A DNA stretch of 63,061 bases, filler included, from Klebsormidium nitens (taxonomy: Eukaryota > Plantae > Klebsormidiophyceae), in NCBI GenBank assembly GCA_000708835.1. It is 9 parts of 9 records of this genome, joined end to end, with 100 filler letters (N's around TTAATTAATTAA, not from the genome) between each part and the next. Parts side by side here need not be neighbours in the genome. Positions count along the whole stretch, not along the records: positions 9,206 to 19,128 come from DF238179.1; positions 19,229 to 34,201 come from DF238026.1; positions 34,302 to 38,596 come from DF238536.1; positions 38,697 to 45,935 come from DF238307.1; positions 46,036 to 53,961 come from DF238267.1; 4 more parts are not named here. One strand, 5' to 3'. The notes under the pieces are model-generated. The model ran no database searches and was not told the DNA's origin. It saw only the letters and a list, made by a program, of their open reading frames with translations. Made by a program: the position numbers and the translations under genes. Position 1 is the first letter of the stretch, and the number at the start of each line of letters is the position of its first letter. Positions 1 through 63,061 of the stretch are shown piece after piece.

Positions 1-75
1 CGTGTAGGGGGCGGTCTTCTCGTGGACCGTCCCCTTGCCCCCGAACACGTCCTTGAGGGCTTTGTTGACGTACTC
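1..75 (-). mobile_element. Ty1/copia integrase fragment, same family as 54062-57482 and 60330-62883
   Basis: The reverse strand encodes EYVNKALKDVFGGKGTVHEKTAPYT, nearly identical to the integrase at 56500-56572. Similarity stops abruptly at ~75. Confidence 0.9.
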
Positions 76-202
76 ATGTACAAAGCAGTGCCGAGCATCC
101 ATTTACCAGTAAGACAACATCTGGCAGAACCACTTGAATTCCCGCGCATCCATTCAAAACAAACTGCCATTAGCACCAACTATTGAAACCATGCGCGAAT
201 GT

Positions 203-3192
203 CTAGAATTTCCCCCGCTTTGCTTTCACCTGCTCAATCATAGCCTCGTGCTCTGCTATCACGCCCGCATCCTGTCTAAACTCCGCCCTCGCTCTCTTGA
301 ATGCCTGCATTTCGCTCTCGCCTCCCGTGCCTGCCGCTCCGCTTTCTCCGCCGCCCGTTAGGCCTTCGCCAAGTTCCCACTCGGATCCTCTGAGCTTCAC
401 TACCATATTCATCAGCTGTTGGGAGCTTGCATAGCCGGTTTTGTCGACTGGCAAGCCCTCGCTAACATACAGCGCCTCGACCATCATGTTTCGCCCCGGC
501 TCATCGAAGGCTTCTGGCAGGGCCCGCCCGACGAGATTCTCAGAAAAAAGAACCTCGTGATCCGGTGTAGGGAACGGGATAGTTGTAGGAAAGNNNNNNN
601 NNNNNNNNNNNNNNNNNNNNNNNNNNNNNNNNNNNNNNNNNNNNNNNNNNNNNNNNNNNNNNNNNNNNNNNNNNNNNNNNNNNNNNNNNNNNNNNNNNNN
701 NNNNNNNNNNNNNNNNNNNNNNNNNNNNNNNNNNNNNNNNNNNNNNNNNNNNNNNNNNNNNNNNNNNNNNNNNNNNNNNNNNNNNNNNNNNNNNNNNNNN
801 NNNNNNNNNNNNNNNNNNNNNNNNNNNNNNNNNNNNNNNNNNNNNNNNNNNNNNNNNNNNNNNNNNNNNNNNNNNNNNNNNNNNNNNNNNNNNNNNNNNN
901 NNNNNNNNNNNNNNNNNNNNNNNNNNNNNNNNNNNNNNNNNNNNNNNNNNNNNNNNNNNNNNNNNNNNNNNNNNNNNNNNNNNNNNNNNNNNNNNNNNNN
1001 NNNNNNNNNNNNNNNNNNNNNNNNNNNNNNNNNNNNNNNNNNNNNNNNNNNNNNNNNNNNNNNNNNNNNNNNNNNNNNNNNNNNNNNNNNNNNNNNNNNN
1101 NNNNNNNNNNNNNNNNNNNNNNNNNNNNNNNNNNNNNNNNNNNNNNNNNNNNNNNNNNGCGCCTCGACCATCATGTTTCGCCCCGGCTCATCGAAGGCTT
1201 CTGGCAGGGCCCGCCCGACGAGATTCTCAGAAAAAAGAACCTCGTGATCCGGTGTAGGGAACGGGATAGTTGTAGGAAAGAAGCGGGAAAGAACGCTGAG
1301 AAGCCAGAGGTTGTGCTTTGCCTTGAACTTTTCAGCGATTTCGGCGTTATATTTGCTCGCCATCATGACCGCCTCTCCCGGGATTCGGAAGGCCTCCCAA
1401 AAACCACGACCCATATCGCCCAGACCCTTAACCGGCGCCTTACCCGTCGTCTCCCTGCCCGCCTTCTCATAGAATAAGCTTCCTCCGATCTCTTCTTCTT
1501 CCTCCTTCTCCAAGTCCACCGACCCTGAGTCCTCGCTCTCTGAGCCCCCCTCCTCGGACTCACTCTCCTCGATCTCGCTTTCTCCTTCCAAGTCCGTCTC
1601 CGTTCCCTCCGAGTCGACGTCCGCATTCTCTTGATTGGCCGTGGCAGAACGCGGACCCCCTGCGCCGGCCGCCGCCGGCCCGGGCGCTTCCGGAATCGGA
1701 AGCTCGGGCGCCGCTTCAATCACAGTTGCCAAAATCTTCAAGAACTCTCGCCGAAGCGCCACGTGGTCTCGCCCTACAGCTTGATACTGCCAAACCGCCC
1801 GCCTCATCGCCCCTTGAACGCCCAACCCCTGCGAAACGGCGGAGCGCACCACAATCTTTGCAAAGGCCTCGGGGGTGCGGTCTGCGGCACAGAGGTCACC
1901 AAGCCCAACCCTCAGGGTGACGGCCGATGCTCCTCCCGCAGGAGCCGCCAATGCTCGCTCCCGGGCCCCGACTCCTCCGCCTTGCGGTTCGGCGGCCCCC
2001 GGCACTTCATACCCGATTGCCCGGATCAGTCGCTCCTTTGAGACACCCTCCCCCTCCACTTCCTCCGCCACCTCAAACTCCGACTCCTCGTCTCTATCTC
2101 CCAGCGGCCGCCATCCCAAGTCCTTTGCCCCAACGTCATCTTCTCGCTCTTCGTCTGGCGTCCCAACCGCACCTTCCCTTCCCTTTCTATTTGCCGAATC
2201 ACGCAACATCTGGTACAGCTGGAACGGGTGGGCATTGGTGCCCGTAGCGTACTTCAGCTGCGTTTCCGAGTAGTACGCCCCGGACAACCCTCTAACCACA
2301 AACACGGGGAGCGCCCTCAGCATGTCCGCCATTGCCTCCCCCTCCCGGCGCAGCTGATCAGCCGTACTCAATCCCTCACTCGCCCACGCTTCCCGCTGCT
2401 CTTTCCACGTCTGCATCTGGATGCTGGTCTCGGCCCACGTCCCTCTCTCCAACCATTCATTGAAGACGTACACGGTCGCGTCTTCAATGGAGACCGTTCT
2501 TCCCTCCAGCCCCTGGTACTTCGAATCGATGGCCGGGGGCTGGAGAACACCATGCCCACGGCCCTTCGAAGCGCCGAACAGGTCGCTGATGCGCTTGCAC
2601 CGTGAGTACCACTTACTGTTGGCCGGACCTTCCGCTGAACCTGCATTGCAAGGACTGGCGCACGCATTCAATTTTGATCGATCATTTGCGGAAATGTGAA
2701 TCTCGGCGCGCCGGCCGCGGCTATAGCACTACGCGGCCGCGGCTCGTCTGTTGAGCCGCGGCTGCACAACAGGCCCCAGAACTCGCGCACACATTCAATT
2801 TGCGGCAGGAAAGACCATGTCTTTGAAACTGTGCGCAAACCTTACACGGGCGGCCGCCAAGTGACAGGTTGCTGGCACGCGCACGCACGCGCTATCTTTG
2901 CACAGTTCGGCGCACAGATTCACAAGGTATTGCCAGACAGTTCCACAGTGAAATCTTGCGCGCACGGCTACCAAGTATTTTGTTTTTAACACGTACATGA
3001 GAAGCGTACCTGGTTCTGGCAAGGAAGCTGTTCTCGAAAGCTCCTCGACGAAGGACGCCAAGACAGCAACAACAACTCTTCCGTCCGATGTGACTTCCTT
3101 CTCCGAAAAGACCCTCCAATCGTGCATGAGCCGGGCGTACACCGGCTTGCCCTCCAAGGCCGCGGCATTCGCAGCTAGCGTAGCAGAGATAT
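203..3192 (-). CDS. Spliced gene for an uncharacterised acidic protein (exons 3192-3010 and 2640-203); 5' end unresolved
   Basis: The 183-bp phase 1-1 exon (AAATAG|ATATCT ... CCAG|GTACGC) splices in frame to AATGCAG|GTTCAG at 2640. A long open GC-rich exon with an E/S/D-rich tract follows. The flanks of the N gap 594-1158 overlap by an identical 122 bp, so the last exon is probably ~229 codons shorter than the ORF track shows. No recognisable domain. Confidence 0.6.
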
Positions 3193-3602
3193 CTATTTGA
3201 ACGTTGAAAAACGATTCTGGTGGACCGGGCCGCTCTGCAAGATCAGCGGGCAACATATAGAACACTCGAATAGTATTGTGCCAACATTGTACATGTAGCC
3301 ACATGTGCAGCCAGGTCGCCTAAACATGATGCAAGCGAATATGGGACTTTGCTCATGACAAGAATTCACAAACATATTTGTACAACCCAGGAGCGTACTA
3401 CATATACAAGACAAATGGTTGGTTCTTAAATGGCAACTGTCAGGAAGCACCGGCTACGAGCTCCACGTTCTCAATTCTATACAAAAACCACCCAAAGCAG
3501 CCATTTCTAAAACCTGAAAAAGCATGGCAAGTTGTTAAAGCTATCCTACCCGCTCCACTTGCACCTTCCATCCTACTGGTCTTCTTGGACAATTTGCTCC
3601 TC

Positions 3603-5374
3603 CTACCCTTCCGCGACTAGGAGCGCCGCCTCGAGCTCCACTTCAGCTTCCCCCCTCCCCTGAGCGAGCTTCTCCTCGCGCACGGGCTCCCGGTTCTCGG
3701 CCAACTCCCGGGCCCTCTCCGCTGCCACTCGCTTCTCCTGCTCCCGGGCCTCTTTCAACGCCTTCTTCCTTGCCTTCTCCTCCACTTCCGCCTCGAGCAC
3801 CCTCACCCTTTCCGCTGCAGCTGCCGTCTCGTCCTCCTCCTCCTCCTCGGGCTCCGACTCAACAAGGGTCTCCTGCTGCCCCTTGAGGAATTCCCTAACG
3901 CGCCTGTCGTATTCCGCCCTGCGCCGCGCTTCACCGCCGCTGCGTTTTGCCCTGGGTGGAACGAACCCCGTGCCCGGAATCCGCTCCCTCAGCCGAGGGT
4001 CCCACTCCGGTGCGCCGGCAAGCTCTTCTCCCGCACCAAAGTACTTCACCGAGGATTTTAGCACCTCGGTCTTGTCTCCGGGAAGATCTCCCCGGATGCG
4101 CCGTGCAAGCTTGATGTCCTTGGGTTGCAAAGTGACCCGCTTGGCGTGCACCGCTGCAAAGTTGGCGTCTTCGAGGACGTTGGAGGAGTAGTCCTCTGTA
4201 GCAGTCTGAAGCGCGGAGACGGCGTTATTGGTCCAGCTGTAGAGGTAGCGCATAGATTCATTGGCGCCCTGCTTTACCGGTGAAATGTGAAACCATGCGC
4301 GGTCAGCCAATGCCCATCATGAAAGGCGCGCACGGGTTCAAAAGCGTTGCAATCAAGCTGAAATATTGAAATCTCGCGCGGGACGGGGAAACAACACTAC
4401 AGTGGAATTGTGCAGCCCAAAGGCAAACTAGAAGTGTCCTCACGACGCCACTTTTGAGAATATTGAGAAGAGTAGGTAGGACATGAAAACAAGCAGCCCG
4501 CTCTGAAAACTACAAGTTTCAAGATGGCAAGACGAGCGGCGCGCAGACGTTCAAATATCGAGCATTAGGACGTCTAAATTGAAACCCTGCGCAGGTTCAA
4601 GCAGAACTAAATTTGAGGGTACATGCAGAGACCAGCTTTGAAAAGTAAAGGTATTGAGAACAAAAGAGCAAAACCAAAGGTGCCCATCAGCGATTTTCAA
4701 CAAGCTTGGTAGCAAAATTGCTAGATGAAGCAAGTGGGCCGCTCAAAAGAAGAATATTACTCCGTGAAAGAAAGTCGCGCATAGAATGATTGAAGTAGCC
4801 ATTTCACAAACGGCATTGCTTCAGAATGCACGAAGAAAAAGCTGCTGCATTAAAAAGGAGGGCGACACAAATCACATTGTCTTCAAACCCGAGCATTACA
4901 ATTCCAGTCCTAAGCCTGCGCTAGTACGGTCACATTGAGGCACTCACCGAATGTCGTTCCGCCCGGTGACGTTGATGGTGATCTCTCTAATCACACGGTT
5001 GAAAGGCAAGCGGCGAATGAGAAGGGCGCCGGTTCTCTGGTACTTCCTGATCTCCTTGAGGGACTGGGGAGGCGCGCCTTGTAGCGCTTCTTGGCGGGCG
5101 GCTCCTGAGTGGGGGTAGGCGGGTTTTTCACTGCCACGTCCCGGCCTCTCTTTTCACCCGCCACGGGTTGCTTTCCCTTTCCTGCAGCCGCCGCCTTCCG
5201 AGATTCCTCAAGCTTATTGCGCTTTTGCTTCAGCTTGTCTAGGTGTTTGTTCAACTTGGGAGGCTTTTTCATGGGCCCTTTGCCCCCGCTGCCCCGCGCC
5301 GGCTCCGGCGCATTAGTTTCCTGGGCCTGGTTAGAGGGCCCTGCTTCATCTGGCCTGGCAAACCTTTGCCGCAT
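3603..5374 (-). CDS. Divergent histone H3-fold protein (exons 5374-4948 and 4236-3603) with ~96-aa N tail and ~160-aa charged C-terminal extension; one frameshift near 5065
   Basis: The spliced translation ...[46 protein letters not shown]|[50 protein letters not shown] aligns to the H3 alphaN-alpha3 fold. Donor CG|GTGAGT (4948) and acceptor CTCTACAG|C (4236) keep the frame. Confidence 0.88.
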
Positions 5375-7315
5375 TTCGAGTGTTGGCTGACGGGGACTGG
5401 AAGAATACCAGGAGCAAGGTCTTGCGCCCTTATGAGTCAAGCGCCCTTTGTCGACGAGCCTATCTTGGAAATGAGCCTGAGTGTATCATGTTTCCCGCTA
5501 GATCTGGCAACCCTGAGTATCGTGACCCGCTAAAACCCTAAATGGAGTATATCCGACACGTGCGCGCGGGCATTCACACAGGCAAAAGCGTTGGCAGGGT
5601 TTTTGAATATCCGCGCCCCGCGGCATGCGCCGCGGCTCCTGCGCGGCGCCGCGACTGGCGGTACGCACCCGATCGGCACCATGCGGCACAAGGGCATGAA
5701 CATCCAGACATGTAACCGGCACACCGGGCGGCATCTCATCACTCTGATGCACAGCAACACAACTGCCGTTTACATTGGGGATCGGCACGCATACCGCCGC
5801 CCATATATATCAAGGGCGCCGCGCGTCAGATAATTCCGCCGCACGGCGAACGACTTTGCCGCTCAAATCGGCACCAGCCTGTGCGGCACCTGCGCGGCAC
5901 GGCCCATTCAAGCGTATTTGCCGGCGGCACACCATCCTAAATACGCGCGGCGAGACCCGATTTTTCCGATGTCGAGTCGTGTGGGTCGTCCGATGGTAGT
6001 TGTTGGAGTTATTGAAGCTTGGCCGTCGAATTGAAAAGGGAACATCTAGGCAAATAGCGGCTCCACGTATGCAGCAGACTACATAGCTTTGCGAGTCTGA
6101 AAACTACGTCATCCTTGACATCAGCGAGACAGTGGTGGGGTACGGTACATATTTGTAGGATATGGTCGGTACCACCAAGTTTAATTGGGTGCGCTAAAGT
6201 GCTCGTGGCAAAAGCGGGTTACAATGAGGGCAAATACCGATCTTGATGGAGTTAGCTGGGGAGTTAGGTTGGGTACGGGTGGGCCCCTAGGGGAACGCCT
6301 TAGGGTTTGTCAAATGCCGGGTTACTGCTCAATGTTTACCCTTAGTCATTTCGTGTGTGGTAGGGGTTTAACCCTGTGTGACATCATCAATGACGCATAT
6401 TGTAAGACTAGCAAACTTTGGTACCTACGTCCAAATAAGCTAGAGTAGCCTGGGTTACGTGTTTAGACTTGACTTATCCTCTCGAGACTGTGATGGACTT
6501 GTTCCTAGTAGTTGTGCATTTGAATGGCGCTCTAAGACGCTTTTTTTCAGAAACATTTTAGCATTCTTGAATCAACCTTTGAGCGAATTCAGCTGCGACT
6601 TTCTGCTCTTCAAACGTAGGAAATTTGCTAACAGGTTTCATCTTGGCCGGGGCATCATTGACTATATCCATCTCATGTTGAATCGGGGTTGTGTACCGCA
6701 ATTCTCACTTACTTCGAGTAAAGGCTTGGATATTGCTTCTTATTGAGACCAAAAGCTTGGCTTTCTGATCCACTGTTGGATTTCACCGAGCTTGATGTCG
6801 GCCAGCATCTTTTTGAAGTCCTCAGGCGTACATTCTTGAGAACGTGACTGGTGAGAATACACTTGAAAAGTGGTTTAAGAAGACGGTTTGAACCTATCCA
6901 CGTTAACTCAAATGGATCTTTCAAAGTACCCGCGCATGCTTAACAATTTTCTTCACGAAGGAGTTCTTCAGACAATTCGCTTTGCACCACTGACGTGCTA
7001 GTTCAAATCACGTTCCAACCTGAAGTCTACACCTCTGAAGCTTTAGATTGACTTTTCTTCAAGTAATCTCGTGAACGTAGCTACTCATTTGGCATTCGTG
7101 CGATCAGGATTGCAGGCTTTTCGAAGCAGCGAGCTTAAAGGAAGGCATCAAATCTAACCGAGGGCGACGGTAACTAGTCGTCGAGGGTAGTGACGAAGTA
7201 GCTTTTCGAGAGGTTCTTCTTGTTCGGCGTGCTTCATCAGGAGACGAATGGCAAACTCGCGTCTTTAACTCCGGCAGATGTTAACATTCAAAAGGTTCAC
7301 GATGTTATTGGCCAC

Positions 7316-7659
7316 TGTTGAAACATGGCGTTGTTGGGAATGAATGAACAAATGATCAAAGTTCACACAATGCATCTCAAGTGTTCGAAGTATAGCGGCG
7401 CTAAAGCTATCTTCATACTCTTATAGGCTCAGTTGATCGCGGATAAGCAAAGCCGAAAGTCTCGTGCAGATTAATCTTAATAAATTTGAATTTCTACGGC
7501 TACTATCGAATCTACTCATCATTTACGGCGGTTAACCTAAAAATTATTCGGATGTAATACTGTAACCCGCGCGCATTTATTTGCCAACCGCTAACTCCAA
7601 TTATCGTCTTATTGACGTCACCCAAGATATCGCGCACAGTAACCGCCCGAATCTCGACA
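7316..7659 (+). mobile_element. Solo LTR (older copy), same family as 54348-54733
   Basis: Ends are TGTTGAAAC...CTCGACA, flanked by GCCAC/GCTAC (5-bp TSD, one mismatch). It is colinear with the reverse complement of 54348-54733 (shared GGCGTTGTTGGGAAT, CTACGGCTACTATCGAA, ATCGCGCACA, GCCCGAATCTC). Confidence 0.85.
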
Positions 7660-9105
7660 GCTACCAAGACGGTATGAAAACACTCTCTAGGCGTCACAAC
7701 GGAGCACCAATCCGCACATTGGATCAACATCTTTCCTTCTGCGGACTAGATCTTTCCAGAAGACGTTTCAACTTGTATGTCATCTTTTTCATATGACTTC
7801 CCACGGAAGCCTCGCTTGCTCGACTTGACGTGCATTGATTCCCGAGTCTACCCTATCCGCACCTCCCCGACCGGCTCAAATTCACCCATAATTTCCGTTT
7901 TGATCGGATGTTTCGTTCGAAACGCGTTTTGCGGCCCACAATAGACGGTTAGATTTGATTCGCCTGGTGCATTGTGGCGCGAAACGCGAGCTGATAGGGC
8001 ATCCGTTCCAGCTCACTGAAGGGCATCTGTTCCAATTCCTTCGACCTGCACAAATGCTACAAGAGAAACATAATCTTTAACGACATTTCTTTATGAGCGA
8101 AGACGGTTTCAAAAGGCTGTCCTGGTACTACTCCGACTATTTCTCCGGCTGCCATGTGTCCACCAGCCGCGCGCGTCGGCTTGTGCGCCTTCTTCTCGTG
8201 CGTCGAATGGAAAAGCAGCTTATCCAATGTACGTGCAAATCAACCCGAAAGTGTCAATTACGTGATGATGAGCAATAGCAATCTGTGCCACAATTGTTTA
8301 GAAGCGCTATTATTTCTAATCAGAAAGAGTCTCGCCGTTCTTGGCTTTCTTTTCCCGAAATTCTGTTTCTGCTCTTCAGAAGCAGTGTTTTGGATAGGTT
8401 TGGGCGGACTTTTCTTGTGCAAACCGTGAGAAGCATCCTTCTTTTGACTTTCGAGCGGAGAGATCCTCCACGACTTCCCGGATCGGATTACCGTTCTCTC
8501 GAGCTCGTTTTTCTCAAAACATTTCTTCATCCTTTGAGTCAAGAAGGCCGTCATTAGAGCTTACATAATCCGTCTCGCCCGATGCCGAATCCGATGAGGG
8601 TTCGCTTGCAAAGAGCTCGTCACGCGAGGTCGCATGCATGTTGATCTTTTAAATCCGAGTATGAAAGTTGGCCTTTTTCCATTATGTGAGCTCATTTGAT
8701 CGAATTCAATAAGATCATGCCTTCTCGCCGGATTATGAGGCATTGGGAGAATGGCTCTACCTTACATGAACTCCCGGGTCAGCTTGAGCCCTATCAACTC
8801 TCGCCCTTCTCTTCAAGGTCGGTGCCTACCCCAATGGTCACTCAGGGTTCGAGACGTTTCAAAATTTAGAGCTTCATTATTTACAACATAGCTTTCAGTA
8901 GTACGGTCGATATCAGAAGAGATAAACCACGATCCTTCAATTACACGACACAACTCACGATCCTGCGGATCAAATCTGTGAGCTCAACGCAACAATTTCA
9001 ACGTCAATCAACTCCAATTTTCAACAAGGAAAATGTGATGGTTGGCCAGCTATATGCAGAGAGCTGGCAGGATGACTACACACGATCAGCTTTCATGTGC
9101 GAAAA

Positions 9106-9205
9106 NNNNNNNNNNNNNNNNNNNNNNNNNNNNNNNNNNNNNNNNNNNNTTAATTAATTAANNNNNNNNNNNNNNNNNNNNNNNNNNNNNNNNNNNNNNN
9201 NNNNN
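9106..9205. other. Artificial contig spacer (44 N + TTAATTAATTAA + 44 N); also at 19129-19228, 34202-34301, 38597-38696, 45936-46035, 53962-54061, 57483-57582, 60230-60329
   Basis: The same 100-bp structure occurs eight times. TTAATTAATTAA gives stop codons in all six frames. Confidence 0.97.
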
Positions 9206-12200
9206 CGGTGATCCGGTGGCATTTCTAGTTCAATACAATACGCTGACTCCTGAGTCTGACTCCTGAGGGGCTTTTCAAATATGTACGGCATATTGAGTCC
9301 GCATACATACATACATGTCCCTACCTGTACGCCTACGACCCAACGTCTAATATGCTACGATCTTGGATTAGGCTCGCAAATAAATGAGCAGAGCAAAGCA
9401 AATTAAACTTAAAGTTAAAGGGTCCTCGTGCTTTTGCTTCTTGGAAGCCTCTTTCTGTGAGCTCACAATTAAAATGGCATCGTCTGCGGCGGCGCTTCTG
9501 GCTGGACAGCATGCAGGCGTTGCGGCTTCTCCTTGGCAGACAGAGAGGGTTATTGGTGCAGCAGGTACGATTGCTCTCTTGCTGAATTTTTCAATTAAAA
9601 TTTCACGCAGAAATAGGTTCTGTTCTTTTTCGCAGGTGGTTGCAGGGGTTCTAGCAGGGATTGAGTACGAAACTGAGAGGAGAAAGCTATGTCCTCCCTG
9701 CCTTGCAACGTGCAAAAAGTTGACGGTAAATGCTCATGGGTTTTATGCGAGTACATCGCTTAGTATGTTGGCAGTAGAGCCATTAGAGACTTATTTGTAC
9801 GCTCCACCCTTTTGTGAAATTCGCAACCGTATCATATCTCAAAGCTGTTCAACTCGTTGGCTTCTTTGCCTGAACACCTGTGTTGCACTACAGTGGCCAA
9901 TATTGCAGGCTGGATCGCAGGGTGGCAAAACCACACCTGCCTTTTTCTTTTTTGGAGGAGTCCTGCCACTTTTCAGTGATTCAATTGCATTCTCTTCTTG
10001 AGTATTCACAAAAGAAGGTTTGCAGGGGCAATGCTTTGCATGATGTATTTTCCTCTGTTCAAGCTCACAATGATCACCGATGGTGTGAGTCGGTTTTCTG
10101 TGAGAAAACGCTGTCTGCTTCCTCAGACCATTACTGCAACCGGTCTTCGTGGTGTACCTTCTCAAGATGCCATTCGGCAACCTGATTTTGGGTCCAGATT
10201 ATTTTTGAATGGAAGTGGGCAACACCAGCCCTGCAACTCTCCTGAGAACCAGTGCTCCTCCCTTCTTGCTGTGCAGGGCTCTCGGAAAACCTCAGCTCGT
10301 CAAATAATCCGCGCGGCCTCTCATACTCCTCCGGCATCTCGGTCTTGTTTGGTCGGAACGCCTCTTTTTATATGAAGCAGGGTGAGCTCCAACAAACCTT
10401 GAAGCAGATTATGGCTAGCTGTGTGCCTCTTATGGTGAATCGCTCTCTCCTGGGGTTCGTGCTATGGGACATTTGCATTGACCAATGTGAAGCAGTCTTT
10501 CTCTTCGAAACCTTCAGTTCGACATAAAAGTTGGTTTGTAGGGTGTCCATCAGTGTTCCGCAGACTCATCTCCATTGTAACTGAACGGGTGGGTTATTGA
10601 GTGACTGCGGCCTCTTGCAATTCTCGCGCTTCCTATTTCGAATTTGCGATCCGTTTTTGTGCTTTGCGTTTCTATGGCGGAAGTCGATCGCTCACTGGCT
10701 GCGATGGCGAAAGCATGTTCGTTAGAATTGGCGACCAGGTAAATGTCTTGCCCTCATGGCTTCGCCACGATCAGGAGAGGAACGCCCTCCAGAGCCGCAC
10801 AAGGAGAGTTGCTGACCCCGCCAATCAAACCTCAAGGAGATATTCAAGTTCCATATTTCAAAGCACTCGGTGTTTCTATTTGTGCCTTGCATTGCCGATG
10901 GATTCCTTGTCAACGCACTGCAGAGCCCGCTCTCTCTGTCCTTGTTTCTTTCGCTGTCAAGTTGTGGAAGCAATCTTCCAGCAATGTTGTACTCCTCATA
11001 TTGACTACAGGGTCAGCAAAAGCCTCCCTTCCTTTCTTCCGTCTGCGCTCTTTATGGAAGTGATTCGCACACTATCACCTTTTCTGACGTCCTCCAGGAA
11101 ACCCTGACAAGGTCGAGCTTAGAAGAGACAAGTGCTGGCCGTTTCGTACAGTTCTTGGCAGCATCCGAACACCAAGAGAGATAAGCTGATGCACTTGCTA
11201 CTTCAGGAGAGTGAGAGGAGCAACAAATTGAAAGATTCGGACCATTTGTCCTTATCCTGCAGCGGCGTTGGAGGGAGAAAGGAGAAACAAGCTTGCCGGT
11301 CTTCAGGAGGCGGTGGTCCATCATGCAGTGAGATGTGAGCTACTTTCTGCCCCGCCTCTCGCTTTTAACATTGTTAGCATTAAATTTTTTCGATAGTGAC
11401 CACTTTTTAGTTGCACCAGGCTGACGGCGGGTTTTTAGTCAGGTTAGGCTGAACCGGCTCGCCACTTGGCAGCATTCTGATGCCCGAAGCGAGTAAGCAT
11501 TTATTGTTGAACCTGGCACATATTCAGTGTTTTCCGACACTCTGGGCAGCCGTATAATCACCAAATCGTGACGTGACTACAGGAGGGTGCCAAGAGGTTT
11601 TCGGATTTTTTCGAGGTCAATATATTCGCAACTTACACAGCCTGGAACGGTCTTAGGTCCTTGTTCGAATCAATCAGAAGGACCGACCTGTCGACTGTTG
11701 TTCAGAAGCACCCTCTGCGACGAGAGTCTGTAGGAGACTTCCGTACGTTCGTCTTGAACATCTTCTGGTAGTATTGGCAGGCTGATTAGAGCATTCCGCT
11801 CACTGAAAAGTAGATGTCGCAACAAGAACGGAGCTGTCAGGAAGCTTCCCAGGATCCCGCGAGTAAGTTAAGGCGCTTTCACGGTCTCGTATTGCCGTCG
11901 AGGGCACGAGAATCTGTTTTGCGGCACCCGCTATCTGTGTGAGTTTACGACCAACTTCGTGGTTGCTACGTAGACGGCACTTGGGAGCTCGTCCGAAAGT
12001 CTCTCGTTACAGCTTCGGAGAATGTTCAAATGCTGGCTGTCAGCGCCCGCACCGGCATATGTCACAGGAAACGAGGGCGTATCTGGATTCAAGTTAACTC
12101 CTTGCTTTGGCGCTCCGGATCCCTGGGACCTGTCGACGGAATTAAATGCGCGACTGCAGCAGCTAACACCCCAAATCCGGCTTGCCTGGAAGGTCATTTC

Positions 12201-12459
12201 TCTGTCTTCTGGCTCGCAGCGCCAAAAGTCAAGCGGCTCAGTGTCTTTCCCAGTTCAAGTGCATCAGTGACGGAACAAGCGGATGGTTGCAGCATGGGGT
12301 CCTCAGGTGCTTCCTGTGAATCGGCTTCCGAATCTGTTCCAGGACGCTCTGCTTCTTCTGCACTTCCGGGCGTCCGAAGGCACTGGTCCAGCCCAAGAAC
12401 AAAGACGTTGTTTGCTGTTGGATCTCAAGTGGGGCCCGGCCCGCTGTCTTGAAGTTACA

Positions 12460-12740
12460 GTCTTCTCCCCCTTTGCAGTTAATGAAGTTGGTCTCTGGCA
12501 CTTGCTCGGTGCTTACTGCAAAACATTGCGAGCGCTTAGATGAGTCTGAGCCCCTAACCTCTCCCCCCCTTTGCAGTTCCACCAAGCCTTCCAGCCATTG
12601 GTCTCCGGCACTTGCTCTGGTTATCGCTCTGAAACGAGGACGGTTGGATGCACGCTTCGAGCAGAACTCACTGACTTCTAGCCCCTCCACCTTTGCAGTT
12701 CCTGCTTCTCAAAAGCTGGTCTCCGGTGCATGCTCCGTCT
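12460..12740 (+). repeat. Three degenerate ~100-120-bp units, each resembling an intron 3' end plus a micro-exon
   Basis: C-rich tract + TTTGCAGTT at 12472, 12570 and 12692, each followed by TGGTCTCYGG and (C/T)(A/G)C(T/A)TGCTC. Branch-like CTAAC/CTGAC occurs upstream of units 2 and 3. Confidence 0.55.
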
Positions 12741-13073
12741 CCCGCCGGAAGAACGTGATCGCAGCGGTGCTGCCGGACACCAGGGGGAAGGGCCTCCGAC
12801 TGGGACGTACCTCGCCAGAGTGGCCGCACAGGGGTCTGCCGACTTTCCCTGAAGGTAAGCTGCACGCTACGCTCAAAAATTCGTTGAAGGCCACGTTCTT
12901 GCATCATGTAAAAACTTGAAGTGGAAGGTTCTGCAGTGGCTGCTCCCGTCTACTTGCGATAAAGACAGGCGTCGATGGTGGGAGATAAACAGTCTTTCTA
13001 ATGGTCCCCAGACTTCTTGGGTGTGCTGTGCCGTCCTTGGTGCACACTCTGAGGCTCCATTTTTGCTGCCCAG

Positions 13074-14052
13074 GCACGGCCGCTCGTGGAAAGCGGTCCC
13101 AGACCGTGGCAGCTGCGAAGAAGCCAAACGTGGTCCTGTCAGAGAGCGAACAGGAGCTCTTAAGGCAGATGGGGCAGCTGTACGATAGCAAACAACAAGA
13201 AGTTCAGAAACAGATGGAGGACATGAAGAAGCAATTTGCGGATCAAAAGCAGTTACTGGGAAGCCTAGTAGAAGCAAGTGCGCGTCAGGAAGTGAGCAGG
13301 ATTTTTGGGGAGAATTACGTAAAGCAACTACTGGCCCGCTCGCTCCAGGATCTGGCGCTCCTACTCCCGGAAGAGCGGTGCATAGGAGCGGCACACCCAG
13401 GCAAGTACTAATGGGGCCCCTGGAGCGGGCAACTCTTGTGAGTAAGGCCTTAATTGAGGCTGACGTACCAGCTCGGCTCCTGAACAGCATCCAGGAGGGT
13501 GCTGGAGAGTCTGGGTGGCTCTGTGCGGATGGGACATTGGATCGGAGGAAGCTAGGGAAATTCGTCGGGACCACTCCGGATGCAGCACTGCGGTCAACAC
13601 TGGTTCGGCTGAAACGGGTCCTAGAGATGACGAGCGTAGACGATCGGGTTCGAGAGCTAGTACTCTGCGAGAGTGCAGGGATTCTCTGCTTGGTGGCCGC
13701 AGCCTTTCCGCACATCTACCTGACCGGGCAGCCAAAGACCTGTCCCAGCGATGAGTTAGAGATAGACTGCAAAGGTAGAATGGACATTGCGCGGGACGGA
13801 TCCTTCGCATACATCGACCTCGGGGAGGTGAAGACGCGGCTCGATTATGCGACCGCGGTCCCACAATTGGGGTTACGGCTGGGAGCGTTGAAGTGGTTCG
13901 TCTGCAAGGCATGCGGAGCGGAGCTGGAGGGAGTGCGGCTGGTCGGCCGCCTGTTCGTCTTCGAGCAAGGGACCCAAGAGTTTGTGGATAACGCACAGCG
14001 AATGGAAGCTTCGGAAAAGTGGGGCTTCAGCCTGTACCTGCATAGGGTGTGA
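13074..14052 (+). CDS. Coiled-coil + PD-(D/E)XK nuclease-like protein; one frameshift near 13380-13400; 5' exons unresolved
   Basis: Acceptor TTTTGCTGCCCAG|G at 13073. The Q/E/K-rich coil (ORF 13001-13411) continues in another frame (ORF 13378-14052) with ELEIDCKG...YIDLGEVKT, matching the E..D..EXK restriction-endonuclease fold pattern. Confidence 0.55.
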
Positions 14053-14660
14053 AATATGAAGAGAAAGTCTGGATATGACCTGTCATGGTTTAGTCCGCGC
14101 ATCGACATATTGTCCCATTGTGAAACGCTTATGTAGGAGGACAGAATTGTATAAAAGAGGACAAAGGTGTACAGAGAAGTTGACATTGTGTGTGCACATC
14201 TAGCAACCTAGAACTTATCAACATTAAGTTCATAAATTTTGGGCTATCCGGATAGAGCTGATGAATTGCTTGCAAGTGCATGTACTTTGTAATTGCATCT
14301 GATCTGCAGTCAACTTTTACCTACATTGTGATGCGCGTGTACGAAGCAATTGTGTCTTCTTTGGCAATTTGCAATTTGCGCAAATAGAAGGTTTCAAATA
14401 CCGGTGTGGACATGCAGACAACTTGCATGTTGAACTTCCATTCCGTCCGCAGCATCCCGCGGACGGATAGGCGTCTCCTAATTTGCACTATACTCGGTCC
14501 TCGATTTAGATGTCTTAATCTGCACATGTAAGCTCGGGGAAGTATCAAATTTCAAAAGCGAAAACGTTTTTTAGAGTACGCCAGCCGTAATATCTGCAGC
14601 TCTAAACTGCTAATAAATATGTGCACATGTGTTGCATGTAGATTGCAATTACTCGTTCAG

Positions 14661-17600
14661 CAAGAGCGTCGCTGCGGGGCTCCTCCCGAACACGCCCACC
14701 ACCTTTGCCAAGCTCAAGGTGGGAGACGACCTCGTCGTGATCGATCTGCGCGGCAACAACTCACCCGCCTGCCTCGTAGCACCACCCACTACGTACGTAG
14801 ATGGGGCAGGGGCGACCATGGGTTACGTGGCTGCCGGGACGGGCATCCCGCACATCGACGACCTGCCCCCTCTGCCGCAGTTCCTCATTGACTTGCTGCA
14901 CCAGCGAGCGACGCCCCCTGCGGGAGGCGATCGGAGGGGCCCAGAGGCCAGAGCTCACGGGCCTGAGCGGCCCCCATCGGTTGAGCCCGACCTCGTCTCG
15001 CCTGAGCTGCAGGCAGAGGTGGTCAGCGAGCTCAGGAGGCTGCTGTGCGGTTGGGGGGATAACTCCTCTGTCTTCTCGGATGCGGTGGCCTCGTCTGTGG
15101 GGCCCGGGGTCCTGTACAAGTTCCGGAACGGGCCGCAGGGTCGAGCGGCCTGCCCCTACTTCCCAGCGGGAACGGGCAACCACGACTCGAACAACTTCGG
15201 GCTGTTGCGGCGAGGAGTGGAAATCAGCTACATCTGTCACGGCGAGAGATGCAAGACGGAGGCGCGGGCCAACAGCATCCGACGGGGAGCTCTGCCTTTT
15301 CCCGTGGCCGCCTCCTTTTCCGACAGCCAGCCCCTGAACAGCAAGCGGAACCGGCTCTACGTGGACCGGGAGCTGTTGCCGATGGCCTTCCTCCGAGAGA
15401 ACCTGAACGTGTACAGCGGTGAGTGGCATTTTTGACTCATGCTTCTGCTGTCCTAGCATGCAGACAGGAGAGACAGGAGAGACACGTTTTTGGAAGGAGG
15501 CTCTGGCAGATTTCCGATCAAAAAGTCGGCCCCAATCATTGGGACAGGAGAAACGGGAGAGACACGTTTTTGGAAGGAGGGTCTGGCAGATTTCTGATCG
15601 GAAAGTCGGACCCAATCATTGGGACAGGAGAGACGGGAGAGACACGTTTTTGGTCGAACCCTCATGTGCCATTGATTTCGAATTCGGTGCCTTTTCGGCT
15701 TCAAACACGAGGGACGGGAGAGACACGTCTTTAGAGGAGGGTCTCATGTGCTTTTTCTCCACACCGTCTCGCAGGTGACGTGGGCGGGGCGACCATCATC
15801 GAGCGCATCTACCTCAGGAAGGGGCTCAAGTTCGTCTTCACTCCGAACGGGTGGTTCTACTGGAACGGGATCATCTGGGTCGCCGACGAGGGCGGCAGCC
15901 ACATCCTACGAATCATGCGCGAGGAGTTGGTCAAAGTAGAGAAGGGCTACCTGGCCGAACGAGGATCGAACCTCGAGGCGCGGTCGGACGAGGCATCGAT
16001 GGAGAGCGACGACGAGAGCCTGACGGACTCGGGTACCGCCGGTACCGGGGGAAGCGGCAAGAAGAAAGAGCCTAAGATCGTCAACTTCAACTTCAACGCG
16101 AAGATGTCGAACGTACTCACCACCTGCAAGGACCTGTTCTTCAACGCGGGCTTCGAGGGAAAGCTGGACTTCAACCGGGACTTCAGGGCCGCTCAGAACG
16201 GGGTCATCGACCTCAAGACCGGGGGGCTTCCAGCCCCACCACCCGCGGGTGAGCGCGACTAATCGTCTTGCCTTTTGCACGCTCGAACTCTCTATGTGTT
16301 TCTGGTCGCAACCTCCTTCGCTCTGCCGCAGTCTGTCTGGAGCGCTCGCCGGTATAGGCCCTTTCTCTCATCGACTCTCTTCGTTTTCCTGCAGTTCTTG
16401 CACAGCAAGTACATGAGCTGGTCTTACCCCTCGACGGGGCTAGTCACACCGTTGGACGGCCTCCTCCGTGTGCTTCGGGACATCATGCATGCGGAGGCGC
16501 CCGACGGCCAAGAAGCGATGGATCATCTGCAGTGCCTCCTCGGCTACGGGCTGACGGGGCATACCAGCAGCCAGGTAGGTCGTCTCACCTATTATGGTTT
16601 CATTTAAAAACAATTCTACTAGGGAGTCTGACCGAAGTCCCGACATCTCCGAGTCAATGCTGCCTGCGATCTCCCCGTTGCACAATCCCCTGTCGAAACG
16701 CTCCCATCTTGCACTCGATGCCGATGGCCGAGAGGCGTTCGGATCATCTGCAATGCCTTTGGCAAAACGGGCTGGGAGAGGGACACCTATTATGGTTTCA
16801 TTCAAAAACAAGTCTACTAGAGGATTCTCCCCGTCGCATCCAACCACTGACTCGTTCGGACCTGCAGGTATTGGGGATCTTGTACGGCGAGGGAAGCGCA
16901 GGCAAGAGCGTCCTCATGGCCCTGCTGAGACTGCTCCTCGGAAGGTTCTACAAGGACATGAGCAAGGACATCGTCGTGAGCGCGAGGGGGCAGAGGGCGG
17001 CGGCGAAGGGCGCGGCATCGCCCATGGAAGCAGGTGAGGAGCTCATCTTGCAAAGATTCTAGAATATGAGCCGGGGCCGAGTACGAAAAACATGTCTCTC
17101 CCGTTTCTCCCGTCGGTTCCTCTGCCGGTCAAAGGTGCGTATCAGCTACAAGCCCAATGACTTTCCTGTTGAGGTTTGCAAGACTGAGCTCCTTTCAAAT
17201 GCACTGCAGGTCTGAAGGGGATCCTGATGGCGGGCATCAAAGAGACGAACGTCACCGACACCCTGGACGAGGGCGGGGTCAAAAAGCTCACGGGTACGGA
17301 GGTGGTCACGGGGCGGCCCCTGTTCAAGGACTTTATCACCTTCAATGCGATGATGCTGGTGAGGCACTTGGGGATCGACTTGCTTTCTCTCGAACTTTCT
17401 GACTCTGAATGCCCCGAGGCCCCGAGGGAAGAGGAGAGAGCGACGCACGCGAAGAAAGGCGTCTGATTGCTCGATCTTTTCACCGCATGCGAACAAAGCT
17501 CTTGCTTTCGAGTCCGATCTCCTCTTCCTCCGATCCCCTGCAGCTCATCCTCTGTACGAACCACCTTCCACAGACCGAGAAGGCTTGGTCGATCGCTCTC

Positions 17601-18161
17601 CAAAGGCGGCTCCAGCTGGTCTGCTTCCCGAAGCGCTACTTCTCGATCAACGAGGATGGCTACGACTCGACGAACCCCCTCCACGGAGTGGTAGACACCA
17701 AGCTTGTCGCGGGGCTGAGCGACGCTCCGCACATGGAGCAGTTCCTGGTCCGGCTCGTGCAAGGGGCCGTCCTGTGGTACGCGAACGGAGAGCGGCTGCT
17801 CCCGATGCCCGCTCGCAGCATCGCAGCATTGGATGCCTACCAAGTCGACAACGACCCCTTCGCGGCGTTCCTGGAGTGGAGCTGCGACTTGGGGCCGAAC
17901 CTGTTCATGCCGACTGTGGCGGGGATGGAGGCGTACAACAACAGGGCACGCCTGGTGGACGGGCAGCCCGCGGCTTACACGTTCGACTTGGTGGGGACGA
18001 AGAAGTTCAAGGAACTGATGGCCAGCAGAGCTCAGTTCCGGGGACCGGCAAAGACGAACGTCCTGGGGCTCGGCACGATAGCGGGTGTCACGGAGCGCGG
18101 ATACCGGGGACTAGCCCTGAAACAGCCACTGCTGGTCGCGCCCGGTAGTCACCCGGCATAG
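14661..18161 (+). CDS. Spliced Prim-Pol (C-terminal part)-Zn finger-D5_N-SF3 helicase; exons 14661-15418, 15775-16248, 16395-16574, 16868-17033, 17210-17358, 17544-18161; 5'-truncated; one extra base near 16230
   Basis: Motifs: IDLRGNNS..LVAPPTTY..LPPLPQFLIDLL (Prim-Pol end), CPY..HDSNNF..CHGERC (Zn), WFYWNGIIW and NGVIDLKTG (D5_N), LQCLLGYGLTGHTSSQ, Walker A GEGSAGKS, VKKLTG, ILCTNHLP, RRLQLVCF. All five introns are GT-AG and phase-compatible. Confidence 0.9.
15458..15730 (+). repeat. ~80-bp tandem repeat (about 3 units) in intron 1 of the D5 gene; inverted relative to 18395-19110
   Basis: GACAGGAGAGACRGGAGAGACACGTTTTTGG is repeated. CCAATCATTGG occurs at 15532 and 15612. Confidence 0.9.
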
Positions 18162-18394
18162 ACGGGAGTCTAGTCAGCTTCTCAAAGGTCGCATATGTTT
18201 GAGGACTCGTGAGATCTCATGTACATATTTGTACATTCAATGAGAACAGAAGCAAGTCGTGTCATGACGTCGCCGATCGCACATCTGCGCATCTATTTGA
18301 TACATGCAGCGTGCACATGCTCCATATTGCAATATCGTTTTTCGTTCCTCCGTCGTTTGGACTGCTGGCTTTAAAAAGCTATTGAGAAACCACC

Positions 18395-19110
18395 CCAAAA
18401 AACATGTCTCTCCTTGGATCACGTCTGCCCCCCGAATTTAGTATGCATCATGAGTGAGATTTCTGAGCCGGACCTTGCCTCCAAAAATATGTCTCTCCCG
18501 TCTTTCGTGTCCCCAATGATTGGCCAGGATTTCTGAGCTAGACCTTGCCTCCAAAAACATGTCTCTCCCGTCTTTCGTGTCCCCAATGATTGGCAAAGAA
18601 TTAGAGCCGGGCCTTGCTCCAATAAACCTGTCTCTCCTGCCTCTCCTGTCCGCCAATGATTGGCAAAGATTTCTCAACCTAGCCGGGCCTTGCTCCAATA
18701 AACGTGTCTCTCTTGTCTCTTCTGTCGGCCAATGATTGGCAAAGATTTCTAACCTAGCCGGGCCTTGCTCCAATAAACGTGTCTCTCTTGTCTCTCATGT
18801 CGGCCAATGATTGGCAAAGATTTTTGAACCGAGATGGGCCTTCCTTCCAAAAACTTGTCTCTCCTGTTTCTCCTGTCCGCCAATGATTGGCAAAGATTTC
18901 CTGCACAAGCCGGGCCTTGCTCCCAATAAACGTGTCTCTCCTGTCTCTCCTGTCGGCCAATGATTGGCAAAGATTTCTAACCTAGCGGGGCCTTGCTCCA
19001 ATAAACGTGTCTCTCCTGTCTCTCCTGTCGGCCAATCATTGGCAAAGATTTTTGTGGAAGTGCTTCATATTAAAAAGGGCGTCTCTCCCGACACTCCTGT
19101 CCTCAATGAT
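18395..19110 (-). repeat. 70-77-bp tandem array (8 clear units plus degenerate edge units) downstream of the D5 gene
   Basis: CCAAT(G/C)ATTGG at 18513, 18583, 18653, 18729, 18804, 18880, 18957 and 19032. Each is preceded by AAACGTGTCTCTCCTGTCTCTCCTGTC-like sequence, the reverse complement of the intron-1 motif. A single degenerate copy lies at ~17085-17110 in intron 4. Confidence 0.95.
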
Positions 19111-19936
19111 TTTCAATCAACATGTAACNNNNNNNNNNNNNNNNNNNNNNNNNNNNNNNNNNNNNNNNNNNNTTAATTAATTAANNNNNNNNNNNNNNNN
19201 NNNNNNNNNNNNNNNNNNNNNNNNNNNNCCAGCTGGCGGGCCACTTGTGCCACCTGTCATTATCAGAGATGGTTGATGAGCGCACACCAAGTAAGCTTGT
19301 CTCCAAAACGCTTCTGGTACACAACAACAGAAAGAAGAAGACAGTCAACGCAAGAAGCCCAGGAAGAAAAATCTTGCCCAGCTTCTTGAAAGACACCGGT
19401 TGAGGAACTCTCCACACATTTCCCGAGAAACGGTCAACTGCAGTTGCAAGGAGGTTCGAACGCCACATGAGCAAGCTGAAGCTGCTAGAAATATGTATGC
19501 ATGGCCCCACATGCGACCAAGCCTCCCTGTGCACGAAAGATGGCGGCATTAGCACATGTGTACCGTCAGCTTACCGTGTTAATTCATTTGTAAATCGATC
19601 GATGGTGAACATTCTCACGCTTCTTGATCGAGTCATCATGTGCACAATGCACCGAATAAACGCATACACAACACACATGTGTGTGCCGTGAGGCGGCAGC
19701 AGCTAAGCCCTTAGCTTAGCTATCATATGGTGACGGCAAAACTGAAAAAAGACCATCATGCAAAATTGGCAATTACAGACGCTTCAAGGGACGAACTTCG
19801 GAAGTCCGGGCATGTGCTCCGTGTGCACTTGGAACCGAAACCCCGCAAGATTGATAGGTCGAGATTTCACACAACGATATTTTATCGAGCCGATGCTGAT
19901 CAATCTCCCCTTGGTCAAATGATCTGATATTATATG

Positions 19937-20997
19937 CTACTCCGACAAAGCTGTTGTCGAAGTGACAGGCACTTTGAACAAAAGCTCGTCTAGCTTCATT
20001 CGCAGCCGGAGCATACTCCCGGGCGCCTCGGCGGCCTCCCGGCTCTCGGCCGCCTCTTCGTACTGTAGCAAAAGCGTCTGCATCACGAACAGTTGCATGT
20101 CCACGGTCTTCAGGTCCTCCCGGGGGAGCCTGTCGAGCACCCGGAGCGCCCGGTCTTCGTCCTCGGCGTTTACGCACGCTCGCAGCAGCCTGCAAGGGAG
20201 CAGCCAACTGAAATCGAACAGGGCCTTTAAAGGCCGTTCTTCTGGGGTCACCCGTGGACTCCCACTGCTTAGAGACCTGCCTCGCGGTCACGATTCAAAC
20301 AGTGGATTGGAAAAGTCCCTGAGTTCGGTCTGTAGCCGCAGTGATTGGCCTACATCCATGCGACGAAGACGGCCAATATGAAGGTTCGGCTTCGTGAAAG
20401 CCAACACGCCTTCACGTGGCTTGTAAAAGACGTTAGGCTTCGTTCACGCCTTCTAACGTGAAGCTTCTTGCTTCAGTTACCAAGTGCTAATTCTGGTGAG
20501 TGGTGAGAAGGACGCACTGCTCGACAGCTACGTCGCCTTCTCAACGGCTTCGCTTCCTGATGCCATGTTGTTGCTAGGTCTCTGAAGCCCGGACAGAAGT
20601 ATCGCTTTCCAGGAAACTTCGAAACGCAGTCCGATGTCCGGAAGTTTGCGAACTTGCTGGGGGCAGGTCATCAACACGACCACCAGGCAAAGTACACCTG
20701 AGCACATGCCGTTAAACTTTGCACCTTCGGTTCGCCCCTCACCTGACGAGCGTTACGATCGTCGGCGGCAGCCCGTACTCTTCCTCCATCCGCCGCACGA
20801 TCCCCTCCGCCATTTCCGCGTCCAGCGCGGCATCGCAGCAGTCGATCAGCGCCTCCATCCCGATCCGGGTCGGCCGTAACCCGATGCTAACCATGCTGTC
20901 GACGACGCGTAACCCGTTACTAACCGTGGGCAGCCGGACCCCGTCTTCGCGCTCGTCCTCGGAGTTGTTGCCGTTCGGTGCACTTTTGGGGGAGCAA
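19937..20997 (-). CDS. 3' exons (20997-20743, 20189-19937) of a PPR-like helical-repeat protein
   Basis: The spliced translation GLRVVDSMVSIGLRPTRIGMEALIDCCDAALDAEMAEGIVRRMEEEYGLPPTIVTLVR|LLRACVNAEDEDRALRVLDRL fits two to three 35-aa PPR units. The phase-2 junction AG|GTGAG ... TTGCAG|G is in frame. Further candidate minus-strand exons lie at 21.9-25 kb but could not be assembled. Confidence 0.65.
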
Positions 20998-23900
20998 CTA
21001 GAAGAGATAGAAAGGGGAATCTAAGTGGAAGTTTTGGCTACTAACCAGGCTGCTTAGCAAAAGTCGACCCCCGGTTATTGAAGGCGCAAGCAGGCAGCAG
21101 AGTTGGAACCGCTCAAGTCTGTATTGTTGATCAAATGACCAGGCTACAAACGAACATGGTGAGCTGCTAACAGCCCCTGTAACGATATCGTGAAGAGGGC
21201 CCGCGACGCACTACCGACCCCTCAAAGATGTGGAGCAATTTCAGATCAGCAACTTGAAGTGAGAGAGAGGTGAGGCGTGGATTGAAGAGTGCCCGGGGTA
21301 AAAGCTCGGCCGTTTTAGAGGCAGAAAGGTTCAGAAAACCGTGAGCGTCGTAGAAGTAAACCTTGGTGGTAATGGGAAAGAAGCGTTGGGTGTAAGAGTG
21401 GCAGAGAGTCCCTCCGGCCAACGAAAAGCAGCGGAAGAGCATCTCAAAAGGATCGGGGCACAGTCGAAGAGTCACTACGAAGAGGCACAAAGGGGGAGTG
21501 TGCTCTAACAAGGGCCCGGCCGAGAACCGCTCAACTGGAGCAGGCGCTTTGGATTGACAACTAGGGGCGAGAGACAGGGCGCCGGGAGTTCTAAGGAGCA
21601 GGAAAGGTACACTTGACCACTTTGAAAGCGAAGATAGGGAAAGAAAACAGGGCGCACTTCGACGTTGCGGCCAGGTCACACGACACCTCGAACGGACCAG
21701 GCGTGGGTGAAACGGGGCCCTGGGTATGGTCTGAACCGTATCAAAGCGAAAGTCACGGCGGGGATCAAAATGAATGCTTGGAAAAAACTCGTACAGATGG
21801 GCCTTAGGAAGAACCGAGGAGGGACACGCTTGCGGTTGCAGACAAAGATCTGTGCTTTTTACTCACTTCAAAGATTTATTGAGCGCCTTTTGACCCGGCT
21901 AGAAACAAACAAACCTGGCTCAGACGGTAGGGACCGGCGGGCTTCTATTTGACTGCCGACCTTGGCAGCGAATACAGGGGACACATGCATTCGCACCGTT
22001 TGAAAACACACACGCCGTAAGTACCAGGCGATACGAGCAAGCGGAGGTCAACCTCGTGCTTTTTCGAAAATTTCACAACCTTCACGTGATCCTGATTCAC
22101 AAGAAGCAATGAGATCGTGGGAAAAAGCGGGGTTTGACGCACCTGGACAGTTCTAGCTCACCAGTCAAAGAGGGCATGCCGGCTGCCCACGTCCTCTCTC
22201 AGGAACGCAGCCAGTCTCATGCCTGCCTGTACAAATAGCAGCCAACAGTCATTACCAGAACATCTGGGATTCCTTGTTTGATAGAACCGGAGAAATGTAC
22301 TGGAATGGGTTCCACGGATTGCTGAAGAGAAGGTGGCTTCAGGAGAACTTGATGAACAACCAGACCGCTTAACACGAGTCATGTAGCGCACAGTTGAGCG
22401 GAAGCAGTCAATGTTCAGAAGTCGTTTCAGTGTCGGTCAGCTTCTCAGATTGATCCTCCAATTCCAATTGCGAGGATTCACAAAGCTTCAAGCTTTTGAG
22501 TGCGGACACCAGTGCTTGTCAAGCTGCAAGGGGGCCAATCGATAAGTAAGAAGATTGCAGACTCTCGACATCTCACAAACGCCAGGCCCACCAGCCCTTC
22601 CAAATGATCGTCATATCCTCAAGATATCTTTCCTTGCACTGCACACCAGCGAACGAATCACTTGAAACAGGGTGCCATGACTCACCGCTTTTGGTTGTGA
22701 TAGAAGGGCCCCAAAAGTATGCTGGTAGCCCGGAGGGAGCTGTCGGTCCTTTGCCTTGTTGGCGAGAAGCGGCCTGGCAAAAACTGGCGTCACGGAAGTT
22801 GATGAAGCTCTCAAGAGCAGCCCTATGATTGTCCCCCATTGCGCACCTGTGCTGCAGAGGGAAAGTAACGGGAGTTCATACCACACGCGGGGGCACTGCT
22901 GATAAGTAGGAATGAGGACCAGGAGGAGTTTACTGGAGACCGGGAAATGCCACCAAGTTTGGCAGATTGTTGATCTTAGTTCGGGGTGTGCAGTTAGTAT
23001 TGACAAGAAGATTCTGTTTTCTGAAATGCACGTACATGCAGCATAGAACTCAAGCCTAGTAGATGGCTTAAGAGGCTTGGGGCCCCAGGTAAGCGATCAT
23101 GAATATAATTGCGCCAGCAGCCAAGAAACAACTCATGAAAAAAACAATCTGTTCACCAATGGACTGATGATATGCCCACAGCAAAGTGGCTACTCAAAAG
23201 CTGCGCGTAAGGAGAGCACGCCTGAAGACATGATCCAGAACAGGATCAATCTGAAGAAAGAAAAAGGGAAGTGGAACGCACCACGAGGATGGGTTGATCA
23301 GTTGGGTGTGGAGATTATCCCTGATCCTCTGCGACCGCCACTGCTCAATCACCATCTGATCCCAGGGTTTCTTGGCGCCCCCGTCCGCCAGGTATACCCG
23401 CATGTTGGTTTCCTGTGGCTTTCTTGGCTTATCAGGCCCAGAGACTGGCTTGCTCGTTGCCCGCAAAAAGTGGGTGGCGACATTGTGAGAGAAGGAGGGG
23501 CGAAAACTTGATGTAGCAGCAGGGGTTTTGGAGCTGCCAACTAGAGCGGGGGGGGACTGTAGAAGAGAGGGGCGAAGGTTAAACGTGTGGCGTGAGAAAA
23601 CGAATGAGGAAAGTTAATTTTCAAGTGCAACCCAGCAGCTTGCATTTCTCAGTGACCCCAGCAGCCTGAAGCTTGCCGGTGTCCTGCTTCCGAAACCCTT
23701 CGCTTCATCGCTGCAGAGAACCAGGTTGCCCAGTTGGATGAGCTGGAGTCCCTCAAATCCATTGTTTAGTCGCGATGCTTCTAGCTGCCACACTCTCATT
23801 GCACCACCAAAGAGCCCAGCCAATATTCTGAGCTCACAAGGTGAAGCGCAAGGGATTGCGAGGTTGCAGCGAAATGGAGATAATCAGACTTACTCGAATG

Positions 23901-25952
23901 GCTGGGGTTAGCAGGGATCCCCTCCACTCTTTCAAGGAACGCGGAAAGATTCCTTGTGACCCGCCTCAAACTTGAAGAAGCCATCCTCATGGTGATCTTC
24001 AAGAGATATTCAAAAGAAGCTGCCAACAGAAGAAATGGATCTTTGAAGGTGTCTATGTAGCCTGCATCATTGAGACCTGAAATTACAAAATCGCTCGAAC
24101 GATCTTTTGCCATCCAACACCGTCTCGCTTTCGACGGTGCGTTTTACTGAGTGCCTTGCCACGTAAGACGTCATGTATGAGCGCCCGTTTCTTGGCCCAG
24201 CTGTTGTGCAAAGGCAGGATGTGCCGGTTTAACTAGGACTACACTGTAACCTGCTGCATACGACGTTTCCTGGGAACCGGCAGAGGGATTCGCAAAGCAG
24301 TTTCCGGTGTCGAACGTCCGATTTACTCGCCAGGTATTTGAATTTTGACCAGATTGCAATCAGCAGGGTGGCGCCAGGAAGTTCGGTCCTATGCAGCACA
24401 TCATCCGAGAACCAGTGCGTGAAACTGTGGCTGGACGCAGAGGGAGATGACGCTGCCGACTCGGCAATGGACGCTGAGGAGAATGCAAATCCTCTGAAAG
24501 GTGCACACACTACCATGAAAGAGCTTGGCCTTCTCCAGCAACTATATGCGTGCACCACCCTCAGATCACATCTCTAGAGAGCAAGGTTTGCAATTGAGAC
24601 CTGCGACCCTGGCAGTATCCCAGCTAGTTGAGCCGTTTGGTGACGGACCATTGCTGACACATACTGTGAACTGAAGCAGGTCGCTTGCGTTTTTCTTGGA
24701 ACCAATACTTCTAAAGAAACCCAAACAATCAGAGGCACTGGCGTGGAACATCGTGGCTGCCCATGGGGCGTCCTTTGGTAAGCTGCCGGCATTGCTCCGC
24801 AATCTGCAGAGAGCCGCTATTTCATTTTCGTCTGCCCTGCCCTTGAATGCTCTCACAAGTTCACCAGGTCTTCTTCCTTTTACTGGGCCAGGAATGGGGC
24901 GCCGGAGTACAGCTGCAAACAACTTGCAGCTGCCGCTAGTTTTCCAGCCCCGTACGACTTTGCAGGAACTAAGGATTCACACCAAGCTGCATTCGATTCT
25001 TCTCAGCCTATTGGGCCTTGAAGGGATTTGTACTCGATTCTTTTCCAAGGAATTGGAAACATAAGCTTGTAGCAGGCAGTCAGTACCGCCAGCAGCGTAG
25101 AGCAGGCCCGACCAAAGTCTAAAGAGGGGAAGCTTTGTAAGTAAAAGCAGTAGATGTCAGTCCTTCAGCTGGCACCTACAGTCAACTCGGACAGAGTGAA
25201 GCCTCGGAGCTCAATAGTGGCAGCAGCAACGAGTCCCCACTTTCCCTGCTCCTCACTTCCCCTGCTGCCAGGGATGACCTCACCACGGACATCACCAACA
25301 AAACAAGCTACCAAACTTTCCTTGACACTCCTCCCGTATCCTCGCACCCCACGAACCTTCTGCGCTTGCTAAGCTGTGCGGCAAAAGCGTCCCTGACTGG
25401 CTATTAAGAAGGGCGGAAGACCCGGGGTATGGGGCACCCACAGGGGTCCAACAGAGGCGCTTCCGCGAGCTCTCAAGGGGCAGGACTGCATCATCCATGC
25501 AGAGACGGGGCCGAGGAAGATGCTCCCTTATTTGCTACCTGTGCTGTAGGGTATAGATCCGCAGCGATCGGCTCTGCAGGCAGTTGTTGTGGTGCCGACC
25601 AGGGAGCTGGGGATTCAGGTCAGTGCTTAACCGCCCGCAGCGAGCGTTGGGTTACGTTGAAAGGGCCGCTTCAGTGAGGGCCTTTGCTGTCAGGGTTGCA
25701 GGCAGTTGTGGTCGTCATGGTCAGAAAGTGCGACGTCAGGCTGTTGTTTGCATGTAGCACTCAGGGCCCTCTCACGGCTTTGCCCGATAAGGCCAAGGGT
25801 TGACGAAAGGTTGCGCTCTAGAGTAGGTTCGACAAAAGGGGTCTTGCATGGTGCTTGTTGCGCTGGTGGTGGCGGTCGAACAGAGGGATTACTATCATGG
25901 TCACAGAATTTTTCCTTCAATCAAGTAGAAGCTTCGGGGTTTTGTCATGCAG

Positions 25953-26153
25953 TTGACCGTTTCTCGGGAGATGTGTGGAGAGTTCCGGTGTCTTTCAAGA
26001 AGCTGGGCAAGATTTTTCTTCCTGGGCTTCTTGCGTTGAATGTCTTCTTCTTTCTGTTGTTGTGTACCAGAAGCGTTTTGGAGACAAGCTTACTTGGTGT
26101 GCGCTCATCAACCATCTCTGATAATGACAGGTGGCACAAGTGGCCCGCCAGCT
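25953..26153 (+). repeat. Near-identical inverted copy of 19231-19437
   Basis: About 200 bp with 2 substitutions and one 6-bp indel (CTCAAC). Similarity begins exactly after a TGCAG acceptor in both copies. Confidence 0.9.
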
Positions 26154-29003
26154 TGCAGGCAAAGGAGTAAGACCAGGTGGCCGACGAGGAGGCTGCCAAC
26201 ACGAAGAAGCTCAAGTGTGGGAGAATCCAGGTCATGGCGTTGCTGGACAGGTGAGCCCCTATTTCCTTAGCATCCCTCAATTAGGGATGCCACAAAGTTC
26301 GATCAATGTCCACGGTCAAAAAACTGGGTGGAACATTTGCAATTAGTCGCATGCAAAAAGCTTGGTCGGAAGAAAGGCTCGGCAGCTTTACGTATCGGGG
26401 AAACAGATGCTTAAGAAATACCGTGTAGAAAACAACGCTCGTCCAACACTCCTTATTAATCTCGTCAATGGAGTAGATCCTGAAGTGTGCGTCAGAGCAA
26501 TCGTAAGGGGTTGGGCAATGCGCAGATCTGCTCTTCGTGACAGCGCTTTATCAACTGCGAAAAGTGTCCATTGCAGCCCCCTTTCCTGATATTCGCAACG
26601 TTTCTTGCATCAAACCGTTCGGGTAGTCAAGAACGTGCTTCATGTTGATACTTGTCATTTTTATCCAGCGGCAAGCAATATCTGGAAGAACTCCGAAGGG
26701 CATTCTTCTCTATATCTATGACGTGGGTGGTCTGTAGCACCGAACACTTCCTGCGTGCCTTTCCAAACACAGCGCCTCTCCTGCTGAAGGGGCATAAGCA
26801 GCTCCTTCCAATCTGTGACACAGTCTGAATTGTGATTACGAAGGCCATTAAAAGTGACAATCTTAACTCCGACGAAGACCAATACATTGTCACAAGCTGG
26901 TAAAACCTTCTGCGCCGCAGGCAGGCCCCCCTCATCTGGTTGTCGGGACCCCCCCCCGGATCCATCAGATGATCGAATACAGGAACCTGCGCATGAATGG
27001 GCTAACTTCTTCANNNNNNNNNNNNNNNNNNNNGGGTGAGTGCCTGGGGAATAGAAACTAGGTGTTCGTCTCTCTGCTCGTTGGCAATTACATCATCGTT
27101 TACGAATTCTGCGGGTAAACCTTGTCTAGCTCCGAACGTACTGTGGAAAGCAGCCGCTGGAAGAATCAGTGCTTTCTCGGAAACGGTTGCCTGCCTTTTG
27201 TGCCGACTCAGAAGATGAATCTGTTAGCTGGTCTACGAATCCTCCTTTTCAGAGCGTTCCAGGGAGAGCAAGAGGAATCCGATTATCCGGGTTCCTCCAA
27301 GAATCTCCCGTTCAGAAGCCCACACGTGGCAGAAGTCCCCAACTTTGCAGCAAACCCGTAATGTGACAGGCTAATCCAGCCCGTGAAACATTTTGGAGCA
27401 CGACTTAGTGCACGTCACATGACCCGAACAGCAGGTGCCTTTGGGTTCACCGGTCCCTGGTGAGCGGGCTTCAAAATTGGCAAGATTCTGTTGGCTTCCT
27501 TCAGTCTGCTTTGCATAGAGGGCAAGCGGGCTGTGTTTGTACCTCTTTGAATGTGCCCTCAAAAGCTGCGACGTGGCTTACTCTGATTTGAAAGTCTGAA
27601 AGTAATTTTGCAACGAGCAGGCGTGGTCGAGACTGCCAACCTGATGGGCCGCTTTACCAATACCGTTTGCAGATTACTAGTAGAATTTACTTTGTTTACA
27701 TTTACTCGGAAAGGCTTCGATTCACATGATGCTAATTGCGAATCTCTGCAGGGGGTCGAATAGCTCTCACCTCAGAATTGCCGCTTTTGAACATTTTGAC
27801 GAGAATCCAAGTAACCGAGAGATATATAACCCGTCGTGAATATGTATTCGCTTGACCGTCTTCTGCTCGCCGCTGTCAGCTTCATTCACTGAATACAGAT
27901 CAAGCGCCGGAGCGAAAGCCGCCAGCAGAAGCGCGCTAAGAGTGGAGCTTCCGCTGGACTTGGCCATTGAGCTGACATTGGTTTTCTCGGGATGCAATAT
28001 TTGACATGTTCGCCTATCATCGTATGAAACTAAAGTTCGTTGGGAGCGGCTGTGGGTGCTCGACGGACGCAACTCTATGACACGTCATTCTCTTTAGAAG
28101 CCACTTGTTTGCTCACGCATTTTGTTAATAGACCGAGCGCAAAATGCGCACGGGCGAGAACCCCTCGGTGGAGGCTGTTGCGGAGGCGCCAAGAGAGGCG
28201 TACGTCGCGGCTCCTACTCACGAGACGTCATTAGCTTTGGAGTCCGCATTTGTGCTGACGTCACTTGCTCGACAGGACGGAGCGCAACAAGCTCACCTCG
28301 CGGAGGGGGTGAGCGAGGAACAGCCCGAGGCCCTCCTGCCGTTCCTCCTGTTGCGGGGAGAACGCGGCGCGCAAAAGCGGCAAGCAAAGTGCAGGTGCGC
28401 GCAGCCCCTCGCTCTCAATATAGCTTCCAATCGTTCTCGTTTCTATTTCATTTCAGAGTAGCGGTGCTCCAGAGTAGTGTTCAGAGAAATGCTGGGTTTT
28501 GAGGGGGTATATTTACCGCTCTTGCGGGCATCGAAAGAAGCATCTGTTTGCAGACTCGCTGGGACCGCCATAGCGGCGCCTTGACTGATTGATCTGCTCG
28601 GTAGGACCGATTCTCGGAGGGCCTCTTTATGGTAGTCTTTGAGGAAAGAAGACTTACTTATCCTGTGAGTATTCAAGCAAGCTGAACCTACAGCTCCGCA
28701 TCCTTTTCTGCACTCGTATCAGCTGTGCGCGTCCTCTTTTCACTCACATGGAGATACGGCGTGCGTAAGGACACACGTCAGATCCGGACTCTCGTGAGAC
28801 GACAGCCGAACCTTCTCATTCGCTTCTGAAGCCTGTCGGAAACGTTTGGAAGTCTGGCGCTCTTTCTGAGCTGAAGAAACTTGACCTTCGACCGACTGAA
28901 CTTCACAGGTCGCTTTCGTTTCAGTTCACGTCGAAAAAAAACCCGAACAGGATTGTCATACCCTGCAGGAGTCATCTTAACAAACCTGTGCACACCTTTG
29001 CAG

Positions 29004-30450
29004 GCTCGCTCGGAGCAGCGGCTCTGAACGCAGCACTCGAGCGCAGTGCGGCCGGCAGCGAGCCGTTCCGCCTTATCATTTGGCAGTGGAAGCACTAGTA
29101 CCACAAGAAGCTGGCGCGGACGAAGGAAAAGCAGCACAACCTCCTGCTTTACCGGAAGTTTTCAATGAATGGCTGTGGGTTTTCGGGATTGACCACGTAG
29201 CTCTTTGTACAGGTGTTTCGATTCTGCAGTGCACACGGTCTGTTGGTTGGGGACATATATAAGGGGAGCTTCAGCGGGTGAGAATCAAGTTTCACCACAT
29301 ACTTGCTGTCAGGCGGTTCACCGGAACTTTTGGACTTTCGCAAGGGCCTGCCTGACCTACGAGCTCGCGGCCCCGGTTCATTTCACGTGATAAGTCCCGC
29401 GCTCGTCCCTTTCAAGGACGAGTCTATGAAAGCAGGCCGCTGACACAATTTCGATCTGTGCCGGCGCCAAACTTACGCCGTTCGGTTCCCCGGTCATTCC
29501 GGCCTCCAACGGCTCAGCCTTCTTCAGCGCAGTTGTGCTTGATAGGCGGCGTTCAACGCAATGAAGAGCCCCATCGGGACGCTGTCTAGGTCTCGGCTGA
29601 CACTCTTATCTCGCCCTCCAGCCGACCGCATGGACCTGGCGTATCGCGGGGCAAACCTGGTCGTGGGGCGCGCGGGGGCACTGCTCGTTACCGGGACCCC
29701 GTCGCTGCTGGTAAACTTCGCTTTCCTGATGCAAGCCTCCTCGCCTTCGAGAGTACTCGCGCACGTTGAGGTCGTCAAAGTGCTGGCAGCACTCCAGACA
29801 TTCGTCTTGACAAATTTTTCAGAGATTGCCCGGTGAATCGGGCGCTTCCTTTGTTCCGCTTCCTTATCTTGGGAGCAAGGACGCTCCGCTGACGGACCCT
29901 CCTTTCTAGCGGTGTATTTCAAGAGTGTGAGTGAAGGGTACGAGCGATTGGAATCTGCTTGCTCTATTTGTGGCGCGCATCCTTCGATTGCACCTTTTGG
30001 CAGATGTTCCCTTCTTCTTCAGATATCGATTACGCCGTCAAAACGGAGAGTACAAGATCCTCAAAATGCGCTTTGCTACTATAGAGTAATGTTGACCGTG
30101 AGCGCCCTCATTTCAGTTGCGAAACGGTTTCTTGTTTCCGTCTCGCGACTCACGTGGCCGTAAGTGTCCTTTTTCGCCGCGCACAGATCCCCTCTCCAAA
30201 TGTAGCGCTGTCGATGGATTCGGACGGGGCAGCGGATCTTATGGAGGAAAGACAGCTGCCGCCGGAATCCTTACTTGAAGATGTTGAACGCCTCTTAGGC
30301 GACCGGCAACGTTCTGAAACTATGCGCAGTCGAGCGCTTGCAGCCGCCAAGCCAAACGCCTCGAGAGACATTGCGCTCGCCGTCATTGGAGTAGCTAGCT
30401 TGCGCGGAAAGAAGCGCCCAGCGCTTGGTCTGGGCATCGGGACGAGTTAG
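29004..30450 (+). pseudogene. murG: Intron-containing MurG (GT28 C-terminal half) relic; exons ~29004-29155, 29622-29710, 30187-30450
   Basis: GSLGAAALNAALE...IIWQ, then DRMDLAYRGANLVVGRAGAL/LVTGTPSLL|IPSPNVA/LSMDSDGAADLMEERQLPPESLLEDVERLLGDRQRSETMRSRALAAAKPNASRDIA. There is an in-frame TAG at ~29090 and in-frame deletions of the TxxE and ExHQxxNA segments. Confidence 0.85.
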
Positions 30451-31624
30451 AAAGATTAGGCTGCCAGTTGCCAAACGAATGCTTGCGACGTATTGAACTA
30501 GAATACTGCAGAATACTTGACAGAGAATGTTGGATTGTCTCAGGACACTATTATTTTCATGCAATCCCCGCGAGAGCGGGACGCCGGAAGAGTACGCTTC
30601 TGACGCAAAAGCGACTTTTCGGATATGGGTATGTTCAATGAAGTGCCACGGTAAGTCAACATGACTGGTAATGTGGGAATGATATATGTGCGACCTTCCT
30701 GGTCATGCACACTTACTGAGAGCCAGAGCGCCATGAACTGGTATCGTAGACCCTATACAAACTTCGCCCGTGGTCGATCAATAGCTCGACACGTGGACAG
30801 CCGATGCCATCGCATGCCCGGGACATGCCACACACATGAATCCCAGAGGCATCTTGGTCTGTAATTGACAAGGAGCGTTTACAATCAATCATGCAGGAGC
30901 TATTATAGAGGACAATCGAATAAATATTGGGGACATTTAGTGCAGCAAAAATCTGTCGAGGACATGAGGTTCATAAAAACTGGTACGTCAGCGTAGGCGT
31001 GATCATATCCAAGCAATAACATGACGACGATATGAACTGGCTACAGCTACTGGATTTACATCATTCGAAACCGAGACTCAGCCAAATATACCATGGTTGC
31101 CTGGCGCATGCCACATAGCAAGCTCAAAGGCACGCGAACGCGGCGATCGAGATCAGCCATTAATACAAGCCAGTAGTATACGGTACTTCGATCGGGTGTG
31201 AGGAGAACGGCAGCAATCATCGGCGTTTGTGAGTGACTCTGCCAGCTCATTTATTGACTATAATCATGTACATTCTTATGGCGAACCTACCGGCAAAGTC
31301 CGAACCTTCTCATACTGCTGGATTTCCGACCCGTAGCTGGCAAGCATGGATATCCAGGTTTGAAAAGTATTCCCCCTCCTATTATATTGTTTCCAGCAAT
31401 TCGGATTTTTTATAATGTGGAAGCACTTGACACGACTCTGACAAGACTAGCTAAGAAACAAGTAAAAGTCCTCTCTATTTAAATTTACAATACAATGGGG
31501 TCGGGCGCTCTCAAAATATATTTTCAGTTAAAGAACGCACTAGCGCATAACTTTGGCAGCTCCGATGTCCCCAGAGCGGCAAAGGGACGGCACGGCTCGC
31601 ACGGGCACCCGACATGACGACTGC

Positions 31625-34091
31625 TCACGCCTGGTCCTGAGCTGCTTCGGCGCCGAACGCTCGAAGCAAGTCCGCGAAATCCGCCTCGTCCACATCCTCA
31701 ATGTTTGGCAGATTGCAGATGAACAATGGATCGAAAGCCAGGGCGTCAGGCGACGCCATTGTGTCGTCGTTCGAAACCATGTTGGGCACGGGGTTCGCAG
31801 CAGGCGTCTGCATTATGGAACCAGGACGGAATCGTCAGAAACGGAGAAGACAGTCGTCAGCTTTCATTGAAGGACCGCCCAGGCCCAGAAGGGAATTTGT
31901 TAAGGCAACGGGTGCGAAGGACAATGAACTGTTAGTTTGGCGTGGGCTTGCTACACTTGCATACGCTGGTGGTCCTTTTACTGCCGGCCCCCCGCCGGTA
32001 ATTGTCCTTCCGCTTCGCTAGCGCTACCGGAAAGCTTGAAAAAGTTGACCCAGTAACTTCGAGGCTGCCGTGATTCGAATGGTGTAGGACGAGAGCTTGA
32101 TAAAGAGTAAATGTGAAGAGGTTTTGCGTTTGGCAAATCTATCACCTCGCTGGTTTGCCAGGCAGGATGAGGGTTGCAACCGAGGGCCGGATTTGAGGGA
32201 TGACCAGTTTTCGAAAAGGCATCTCGTCTGACAGGCCAAGATATCCTCACCGGGAATGCGGCCAGCATGTGGGCGAAGCACGCCTCGAGCCGTGCGCGCG
32301 TGGCGGTGTTGCAGGCGGCCGTCCCTGCCTCGACGAAGTACCCGTCCAGGTAGGCCTTCACCGTAAGGCACAGCGTACGATTGGCGGCGATGAGCGACAG
32401 CAAGAAATCCAGCGCCTCCCACAGACCTTTCTGCCCCAAGCTCTGCGAGCGCGTCACGCGGGGGAACAGGTCGCTCCATTTGATCTGCTCCACGAGGCAC
32501 GGGAAGGGCTGTCAGGTCGGAGATGGGGCACTGAAAGTGGACTGTGCGTTTTCAAGAAGCAAAAACAAGGATAACAAGGGTTCTTGGGGATTGGACTTCC
32601 CAAGTAATTTCTTGGGTGAGCTCTTTCCTAGGGGTTGACAGCCATCGTAACGCCATGACGAAAGGGATTGCTGCCTTTGAGATAGATTCTTTTGAGCCAC
32701 GGTCTTCACAAGAATCAAAAGGACACTGAGTAAAACCACCGGTACCATTACTGATCACCACACTGGTCACCATCTAGCCATATGTCATCGAGCGACTTCC
32801 TTCGTTTGCGGACATGACACAATCGAACTTTCACCCTTAAGGGACACAAGGTGCTCCTCTACACATGTTGATGGAGATGTGGATGCAGATAACTCAGAAT
32901 TCTTCTGCTCAGACAGGGTGCTTGGCGCTCAAAATGAAAAACTGAATATTACTCTGAGGAAGCTCATATCGAAATAATAAGCAAGCCTCATCCTGGAGTC
33001 TTTTAGAACAAGGTAATTAAGATTGAAAGATCCGGAGTCCCATAATATCAGACACTCGTGTCGACATCTACACTTTTCAACCATTCAAGTGTTTGTATTA
33101 CAAACAGGATAGCATACACTGGCAGTGATTCTCACACAGCCTTGCTTCATGGAGTCTCCAGCTAAAATAAAATGAGTCCCACCTTTCTGCACCTCTTGTT
33201 GGTCAAGGCGTCAATGCAGATGTATACGTTGACTCCATTGTACAGACCCACCGCCACACACTGCAGAGATAGGTTGTTGCTGACGCCTGCAGGGAAGATC
33301 TCTTCCGCGCGCTTCAATCTCCGAGTGGCTGGGTCAAAGACGGCGATGCGCCTGCAGCGGCATGAGAAGGTGAGCATATAACAGCCTTCTGTGTGCACAA
33401 AGTGGAGTCCTGTTCAAAGGATTCTCTGAATCACGCATGAGCTTTTCGCCCTGTGGCCCCACGTTTTCAAATAGTGCAAGTATCTAGAGGCTCCTTGCAG
33501 AAAGTAGGTGAGACTGTTGATAAATATAAGATTCATGTCTCTGTTCAAGACCACCATGAGAGACTTGAAACAACTCACAAAAAGCTGGCCAAGTTTCACT
33601 GAAGCTGCCTGATGTGAGCCGTGGTCGTAGACCAACTTCAGGTCTTCAGATACAGATATAAGTTGGGCCCACCTTAACCATAAGTTCCCCCCACCTCTGA
33701 ATCAACTTCAATTACTTGCAGGCTCTGTCGCATGACACCTTTGCTTGTCATCAAAAGATTGATTAAGCGACACGCGAAACAATCATGCTCACCCACCAGT
33801 GGTATGTGCGTGACTGAAAAGGGCCCAAAATGTAGACGGCTCATCTTGAGCCCCGTAGCGCCCCGCAATTGACATGCGGATCATGGAGTCAAAATTGGCT
33901 TACCCTTTCTGGTGAGCCTTCACTATGTCGTCCCGAGCTGCTGGTAGGTAGTGCCTCAGCTCCTCCTTGGTAAGACCAGCGTGCACGAGGGTCTCGATCA
34001 GAGTGCTCATCAGCAGGAGATCAAGGTCAGCAGCGTGAGCGCCTGCCATCCCTCTTGTCAGCAGTGAAATGAACGAGTCGCTTAGCAGCAA
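31625..34091 (-). CDS. Probable multi-exon uncharacterised gene (candidate exons near 33900-34090, 33240-33360, 32250-32490, 31625-31810)
   Basis: Several protein-like open stretches are bounded by CAG acceptors and GT donors. No domain was recognised and phases were not fully resolved. Confidence 0.3.
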
Positions 34092-34766
34092 TCCGAGCTC
34101 CGGGGCGAGCTAGAGTGGTGCTTATAGGCTGTTGATGTTGCAGGCTTCTGATGCTGAGCGTGAGCAATGCTGAGGTTGAGGAAAAGCGCACTTGAAAAAC
34201 CNNNNNNNNNNNNNNNNNNNNNNNNNNNNNNNNNNNNNNNNNNNNTTAATTAATTAANNNNNNNNNNNNNNNNNNNNNNNNNNNNNNNNNNNNNNNNNNN
34301 NCCATGCAAATCTCGTCACGTCATGTTGCCGTGACCACGCTTTCTGTCTCAACTTGTGAAGCTTATCGTGACAGCGTGTCGTTCTCTATGTGTGTGGCTA
34401 AGATAGCGTTCTTTGCTGTAGCTTCTCTATGCGGTTGAGACGTGACCAGTCTCGAGTCAGTCAACGGTGCGCTGTTGTCTGCTCTTCTCGACTGGGATCT
34501 CTTCTGCTACGGAGCTAGCAAGTCTTGCGGGGCAACCGCAAGGCGTATGAAAAGAGTCAAGTTTCTGCGACCAGCCTCTTCGTGAGTGGGAACACAGCAG
34601 ACAGAACTTGGAAGCATCAAGCAACACTTTTACAGAGAGGCGCTCTCACGTGTCTTCCTTGTCTGTGGGCTGCAAAGCTTGCCCATGGTTTCCGCACATG
34701 TGTAAGCAGACTGACAGCCGTAAGTGTATTCAGTCCAACGGCGTGCTAACTAGCCCCACCGTCACA

Positions 34767-36336
34767 CTCCCAGCAATTCTAACAGATACTGGACACAGAA
34801 GCTATGAGCACTGGAAGGATCCGGCTGATCACCAGTGGATTGGACGTCCACGGACGCCACCAGCAGATCCAAATCCAAATAGCTACAAGAATCCACATCC
34901 AGACTTTCAAACTGTGTTAAAAGCTGACCCACGCGGTTATGATTTTGGGTTCCATACCCTATCACCAAAGGAGCAGGCCATCCAGGTGGCCCAATTAGCA
35001 GCCATGACTCCTAGACCTACGGGGTCTAGTTCACCACCTCACACTAGTTCGCAGTCTGACACATCCAACATAAGTGAATCGGACAACAGTGCTGAAGTGC
35101 CCACCCTAGTTGCGGGCACTCCACCTGCTGACACTGGAAGTCCAACAGGACTCAGGCCCCAGGCCATCCAGTCAGAGAAGGCTGCTCGCGCAAGCATGAC
35201 AGACATTGTCAAGCTTGCTTCATGCACGAGCAGGCCTCAGGTCACATGTCAAGGCCATGCATTTGACAGCATGATTGACGAACAGGCATTGACTCTAGGA
35301 AACGTCGACTTGACAGTCCACTCCCAGCCANNNNNNNNNNNNNNNNNNNNCACACTAGCTCAAGCAAAAGCCGCAAAGCGTCAACAACACAAACGCAAAT
35401 TATCACCAAAAGCAACGGCTACAATCATTAAAAAGAAGGAACGCAAGCATACAGAGCGCAAATATTCACGCAAGCGCACTGAAACGCAACTTCTTCGACG
35501 AAACCCCGACATGCCATTGAGTTTTCGCCCAACCGAGGAAATCGAAAAATTTCGTTCCAAATGCGAGGGGGGAGGGAGACACAAATCCCATTAATTATAC
35601 CGAAAAATCTGAGACTTTCCGATCATTAGAAATTGCGAAAGCTGAAGAACAAAATATGCCATACCATGTTCCGGAAGATCAACAAAGAACTGAAGCGCAA
35701 CGTGCAAAAGATGAGGAAGAACGACGCTTACGAAGCATTAAGATGACAAAAGAACTAGAGGAATTGGATAAGCTCCCAGCAATTATAATAGATACTGGAC
35801 ACAGGAGCTACGAGTATTGGAAGGATCCGGCCGATCGCCAGTGGATTGGACGTCCACGGACGCCACCAGCAGATCCAAATCCAAATAGCTACAAGAATCC
35901 ACATCCAGACTTTCAAACTGTGTTAAAAGCTGACCCACGCGGTTATGATTTTGGGTTCCATACCCTATCACCAAAGGAGCAGGCCATCCAGGTGGCCCAA
36001 TTAGCAGCCATGACTCCTAGACCTACGGGGTCTAGTTCACCACCTCACACTGGTTCGCAGTCTGACACATCCAACATAAGTGAATCGAACAACAGTGCTG
36101 AAGTGCCCACCCTAGTTGCGGGCACTCCACCTGCTGACACTGGAAGTCCAACAGGACTCAGGCCCCAGGCCATCCAGTCCGAGAAGGCTGCTCGCGCAAG
36201 CCTAACAGACATTGTCAAGCTTGCTCCATGCACGAGCAGGCCTCAGGTCACATGTCAAGGCCATGCATTTGACAGCATGATTGACGAACAGGCATTGACT
36301 CTAGGAAACGTCGACTTGACAGTCGACTCCCAGCCA
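34767..36336 (+). repeat. ~564-bp direct duplication (34767-35330 and 35773-36336); a second duplication is 36338-36553 vs 36833-37047
   Basis: High identity with scattered substitutions. Offsets are 1006 and 495 bp. Both duplications straddle small N gaps. Confidence 0.9.
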
Positions 36337-38596
36337 ACCATTCGTCTTGAAAAGATCCTACACATGGCCACCGAGCCTAGTCAGCTAGGCTCTGCAGGAC
36401 CAATCTCGCCAGGAAGGGGCACTCTGCAGTGCCCCCAAAGCTTGACTCAAATGGCTGTCCCATCAGCCATTTCTCTGTTGGATCTCCCAGCAGAGGCAGA
36501 GCACAGCCCCCCTCGCCACGTCCTATCTCCACAGCGGCATCGAACTATGGCAGNNNNNNNNNNNNNNNNNNNNNNNNNNNNNNNNNNNNNNNNNNNNNNN
36601 NNNNNNNNNNNNNNNNNNNNNNNNNNNNNNNNNNNNNNNNNNNNNNNNNNNNNNNNNNNNNNNNNNNNNNNNNNNNNNNNNNNNNNNNNNNNNNNNNNNN
36701 NNNNNNNNNNNNNNNNNNNNNNNNNNNNNNNNNNNNNNNNNNNNNNNNNNNNNNNNNNNNNNNNNNNNNNNNNNNNNNNNNNNNNNNNNNNNNNNNNNNN
36801 NNNNNNNNNNNNNNNNNNNNNNNNNNNNNNNNCCATTCGTCTTGAAAAGATCCTTCTATGGCCACCAAGCCTAGTCAGCTAGGCTCTGCAGTACCAATCT
36901 CGCCAGGAAGGGGCACTCTGCAGTGCCCCCAAAGCTTGACTCAAATGGCTGTCCCATCAGCCATTTCTCTGTTGGATCTCCCAGCAGAGGCAGAGCACAG
37001 CCCCCCTCGCCACGTCCTATCTCCACAGCGGCCTCGAACTATGGCGGCAGCAGCGGGCAGTGGGACGGCAGAGCGGGTGGCTCGCAACCTGCGCCACACA
37101 AATGCAGGCAACTCGCCGCAGCGCGTGCAGGAAACGCACAAGTCTGACTCAGAAGGTGGGCAGTTTCAAAACCCGCAGGACAATGTTGCTAGCATCAGCC
37201 AACAGGATGTCCCCACGATTCTGAGCCAGGGGATGGACGTATCACCGCAGGCGCCCATGTTGGTTGCAATGCCTGTGGCTGAGCAGAATAACATCATCGA
37301 TGTGTCAGAGCCGGAGCTTGTTAACACAAGTGCGCAGAACAATACCGCAATAGGGACAAGTGAAGAAGAGTCTCCGTCAAGAACTGGCTCTGACTCAGAG
37401 GATTTCTCAGAGGAGCTCACTGCAACGGATGACATTAGCGAGCCCACTGAGTCCGGGGAGCTTTATTCCCCGTCAGAAGATTAGACTAGCAAGGAGGATT
37501 CCTCGGAGCTGGAGCCCAGTGAGTCAATGACCCCCACGGAGTCAGAAACCACAGGGACAGACAGCTCAACCTCTTCCTACCGCTCTGCAGAAACCGACGA
37601 CGAGCTCACCTCCGAGCACGTCGGCCGCACCTCTTCCAAGCTGGCCGCCTTCCGGGAGAAGACGGAAAAGCTGCGGAAGTACGATCCCACAGATCGGAAG
37701 GTGAGAACCACTCTGGACTGCCTCCACCCCTGGAGCAAGACCCACTACATCCACGACCCCGAGCACCTCCCCAACTTCTAGAAGAAGACCGCCAGGTGGA
37801 AGAAGCGGAAGCTCGGCGCCACCCTTTGCATTGGCAACCGCCGCATCCCCAGCGAGGGCAAGGGCAAGAAGAAGTCGCGGGCGGACAGTGTGGGCAAGGT
37901 GGACAAGGTCATGATCGCCCTGGACTGCCTTCACAAGCCGATGCAGGACGAAAAGCAGGTGGACCGGGTTCTCGCCTGGATCGACAGGGCGGACGCCGCC
38001 CAGCGCGCCTACGTGGAGCGGCGCAAGGCAGAGCCCCCCAAGGTCACCAAGGTCAAGAAGCCGACGGCGCAGGACGTGGCGGACGCCCTCAACAAGAACA
38101 CTGAGGCGTTCAAGACGTTCGCCGCCGCTCTAGCCCTCCCCGAAGGCGCCAGCCTGCAGAAGATCATCCAGGACGGCTTGGCGGCCCAAGGAAACTCCCT
38201 GCCCTGTCAACGGGGACCAGCCCACCGAAGCCCAGGACCAGGGGGCAGAGGAGGGCGCGGGTCCCCTCGACGACGACGACAACGAGCTGGACGAGCGGGA
38301 TGTGGAGCACGAAGCCGCAGCCGAGAGCGCCCACGAGGACGAAGATGCGGAGGACGACGCAGACGACTTCCCCCAGGAGAAGGCCGCAAAGCCGGACCCC
38401 GCAGCGGCAAAACCCTTGACGCAGCCTGCGGTTCAGATCTCCGCAGCCCACAGCTCCCCCCAGCGGTCCTCAACCCCCGTCCAGTCAGCACCTGCGCAGA
38501 CCTCTGCACCTCTTGAGGCCCCTGCGTAGACCGCATCTACCCCAACTGTGCAGTCCCCGGCCCCAGCGGCCTCTGCACAGCTCCAGAACAACCAGG
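35351..38596 (+). pseudogene. Long intronless low-complexity ORF relic (P/S/T-rich, then acidic, then basic), possibly a retroelement ORF1/gag-like gene
   Basis: ORFs 34608, 35656, 36858, 37527, 37890 and 38302 chain through a G-run frameshift (~35570), in-frame TAGs (37482, 37779, 38527) and further small indels. No catalytic motif is visible before the spacer. Confidence 0.45.
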
Positions 38597-38699
38597 NNNN
38601 NNNNNNNNNNNNNNNNNNNNNNNNNNNNNNNNNNNNNNNNTTAATTAATTAANNNNNNNNNNNNNNNNNNNNNNNNNNNNNNNNNNNNNNNNNNNNAAT

Positions 38700-40345
38700 A
38701 TCAGGACTTCTTTCTGATGACGTCAGCAACTACACCCAAACAATGTTCCGGAAGACCTCGGACACTTGGACAAGCCCCCAAGACCGACCGCATACCAGCG
38801 GCTAACCAAGTGTTCAAGCTTTTGCTAAAGATATCGGAACTCCTTGCGGATGACGTCAGCATGGGGGGCTCTGGCTGGCGCTTTGCGTCTTGACGGACTG
38901 CTGCAACCCTCAATCAAGCAAGTGCTCACCTCCAGCTCCGAGCAAGAGCACGAAGATCTCTTCTCGGGTATGACCATTTAGAGCATAGCCATACAGCTTC
39001 CGAACGTAGTCCACCAGCTCAGAGTCGTGGTTGAAGATGTCGCCTAGAAAAGCATCAACGAGCGGAGCTGGGTACTCGATCCCCTGCAGGAAGAAACAAG
39101 CTGCTTCTTATGATGCGAACACTCCAGCTTCTTGCATGTTGCATTAGCGAACAAAGAAAAGACTCCAATGCCAACGAAAGTAGATAAATTCTAAAAGACA
39201 ACGTGCGACATAGCAAAGCAGTATTGGCAATTCAGGATGCTAATCAATTCTGCAGACGAAGTGTCAATTGCTGCACCCACAAGACAACAGAGACAATTGC
39301 AGCGAACCTGCTTGGCACTACAAAGAGTAGCTACTCAAGCCTTGTCGCATGCTTTGTCAAGGGCTTGGTTGTCGATCCAAGCAAAAGTGGGGCTTACCAT
39401 GAAGTCCGTCTCTGCAATCTTTGAGCACATGTACTCGGGCCTGTGCGCATCGAGCATGCCCGTTCTCAGAAGGAGCACGCCATTTCTGACGTTCAGAATA
39501 TCCGGGTTTGCATCCAGCTGTTGGACGAAATCGGGGACAAACAGCTCACCCCGGACGAGTTCCAGGGTACTGCCCATCTCTCGGCTATTGTTGTACGTGC
39601 GCAGGCGCTTCAGCTGCTGTTTCAGCGCCTCCCGCTATTCCTCATCCGGGGTTGCCTCAATCGTTGCACTCAACTCGTCCCTCACTCGCTTGTAGACGAT
39701 CCTCAGCTGATTGATGAGAACGGTTTTCACGAAGAATGCACTCTTCTCATCAGCTACAAAGCGCCGCCCGTTCCAATAGTGCCAGCACACACCATCAAAG
39801 CCTAATCTGCAAAAACCAATAGACAAAGAGAGATGGATGTCGGCTGTCCAAGTGTCCAAGTTTTTTTCAAAGACAATTCCGGACTCCTTTCTGCTGACGT
39901 CAGCAACTATAACCACACAATCTTCCGCCCGAACTTTGGACAAGTGGACGAACCCCAAGACCAAACTCGTGCATACCGTTGGGTGTCCAAATAGCTGAGC
40001 TTTTACCAAAGACTCTCGACTCCTTCCCTGATGACGTCAGCAATTACAACCACACAAAATCTTCCGCTAGACCTTGGACACTTGGACAAACCTCAAGACC
40101 AAGTGCATACTGTCGGCTGTCCACAAGTCCGAGCTTTTACTAGAGACTTTAGACTCTTTTCTAATGACGTCAGCAATTGTAACAACACAATCTTCCGCCA
40201 GACCTTGGACACGTGGACGAACCCCAAGACCGAACTCGTGCATACCGTTGGGTGTCCATATGTCTAAGCTTTCACCAAAGACTTCTGACTCCTTCTCTGA
40301 TGACGTCAGCAACTACGACCACACAATCTTCCGCCAGTGCTTGAA
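38700..40345. repeat. 133-137-bp tandem repeat family in two introns of the second Prim-Pol/D5 gene (2 units at 38700-38860, 4 units at 39840-40345)
   Basis: TGACGTCAGC at 38718, 38851, 39895, 40032, 40165 and 40301. Each unit has TTGGACA(C/A) doublets and inverted TGTCCA. The same short motifs recur at 41395-41425 and 43100-43220. Confidence 0.92.
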
Positions 40346-42930
40346 CGATTGGACACATTCTTCGACCCGGGCTGTTGTCAGTGGCAGCACGACCCAATGG
40401 TCAAGTCAGGTTACTCTTGACTGGTCAAGCGTCCAAAACGGTCAATAAGAAAAGAAGGAAACACAATAACTACTGAAGAATAACGCAACTCGGTTGACAT
40501 GATCCTCACCTGCCGCAGCTTGCGTACATCTCAGCAACAATCTTGCTGCCGCCGACATCGCCCTCAAAAGCCCAGTGATCCACGAAGCTCTTGTGCAGGG
40601 CGTTTATTGCAGTGACGTCGTCGGCACAAAAAGCTTGGGTCTCGCCGCCGGCCATGGCCTCTGAGCGCGTGAGCTCTCCAATCTTTAGTAAAGGACGGAC
40701 TCTCTGGCACTCTGAGCTATTGCAGCAATAGAGCAGGTTCCTCTTGCGCATCAACACGCTGAAGTTGTTGGCGCCGTCGTGGTGATTGCCGTATGGGCAG
40801 CGTCGAGGGCCGTCCACTCGGAACACGTACATTGGCCCGTTGACGCCCACCTTGAGGCGATCAAAGCGGGAGGCGTTGTCACCAGTAGCCGCCACGCAAG
40901 CTTTGACGCGCTCCAAGACTGCTGCTGGGGGGGTCTGCTGAGACTCTTCGATCTCGCGAGGAGGTCCAAAAGATGTAGTCTGCGACTCGCTGCAGAATTC
41001 AAAAGAGTGAATGTTGATTGAAACCGAGTTACATGATTTTCTCAAGCTTACGGGAGTGGGGACAAGTGGGATGAGACAACTCAGACATCCCGGTGAAAGC
41101 GAGTAAACACGTAACTAGAGGGAGAGACACAGAGGTATGCGAGCGTTTCAAATTTTCCCTGCTTTTCGTCTCAATGGTGTGCGCCGTGTCACGTTTATGG
41201 CACACGGGTTGGACAGATCAGGTGTGTCATGGCCAACTTTGCTTCGCGGACACCAAACCTCAGTTCCAAAACGTTCTCCCTTACACTGGACAGATCGTCC
41301 AACTAACTGGGCCGAGCTGTTCACTCGATTGAAGCACTTTACAACAGTGGCTTGATGACATCATCAGATTGCAACCGAAAACTTTGTTCTAGAGCTTGGA
41401 CAGTTCGGACAGCTTGGACAGCTCAAATAGGCCCTACTCGACTTCGGGGTGCCCAAACTCAAAAACGATATTTTGAGTGGCATATGAGGCATTGAGGCAG
41501 ATTAACGTACCTGGCTTTGCCCCCCTCCCGAGGTACCTTGACACCCCCGCTTGTTGCCTCGCTGTCGTTGTTCAGGATGGAGATGAGCCATTCTGGCACG
41601 GCTCTGAGACTGGAGCGGTCAGGCAAGATCTCCTGGTCCCATTCGTAGCGCCGCAGTGTGCTATCAAGAGCCGTATAGGTGCTGGGTGCAGTGTACAGCA
41701 TCCCCCCCTTCCCGCGCACATCGATGCCCACCGCTTGACCCTTGTAGCGAATTCGGGCTCTGTTGCAGCAGTTGCGCAGGCCAGCCTGCTCGGACTGGGA
41801 GAGAGAAAAGAGGATGTGCAGCCCCCCGTTCCCGGTGGTTAGGCGGGGCGTGTCTTCTAAGAAATTCTCGTGCTCTTCAAGCATCTGCTCGAGCGCTTCA
41901 AAGCCCCCGTCCTTCACATCCACATCAAGAGCATAGATGTCTGACACCTCTGTAACGATGGCAATAGAGTTGCGCCCCGGCTTGGCAAATTCGGAAAGGC
42001 AGGTGCTGAGGTTTGCCTCTTTCCAGGGTTTGGGGGACGCCCAGTGAGAGGGGGCTTTGCAGACTTTGCCGTTCTTTTGCAGCTTTTCCTGAAGGTCGTG
42101 GGTGACGGTCACTACGCCAAGGCCGTGGAAATAATGAGCAGCAGCGAGGATGGGGTCGATTGGCTGCGTCGGCTCAGCCCTTGATTGCGCCGGGGCCGTG
42201 GCTGCTGGGCTTGGTACCTGCAAGAGGAGGACCTCAATTGTTTCAGGATTTGCTGTTGGGGCGGTAATCGCACAGAACAAGTCACAAAGAAAGAGCTGCC
42301 CAGTTTCGGTGCCCGTCAAGAGACTATCCGCTCAACCTTGATTGATGTCTTACTTCCGTATCCTAGCGTGTCATCATCACAAGCTGCAGCAAGTTCTAGT
42401 GTGACCTAAAGACAATGTTGGCTCTAAGTACGTGACATGATCAGTAACGATCTCAAAGCCTACCATATTTGTAGGGAAAGCCCAATTTGTGGAAGCCATC
42501 TGTTGAGGGTCCGCGATGCGGGTTATTTCTAACGACGAAGCCAAGCGGCCGAGTGGAATCGGGTTGACCTGTAATCATGAAAGCATCTTGGCAAAACCAT
42601 CATCAACTTAAGCAGAACAAAAAGGGGCTTGGGTCTTGAGATCTGTGAACACACCTGGGACGCAGGCTCCCTGCAATCGCACCCCAAATGGGGGTCAATG
42701 CGGCAGATGCTGAAGTATGCGCGCAGTTCCGTCCAATCACAGCCATCGTCCCAGTCCCATGTAGAGTCGTCGTGATCAGTACAGAGGTCGCCCCAGTCAC
42801 TTGATGCAGCAGATTGATCCCCCCCCTCGGAGCCCAACTCATATGCTTCCTCTTCAGCTTCGGCTTCCTGACTGGACGAGGACACTTCCACCCGGCAACG
42901 ACGCGCTAGACGATACTGCGCATCCCCATC
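38930..42930 (-). pseudogene. Spliced Prim-Pol (bifunctional primase/polymerase)-Zn finger-D5_N helicase; exons ~42930-42655, 42217-41511, 40989-40510, 39806-39398, 39083-38930; P-loop part lost in the gap; in-frame TAG at 39635-39637
   Basis: Motifs: IYALDVDVKDGG, TTGNGGLHILF, IDVRGKGGMLYTAPS, VPEWLISIL (Prim-Pol); CPYGNHHDGANNF..CNSSEC (Zn); WHYWNGRRF, LNVRNGVLLLRTGMLDAHRPEY, YVRKLYGYALNGHTREE, LLGAGG (D5_N to the start of Walker A). All junctions are phase-compatible GT-AG. Confidence 0.9.
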
Positions 42931-44650
42931 TTGATCGCTTCCCACCCGGTTGCCCCGGTTGCCCAGCTTACGCACTCCCAACTGAACGTTTGACTCTAAA
43001 TGCTCTATGTCCATCTGCATAAGCAAAAGACTTCGCAATCAGCTAGAAGCTACAAACACTGCTAACATCAGCAACTCCAAGGATCATACTTTTCTCTACA
43101 AAGCTTGGACAGCTCAGACACACTTGAATTAGGTCGAGGCAGTCAGCGACAGTGAAAGCGATGACGTCAGCACGCGGCCAACGCTGAATAGTTTATGCCA
43201 GACTTTGGACAACTCGGACAAGCTCAGAGAGGCCCTGATTGAATTGACGCAATTGACGCTATTAATTGGCGCGCAAATGTACTTTGATATAGAGCTTGGG
43301 ACAACTGTGCACAACAGACGCTGCTCGAGTTGATGCAATCATCTACAAAAGTCTGATGACATTAGCAAGCCCGACGGCACTGAGTACGTTTGAGACTTCA
43401 GGCAGCTTGGATACTTGATTTGTTGGATTTAAGTTCTCAATCACAGAAACACGTTAATCAGCTTCAGACTGTCAACAAGTATAGTAAAGCCACAGACTCA
43501 GAGCTTTCAGGCTGGATTGCTCAGCAGCGTCCATGCCAGGGAAGCTCATGGTAGCTGGCGCTTCTTAAGAAGACAGCACTGCTGTCAAACCGGGCTGGAA
43601 CCCATAATGACAGGGCAGCTTTAAGGGGAGCTTTAAGGCTGGCTGCTTTAAAGCTGCCTTGAGAGTTTGAGCTGGTCGAAAAAAATCGCTTACAATGGAA
43701 CGAAATTTGAGACAGCGAACTCACCAGATGATTTGTTACGGTTCTTCTCTCTTGTTCATCCACTGAACGATGGCCGTGGGCAGAATCCCTTGATGGTAGG
43801 CAATTGTCAAGCATCGTCCAACCCGAGTCACTTTCAGAGTCTGCACAAAGGCGCATCTAGACCTTTTATTTCCATAACCTGCCGCAAAACAGGCCTGGCC
43901 AGCTAATGGTGAAAAGAACCTTATTGTTTGTGTGGTGTTGCAATGGTCTAGCGGCAGGCTAAGCGATGCCAAATAATATGGTATGCTTTGCCAGCCTCAT
44001 GAGCAGCTCCCTCCCGAACAGCTACCTGGAAACCTGAGCTGGAATAGTGAACAGTGGCAGAGGCTTGTCCGCATGCATGAGAAATGAAGGCTTACCCTGT
44101 GGCTTCAGCTCTAGCCAGTTTCTAAATACTTGCCATATGCCCAGTCAGCCCGTGCAGGGCGGCAGCGTATCTAGCATATCTAGCATATCTAGAAACAGGC
44201 TTTCGCTTGTAAGTCGGAGAGTGACACCTTTCGGTCTGGCGTTCGCTGTGGAGGTATGAATGCTGGCAATGAGAATTTACATTCGCAGGATTGAAATTTG
44301 TAGGCCGCAGTCTGCAGCCCGTCGGGACTTGTCCAGTCGCGAAGGCCAAAGAAGCGTCCACGTATAACAAGGAAACGCGCATACGTACCGAGCTCTCCGC
44401 AGCATACGTAGTGCAACGTGCGAGGCGGGATATTGGCCCTCAAAAGTGTCCACTCGGGGACAGACCCGGCCGGGAGAGACCCGTAGCGGAAGTTCCGAGT
44501 TCGAGGCGTCATGAATAATTTATGCGCCCGTGAACGTGAATCGGGGTTCGGAGCTATTTGCTGAAGAGCATTCAGGAATATTCGTATCCACTCAGAAACA
44601 CCAGGCTCTTCGCTTCACTTTCCGTATTCGTAGGGGCAAATAAAAGGGCA

Positions 44651-44921
44651 ATGGCAAATGCTGAGGAAGAAGTTCGTGGCAAAGGCTCTGCTCTGCCGTC
44701 CAACCTGAATCAGCCGGCCCTCATTCGGATTCTTCGAAGAGGCACCAATGAACGTCGTTCTCTGAAAGCACAATGCAGATGCAAAGCAGTTTTGGACTTC
44801 ATCAGAGACAGGGCATGTTGGGGAGAAGGGGAAATAGCAATTTTGCAGAACGGCGAGGAGATTTCTTGTTTAGACGAAGAGGAGCTTCAGGCTGGTGATT
44901 ATGTCTTCACAGCCTCTAAGG
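44651..44921 (+). CDS. Probable first exon of an uncharacterised gene
   Basis: ATG-initiated 90-codon open frame (MANAEEEVRG...LQAGDYVFTASK) ending at a G|GTGAGT donor. No family assigned. Confidence 0.35.
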
Positions 44922-46077
44922 GTGAGTGACAATACCAGTATCTTGCATTTTCCAGATTGCACAAAGGTCTGATCAAGCACTTCGGTGAATTGGTGTCTGT
45001 TCAAGTGATGAACCAGCGTTTGAGCAAGTGGAAGAAAACGATGCGCTGGCCTGTTAACTCTGCCTGGTATGTAGTTGAGTATGCATGGTTTTTCTTGGCA
45101 GATTAAGGGCTTGATTCTGGTCATTTCTGAGCAACAGCACTCGTGCATGCCTGCAATTGGGCAGAGTGCCGGAGCTCGCTGGTTCATGGTAGACGCGGTG
45201 ATCCACACCACCCCTCAAGTGTGTCGGTGCCAGTTTGGAGCATGTCCCTCTGCTTCCCGGGTTGTTTCACCCGTCAGGCCAGAACAAGATCACATAATCC
45301 TGGAGCTGGTGTTTGGTTTGGAAGTTGATCATCACAGCCTCTGATTGCGACAAGGCATTGCTCAACGAGTTTTTGGTCAGTCTTGGTGTTCTCGTAACAG
45401 TTTGCCCGCTGAAGGTCCTGTCAGGGTGGATAAAAAGATGTTCAGCGTCATCCGTCAAATCATGTTGCAAGCTTTATGCCAGCATCTTTCTATTGCTTGG
45501 GCTGAGGCAAGCTTGAAAGCTTGCTTGCCTAAGATCCACAAGGATTGCAACCACAATAATGACGACAAATGGACAGGAACAGTCTGTCAGGATGGCCGCT
45601 GCACATCCAGGAAGTTAGCAGATCGCTGAGCATGCCATCACTGTCAATTATCAAGGCCGACACTCCAAGGTATTTGAGTTGCCTGAGACTCTCGTCTGTC
45701 ATTCTTTAAACATATCAGAAAGGAACCAGCGGCGCCCTCTGAGGATTTTGTTCCTAGACTGCTGCCTGCTGCTCCTCTTCAAAGATTTTGATGGTTGGCA
45801 GACCCTGCCAAATTGCACAGCGTGGGGAAGGCTGGCAGCCTTTTTTCATTCGAACATGCATCCGCTAACCCCATTCTCTCTTTGCCCCAGCTGCTGCACG
45901 AGGGGAAGGGACCGAGGGCGCGGGCGCTTCAGGGGNNNNNNNNNNNNNNNNNNNNNNNNNNNNNNNNNNNNNNNNNNNNTTAATTAATTAANNNNNNNNN
46001 NNNNNNNNNNNNNNNNNNNNNNNNNNNNNNNNNNNAACTTCAATACATTACGACCAGATTACTCCCTAGCTTGCTAA

Positions 46078-49000
46078 CTAACGAACCACAATCATACATT
46101 CCTCAGAATCGTCCTTGCCTGCCGGCGAGCTCAGATCCTCTAGCAAAGGGTAACCAGACGGCCTACGCAATAAATGATCAAGATCGCTCGCATCTACCTC
46201 GTTGAGAAACCCTCTGACCGCAGGCTCTAGCTCTCCCCGATGCTGCCAAACACGAGGGACTTCACAGAACTGCAGCTTGACGAGCTTTGCCATCCTGAGA
46301 ACGCTCTTCCGATCTAGCTTGTACTTGTAGTCGCTCTTTCCGGACCCCGACTCGTACTGCTTCCCCTTCCCTCGTCGCGGGCGGCCCACCTCAATCCCCT
46401 TCCCCACCTTCAGGCCCATGTGTTCCAGCACTCCGTTTATCACACCCTTGAATTGACCTGGATCAAGATCAGCCTTGCCCTCTTTGGGTGCCGGCAACTG
46501 AATCTGGAACATCTCAGACACGGCACGCTCCGACATTGCGGTTTTTGCGCCGACCTGCTTAGGGCGGCCTTTGAACAGCTCTGATTTCAGGAGCCTGTCT
46601 TTGAGTCCGCCTGCAAGTAGTGAGCGACTTGCACCGCCCACATCGAACGCATGCGCCAGGCCCATGTCCTCGAGCAGCCCCCGCGCCGTCTCCACCATTT
46701 TGACCTCGTGACTCTGGCGAGCCACCCCCCCCTCATCCAGCAACTTCCCCTTAAGTAGCACTTTGAGCAGAAAGTCGAGCTTCTTTGAGAACGGGGGCTT
46801 GTAGCCGGCCTTTGTTTCCTTGAAGAAGTGCTCGTCGAGGTCCTTCAACCCGTAAAACTGGCAGGCCTCGTACCTCATCACCTCGAGACTCTGCGCCCCC
46901 CTGTCCCTCTTCACATCTCGCAACCTTCTCAACTCCTCGTACTCTGCCGCACTGATCGCACTCGCCCCGATGATCTGTAACGCCTCTGCGTCTAGCCCTT
47001 TCCGCCTCTTACTCTTTTTCGAAAGCTCTTCGGGTTGCTCGACCTCCACCACGTGGCCGGCTCGCGAGACTTGCAGCTGGAACTCGTGAAGCAGTTCGAA
47101 TTCCGCCGCTCGGCTTCCGTATGCGCGAACGTCCGGAAGAGGGGGCCGTCCTCAATCAACCGGACAACTTTGCCGGGGTCCTCGGTCCTTGTCGCGGCCC
47201 GCTTCCATGCAGCCGTCACTTCGTCGTTGCAGGCTTGCAGGAACTGCAGCGTCTCCGCCGTGGTCACGCGCCGGGGGGGACCAAAGAATCCCTGCAGAAA
47301 GGAACCTTGGATTGAGCAGAATTTCATCAGAGCTCTGCCACAGTCAAGTGTTGTCATCTCCATCCGGTTCGGAGGTTGCTCAGAAGCTCCCGAAATGGGC
47401 CTCACAAAGCTGCCCCCCAAACTGGCCCTCAACAAAGCTAGCCTCTGAACCGGCCCGAAACTGGGCCCCACGAAAGTAGCCCACCAGACCGAGCGGCAGA
47501 AGAATCGGCCCCAAATGTGGCCCTACAGAACCAGCCAAGGACTGGAATGGGCCTCACAAAACTATCGCGCTATGTATGAAGATATGCTCACTGTGTGCTT
47601 TGCAAAGCCATGCAAAGCCGGACAGTCGGACGGAGTCTAAGGCAGGCACGATGATAGATCGTCACTTCCCACCCACCTTGAGTCGCTCAGAATGTTGGCC
47701 AGAGGAGGCCCCTACGCCAGACTGGAAACCGGACGCCTGGTTGAGAGGAGAATCGACGGCCACTTGCTGGTCCAGGCGGTCGCCATCAGCATCCTGCGAA
47801 AGAAAAAGGAGATTACTCGTGTCGATTTCCCAGCAATTGAGCACGCGTCTCCGGCAGCATTGTCAGCACATCTGCAAAGAAGTACTTCAAGAGGGCCGTC
47901 AAGCAGCACTCGGAGTACAGGCTTGGACGATCGGACTCAAATCGCTGACAAGACAAGAAGCGATGCGCATAGTGAGAAAGACAGATGAGATGGAACGTTA
48001 CCTGCAAAGTAGACTCGTCGTCCGCGTCCGATGCATGCGGTGCCATAGCCGTCGTTCCCTGCACGTCAAAAACAAGTTGAATCCTTGGTAGACACCAGAT
48101 TCGGAGACGCACACTTCAGCTTGAAACAAAGCGCAAGTGGCTTCTGCAGATTGAGCACGATCCAGAGTGACGTGCTCAACATCAAGCGAGTAGCTAAAAG
48201 GGCAAAGGGCAAGGGGCTTCTGCAGATTGAGCACGATCCAGAGTTACGTGCTCCACATCAAGCGAGTAACCTGGAAGAGCAAGACACCACATGCAATCTG
48301 CTCACCTGCTGATCCAGAGTGCAGAGTCGCGTGGCCGGGATCTCTTGCGCACAGTCGAGCATCACGGAGATGGACGACTGGACGTAGCAGTGGATCAGCG
48401 CGCTCTCCGTTTTTCGCACCCGCAGCGTCGCCTGCCAGGCCGCCCGAGCCGTCGTGCTCTTCTTGCACATGTAGAGGAACTTGGTATGGAACCAAGGAAT
48501 GTCAAAGTTCACGCCAGCCTCGACGGTGGGGCTGTACATGAGCAGACGAACCTTCCAGTTCTCTGCAACGTTCTTAAGGAGAGCCGTAGTTTCGCCCCCG
48601 CTCAAGGCCTTGTGGATGAGGATGTCCGCGTCTGCGAGCCGAAGCGCGAGGTCCGACGTGACCCGGTCCCGGATGCGGTTCAGGACCTTCGCGGACATGC
48701 TGACGACGACCACGTTCTTGCCAGCTGCAAGATCCTCGACGATTCGATCCAACCACTTCTTCTCATCCTGACCGACACGGAACGTCAAAGGCACCTGCGC
48801 ATAAAGCGGTGCAAGAAATGAGCGCGCTGTGGGCTGAATGTATGTGAGAGAGCATTGGTACCAAGAAAGCCCGCCTTTGAATGTAGGAACGAACACGCTG
48901 CGCCATCAAACACAACTTCAATTGGCAAAGGTGACGGTATGGCCGGGCCCTATTAGCGGTCCAAGAGGTGCTTTAAAAAGGTCCGAGCAACACGTACTGA

Positions 49001-52000
49001 GGCACACTTGCCTTTGAAGGCGCTCAAGAAGAAAAAGAAAACTTGGCAAAAGGCTGAAGTTCCTGTTCCGTTTTTATCCTGCTTCTAACATCTTCGGCGA
49101 ACATAGGCGCGGCCAAAGCAAGGCATGCTGTGTCGAGCAATTCCAAGCGCCCAGACTCCGAACGGCCAGAACTTCAGCAAACAGGAAGATGCATTGCGTC
49201 AAAAGCTGTCGTCACTGATCAGAGCGCGATCAGTTCAGTGCCTACCGCTGCCCTTCTTGTGTTGATGACGAGCTTCCCAGGCACGTTTGCGAGGCGGAAG
49301 AAGTCGTGCTCCCGCTGCCCGTATCCATCATCCATGGCCAACACGCGCTTCGCCCGCTGCACAATCTCCAGGAACAGCTCACTGGTCTCCATCCCGTTCC
49401 TCACAGTCGCCGCGGAGAGGTGCGCCAGGATGCTCGCCACCTCGTCGAGGATCACGAGATCGAACGGGGCCACTTCACCAATGCTGCCCCGCCGGAGGTT
49501 AAGGAGACTGTCCACCTGAACCACGATTTCGGGAAAGTCCTTCCGAGACTGCAGGGCCGTTAGGAGGTTGTGCTTGTTGTCCGGATCCGGGAACCACACG
49601 TTCTTGTGATCGTAGTCCGCCTTCAGGTCGAGGTAATTTGCGGTGCGGGGAAAGCGCGCTTTGAGGTCTTGAGCCTGGGCCACTCGGTACGTGATCATGA
49701 TCGACGTGTGGGCGCGGCCGCTCGCTTGCCAGAGCTCGTCCCCGACCGCCCCGCAGAACACCGTCTTGCCAGTGTTCACGCCCGACCGGATGCCGAGCAG
49801 GGGGGATCTGCCCTCGATCCACCTGCGCGTGTCGACCACAGAGTTGTCAACACGACCTGACACACTCTAAGGCGAGAATTAGGCCAACGTTCTCAACAAA
49901 GGTCGGCTGTGCAGTGACCCCTTGTATCGTACGGATTGAATTCACCTGCAAGCAACTCCGAATGGTAGGTAAGCGCTTGGAACTTTGTGTATACGGCCTG
50001 AGATCAAAAGCTTGCAGCCCTGCGCTGGTCTCAGAACAGACACGTGCCCATTAAATAATGGTCGTAAATGCCTTGAAAGGAGGACACTTGATATTAGGAC
50101 AATCGTCAGGTTTTGCATGCAGGCCTTGTGGCAAAGAAAGAAACCCCGGTGGGAGAAAGGAACCCTGGCAGTAGGTGGGCGCCAAGGAGCGCCCGCTGAT
50201 ACAGCACGCAATCTTAAAAATAGACACACGGTACAAGAAAAGCTCCTTGTAAAGGTGAGCGTCCCGGAAGCACAGCAAGTCTCGCAACAAGCCCCACGTT
50301 GTCCCCAATTTTCGCCCCGTGGGTTTGCTGCCAAAACAAGAGCTTGCCAACCTAGCAGATTCTGAGAGCTTGTCACATCACAATGCGCACGCACCTACTC
50401 ATTTGGTGGTATTACTTACTCGTTGGCGACGGTGTTTAGCTTCATCAGATCGTCCGGCATCCTCCGCCCCGCTGCTACTTCGGCCACGAGCTCAGGGGTC
50501 GACGCACCAGGGACACGCGTAAGGTGCTCCATGTCTACCTTGACGGCGTCCGTCTCGTACGAGATGTTGTCCTCGAACAGGTCCCCCAGGCAGTACGCCC
50601 TCTTGACACAGGGGACGTCCGAGTCCCCACCCTCGGTGTTTTGGCTGAAACACAGAGCATAGATCTTGCCGTTTGAATTGAGGTGACATGTTAAATTCTG
50701 ACGGTTCTCGTGGATCCGACCCGTGTAGCACGGCTCTGTGCGATCGCTGTAATTATAGCGATCTGGGCCCTCCTCGTAAGCGCTAGGGTGCAAGCGCTCC
50801 CTGAGCAGCGCTAGCATGCGGGCCTTGACGAACTCCTCGTTCTTCGAGCTGCGCTCCGTGCCCCGTTCAGACATCACTCGGGGGTTTTGGAACCTCTCGT
50901 GGAGCCTTTCGGGCACTTCGAATGGCAGCTTGACCTCCTCACGGGACTGCAAACATCACGAGGGCAGCTGGTTACGAGGGCATTCGTGCCAAATCATCTA
51001 CGTCGCCTTGTCAAAATGAGAAGAGGGAGCAGGGAAGGAGGCCAAAACACTTTGTGTTTGGCAATCATCTGGCTTGAGAAACTTGCACCAATAGTTACGT
51101 GAGAAGGACATATTGCAGCAAAAGCCCAGCGCCTTGAAATGCACCGATTCTACCAAGCATCAACGCTGATGAGGCGATCAGAAGCAATGAGTGCCCCACA
51201 AGCAGGGTCCTTTTTCGAAGAACCTATAGGCCGCGCTTCAAGGAATCACGTCAGGCTTGCCGCAAAAATAGCAGCACTTGTGTACCAAGAAACGACGTAT
51301 TACTTCTTGAAGATCCTAAAGAGCCTTTTCTGGTACATCATGCGGGTATGGCCGGGCAGCCCATCAAGCACAAAACCAGCAGTGTGTACCAAGAAACGGC
51401 GTATTACTTCTTGAAGAATCTAAAGGGCCTTTTTTGATACATCTTGCGGGTATGGCCGGGCAGCCCATCAAGCGCACAATCGGCCCCTGTACCATGAAAG
51501 GCTGTATAACTCTTTAGATTTAAGTAGACAGCCGTTTTCTCGTACACCCTTCACAACGTGATCGACCTGGCGGGTGTGGGGCCTAGATGAGCTCCTCACC
51601 TCGAGGGGCTTGAGCCAGGTCACCAGAGCATCCTTCCAGGAATGGGCCGGATCGATGCACGACAAGACGCTCTCCGGCTTCTCGATCTTGGCGCTCCCCG
51701 GGGTCCGCCACTCGCGGTCCTTCGTGTACACGTTCAGGTCTATGAGAGCCGCGACTGCGAGATCCCAAAGGAGCAGCCTCTTCTTGAGGCGCCTTGCAAA
51801 GTGGAGAGCCCCTTCGGTGTTGGAGCCGAAGACGAGCTGACGGGGGGACAGCTGGTTGATGGTGAGGTGGAGGCTGAACTTGCTTTGACCCGGGCTCTCA
51901 ATCCAGACGAAGCTGCTCCGCTGCAGCTCATGGTCGTACTGTTCCTTGAACACAATAGTGGCCCACTTCTCGATGATCCGGATGACCTCCTCCCCCGTGT

Positions 52001-53385
52001 ACCTCTCCCCACCCTCCACGACCTCCCCATCCGCCCCGGTCTCCGGCTGACGCTTGAAGGGGAGCCCGTCCTTGCCGTCGAGGTCGAGGTAGGGCTTGCA
52101 GGGCTTCCCGTTCTGGATGATCTCCGTCACCGACCCGTGCCGCCCCTCGAGATGCGATCGCGCCGTCTCCCACCCGGGGTACGAAGCGAAGCTGCGCCAA
52201 GGGACTCTCACCCCATCCCTGAACGTCCCGGACCACTTGTGCAGCACCACCTGCGCCTCGTGATTTAGGAGCGCCGCCTCCTGCTGCATGAAGAACTTTG
52301 GGCCGGGAAGGCGGCCCCTGGGGTTCGACCCGGCCTGATGGAAGCTGTTGGTGCCGTGCTCCCGCACACGCAGCACCCGAAACCCGTCCTTCTTGAAGAC
52401 CTCGTTGCCGATCAGCGGGTCGGAGTGCACCGCTGGCTCAGGCACCGCCACAAAATCCTCGTGCGCCATTGAGAACCTGCATGAGAAATGTAGGAAAGGT
52501 CAAAACACCGCAGCACAAGAGAGGCTGGCATACCTGCGTAACCTTTGGCCGTGCTCATGAAGAAGAAAAACGTCACTTCCTGAGGTCAGAACAGGCCGCA
52601 AGTTTTGTGGACATAGACCCATGTTGGTGGACAGGCTTGATGGGCTGTGATGCATCAGAAAAGCCTTGCTAACCATGCCTCCCGCTTCACAGATCTGAAG
52701 CACCACTACACATGATAGGCCGGCCGACCTTGCACTAAAGCATGCACCACGAAGCGGGCTCGCACTAGCAAAGAGAGAACGACAAGGCTTGGTCCCCCGT
52801 TCATGTCCTAGATTACTGGCTGATGTACACGTATCAGCAATCTACAAAGAGCAGTTGTGGCGACCAATCGTAGCTCGGGAGCTACCACTGCTATCATTCT
52901 GAAATGCTTATAGTTCCTGACTGTAACTTGATGTACACTCCGCGCCATCGTATTGATAGAAATTTTGACAGCGATTCGCCCAAGAAGCACATCAGGCAGT
53001 CCAAGAGAAGCCGGGGTGACAGGTCTGCAGCCCCCACCAGATTTGTAAACTTCACCACAATCTTTTATAGAAGAGCTACTCACACAGAGGTCTGTGGCGC
53101 TTCATCCCGGGCCCGCCTCCTCTGCATCTCCCTCCGCATGGGCGCCAGCGCATCGTCTGGGGTCTCGTCTGCCGCGACCCGAGCTGCCTCTTCCTCCATT
53201 TCCATCCGCCGGTACAGATCCAGTCTTTCAGCGTCCGGCTGCGTTGAGTCGTCGATGCCCCGGTCGTCCTCAGAAGTGGGCTCTTTGTCGGACTCGGTCT
53301 CGTCTGACGTTTCTTCAATGTTGACGGAGGCGGCCTCTTGGTCGGACGCCGCCGCAACCTCCTGCAGGATATTGGAATCAAACAT
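46078..53385 (-). CDS. Spliced AEP primase-Zn finger-UL9-like SF2 helicase (~1330 aa); exons 53385-53084, 52476-51600, 50946-50420, 49822-49246, 48794-48306, 47291-46078; 1-bp deletion near 47087
   Basis: AEP motifs KPYLDLD, SKFSLHL, IDLNVYTKDREWRTPGSAK. Zn finger PCYTGRIHENRQN...ALCFSQ..PC. SF2/UL9 motifs IRSGVNTGKT, ITYRVAQA, VVQVDSLLNL, LVILDEVASILAHL, YSPTVEAGVNFD, QATLRVRK. Exon lengths sum to 3986 nt, one base short of a codon multiple, matching the single frameshift. Confidence 0.88.
51280..51495. repeat. ~105-bp tandem duplication in an intron of the AEP-UL9 gene; a similar ~76-bp duplication lies at ~48140-48270
   Basis: CAAGAAACG(A/G)CGTATTACTTCTTGAAG...GCGGGTATGGCCGGGCAGCCCATCAAGC occurs twice. 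GCTTCTGCAGATTGAGCACGATCCAGAGT occurs twice. Confidence 0.85.
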
Positions 53386-53798
53386 TGAAGGATTCGGGTC
53401 TTCATTCTGACATGCTGGCCAGTGGTTGCTCATTGGTAACCAGAAAAAGCTAGCAAAGGCACATGCTTGCAGAAGGTGGTGAGCCCAGAATGCTAACCCA
53501 AGCATGAAGACGGAGCCTGTGCCTTTGTGTGCACAAACCAGCCCCAGGCATGCCCCTCGCCCTTCCACCGATCACGCCACACTTCTGCTTGAGAGCCACA
53601 GCACGCGATTGCTCACCGCTTCGTCCGGGCTCCCGGTCCGCATCCGAGTACCAGTGGGCGCTAGGGAGCTCTCCCTGCTCGATGCGGTCCTCTTCCGGCG
53701 TGTGACCTCCTGCATCCAAGCATCGGGGCACGCTCAATTCAGGGCAGGCGTCATCAGCACTTAGGGGGACGCCTCGGCGCTCAAAGGCCATCACAACC

Positions 53799-53961
53799 AT
53801 GTGCTTTGACACCAAGTTCACGGGCCATTTTGCTCTTTCCCGCCCTCTGACTGCCAAAGAAAGCGCGATTTTGAAGGCTGTGCACGACTACCGCCCTCAA
53901 GATGGCCTAGAGCTACCCCGTGCGGCTCCCGGTCAAGAGCGCCCGGTCAAGATCGTGCAGG
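53799..53961 (+). CDS. 5' end of a small uncharacterised protein, divergent from the AEP-UL9 gene, cut by the spacer
   Basis: MCFDTKFTGHFALSRPLTAKESAILKAVHDYR resembles my recollection of an uncharacterised phage/large-virus family N terminus (MGYxTxFxGxFxLxRPL). Not verified. Confidence 0.4.
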
Positions 53962-54061
53962 NNNNNNNNNNNNNNNNNNNNNNNNNNNNNNNNNNNNNNN
54001 NNNNNTTAATTAATTAANNNNNNNNNNNNNNNNNNNNNNNNNNNNNNNNNNNNNNNNNNNN

Positions 54062-57000
54062 CCCTGCGTGCCACGCGCTCCCGTGCAAAGTGATAAATCA
54101 GGTCAATGTGCTTTGACCGCTGCCAAGCGATCGGGTGCTTGGGGAGCCGAATCGCTCCTTGGTTGTCGCAGTAGATCTAGACCGTTCCGAGGTCCAACCC
54201 GAGATCTCACCCGAGTTTGCGAAACCACAACGCCTCCTTCACCGCTTGCGCTGTGCTCAAGTACTCCGCCTCTATTGTCGAGGCCGCCACCGTTGGCTGC
54301 AACCTGCTCGACCAGCTCAACGCCCCCCCCCATACATCAGGAAGACGTGTTGAGATTCGGGCATTTAGTGTGCGCGATCTCTTGAGTGACGTCGACGGGA
54401 GTTCGACGATAACCGGTAGTCAGCGGTTGGCGGTTAAATGCGCGTGGCTTACAACGGTACACCCGAATGGCCTATTGAGATAACCGCCTTAATGAGTAGG
54501 TTCGATAGTAGCCGTAGATATGCAGATTTGCGCGAGATCTTTGGACTTGCTTATCCGCGGAGCCTACTAGGCTATCAGTGTAGATCTAGACTAGAAGTGT
54601 AAAATCGCTTGAGTGAGTCTAGCATAGCACACAGACTGCAGAGCTTTAGCGCTGCTATACTCCGAACACTCGATACGTATTGTGTGAACTTGATCATTCG
54701 ATCATTTATTCCCAACAACGCCGTGTTTCAACAAGACGTATCCCGTCGTGGACCGTCTCGTGTCCACGTCTCCCGCGTAATCCGCGTCCCATTAACCAAC
54801 GAGAGTCTCATCGCTCTTCCCGAAGGTCACCCCGTCCTCTGCCGTTCCCGCCAGGTAGCGCACAACTCCAAGCGCCGCCCGCCAGTGTGCCTCCGTCGGC
54901 CCCGCCATGTAGCGCGCAAGCGCGCCCACCGCCTGTGCGATGTCGGGCCTCGTGCACACGCTCAGGTACAACAGGCTTCCCACACACTCGCTGTATGGGA
55001 ACCACTTCGTGTCGAGGGATTCAGCCTCCTTTGTTCACTTGTCTCCCATTCCAAGAGGAACGCTACGCGCCCGCGCGTCCGCCAGTCCGTAACGGCCAAC
55101 CAGCTCCCCCGTCAGCTTCTTCTACGTCAGCTTCAGGGTGCGCGCCTTTCTATTGCGCGTCAGCTCCATCCCGAGGAAGTACGTTGCCTCCCCCAGATCG
55201 TGCACGTCGAACTTCTCCAACAAGTGCGGCTTCACCTTCGCAATGCGCTCCGCTCCACGGGCCGCCACGAGGATGTCGTCCACCCACACAACGAGGTAGA
55301 CCCGCTTCCCGGCTACAATCCCCGTGAAAAGCGCTTCGTCCGCCATAAACGCCACGAAGTCGGAGTTCCCGAGCTCCTCCGTTCAGACGCATGTACCACG
55401 CACGCGGGGCCCGGCGCAACCCGTACAAGGTGTGCTTGAGGCGGCAGACCATACCTGGCCCACCTTCCTCATATACCTGCGGCTGCTGCATGTAGATCTC
55501 GCGACCACCGCCAACAGCGCATGCAACGTCGTGTGCTTGCTCACCGGGGCATAGACCTCGTCGAAGTCAATCCCCTGCTTCTGCTGGTAGCCCTTGGCCA
55601 TCAGCCGAGACTTGTACTCCTCCACGTTTCCGTGAGCGTCCCGCTTGATCTTGTAAACCCACTTCATGGAAAACGGCTTGACCCTTTCCGGATTTTCGAC
55701 GATCTTCCACGTCCCGTTCTCCAACAAGGAATGCGTCTCCTCGTCCATGGCCTTCCGCCAAAGGTTACTTTCTTCTCCCTGTACGGCTTCATGATAACTC
55801 TGCGCTTCTGTGCTCCCCTCAGGGGAGCACAGAAGTTGGCGCGGTACCACTCTCCCGGCCTGCGTCTCTCACGCGCTAGGTACCTCCGAGCAGCCGGTGT
55901 TGGCATTCCTATGTCCTCCGCAATCTCGTCCGGCTCTGCTCTTCTCTTCCGAAACTTGCCTATTTTGGTCGGTTTTGGACATCGTGCGTGCGACGCGGCC
56001 GCGGTCGATCGCAGGCAGTGCGCGTGTTCGGGCGCGGGGGCGGGCGCGGTGTCGCGCTCGCCGGCCGCCTCTGGGAAACCCTCCGTGGGATCGGAGCTCA
56101 GCTCAACAAACCTGTTGTCCCCCTCGCCCTCGTCAAAAATGATGTCTCGGGAGATCATGATTTTTCATGATTCTCTGTACGCCTTGGATTTCGGCTCGTA
56201 CCCCACGAACACACACCGCTCCCTCACCGGATTCAATTCCCGACGCCTCTGCTTGGAGACGTGCCTGTAGGCTCGCGCCCCAAACACCCGCATGTGCCCC
56301 ACGTTTGGGCTTCTTGCCGTAGAACGCCTCTATGGGGTCCTCCCGTGAGCGCTCATTGGGGTCCGATTCCGAGTGTATTTGGCCGTTACAACGGTCTCCG
56401 CCTACGTATCTTTGGGCAGCCCCGAATCCTCGAGCATCGCCCGGACCTTCTCCTCTATTGCCGATTGAGCCGCTCTGCCGACCCGTTCTGCTCGGCCGTG
56501 TAGAAGGCGGTCTTCTCGTGCACAGTTCCCTTGCCCCCGAACACGTCTCTGAGGGCTTTGTTGACGTACTCCTTCCCCCCGTTTGGCCCGACCGATTTAA
56601 GCTTCTTCCCGGATTGCGATTCCAACCGCTGAATCACGTGCTCGGTCACCTTGGCCACTTCGCTCTTCTGCTTCATGGGGACTACAACCGAGAGCTTGCT
56701 GTAGTCGTCCAAAAACGTGGCGAAGTACCGGCTTCCCCCTACCGAGGGGACCGGCATCGGCCCGCAGACGTCCATGTGGACCAGCTCGAGAGGCTCCATG
56801 CTCACCGACTCCGACTCTGAGAAGGGGAGCCGCGTTTGCTTTCCCATGATGCACGGCTCACACACCGAGAATTTAAGCGCCCTAAACGCCCCCGGTTTCA
56901 CGCCGACTACCTCAACGAGATTGTCTTGCACCATCTTCGCCAGGTTCTCATACCGTCGTGCCCCATCCGTCGGTGCCACAGCTCGGCCGATTCCGGCTTT

Positions 57001-57482
57001 CTCTCGAGGAAGCACGCGTCCTCCCCCGGCGTGGCGCCCCCCCGCTTCATTTCCGAAAGCGGCCCCATTTGAACCACTTTTGGAGATGGTGCGTTCTCCG
57101 CCCGGTCGACTACGTAGATCCCCTTCACTTCCCGAGCTACAAGGACTACCTTCTCGTCAACCTCGAACTCACAGTTGCCGTTCTCCTTGAACAACACTGA
57201 CGCGCTCTCGGTTGCCTTGCCGCAACCCCTGGATCGTACATCACGTTCTGCAGAGTTACCAGACAGTCTTCCGTTGGTGTCGCACACAGCAGCTCAACCG
57301 AGCCGCTCCCCCCTGCCCACAAGGTTCCCTTGTACCCAAACGAGAATTCTCGGCCACTCCCGTCAAAGATCTCGAGGGTCTCAAATAGGCTCATGTCCCC
57401 GGTTAGATGCTGGGAGCTACCCGAATCAACGAGCCACTCGTCCGCAGCTACCCCTTCAACCACGCTAAAGGCCACTCCTTTG
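54062..57482 (-). mobile_element. Decayed Ty1/copia pol (PR-gag_pre-INT-INT-RT-RNase H), interrupted by a solo LTR
   Basis: WLVDSGSSQH (PR), LWHRRMGH, VHMDVCGP/FLDDYS (INT), KWVYKIK/KSRLMAKGY/LYGLRRAPRAW/VWVDDIL (RT), DADYAGD...TTGYV|[35 protein letters not shown] (RNase H). Many frameshifts and stops. Confidence 0.96.
54348..54733 (-). mobile_element. Solo LTR, 386 bp, inserted in the copia RNase H region
   Basis: TGTTGA...TCAACA inverted termini with a perfect 5-bp TSD AGACG (54343-54347, 54734-54738). The RNase H frame resumes on the other side. Confidence 0.95.
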
Positions 57483-57588
57483 NNNNNNNNNNNNNNNNNN
57501 NNNNNNNNNNNNNNNNNNNNNNNNNNTTAATTAATTAANNNNNNNNNNNNNNNNNNNNNNNNNNNNNNNNNNNNNNNNNNNNGTTACA

Positions 57589-60229
57589 CTGCACCCCGTC
57601 CCGACCAGGCTGATCGCCGCGCTACCGCCTGAATTCTGCTTGTTGAAGCGGAGGTCGAGGCAGGGGAAGCGCGCGAAGGTAGCCTTGAGAGCGATTGGTC
57701 CGACGAAATTTTCGGCTTCGGCCTTCCGCAGGTGCGCAAGGCGACAGACTGCCCAGAGGTTGAAGCGAAACCGCTCCCTCGCCTTTCCCCTGAGGAACAA
57801 TGGCAGGCAGTCCTGCCACAATTGCAGGTGGCGGAGAACCTTAACCCGGAGCAACGGGCACAGCTCTTAGCGGTCCTCGCGCGACACCCCCATGCTTTCT
57901 CCAAAGATCCGTCGGATTTGGGGTTGGTTAAGGGGTATACGCACAGGATTGACACGGGAGAGATCAAGCCCATTCGGGAAGGTCCCCGCAATCAAAGCCC
58001 TTTTGAAAAGGACGAGATTGACCGGCAAATGAAGCCTATGGAAGACTACAATGTGGTTCGCAGGTCAAGCAGCCCTTACGCAGCGGCTATTGTGCTCGCG
58101 CGAAGAAAAGGGGGGAAGTGGCGCTTCTGCGTCGATTACAGGAAAATCAATCTGGCGACAGTTCCCAACCGATATCCCTTGCCGCGCATCGACTCAATCT
58201 TCGCAAAGTTGGGTCGCGCGACGTACTTCACCTCGCTGGACGCGCAGGCGGGATACTGGCAGATTCGGTTACACCCCGACGACATCCAGAAGACTGCTTT
58301 CCTCACGCACAGGGGGCTGTTCGAGTTTCTGCGCATGCCTTTTGGACTGACAGGAGCTCCGGGCACGTACCAGATGGTCATGGACCAAACTTTGCAGGAG
58401 GAGATCAGCGGGCCCAAACCCTGCGTAACGTAGTACCTGGCGTGACGACACCTTGCTTTACTCCGACAACTTTGCGGAGCATCTGGCTGCACTCGACACC
58501 ATCCTGACCAAGCTGGAGGCCATCGACCTCAAGCTGTGCCCAAGCAAGTGCCATTTTGGCACGAGCAAGACGGAGCACCTCGGTCATCTGATCCGCCATA
58601 ACCAACTCCTACCCACCCGAGAGAAGGTTCGCGCGATCCGCGATTGGTACAAACCAATCAATCCCACGGAGATCAAAAGCTTCCTGGGCATGTTGGGGTA
58701 TTACAGGATTTCCATTCCCCGATTCGCGCAGCTGGCAAAGCCGCTACACGATCTCACCAAGATCGGCGCGCCGTGGGAATGGGGGCCACATCAAATGGAG
58801 AGCTTCCGCTTGCTCAAGCAGGCTTTAAACGACGCGCAGGCACTCACCCGCCCCGACTTTGCGAAGCCGTTCATTCTCGATACCGACTACAGCAAACTCG
58901 GAATTGGCGCGACCCTCAGCCAACTTGACACAGAAGGTCGCGAGCGCCCGGTCGCGTTTGCCTCTTGCGCACTTCACGGTGCAGAAGCAAACTACTCTGT
59001 CACTGACGGAGAATTGCTGGCCATGGTTTGGGCAATCACTGACAAGTTCCGCTCTTACCTTTTTGGGGGGCCTACTTTCACGGTTCGGGTTGACCATAAC
59101 CCGCTCGTTTGGCTTCACCAACAAACCGGTCTTACTGGACGCTTGGCGCGCTGGCATTGCAAGCTGCTGGAGTTCAACTTTACGGTGGTCTACGGTGGTC
59201 TACGGTGGTCTTTACCCGGGAAGGCTTCACTCCAACGTGGACCCCCTTTCGCGCAACCCGGTTGCAACCCTGCCCTGGGAGCGCGAGGACGACCCCGATG
59301 ACCTTCCCAGTTACGCAGCACCCGATTCTGAATACCCACCCGCCCTCCCTCAAGTTTCTTTGTGTGAAGTCGCTCGGGACGTCGACTCTAGCAAGGGGAT
59401 GGAATACTCTCCTTGCACCCTGGCTGCAGACTCACAGATGGACGCGGAGGGCGGAGCTACGGGCTCCCCGGTCAAGATGACGTGGGAAGACAGCGGAAGT
59501 GATCAGGACTTGCGCTCGGTGGAAAGCAGCGCGGACGAGTTGGAGCGACTTTCTCTACTCCCACGCAAGCTGTTCTCGGAAGAAAGCGAGACTCTGGGAA
59601 TGGAGGAAGAGCTCACCTTTAGGGATTGGGCGGCGGAGGACAACCCAATGGTTCTTACCATCCTCGCAGGAGAAGTGATCGGGGAACCTACAGCGCAGAC
59701 GCAGGCACCAATCACGCCGCCCGCTGAGACCCTGATTGAGGAAGAGTCTACGCGACGTCCCTCCGGAGAAGAAGACGAAATGGTGGAGCAACTTACTCGC
59801 GACTTGGACAGACATCTGGGATGGGATGCACAACAAATCTTGGAAGCAGCCACGAGGGAAGGGGCTGCGGAGCTGGAAGAACCGGAAGGGTTCGACGCTG
59901 ACGTATTGCAGGTCTTGAAAAGGCGCAGGAACTTCGAGCGCAATGGGGGCCTCAACACGCCTTTGGCGGAGAGCACTCTGGTCGAGAGGGTGGCAATTAC
60001 CATCCTCACCAGCTGTCCTACGGCGGACCCGGAAGAAGTGCTAAAGGAAGCAAAGAAAGCTATCCTTAACATGCGGCAGGATTGCAGGGAGAACGTGATC
60101 GCAGCCGTGCGGGAGAATCTTCGAGCACGCTGCGAGAGCGAATCTAGCGAGGGGATTGCGGCAGACACTGACGCAATCAGTGCGGCACAGCTGGAAGCTT
60201 TCTCTCTGGAGGACCTTTCGCTGAAGCGG
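57589..60229 (+). mobile_element. Decayed Ty3/gypsy pol fragment (RT-RNase H plus long acidic spacer; no integrase before the gap)
   Basis: WRFCVDYRKIN, YPLPRID, SLDAQAGYWQI, RMPFGL, YL[GCGT]DD (4-bp insertion at 58440-58443), DTDYS..GIGATLSQ, NYSVTDGELLA, VDHNPL, RLARW. TACGGTGGTC is present three times at 59181-59210 and shifts the frame before PGRLHSNVDPLSR. Confidence 0.95.
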
Positions 60230-60329
60230 NNNNNNNNNNNNNNNNNNNNNNNNNNNNNNNNNNNNNNNNNNNNTTAATTAATTAANNNNNNNNNNNNNNN
60301 NNNNNNNNNNNNNNNNNNNNNNNNNNNNN

Positions 60330-62883
60330 GGATGTGGCCTTTAGAGTCATTGAGGGGGTGTCGACGACGAGTGGCTCGTCGATTCGGGTAGCTCCAACGC
60401 CTAACCGGGACAAGAGCCAAGTTGAGAACCTCGAGATGTTCGGGGGGAGTGGCCAAGAATTCACGTTTGGCGAGAAGGGAACCCTATGGGCAGAGGGAAG
60501 CGGCTCGGTAGAGCTGCGGTGTGCGACACCGACCGGAGAAAGTCTGGTCGCTGTGCAGAACGTGATGTATGTCCCGGGGGTGGCGGCGAATTTGATCTCG
60601 GTGAGCAAGGCCACCGGGGTTGCGTCAGTGCAGTTCAAGGAGAACGGCAACTGTGAGCTTGAGGTTGACGGGGAGGTAGTTCTTGTCGCTCGCAAAGTGA
60701 AGGGGGTCTATGTGGTCAACCGGGCGGAGAAGGAGACGTGCTTCCTTGTGAAGAAGGCGGAAACGGCGGAGCTGTGCACCGACGGTTGAGACACGAAAAA
60801 TTGGCGAAGATGGTGCGGAGCGACCCTGTTGAAGGGGTCGGGGTGAAACCGAGTGCATTGAGGGCGCTTAAAACCTGGGTGTGTGAGCCCTGCATTATGG
60901 GGAAGCAAACTAGGCTCTTTTTCCCGGAATCCGACTTGGTGAGCACGGAGCCTCTTGAGCTAGTGCATATGGACGCATGCGGGCCAATGCCGGTAGCCTC
61001 GGTAGGGAGAAGCTGGTACTTTGCCACGTTCTTGGACGACTACAACAAACTCTCGGTCGTAGTTCCTTTAAAGCAGAAAAGCGAGGTGGCCAGAATCACA
61101 GAGCACGTGATCAAACGGTTGGAGTTGCAATTAGGGAAGCAGCTCAAGTCGGTGCGAACGGACCGGGGCAAGGAGTACGTCAACAAGGCCCTTGAAGACG
61201 TTTTCGGGGGCAAGGGGACGGTCCACGAGAAAACCGCCCCGTATAGCGCCGAGCAGAATGGGTCGGCGGAACGGCTTAACCGGGATTTTAAGGAGAAGAC
61301 CCGGGCAATGCTTGAGGACTCGGGGTTCGCCAAAGAGTTGTGGGCGGAAGCCGTGGTGACGGCCAACTACACCCGGAATCGGACGCCCGTGAGCGCCCAT
61401 GGGAGGACTCCCTGGGAAGTTTTCTTCGGTGAAAAGCCGACTGTCGGGCATATGAGGGTTTTAGGGGCCTGGGCGTTCCGCCACGTCCCCAAGCAGCGGA
61501 GGCGTAAGCTAGATCCGGTGAGCGAGCGATGTGTGTTTGTGGGGTACGAGGCCGGACTCGAAGGCGTACAGGTTGCTCCGGGAGCGTAAGGGGAAGTTAA
61601 TCATCTCCCGGGACGTCATCTTTGACGAGGGGATCGGGGGAGCTGGGGTTGTCGAGCTTGACTCCGACCCCACGAACGGTTCCCAGACGGCGGAGGGTCC
61701 CGGCGCACAGGTTCACACGGAGGCCCATGAGGGGCCAAAAGTTGAATCTCTGCGCAAGGGCGACGCGGCCGCGCGCGCTTGACGACCCGCGGCCGCAGCG
61801 CGCGCTTTCACAAACGGGCCAGAATGAGGGCAAGTTTGAAACTGGTGTCGCGAGATCAGGGCAGAGCCGGAAGAGATTGAAGAGGATATCGGGATGCAAA
61901 CACCGGCTGCCCAGAGGTACTCCGCGCGCGAGAGATGCGCACCGGGAGAGTGGTACCGCGCTAACTTAGCGGCGGAACCGAAGGCGGGGGAGCACCTCAA
62001 AGGGACGGGGGAGCACGAAGAACCGCGAAATTATCAGGAAGCCGTAAGGGGAGAAGAGGGTGAACTATGGCGGAAGTCAATGGACGAGGAGATGCGGTCT
62101 TTGTTGGAGAATGGGACCTGGGAGCTCGCCGGAAAAACCGGAAGGGGTGAAACCGGTTCCCATGAAGTGGGTTTACAAGATAAAGCGGGACGCTTTCGGA
62201 AATGTGGAGCGGTACAAGTCCCGGCCCGTGGCGAAAGGGCACCTGCAAAAGCAGGGAATTGACTTTGAGGAAGTCTACGCCCCGGCGAGCAAGCACACCA
62301 CATTGTGTGCATTGTTGGCGGTGGTCGCGGAGCGCGACTTGGAGCTGCACCAGCTGGACGTCAAGACGGCGTTCCTCAATAGGGGAGCTGGAGGAGGAGA
62401 TCTACTGTCAGCAGCCGAAGGGATACGAGCAAGGCGGGCCCAACATGGTTTGCCACCTCAAGCGCACCTTGTACGGGTTGCGCCAGGCGCCGCGTGCATG
62501 GCACATGCGCCTGAAGGAGGAGCTCGGGAACTTTGAGTTTGTGGCGTCAATGGCGGACGCGGCGCTCTTCACGGGAAAAGTAGCCGGGGAGCGGGTCTAC
62601 ATAGTGGTGTGGGTGGACGACATCCTAGTGGCAGCCCGGGGAGCGGAGCGCATTGCCAAAGCGAAGGCGCATTTGGGGGAGAAGTTCGACGTGCGCGACT
62701 TGGGGGAGGCGAAATACTTCCTCGGCATGGAGCTGACGCGCGATAGGGAGGCGCGCACCCTGAAGCTAATTCAAAAGAAGCTGACGGGGGAGCTTGTCGG
62801 ATTGTACGGACTAGCGAGCGCTCGGGCGCGCTCGGTCCCTCTCGCAACGGGGGACAGATTAACCAAAGAAGGTGAACCCCTCG
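60330..62883 (+). mobile_element. Decayed Ty1/copia pol (PR-INT-RT), inverted relative to 54062-57482, truncated by an insertion at 62884
   Basis: [66 protein letters not shown]. Colinear with the minus-strand copy. Confidence 0.96.
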
Positions 62884-63061
62884 TGTAACGATTACGACTG
62901 GTTAAGCCTAACCTCGTTCTCGACAGGATTTCGTTGACCTGCGGGTTAGCGAAACGGCGGTGGTTACGTCTTAACGACGCACTGCGTGGCTGTCTGCAAG
63001 ACGCCGTAATATCCCGGATGGATCGGCTTCTGTGAGCTGATGACACCGTTCAGGATATGTT
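62884..63061 (+). mobile_element. Probable start of an LTR inserted into the copia RT
   Basis: Copia similarity ends at CCCTCG and unrelated sequence starts with TGTAAC. The complementary terminus GTTACA is seen at 57583-57588. Confidence 0.6.

Follow-up and report, generated by a model that had tools for sequence, protein, structure and literature searches.

Damaged copies of three spliced primase-helicase gene families in Klebsormidium nitens and their possible spread as mobile elements

Background

Three large primase-helicase genes in the streptophyte alga Klebsormidium nitens raise the question of whether its nucleus harbours DNA elements that start their own replication. An initial annotation had put the genes forward as a candidate family of intron-bearing, self-replicating elements. 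The window analysed here (63,061 nucleotides, filler included, of assembly GCA_000708835.1) consists of nine small contigs, and those with genes A, B and C end inside repeated units. Three of the window's contigs are retrotransposon contigs. The genes, their lesions, the multiple copies and the splicing of A and C homologs are direct observations. With somewhat better than even confidence, A, B and C are interpreted as broken copies from three separate intron-bearing primase-helicase families, which likely spread as integrated mobile elements able to initiate their own replication.

9106-9205, 19129-19228, 34202-34301, 38597-38696, 45936-46035, 53962-54061: linkers between contigs

Three damaged genes from three families

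Domain matches and linker positions confirm three spliced primase-helicase genes, each on a contig of its own. Their virus- or plasmid-type architectures were also borne out: A and B are Prim-Pol-Zn-D5 genes, and C encodes an AEP-Zn-UL9/R8-type SF2 helicase. All three copies are damaged, and working elements at these loci are not supported. Nor do they form a single family; A and B are 25% identical without a common intron position in their overlap, and C is unrelated. The multi-copy character stands, as three separate repeated families. A single origin of A and B is not rejected by an AU test (p=0.206).

14652..18161, + strand: gene A, 5'-truncated, frameshifted Prim-Pol(C-half)-Zn-D5_N-SF3 helicase pseudogene (domain matches, homolog splicing, truncation)
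14652-15418, 15775-16248, 16395-16574, 16868-17033, 17210-17358, 17544-18161, + strand: gene A exons
15460..15743, - strand: A-repeat array in intron 1, 4 units of ~80 bp, orientation opposite to the 3' array
17064..17116, + strand: single A-repeat unit in intron 4 (E 1.7e-8)
18395..19111, + strand: A-repeat array downstream of the gene, units of 70-76 bp (8 complete, 2 partial), up to the contig end
9560..14066, + strand: single-copy spliced, transcribed neighbour gene, context outside the element (flat DNA depth 17.7-18.8; introns skipped in X5)

Gene A is without the N-terminal half of its primase and has a frameshift in a G run near 16221; it matches D5_N (E=2.3e-6) and TIGR01613. The acceptor at 14661, given earlier as its beginning, was rejected: the copy is broken at ~14652, ~590 bp past the end of a neighbouring unique host gene. 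Further family A copies have ~99% and ~86% identity, and in a second organism a homolog uses the predicted splice sites. A weak search with the last exon found no long homologs of A.

38930..43020, - strand: gene B, Prim-Pol-Zn-D5_N to the start of Walker A; remainder lost at the contig end
43020-42655, 42217-41511, 40989-40510, 39806-39398, 39083-38930, - strand: gene B exons
39839..40355, + strand: B-repeat array in intron 3, units of ~136 bp (3 complete, 2 partial)
38702..38861, + strand: B-repeat units in intron 5, array cut by the contig end (E 1e-37)
43160..43228, + strand: weak B-repeat copy upstream of the start codon (E 7.5e-4)
41353-41409: second weak B-repeat copy, in intron 2 (E 0.034)

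Gene B, with a Prim-Pol match of 5.2e-14, probably has its start codon at 43020. The contig sequence contains an in-frame TAG at 39635-39637. GAQ92546 and GAQ92896 are additional copies of this family.

46078..53715, - strand: gene C, AEP-Zn-UL9/R8-type SF2 helicase pseudogene (KFL_013180020); 5' part beyond the contig
53715-53617, 53364-53084, 52476-51600, 50946-50420, 49822-49246, 48794-48306, 48058-48002, 47793-47677, 47291-46078, - strand: gene C exons (approximate)

Gene C had been drawn to 53385; it reaches at least 53709. Its lesion is a 7-nt deletion near 47090; a sequencing slip was rejected as the cause, as 7 nt are missing relative to an expressed copy. The helicase part matches Herpes_ori_bp (1.7e-8), and the N-terminal exon resembles C962R-type AEP clusters (Atlas 0.97, with a recognition value below the tool's threshold). 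An Atlas search with the C-terminal part of P0156 gave no match, and the structure predicted for the C-terminal exon from its sequence alone had too low a confidence for use (pLDDT 37.5).

Copy number and expression

Family C includes 10 annotated K. nitens proteins, each encoded on a different scaffold, with 61-92% identity from the AEP onward. Wherever the gene model extends over them, the AEP and helicase motifs are preserved; 2 of the 10 models lack motif I. Divergence within the family is continuous, from identical copies down to 61%, and many copies are truncated or partial. Dispersed copies of different ages, decayed ones included, are present, as in transposable elements. Three C copies lie on 111-164-kb scaffolds that also bear plant-like genes. 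None of the nine long-protein matches to C came from outside Klebsormidium.

DNA depth in X1 is 34-244 across the whole 7.9-kb C contig, ends included, against 17.7 on the unique flank in the same run. A 692-bp family C unitig reaching into an intron has a depth of 131.7, or 7.4x single-copy, unitig depth being a rough proxy for copy number; it represents about seven identical copies or a multicopy molecule. The initial annotation had named single-copy orthologues without sign of mobility as the contrary case, a description that fits neither C nor A.

X5 and X7 were read as RNA because both skip introns; neither is on record as RNA. Over C, X5 depth is ~600-3800 in most of the exon bins but falls to 0-150 where a bin holds intron alone, with up to six overlapping contigs and CT..AC joints at 47290-47676, 47793-48002 and 48057-48305. 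Several family C copies are strongly transcribed and spliced; in the second organism, C seems to be represented by about one transcript (3-4 contigs). Transcripts skip introns in homologs of both A and C, and the introns are real and spliceosomal, as first proposed. Spliced transcripts and host scaffolds rule out bacterial contamination.

Coding differences were counted among the 40 best-supported entries of each gene's table: 12 of 25 were synonymous in A and 18 of 35 in C, compared with ~24% expected. The C count used an exon start at 49864; 49822 is likelier, so that one of the 35 C sites is probably intronic.

Private repeats of A and B

Gene-specific repeats give profile matches down to E 3e-23 for A and 4e-41 for B. 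Ten shuffled windows yielded one match for A and none for B, and there were no cross matches between the two profiles. Each unit of the A 3' array combines a CCAAT-type near-palindrome with a doubled 9-bp GA-rich motif, and the array loops back on itself in DNA unitigs. In intron 3 of B, every unit combines a TGACGTCA palindrome with CTTGGACA octamers that point both ways.

The claim that both D5 genes carry their repeat in introns and flank holds strongly for the introns of A and B and for the A flank; the B flank copy is only weak. The B copies at 38702-38861 had been placed in the flank, but they lie in intron 5, cut by the contig end, and the true flank copy is at 43160-43228. Private arrays had also been expected for C. 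It has no dispersed private repeat, and its tandem repeats are limited to two 1.9-copy tandem duplications.

Phage P4 alpha joins a primase to a D5-type helicase, and short repeated motifs, the ori1/crr iterons, lie near its gene. A and B likewise encode a primase and a D5-type helicase (TIGR01613 matches) with short repeats near the gene; this iteron-replicon feature is confined to A and B. They differ from P4 alpha in primase class, and their repeats are putative binding sites. The units also resemble host transcription-factor sites (CCAAT, TGACGTCA, GAGA), and for this reason they may be enhancers rather than iterons.

Relatives and known systems

One Prim-Pol-D5 clade holds A, B and GAQ92546 and contains no IMG/VR locus (22 of 89 entries in one analysis, 33 entries in another). 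A and B have a PF09250-type Prim-Pol, stand apart from the giant-virus D5 of L002 and do not show the AEP-PriCT2-SF3 arrangement of NCLDV-type D5. Targeted IMG/VR scans gave no relatives, and broader ones, one of them over 39 of 64 parts, gave only distant D5 genes (at most 33% identical). Metagenome and prokaryote-genome scans found no relatives; phage and plasmid searches gave distant matches only. No description of families A, B or C was found in the literature searched, which included few subscription papers.

AEP and UL9-like SF2 primase-helicases include mimivirus R8, ASFV pF1055L, mriyavirus SF2_hel and SmDNAV (PMC11253617; bioRxiv 10.64898/2026.08.29.747986). Gene C shares the domain order of the R8/pF1055L type: its N-terminal AEP, catalytic motifs included, is joined to a helicase of the UL9-like SF2 kind, and the AEP and SF2 motifs are intact. 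It differs in being spliced and strongly transcribed, in its at least 10 diverged nuclear copies and in a long N-terminal extension with a 2A-like motif; virus genes were not seen beside it. C also matches the model of CyRepA1, described in PMC9978351 as a cyanobacterial plasmid primase-helicase Rep that autonomous plasmid replication requires. The match covers the helicase part only (1e-29; model positions 4-300 of 595) and scores 104 bits against a cut-off of 200, and CyRepA1 is bacterial.

Polinton-like virus (PLV) replicases are often AEP- or primpol-SF3 proteins (PMC4642659; PMC12220804). In A and B, too, a primase is fused to a D5-type SF3 helicase, and both genes are found as repeated copies integrated in the genome. 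They differ by their spliceosomal introns and by a bifunctional Prim-Pol clade from which no IMG/VR member was recovered; MCP, mCP and ATPase were not found near them on these short contigs. Stand-alone mobile AEP-SF3 replicases have been proposed, with 11 related copies in Bodo saltans virus (bioRxiv 10.64898/2026.10.13.758929). The idea is the same, movement without capsid or integrase, sometimes between bracketing repeats. Those replicases are described there in viral genomes and insertions, whereas the genes studied here are spliced nuclear algal genes with repeats inside introns.

Origin of the families

It is possible, if somewhat unlikely, that replicases of endogenous DNA viruses gained introns: C would be the R8/pF1055L-type primase-helicase of giant-virus inserts already described from K. 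nitens, A and B would be Polinton-like, and capsid modules would lie beyond the contigs. The AEP and UL9-like SF2 architecture is that of mimivirus R8, ASFV pF1055L, some mriyaviruses and SmDNAV, and PLV replicases are often AEP- or primpol-SF3 proteins, as the Prim-Pol-D5/SF3 genes A and B are. One study lists 5 DNAP, 6 MCP, 6 ATPase and 5 VLTF3 genes in K. nitens, with the D5 cell blank, on contigs dominated by viral genes (PMC5294986); since these inserts have no D5 scored, C could be their replicase. They share the genome and the several diverged copies with A, B and C, which are not among the genes given in section 3.3 and Table 1 of that study. An incomplete list of conserved plant-like genes includes none with a higher number than the C copy on kfl00168 or kfl00294, and none from three small C scaffolds, as would fit larger foreign blocks. 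Certain nuclear mirusviruses have been described as rich in introns. Published accounts have endogenised giant-virus genes as mostly lacking introns and expression, and endogenous PLVs as lacking introns; here there are 5 to 8 or more introns, skipped in transcripts of the A homolog, and family C is spliced and strongly transcribed, with high X5 depth. Gene A directly abuts a unique spliced host gene, and the IMG/VR scans brought up no close relative. As initially noted, no capsid, PolB or transposase is recognisable: across 134 reading-frame segments (25 + 109) from outside the three retrotransposon contigs, Pfam matched no major or minor capsid protein, packaging ATPase (A32), PolB, VLTF3, transposase or integrase, a weak result since the contigs are short and Pfam is a weak detector for PLV capsids.

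Domestication is improbable. Virus-derived genes would here serve the host in repair or as helpers of nuclear or organellar replication, copies would arise and vanish by ordinary duplication and loss, and the repeats would be intronic enhancers. Conserved introns, strong expression, the synonymous excess and transcription of homologs in the second organism, where C is close to a single transcript, all agree with such a role. They are set against the unbroken range of divergence down to 61%, the many truncated or partial copies, the high-depth young C subfamily, the existence of three parallel families and the want of a long C homolog outside Klebsormidium.

A proposed replication cycle and its meaning

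If the families did spread as self-replicating mobile elements, intact copies would be transcribed and spliced in the nucleus. The A or B protein would bind the element's own repeats, and C would use its UL9-type origin-binding helicase. The primase-helicase would separate the strands and prime synthesis, and completing the copy would fall to host polymerases. New copies might integrate through an enzyme not seen here or through host repair, and old copies would decay, as the three in the window did. On these short contigs no element terminus, target-site duplication, empty site or circular form was seen. The families probably descend from intronless replicases of viruses or plasmids that were captured on more than one occasion. 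A bolder and rather doubtful extension is that Klebsormidium hosts capsid-less nuclear replicons with a single core gene, a spliced primase-helicase that works on the replicon's own repeat origin. A number of diverged families would then live side by side, in the manner of plasmid incompatibility groups, and one of them at least, the C subfamily with 7-fold depth, would now be amplifying or be a multicopy episome.

Among eukaryotic DNA elements, those known to copy themselves with a primase-helicase are capsid-bearing viruses; mobility by a replicase alone has so far just been proposed. With a family that is spliced, strongly expressed and recently amplified, in a host that is a cultured model streptophyte alga, long reads can put that proposal to a direct test. 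Should the genes prove to be those of endogenous viruses, they would document heavy intron gain and continued expression of viral replicases, a less surprising outcome that would still be of interest. If the elements are autonomous, they would provide a naturally occurring replicon for the nucleus of an alga related to land plants.

Structure of the three primase-helicase genes

Three large spliced primase-helicase genes, proposed in the initial annotation, are confirmed on different contigs with corrections: all three are damaged or incomplete. The window strings together nine contigs with artificial linkers; information from outside them is drawn from protein look-ups, two read sets and published work.

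9560-14066: single-copy, spliced neighbour gene of A, transcribed in X5 (a run taken as RNA because introns are skipped)
14652-18161, plus strand: gene A, six exons, GT..AG introns
43020-38930, minus strand: gene B, five exons
53715-46078, minus strand: gene C, encoding an AEP, a Zn module and a UL9-like SF2 helicase
48127-48268 and 51279-51473: tandem duplications in gene C introns, 1.9 copies each

Of a bifunctional Prim-Pol the gene A product has just the C-terminal half, followed by a Zn module, D5_N and an SF3 helicase; primase motifs I and II are not present. Its homolog P0039 (85% identical) has 98 extra residues within the corresponding exon. Matches to a DNA paralog and to an organism-B transcript both begin at 14652-14653, and the transcript runs on upstream as primase motif II. 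This copy is thus 5'-truncated, at a point ~590 bp past the end of the neighbour gene, which is unique. At 16221 it has one extra base relative to the transcript and to one paralog. The last exon of the neighbour gene looks by eye like a PD-(D/E)xK nuclease, with no Pfam match.

Gene B has intact Prim-Pol motifs and one in-frame stop (residue 575), and is broken off by the contig end inside an intron splitting Walker A. GAQ92546 and GAQ92896 are additional K. nitens copies. A and B both lie among metagenomic Prim-Pol-D5 proteins of ~710-980 residues, in a clade that takes in 22 of 89 rows (139 before dereplication) and contains no IMG/VR locus. B groups with P0012 (SH-aLRT 96), and A is a long branch; a single origin is not rejected (p-AU 0.206). 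Their overlap has no intron position in common (3 vs 4 introns). Several relatives have uninterrupted frames of 810-830 residues on contigs of 24-395 kb, which suggests that the ancestors may have been intronless.

Over its AEP exon, gene C matches K. nitens KFL_013180020 at 100% identity. Mimivirus R8, ASFV pF1055L, some mriyaviruses and SmDNAV have the same architecture, AEP plus UL9-like SF2 (PMC11253617; bioRxiv 2026.08.29.747986). The helicase matches the plasmid initiator family CyRepA1 (PMC9978351) at 1e-29, under the family cut-off. Family C comprises ten K. nitens proteins, 61-92% identical from the AEP onward and 1885-1945 residues when full-length. In nine of the ten (P0153-P0160, P0169) the N-terminal extension, a part that lies outside the window contig, bears the 2A-like sequence xx[VI]ESNPG; against the 2A consensus, the final proline is found in only four and the canonical aspartate in none. 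The motif could split a polyprotein.

Repeats

Repeats in introns and flanks had been claimed for genes A and B. For A they are found in intron 1 (four units, facing opposite to the rest), intron 4 (one) and 3' of the gene (ten). For B they hold in introns 3 (about five) and 5 (two); units in intron 2 and upstream are weak. Searches of 10 shuffled windows as controls gave 1 match for A and 0 for B, and neither repeat cross-matches the other. Each unit has a short palindrome and a doubled 8-9-bp motif. The A-repeat is repeated in the host and touched by contigs of X7, the organism-B run taken as RNA. The layout is iteron-like, as in phage P4; an enhancer role would be equally plausible, since the motifs also resemble CCAAT, bZIP and GAGA factor sites. 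Gene C has only its two local tandem duplications, with no copies elsewhere in the window.

Copies and expression

In X7 contigs homologous to gene A (~90-98% identity, depth ~336), three introns are spliced out exactly at GT..AG, one to within a base and one approximately, among 15 of 21 joints listed. This likeness between the organisms, against a neighbour gene uncovered in X7 at 80% likeness, hints that A may have been transferred horizontally. Organism B also has a spliced C homolog (~80-86% identity). Host DNA contains additional A copies (~99% and 86% identity); X5 has more distant ones that share gene A's intron before Walker A, and little cover at the gene A locus itself. A paralog unitig over 14653-15012 has depth 4.6, about a quarter of the single-copy 17.7; GC bias, mosaicism or a sub-stoichiometric element are alternatives.

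X5 depth over gene C is ~600-3800 in most exon bins vs 0-150 in intron-only bins; among the 15 joints listed of 84, three introns have exact CT..AC joints and others approximate ones. Near 47090 the gene is 7 nt shorter than an expressed copy, and its own allele has zero X5 depth at several of the sites listed, so this copy is likely silent. In the host DNA run X1, depth across the contig is 34-244 (unique sequence, 17.7) and high at both ends, so the repeated unit exceeds 7.9 kb. The depth of 131.7 on a 692-bp unitig including intron sequence points to some seven copies without differences, or to a multicopy molecule, depth being a poor copy count. In PMC4052687 Supplementary Data 8, plant-like genes are placed on three scaffolds that also hold a C copy (kfl00168, kfl00289 and kfl00294), the closest two loci off. 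That list covers about a third of genes and has no row past the C copy on two of the scaffolds, so larger foreign blocks are possible.

Synonymous changes make up 12/25 (A) and 18/35 (C) of the best-supported differences (best 40 of 441 and 1701), vs ~24% for random changes, an expectation without transition bias; given this sample and expectation, constraint on either family as a whole is only suggested.

Other features of the window

5110-4930 and 4240-3606, minus strand: divergent spliced histone H3 with long tails (second exon, Pfam Histone 9.5e-16)
19231-19399 and 25985-26153: 169-bp duplication in inverted orientation, 99% alike, starting at the contig end
34767-36072/36364-37045 and 472-593/1159-1280: near-identical duplications by N gaps, possibly assembly overlaps
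54062-57482, 60330-63061 and 1-75: decayed copia-like retrotransposon pieces, judged from translations
57583-60229: gypsy-like retrotransposon piece, judged from translation

Origin of the families

None of the domain architectures of A, B and C is new, and there is a proposal that AEP-SF3 replicases can move on their own (bioRxiv 2026.10.13.758929); the literature searched does not describe the spliced families seen here in Klebsormidium. The initial reading as one family of self-replicating elements is supported in part: multiple copies and spliced homologs agree with mobile elements, but A and B, at 25% identity, do not look like one family.

The main alternative, though less probable, is that the genes are replicases of endogenous viruses. 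PLVs employ such replicases (PMC4642659, PMC12220804), and several NCLDV inserts are known in K. nitens, with DNAP, MCP, ATPase and VLTF3 but no D5 scored (PMC5294986). However, published descriptions of endogenous viral insertions have them poor in introns and for the most part silent (PMC11244446, PMC10120064), and methylation of K. nitens viral genes is reported (PMC12344493). Targeted viral scans gave no relative, and no viral hallmark gene turned up in the 134 segments scanned. Domestication by the host agrees with expression but is at odds with the turnover of copies, and is unlikely.

The genes, their lesions, their multiple copies and the splicing of A and C homologs are directly observed; self-replication is the somewhat favoured mechanism. 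The primase-helicase from intact copies would open and prime its own element, host polymerases would then copy it, and new copies would integrate through an unseen enzyme or host repair.
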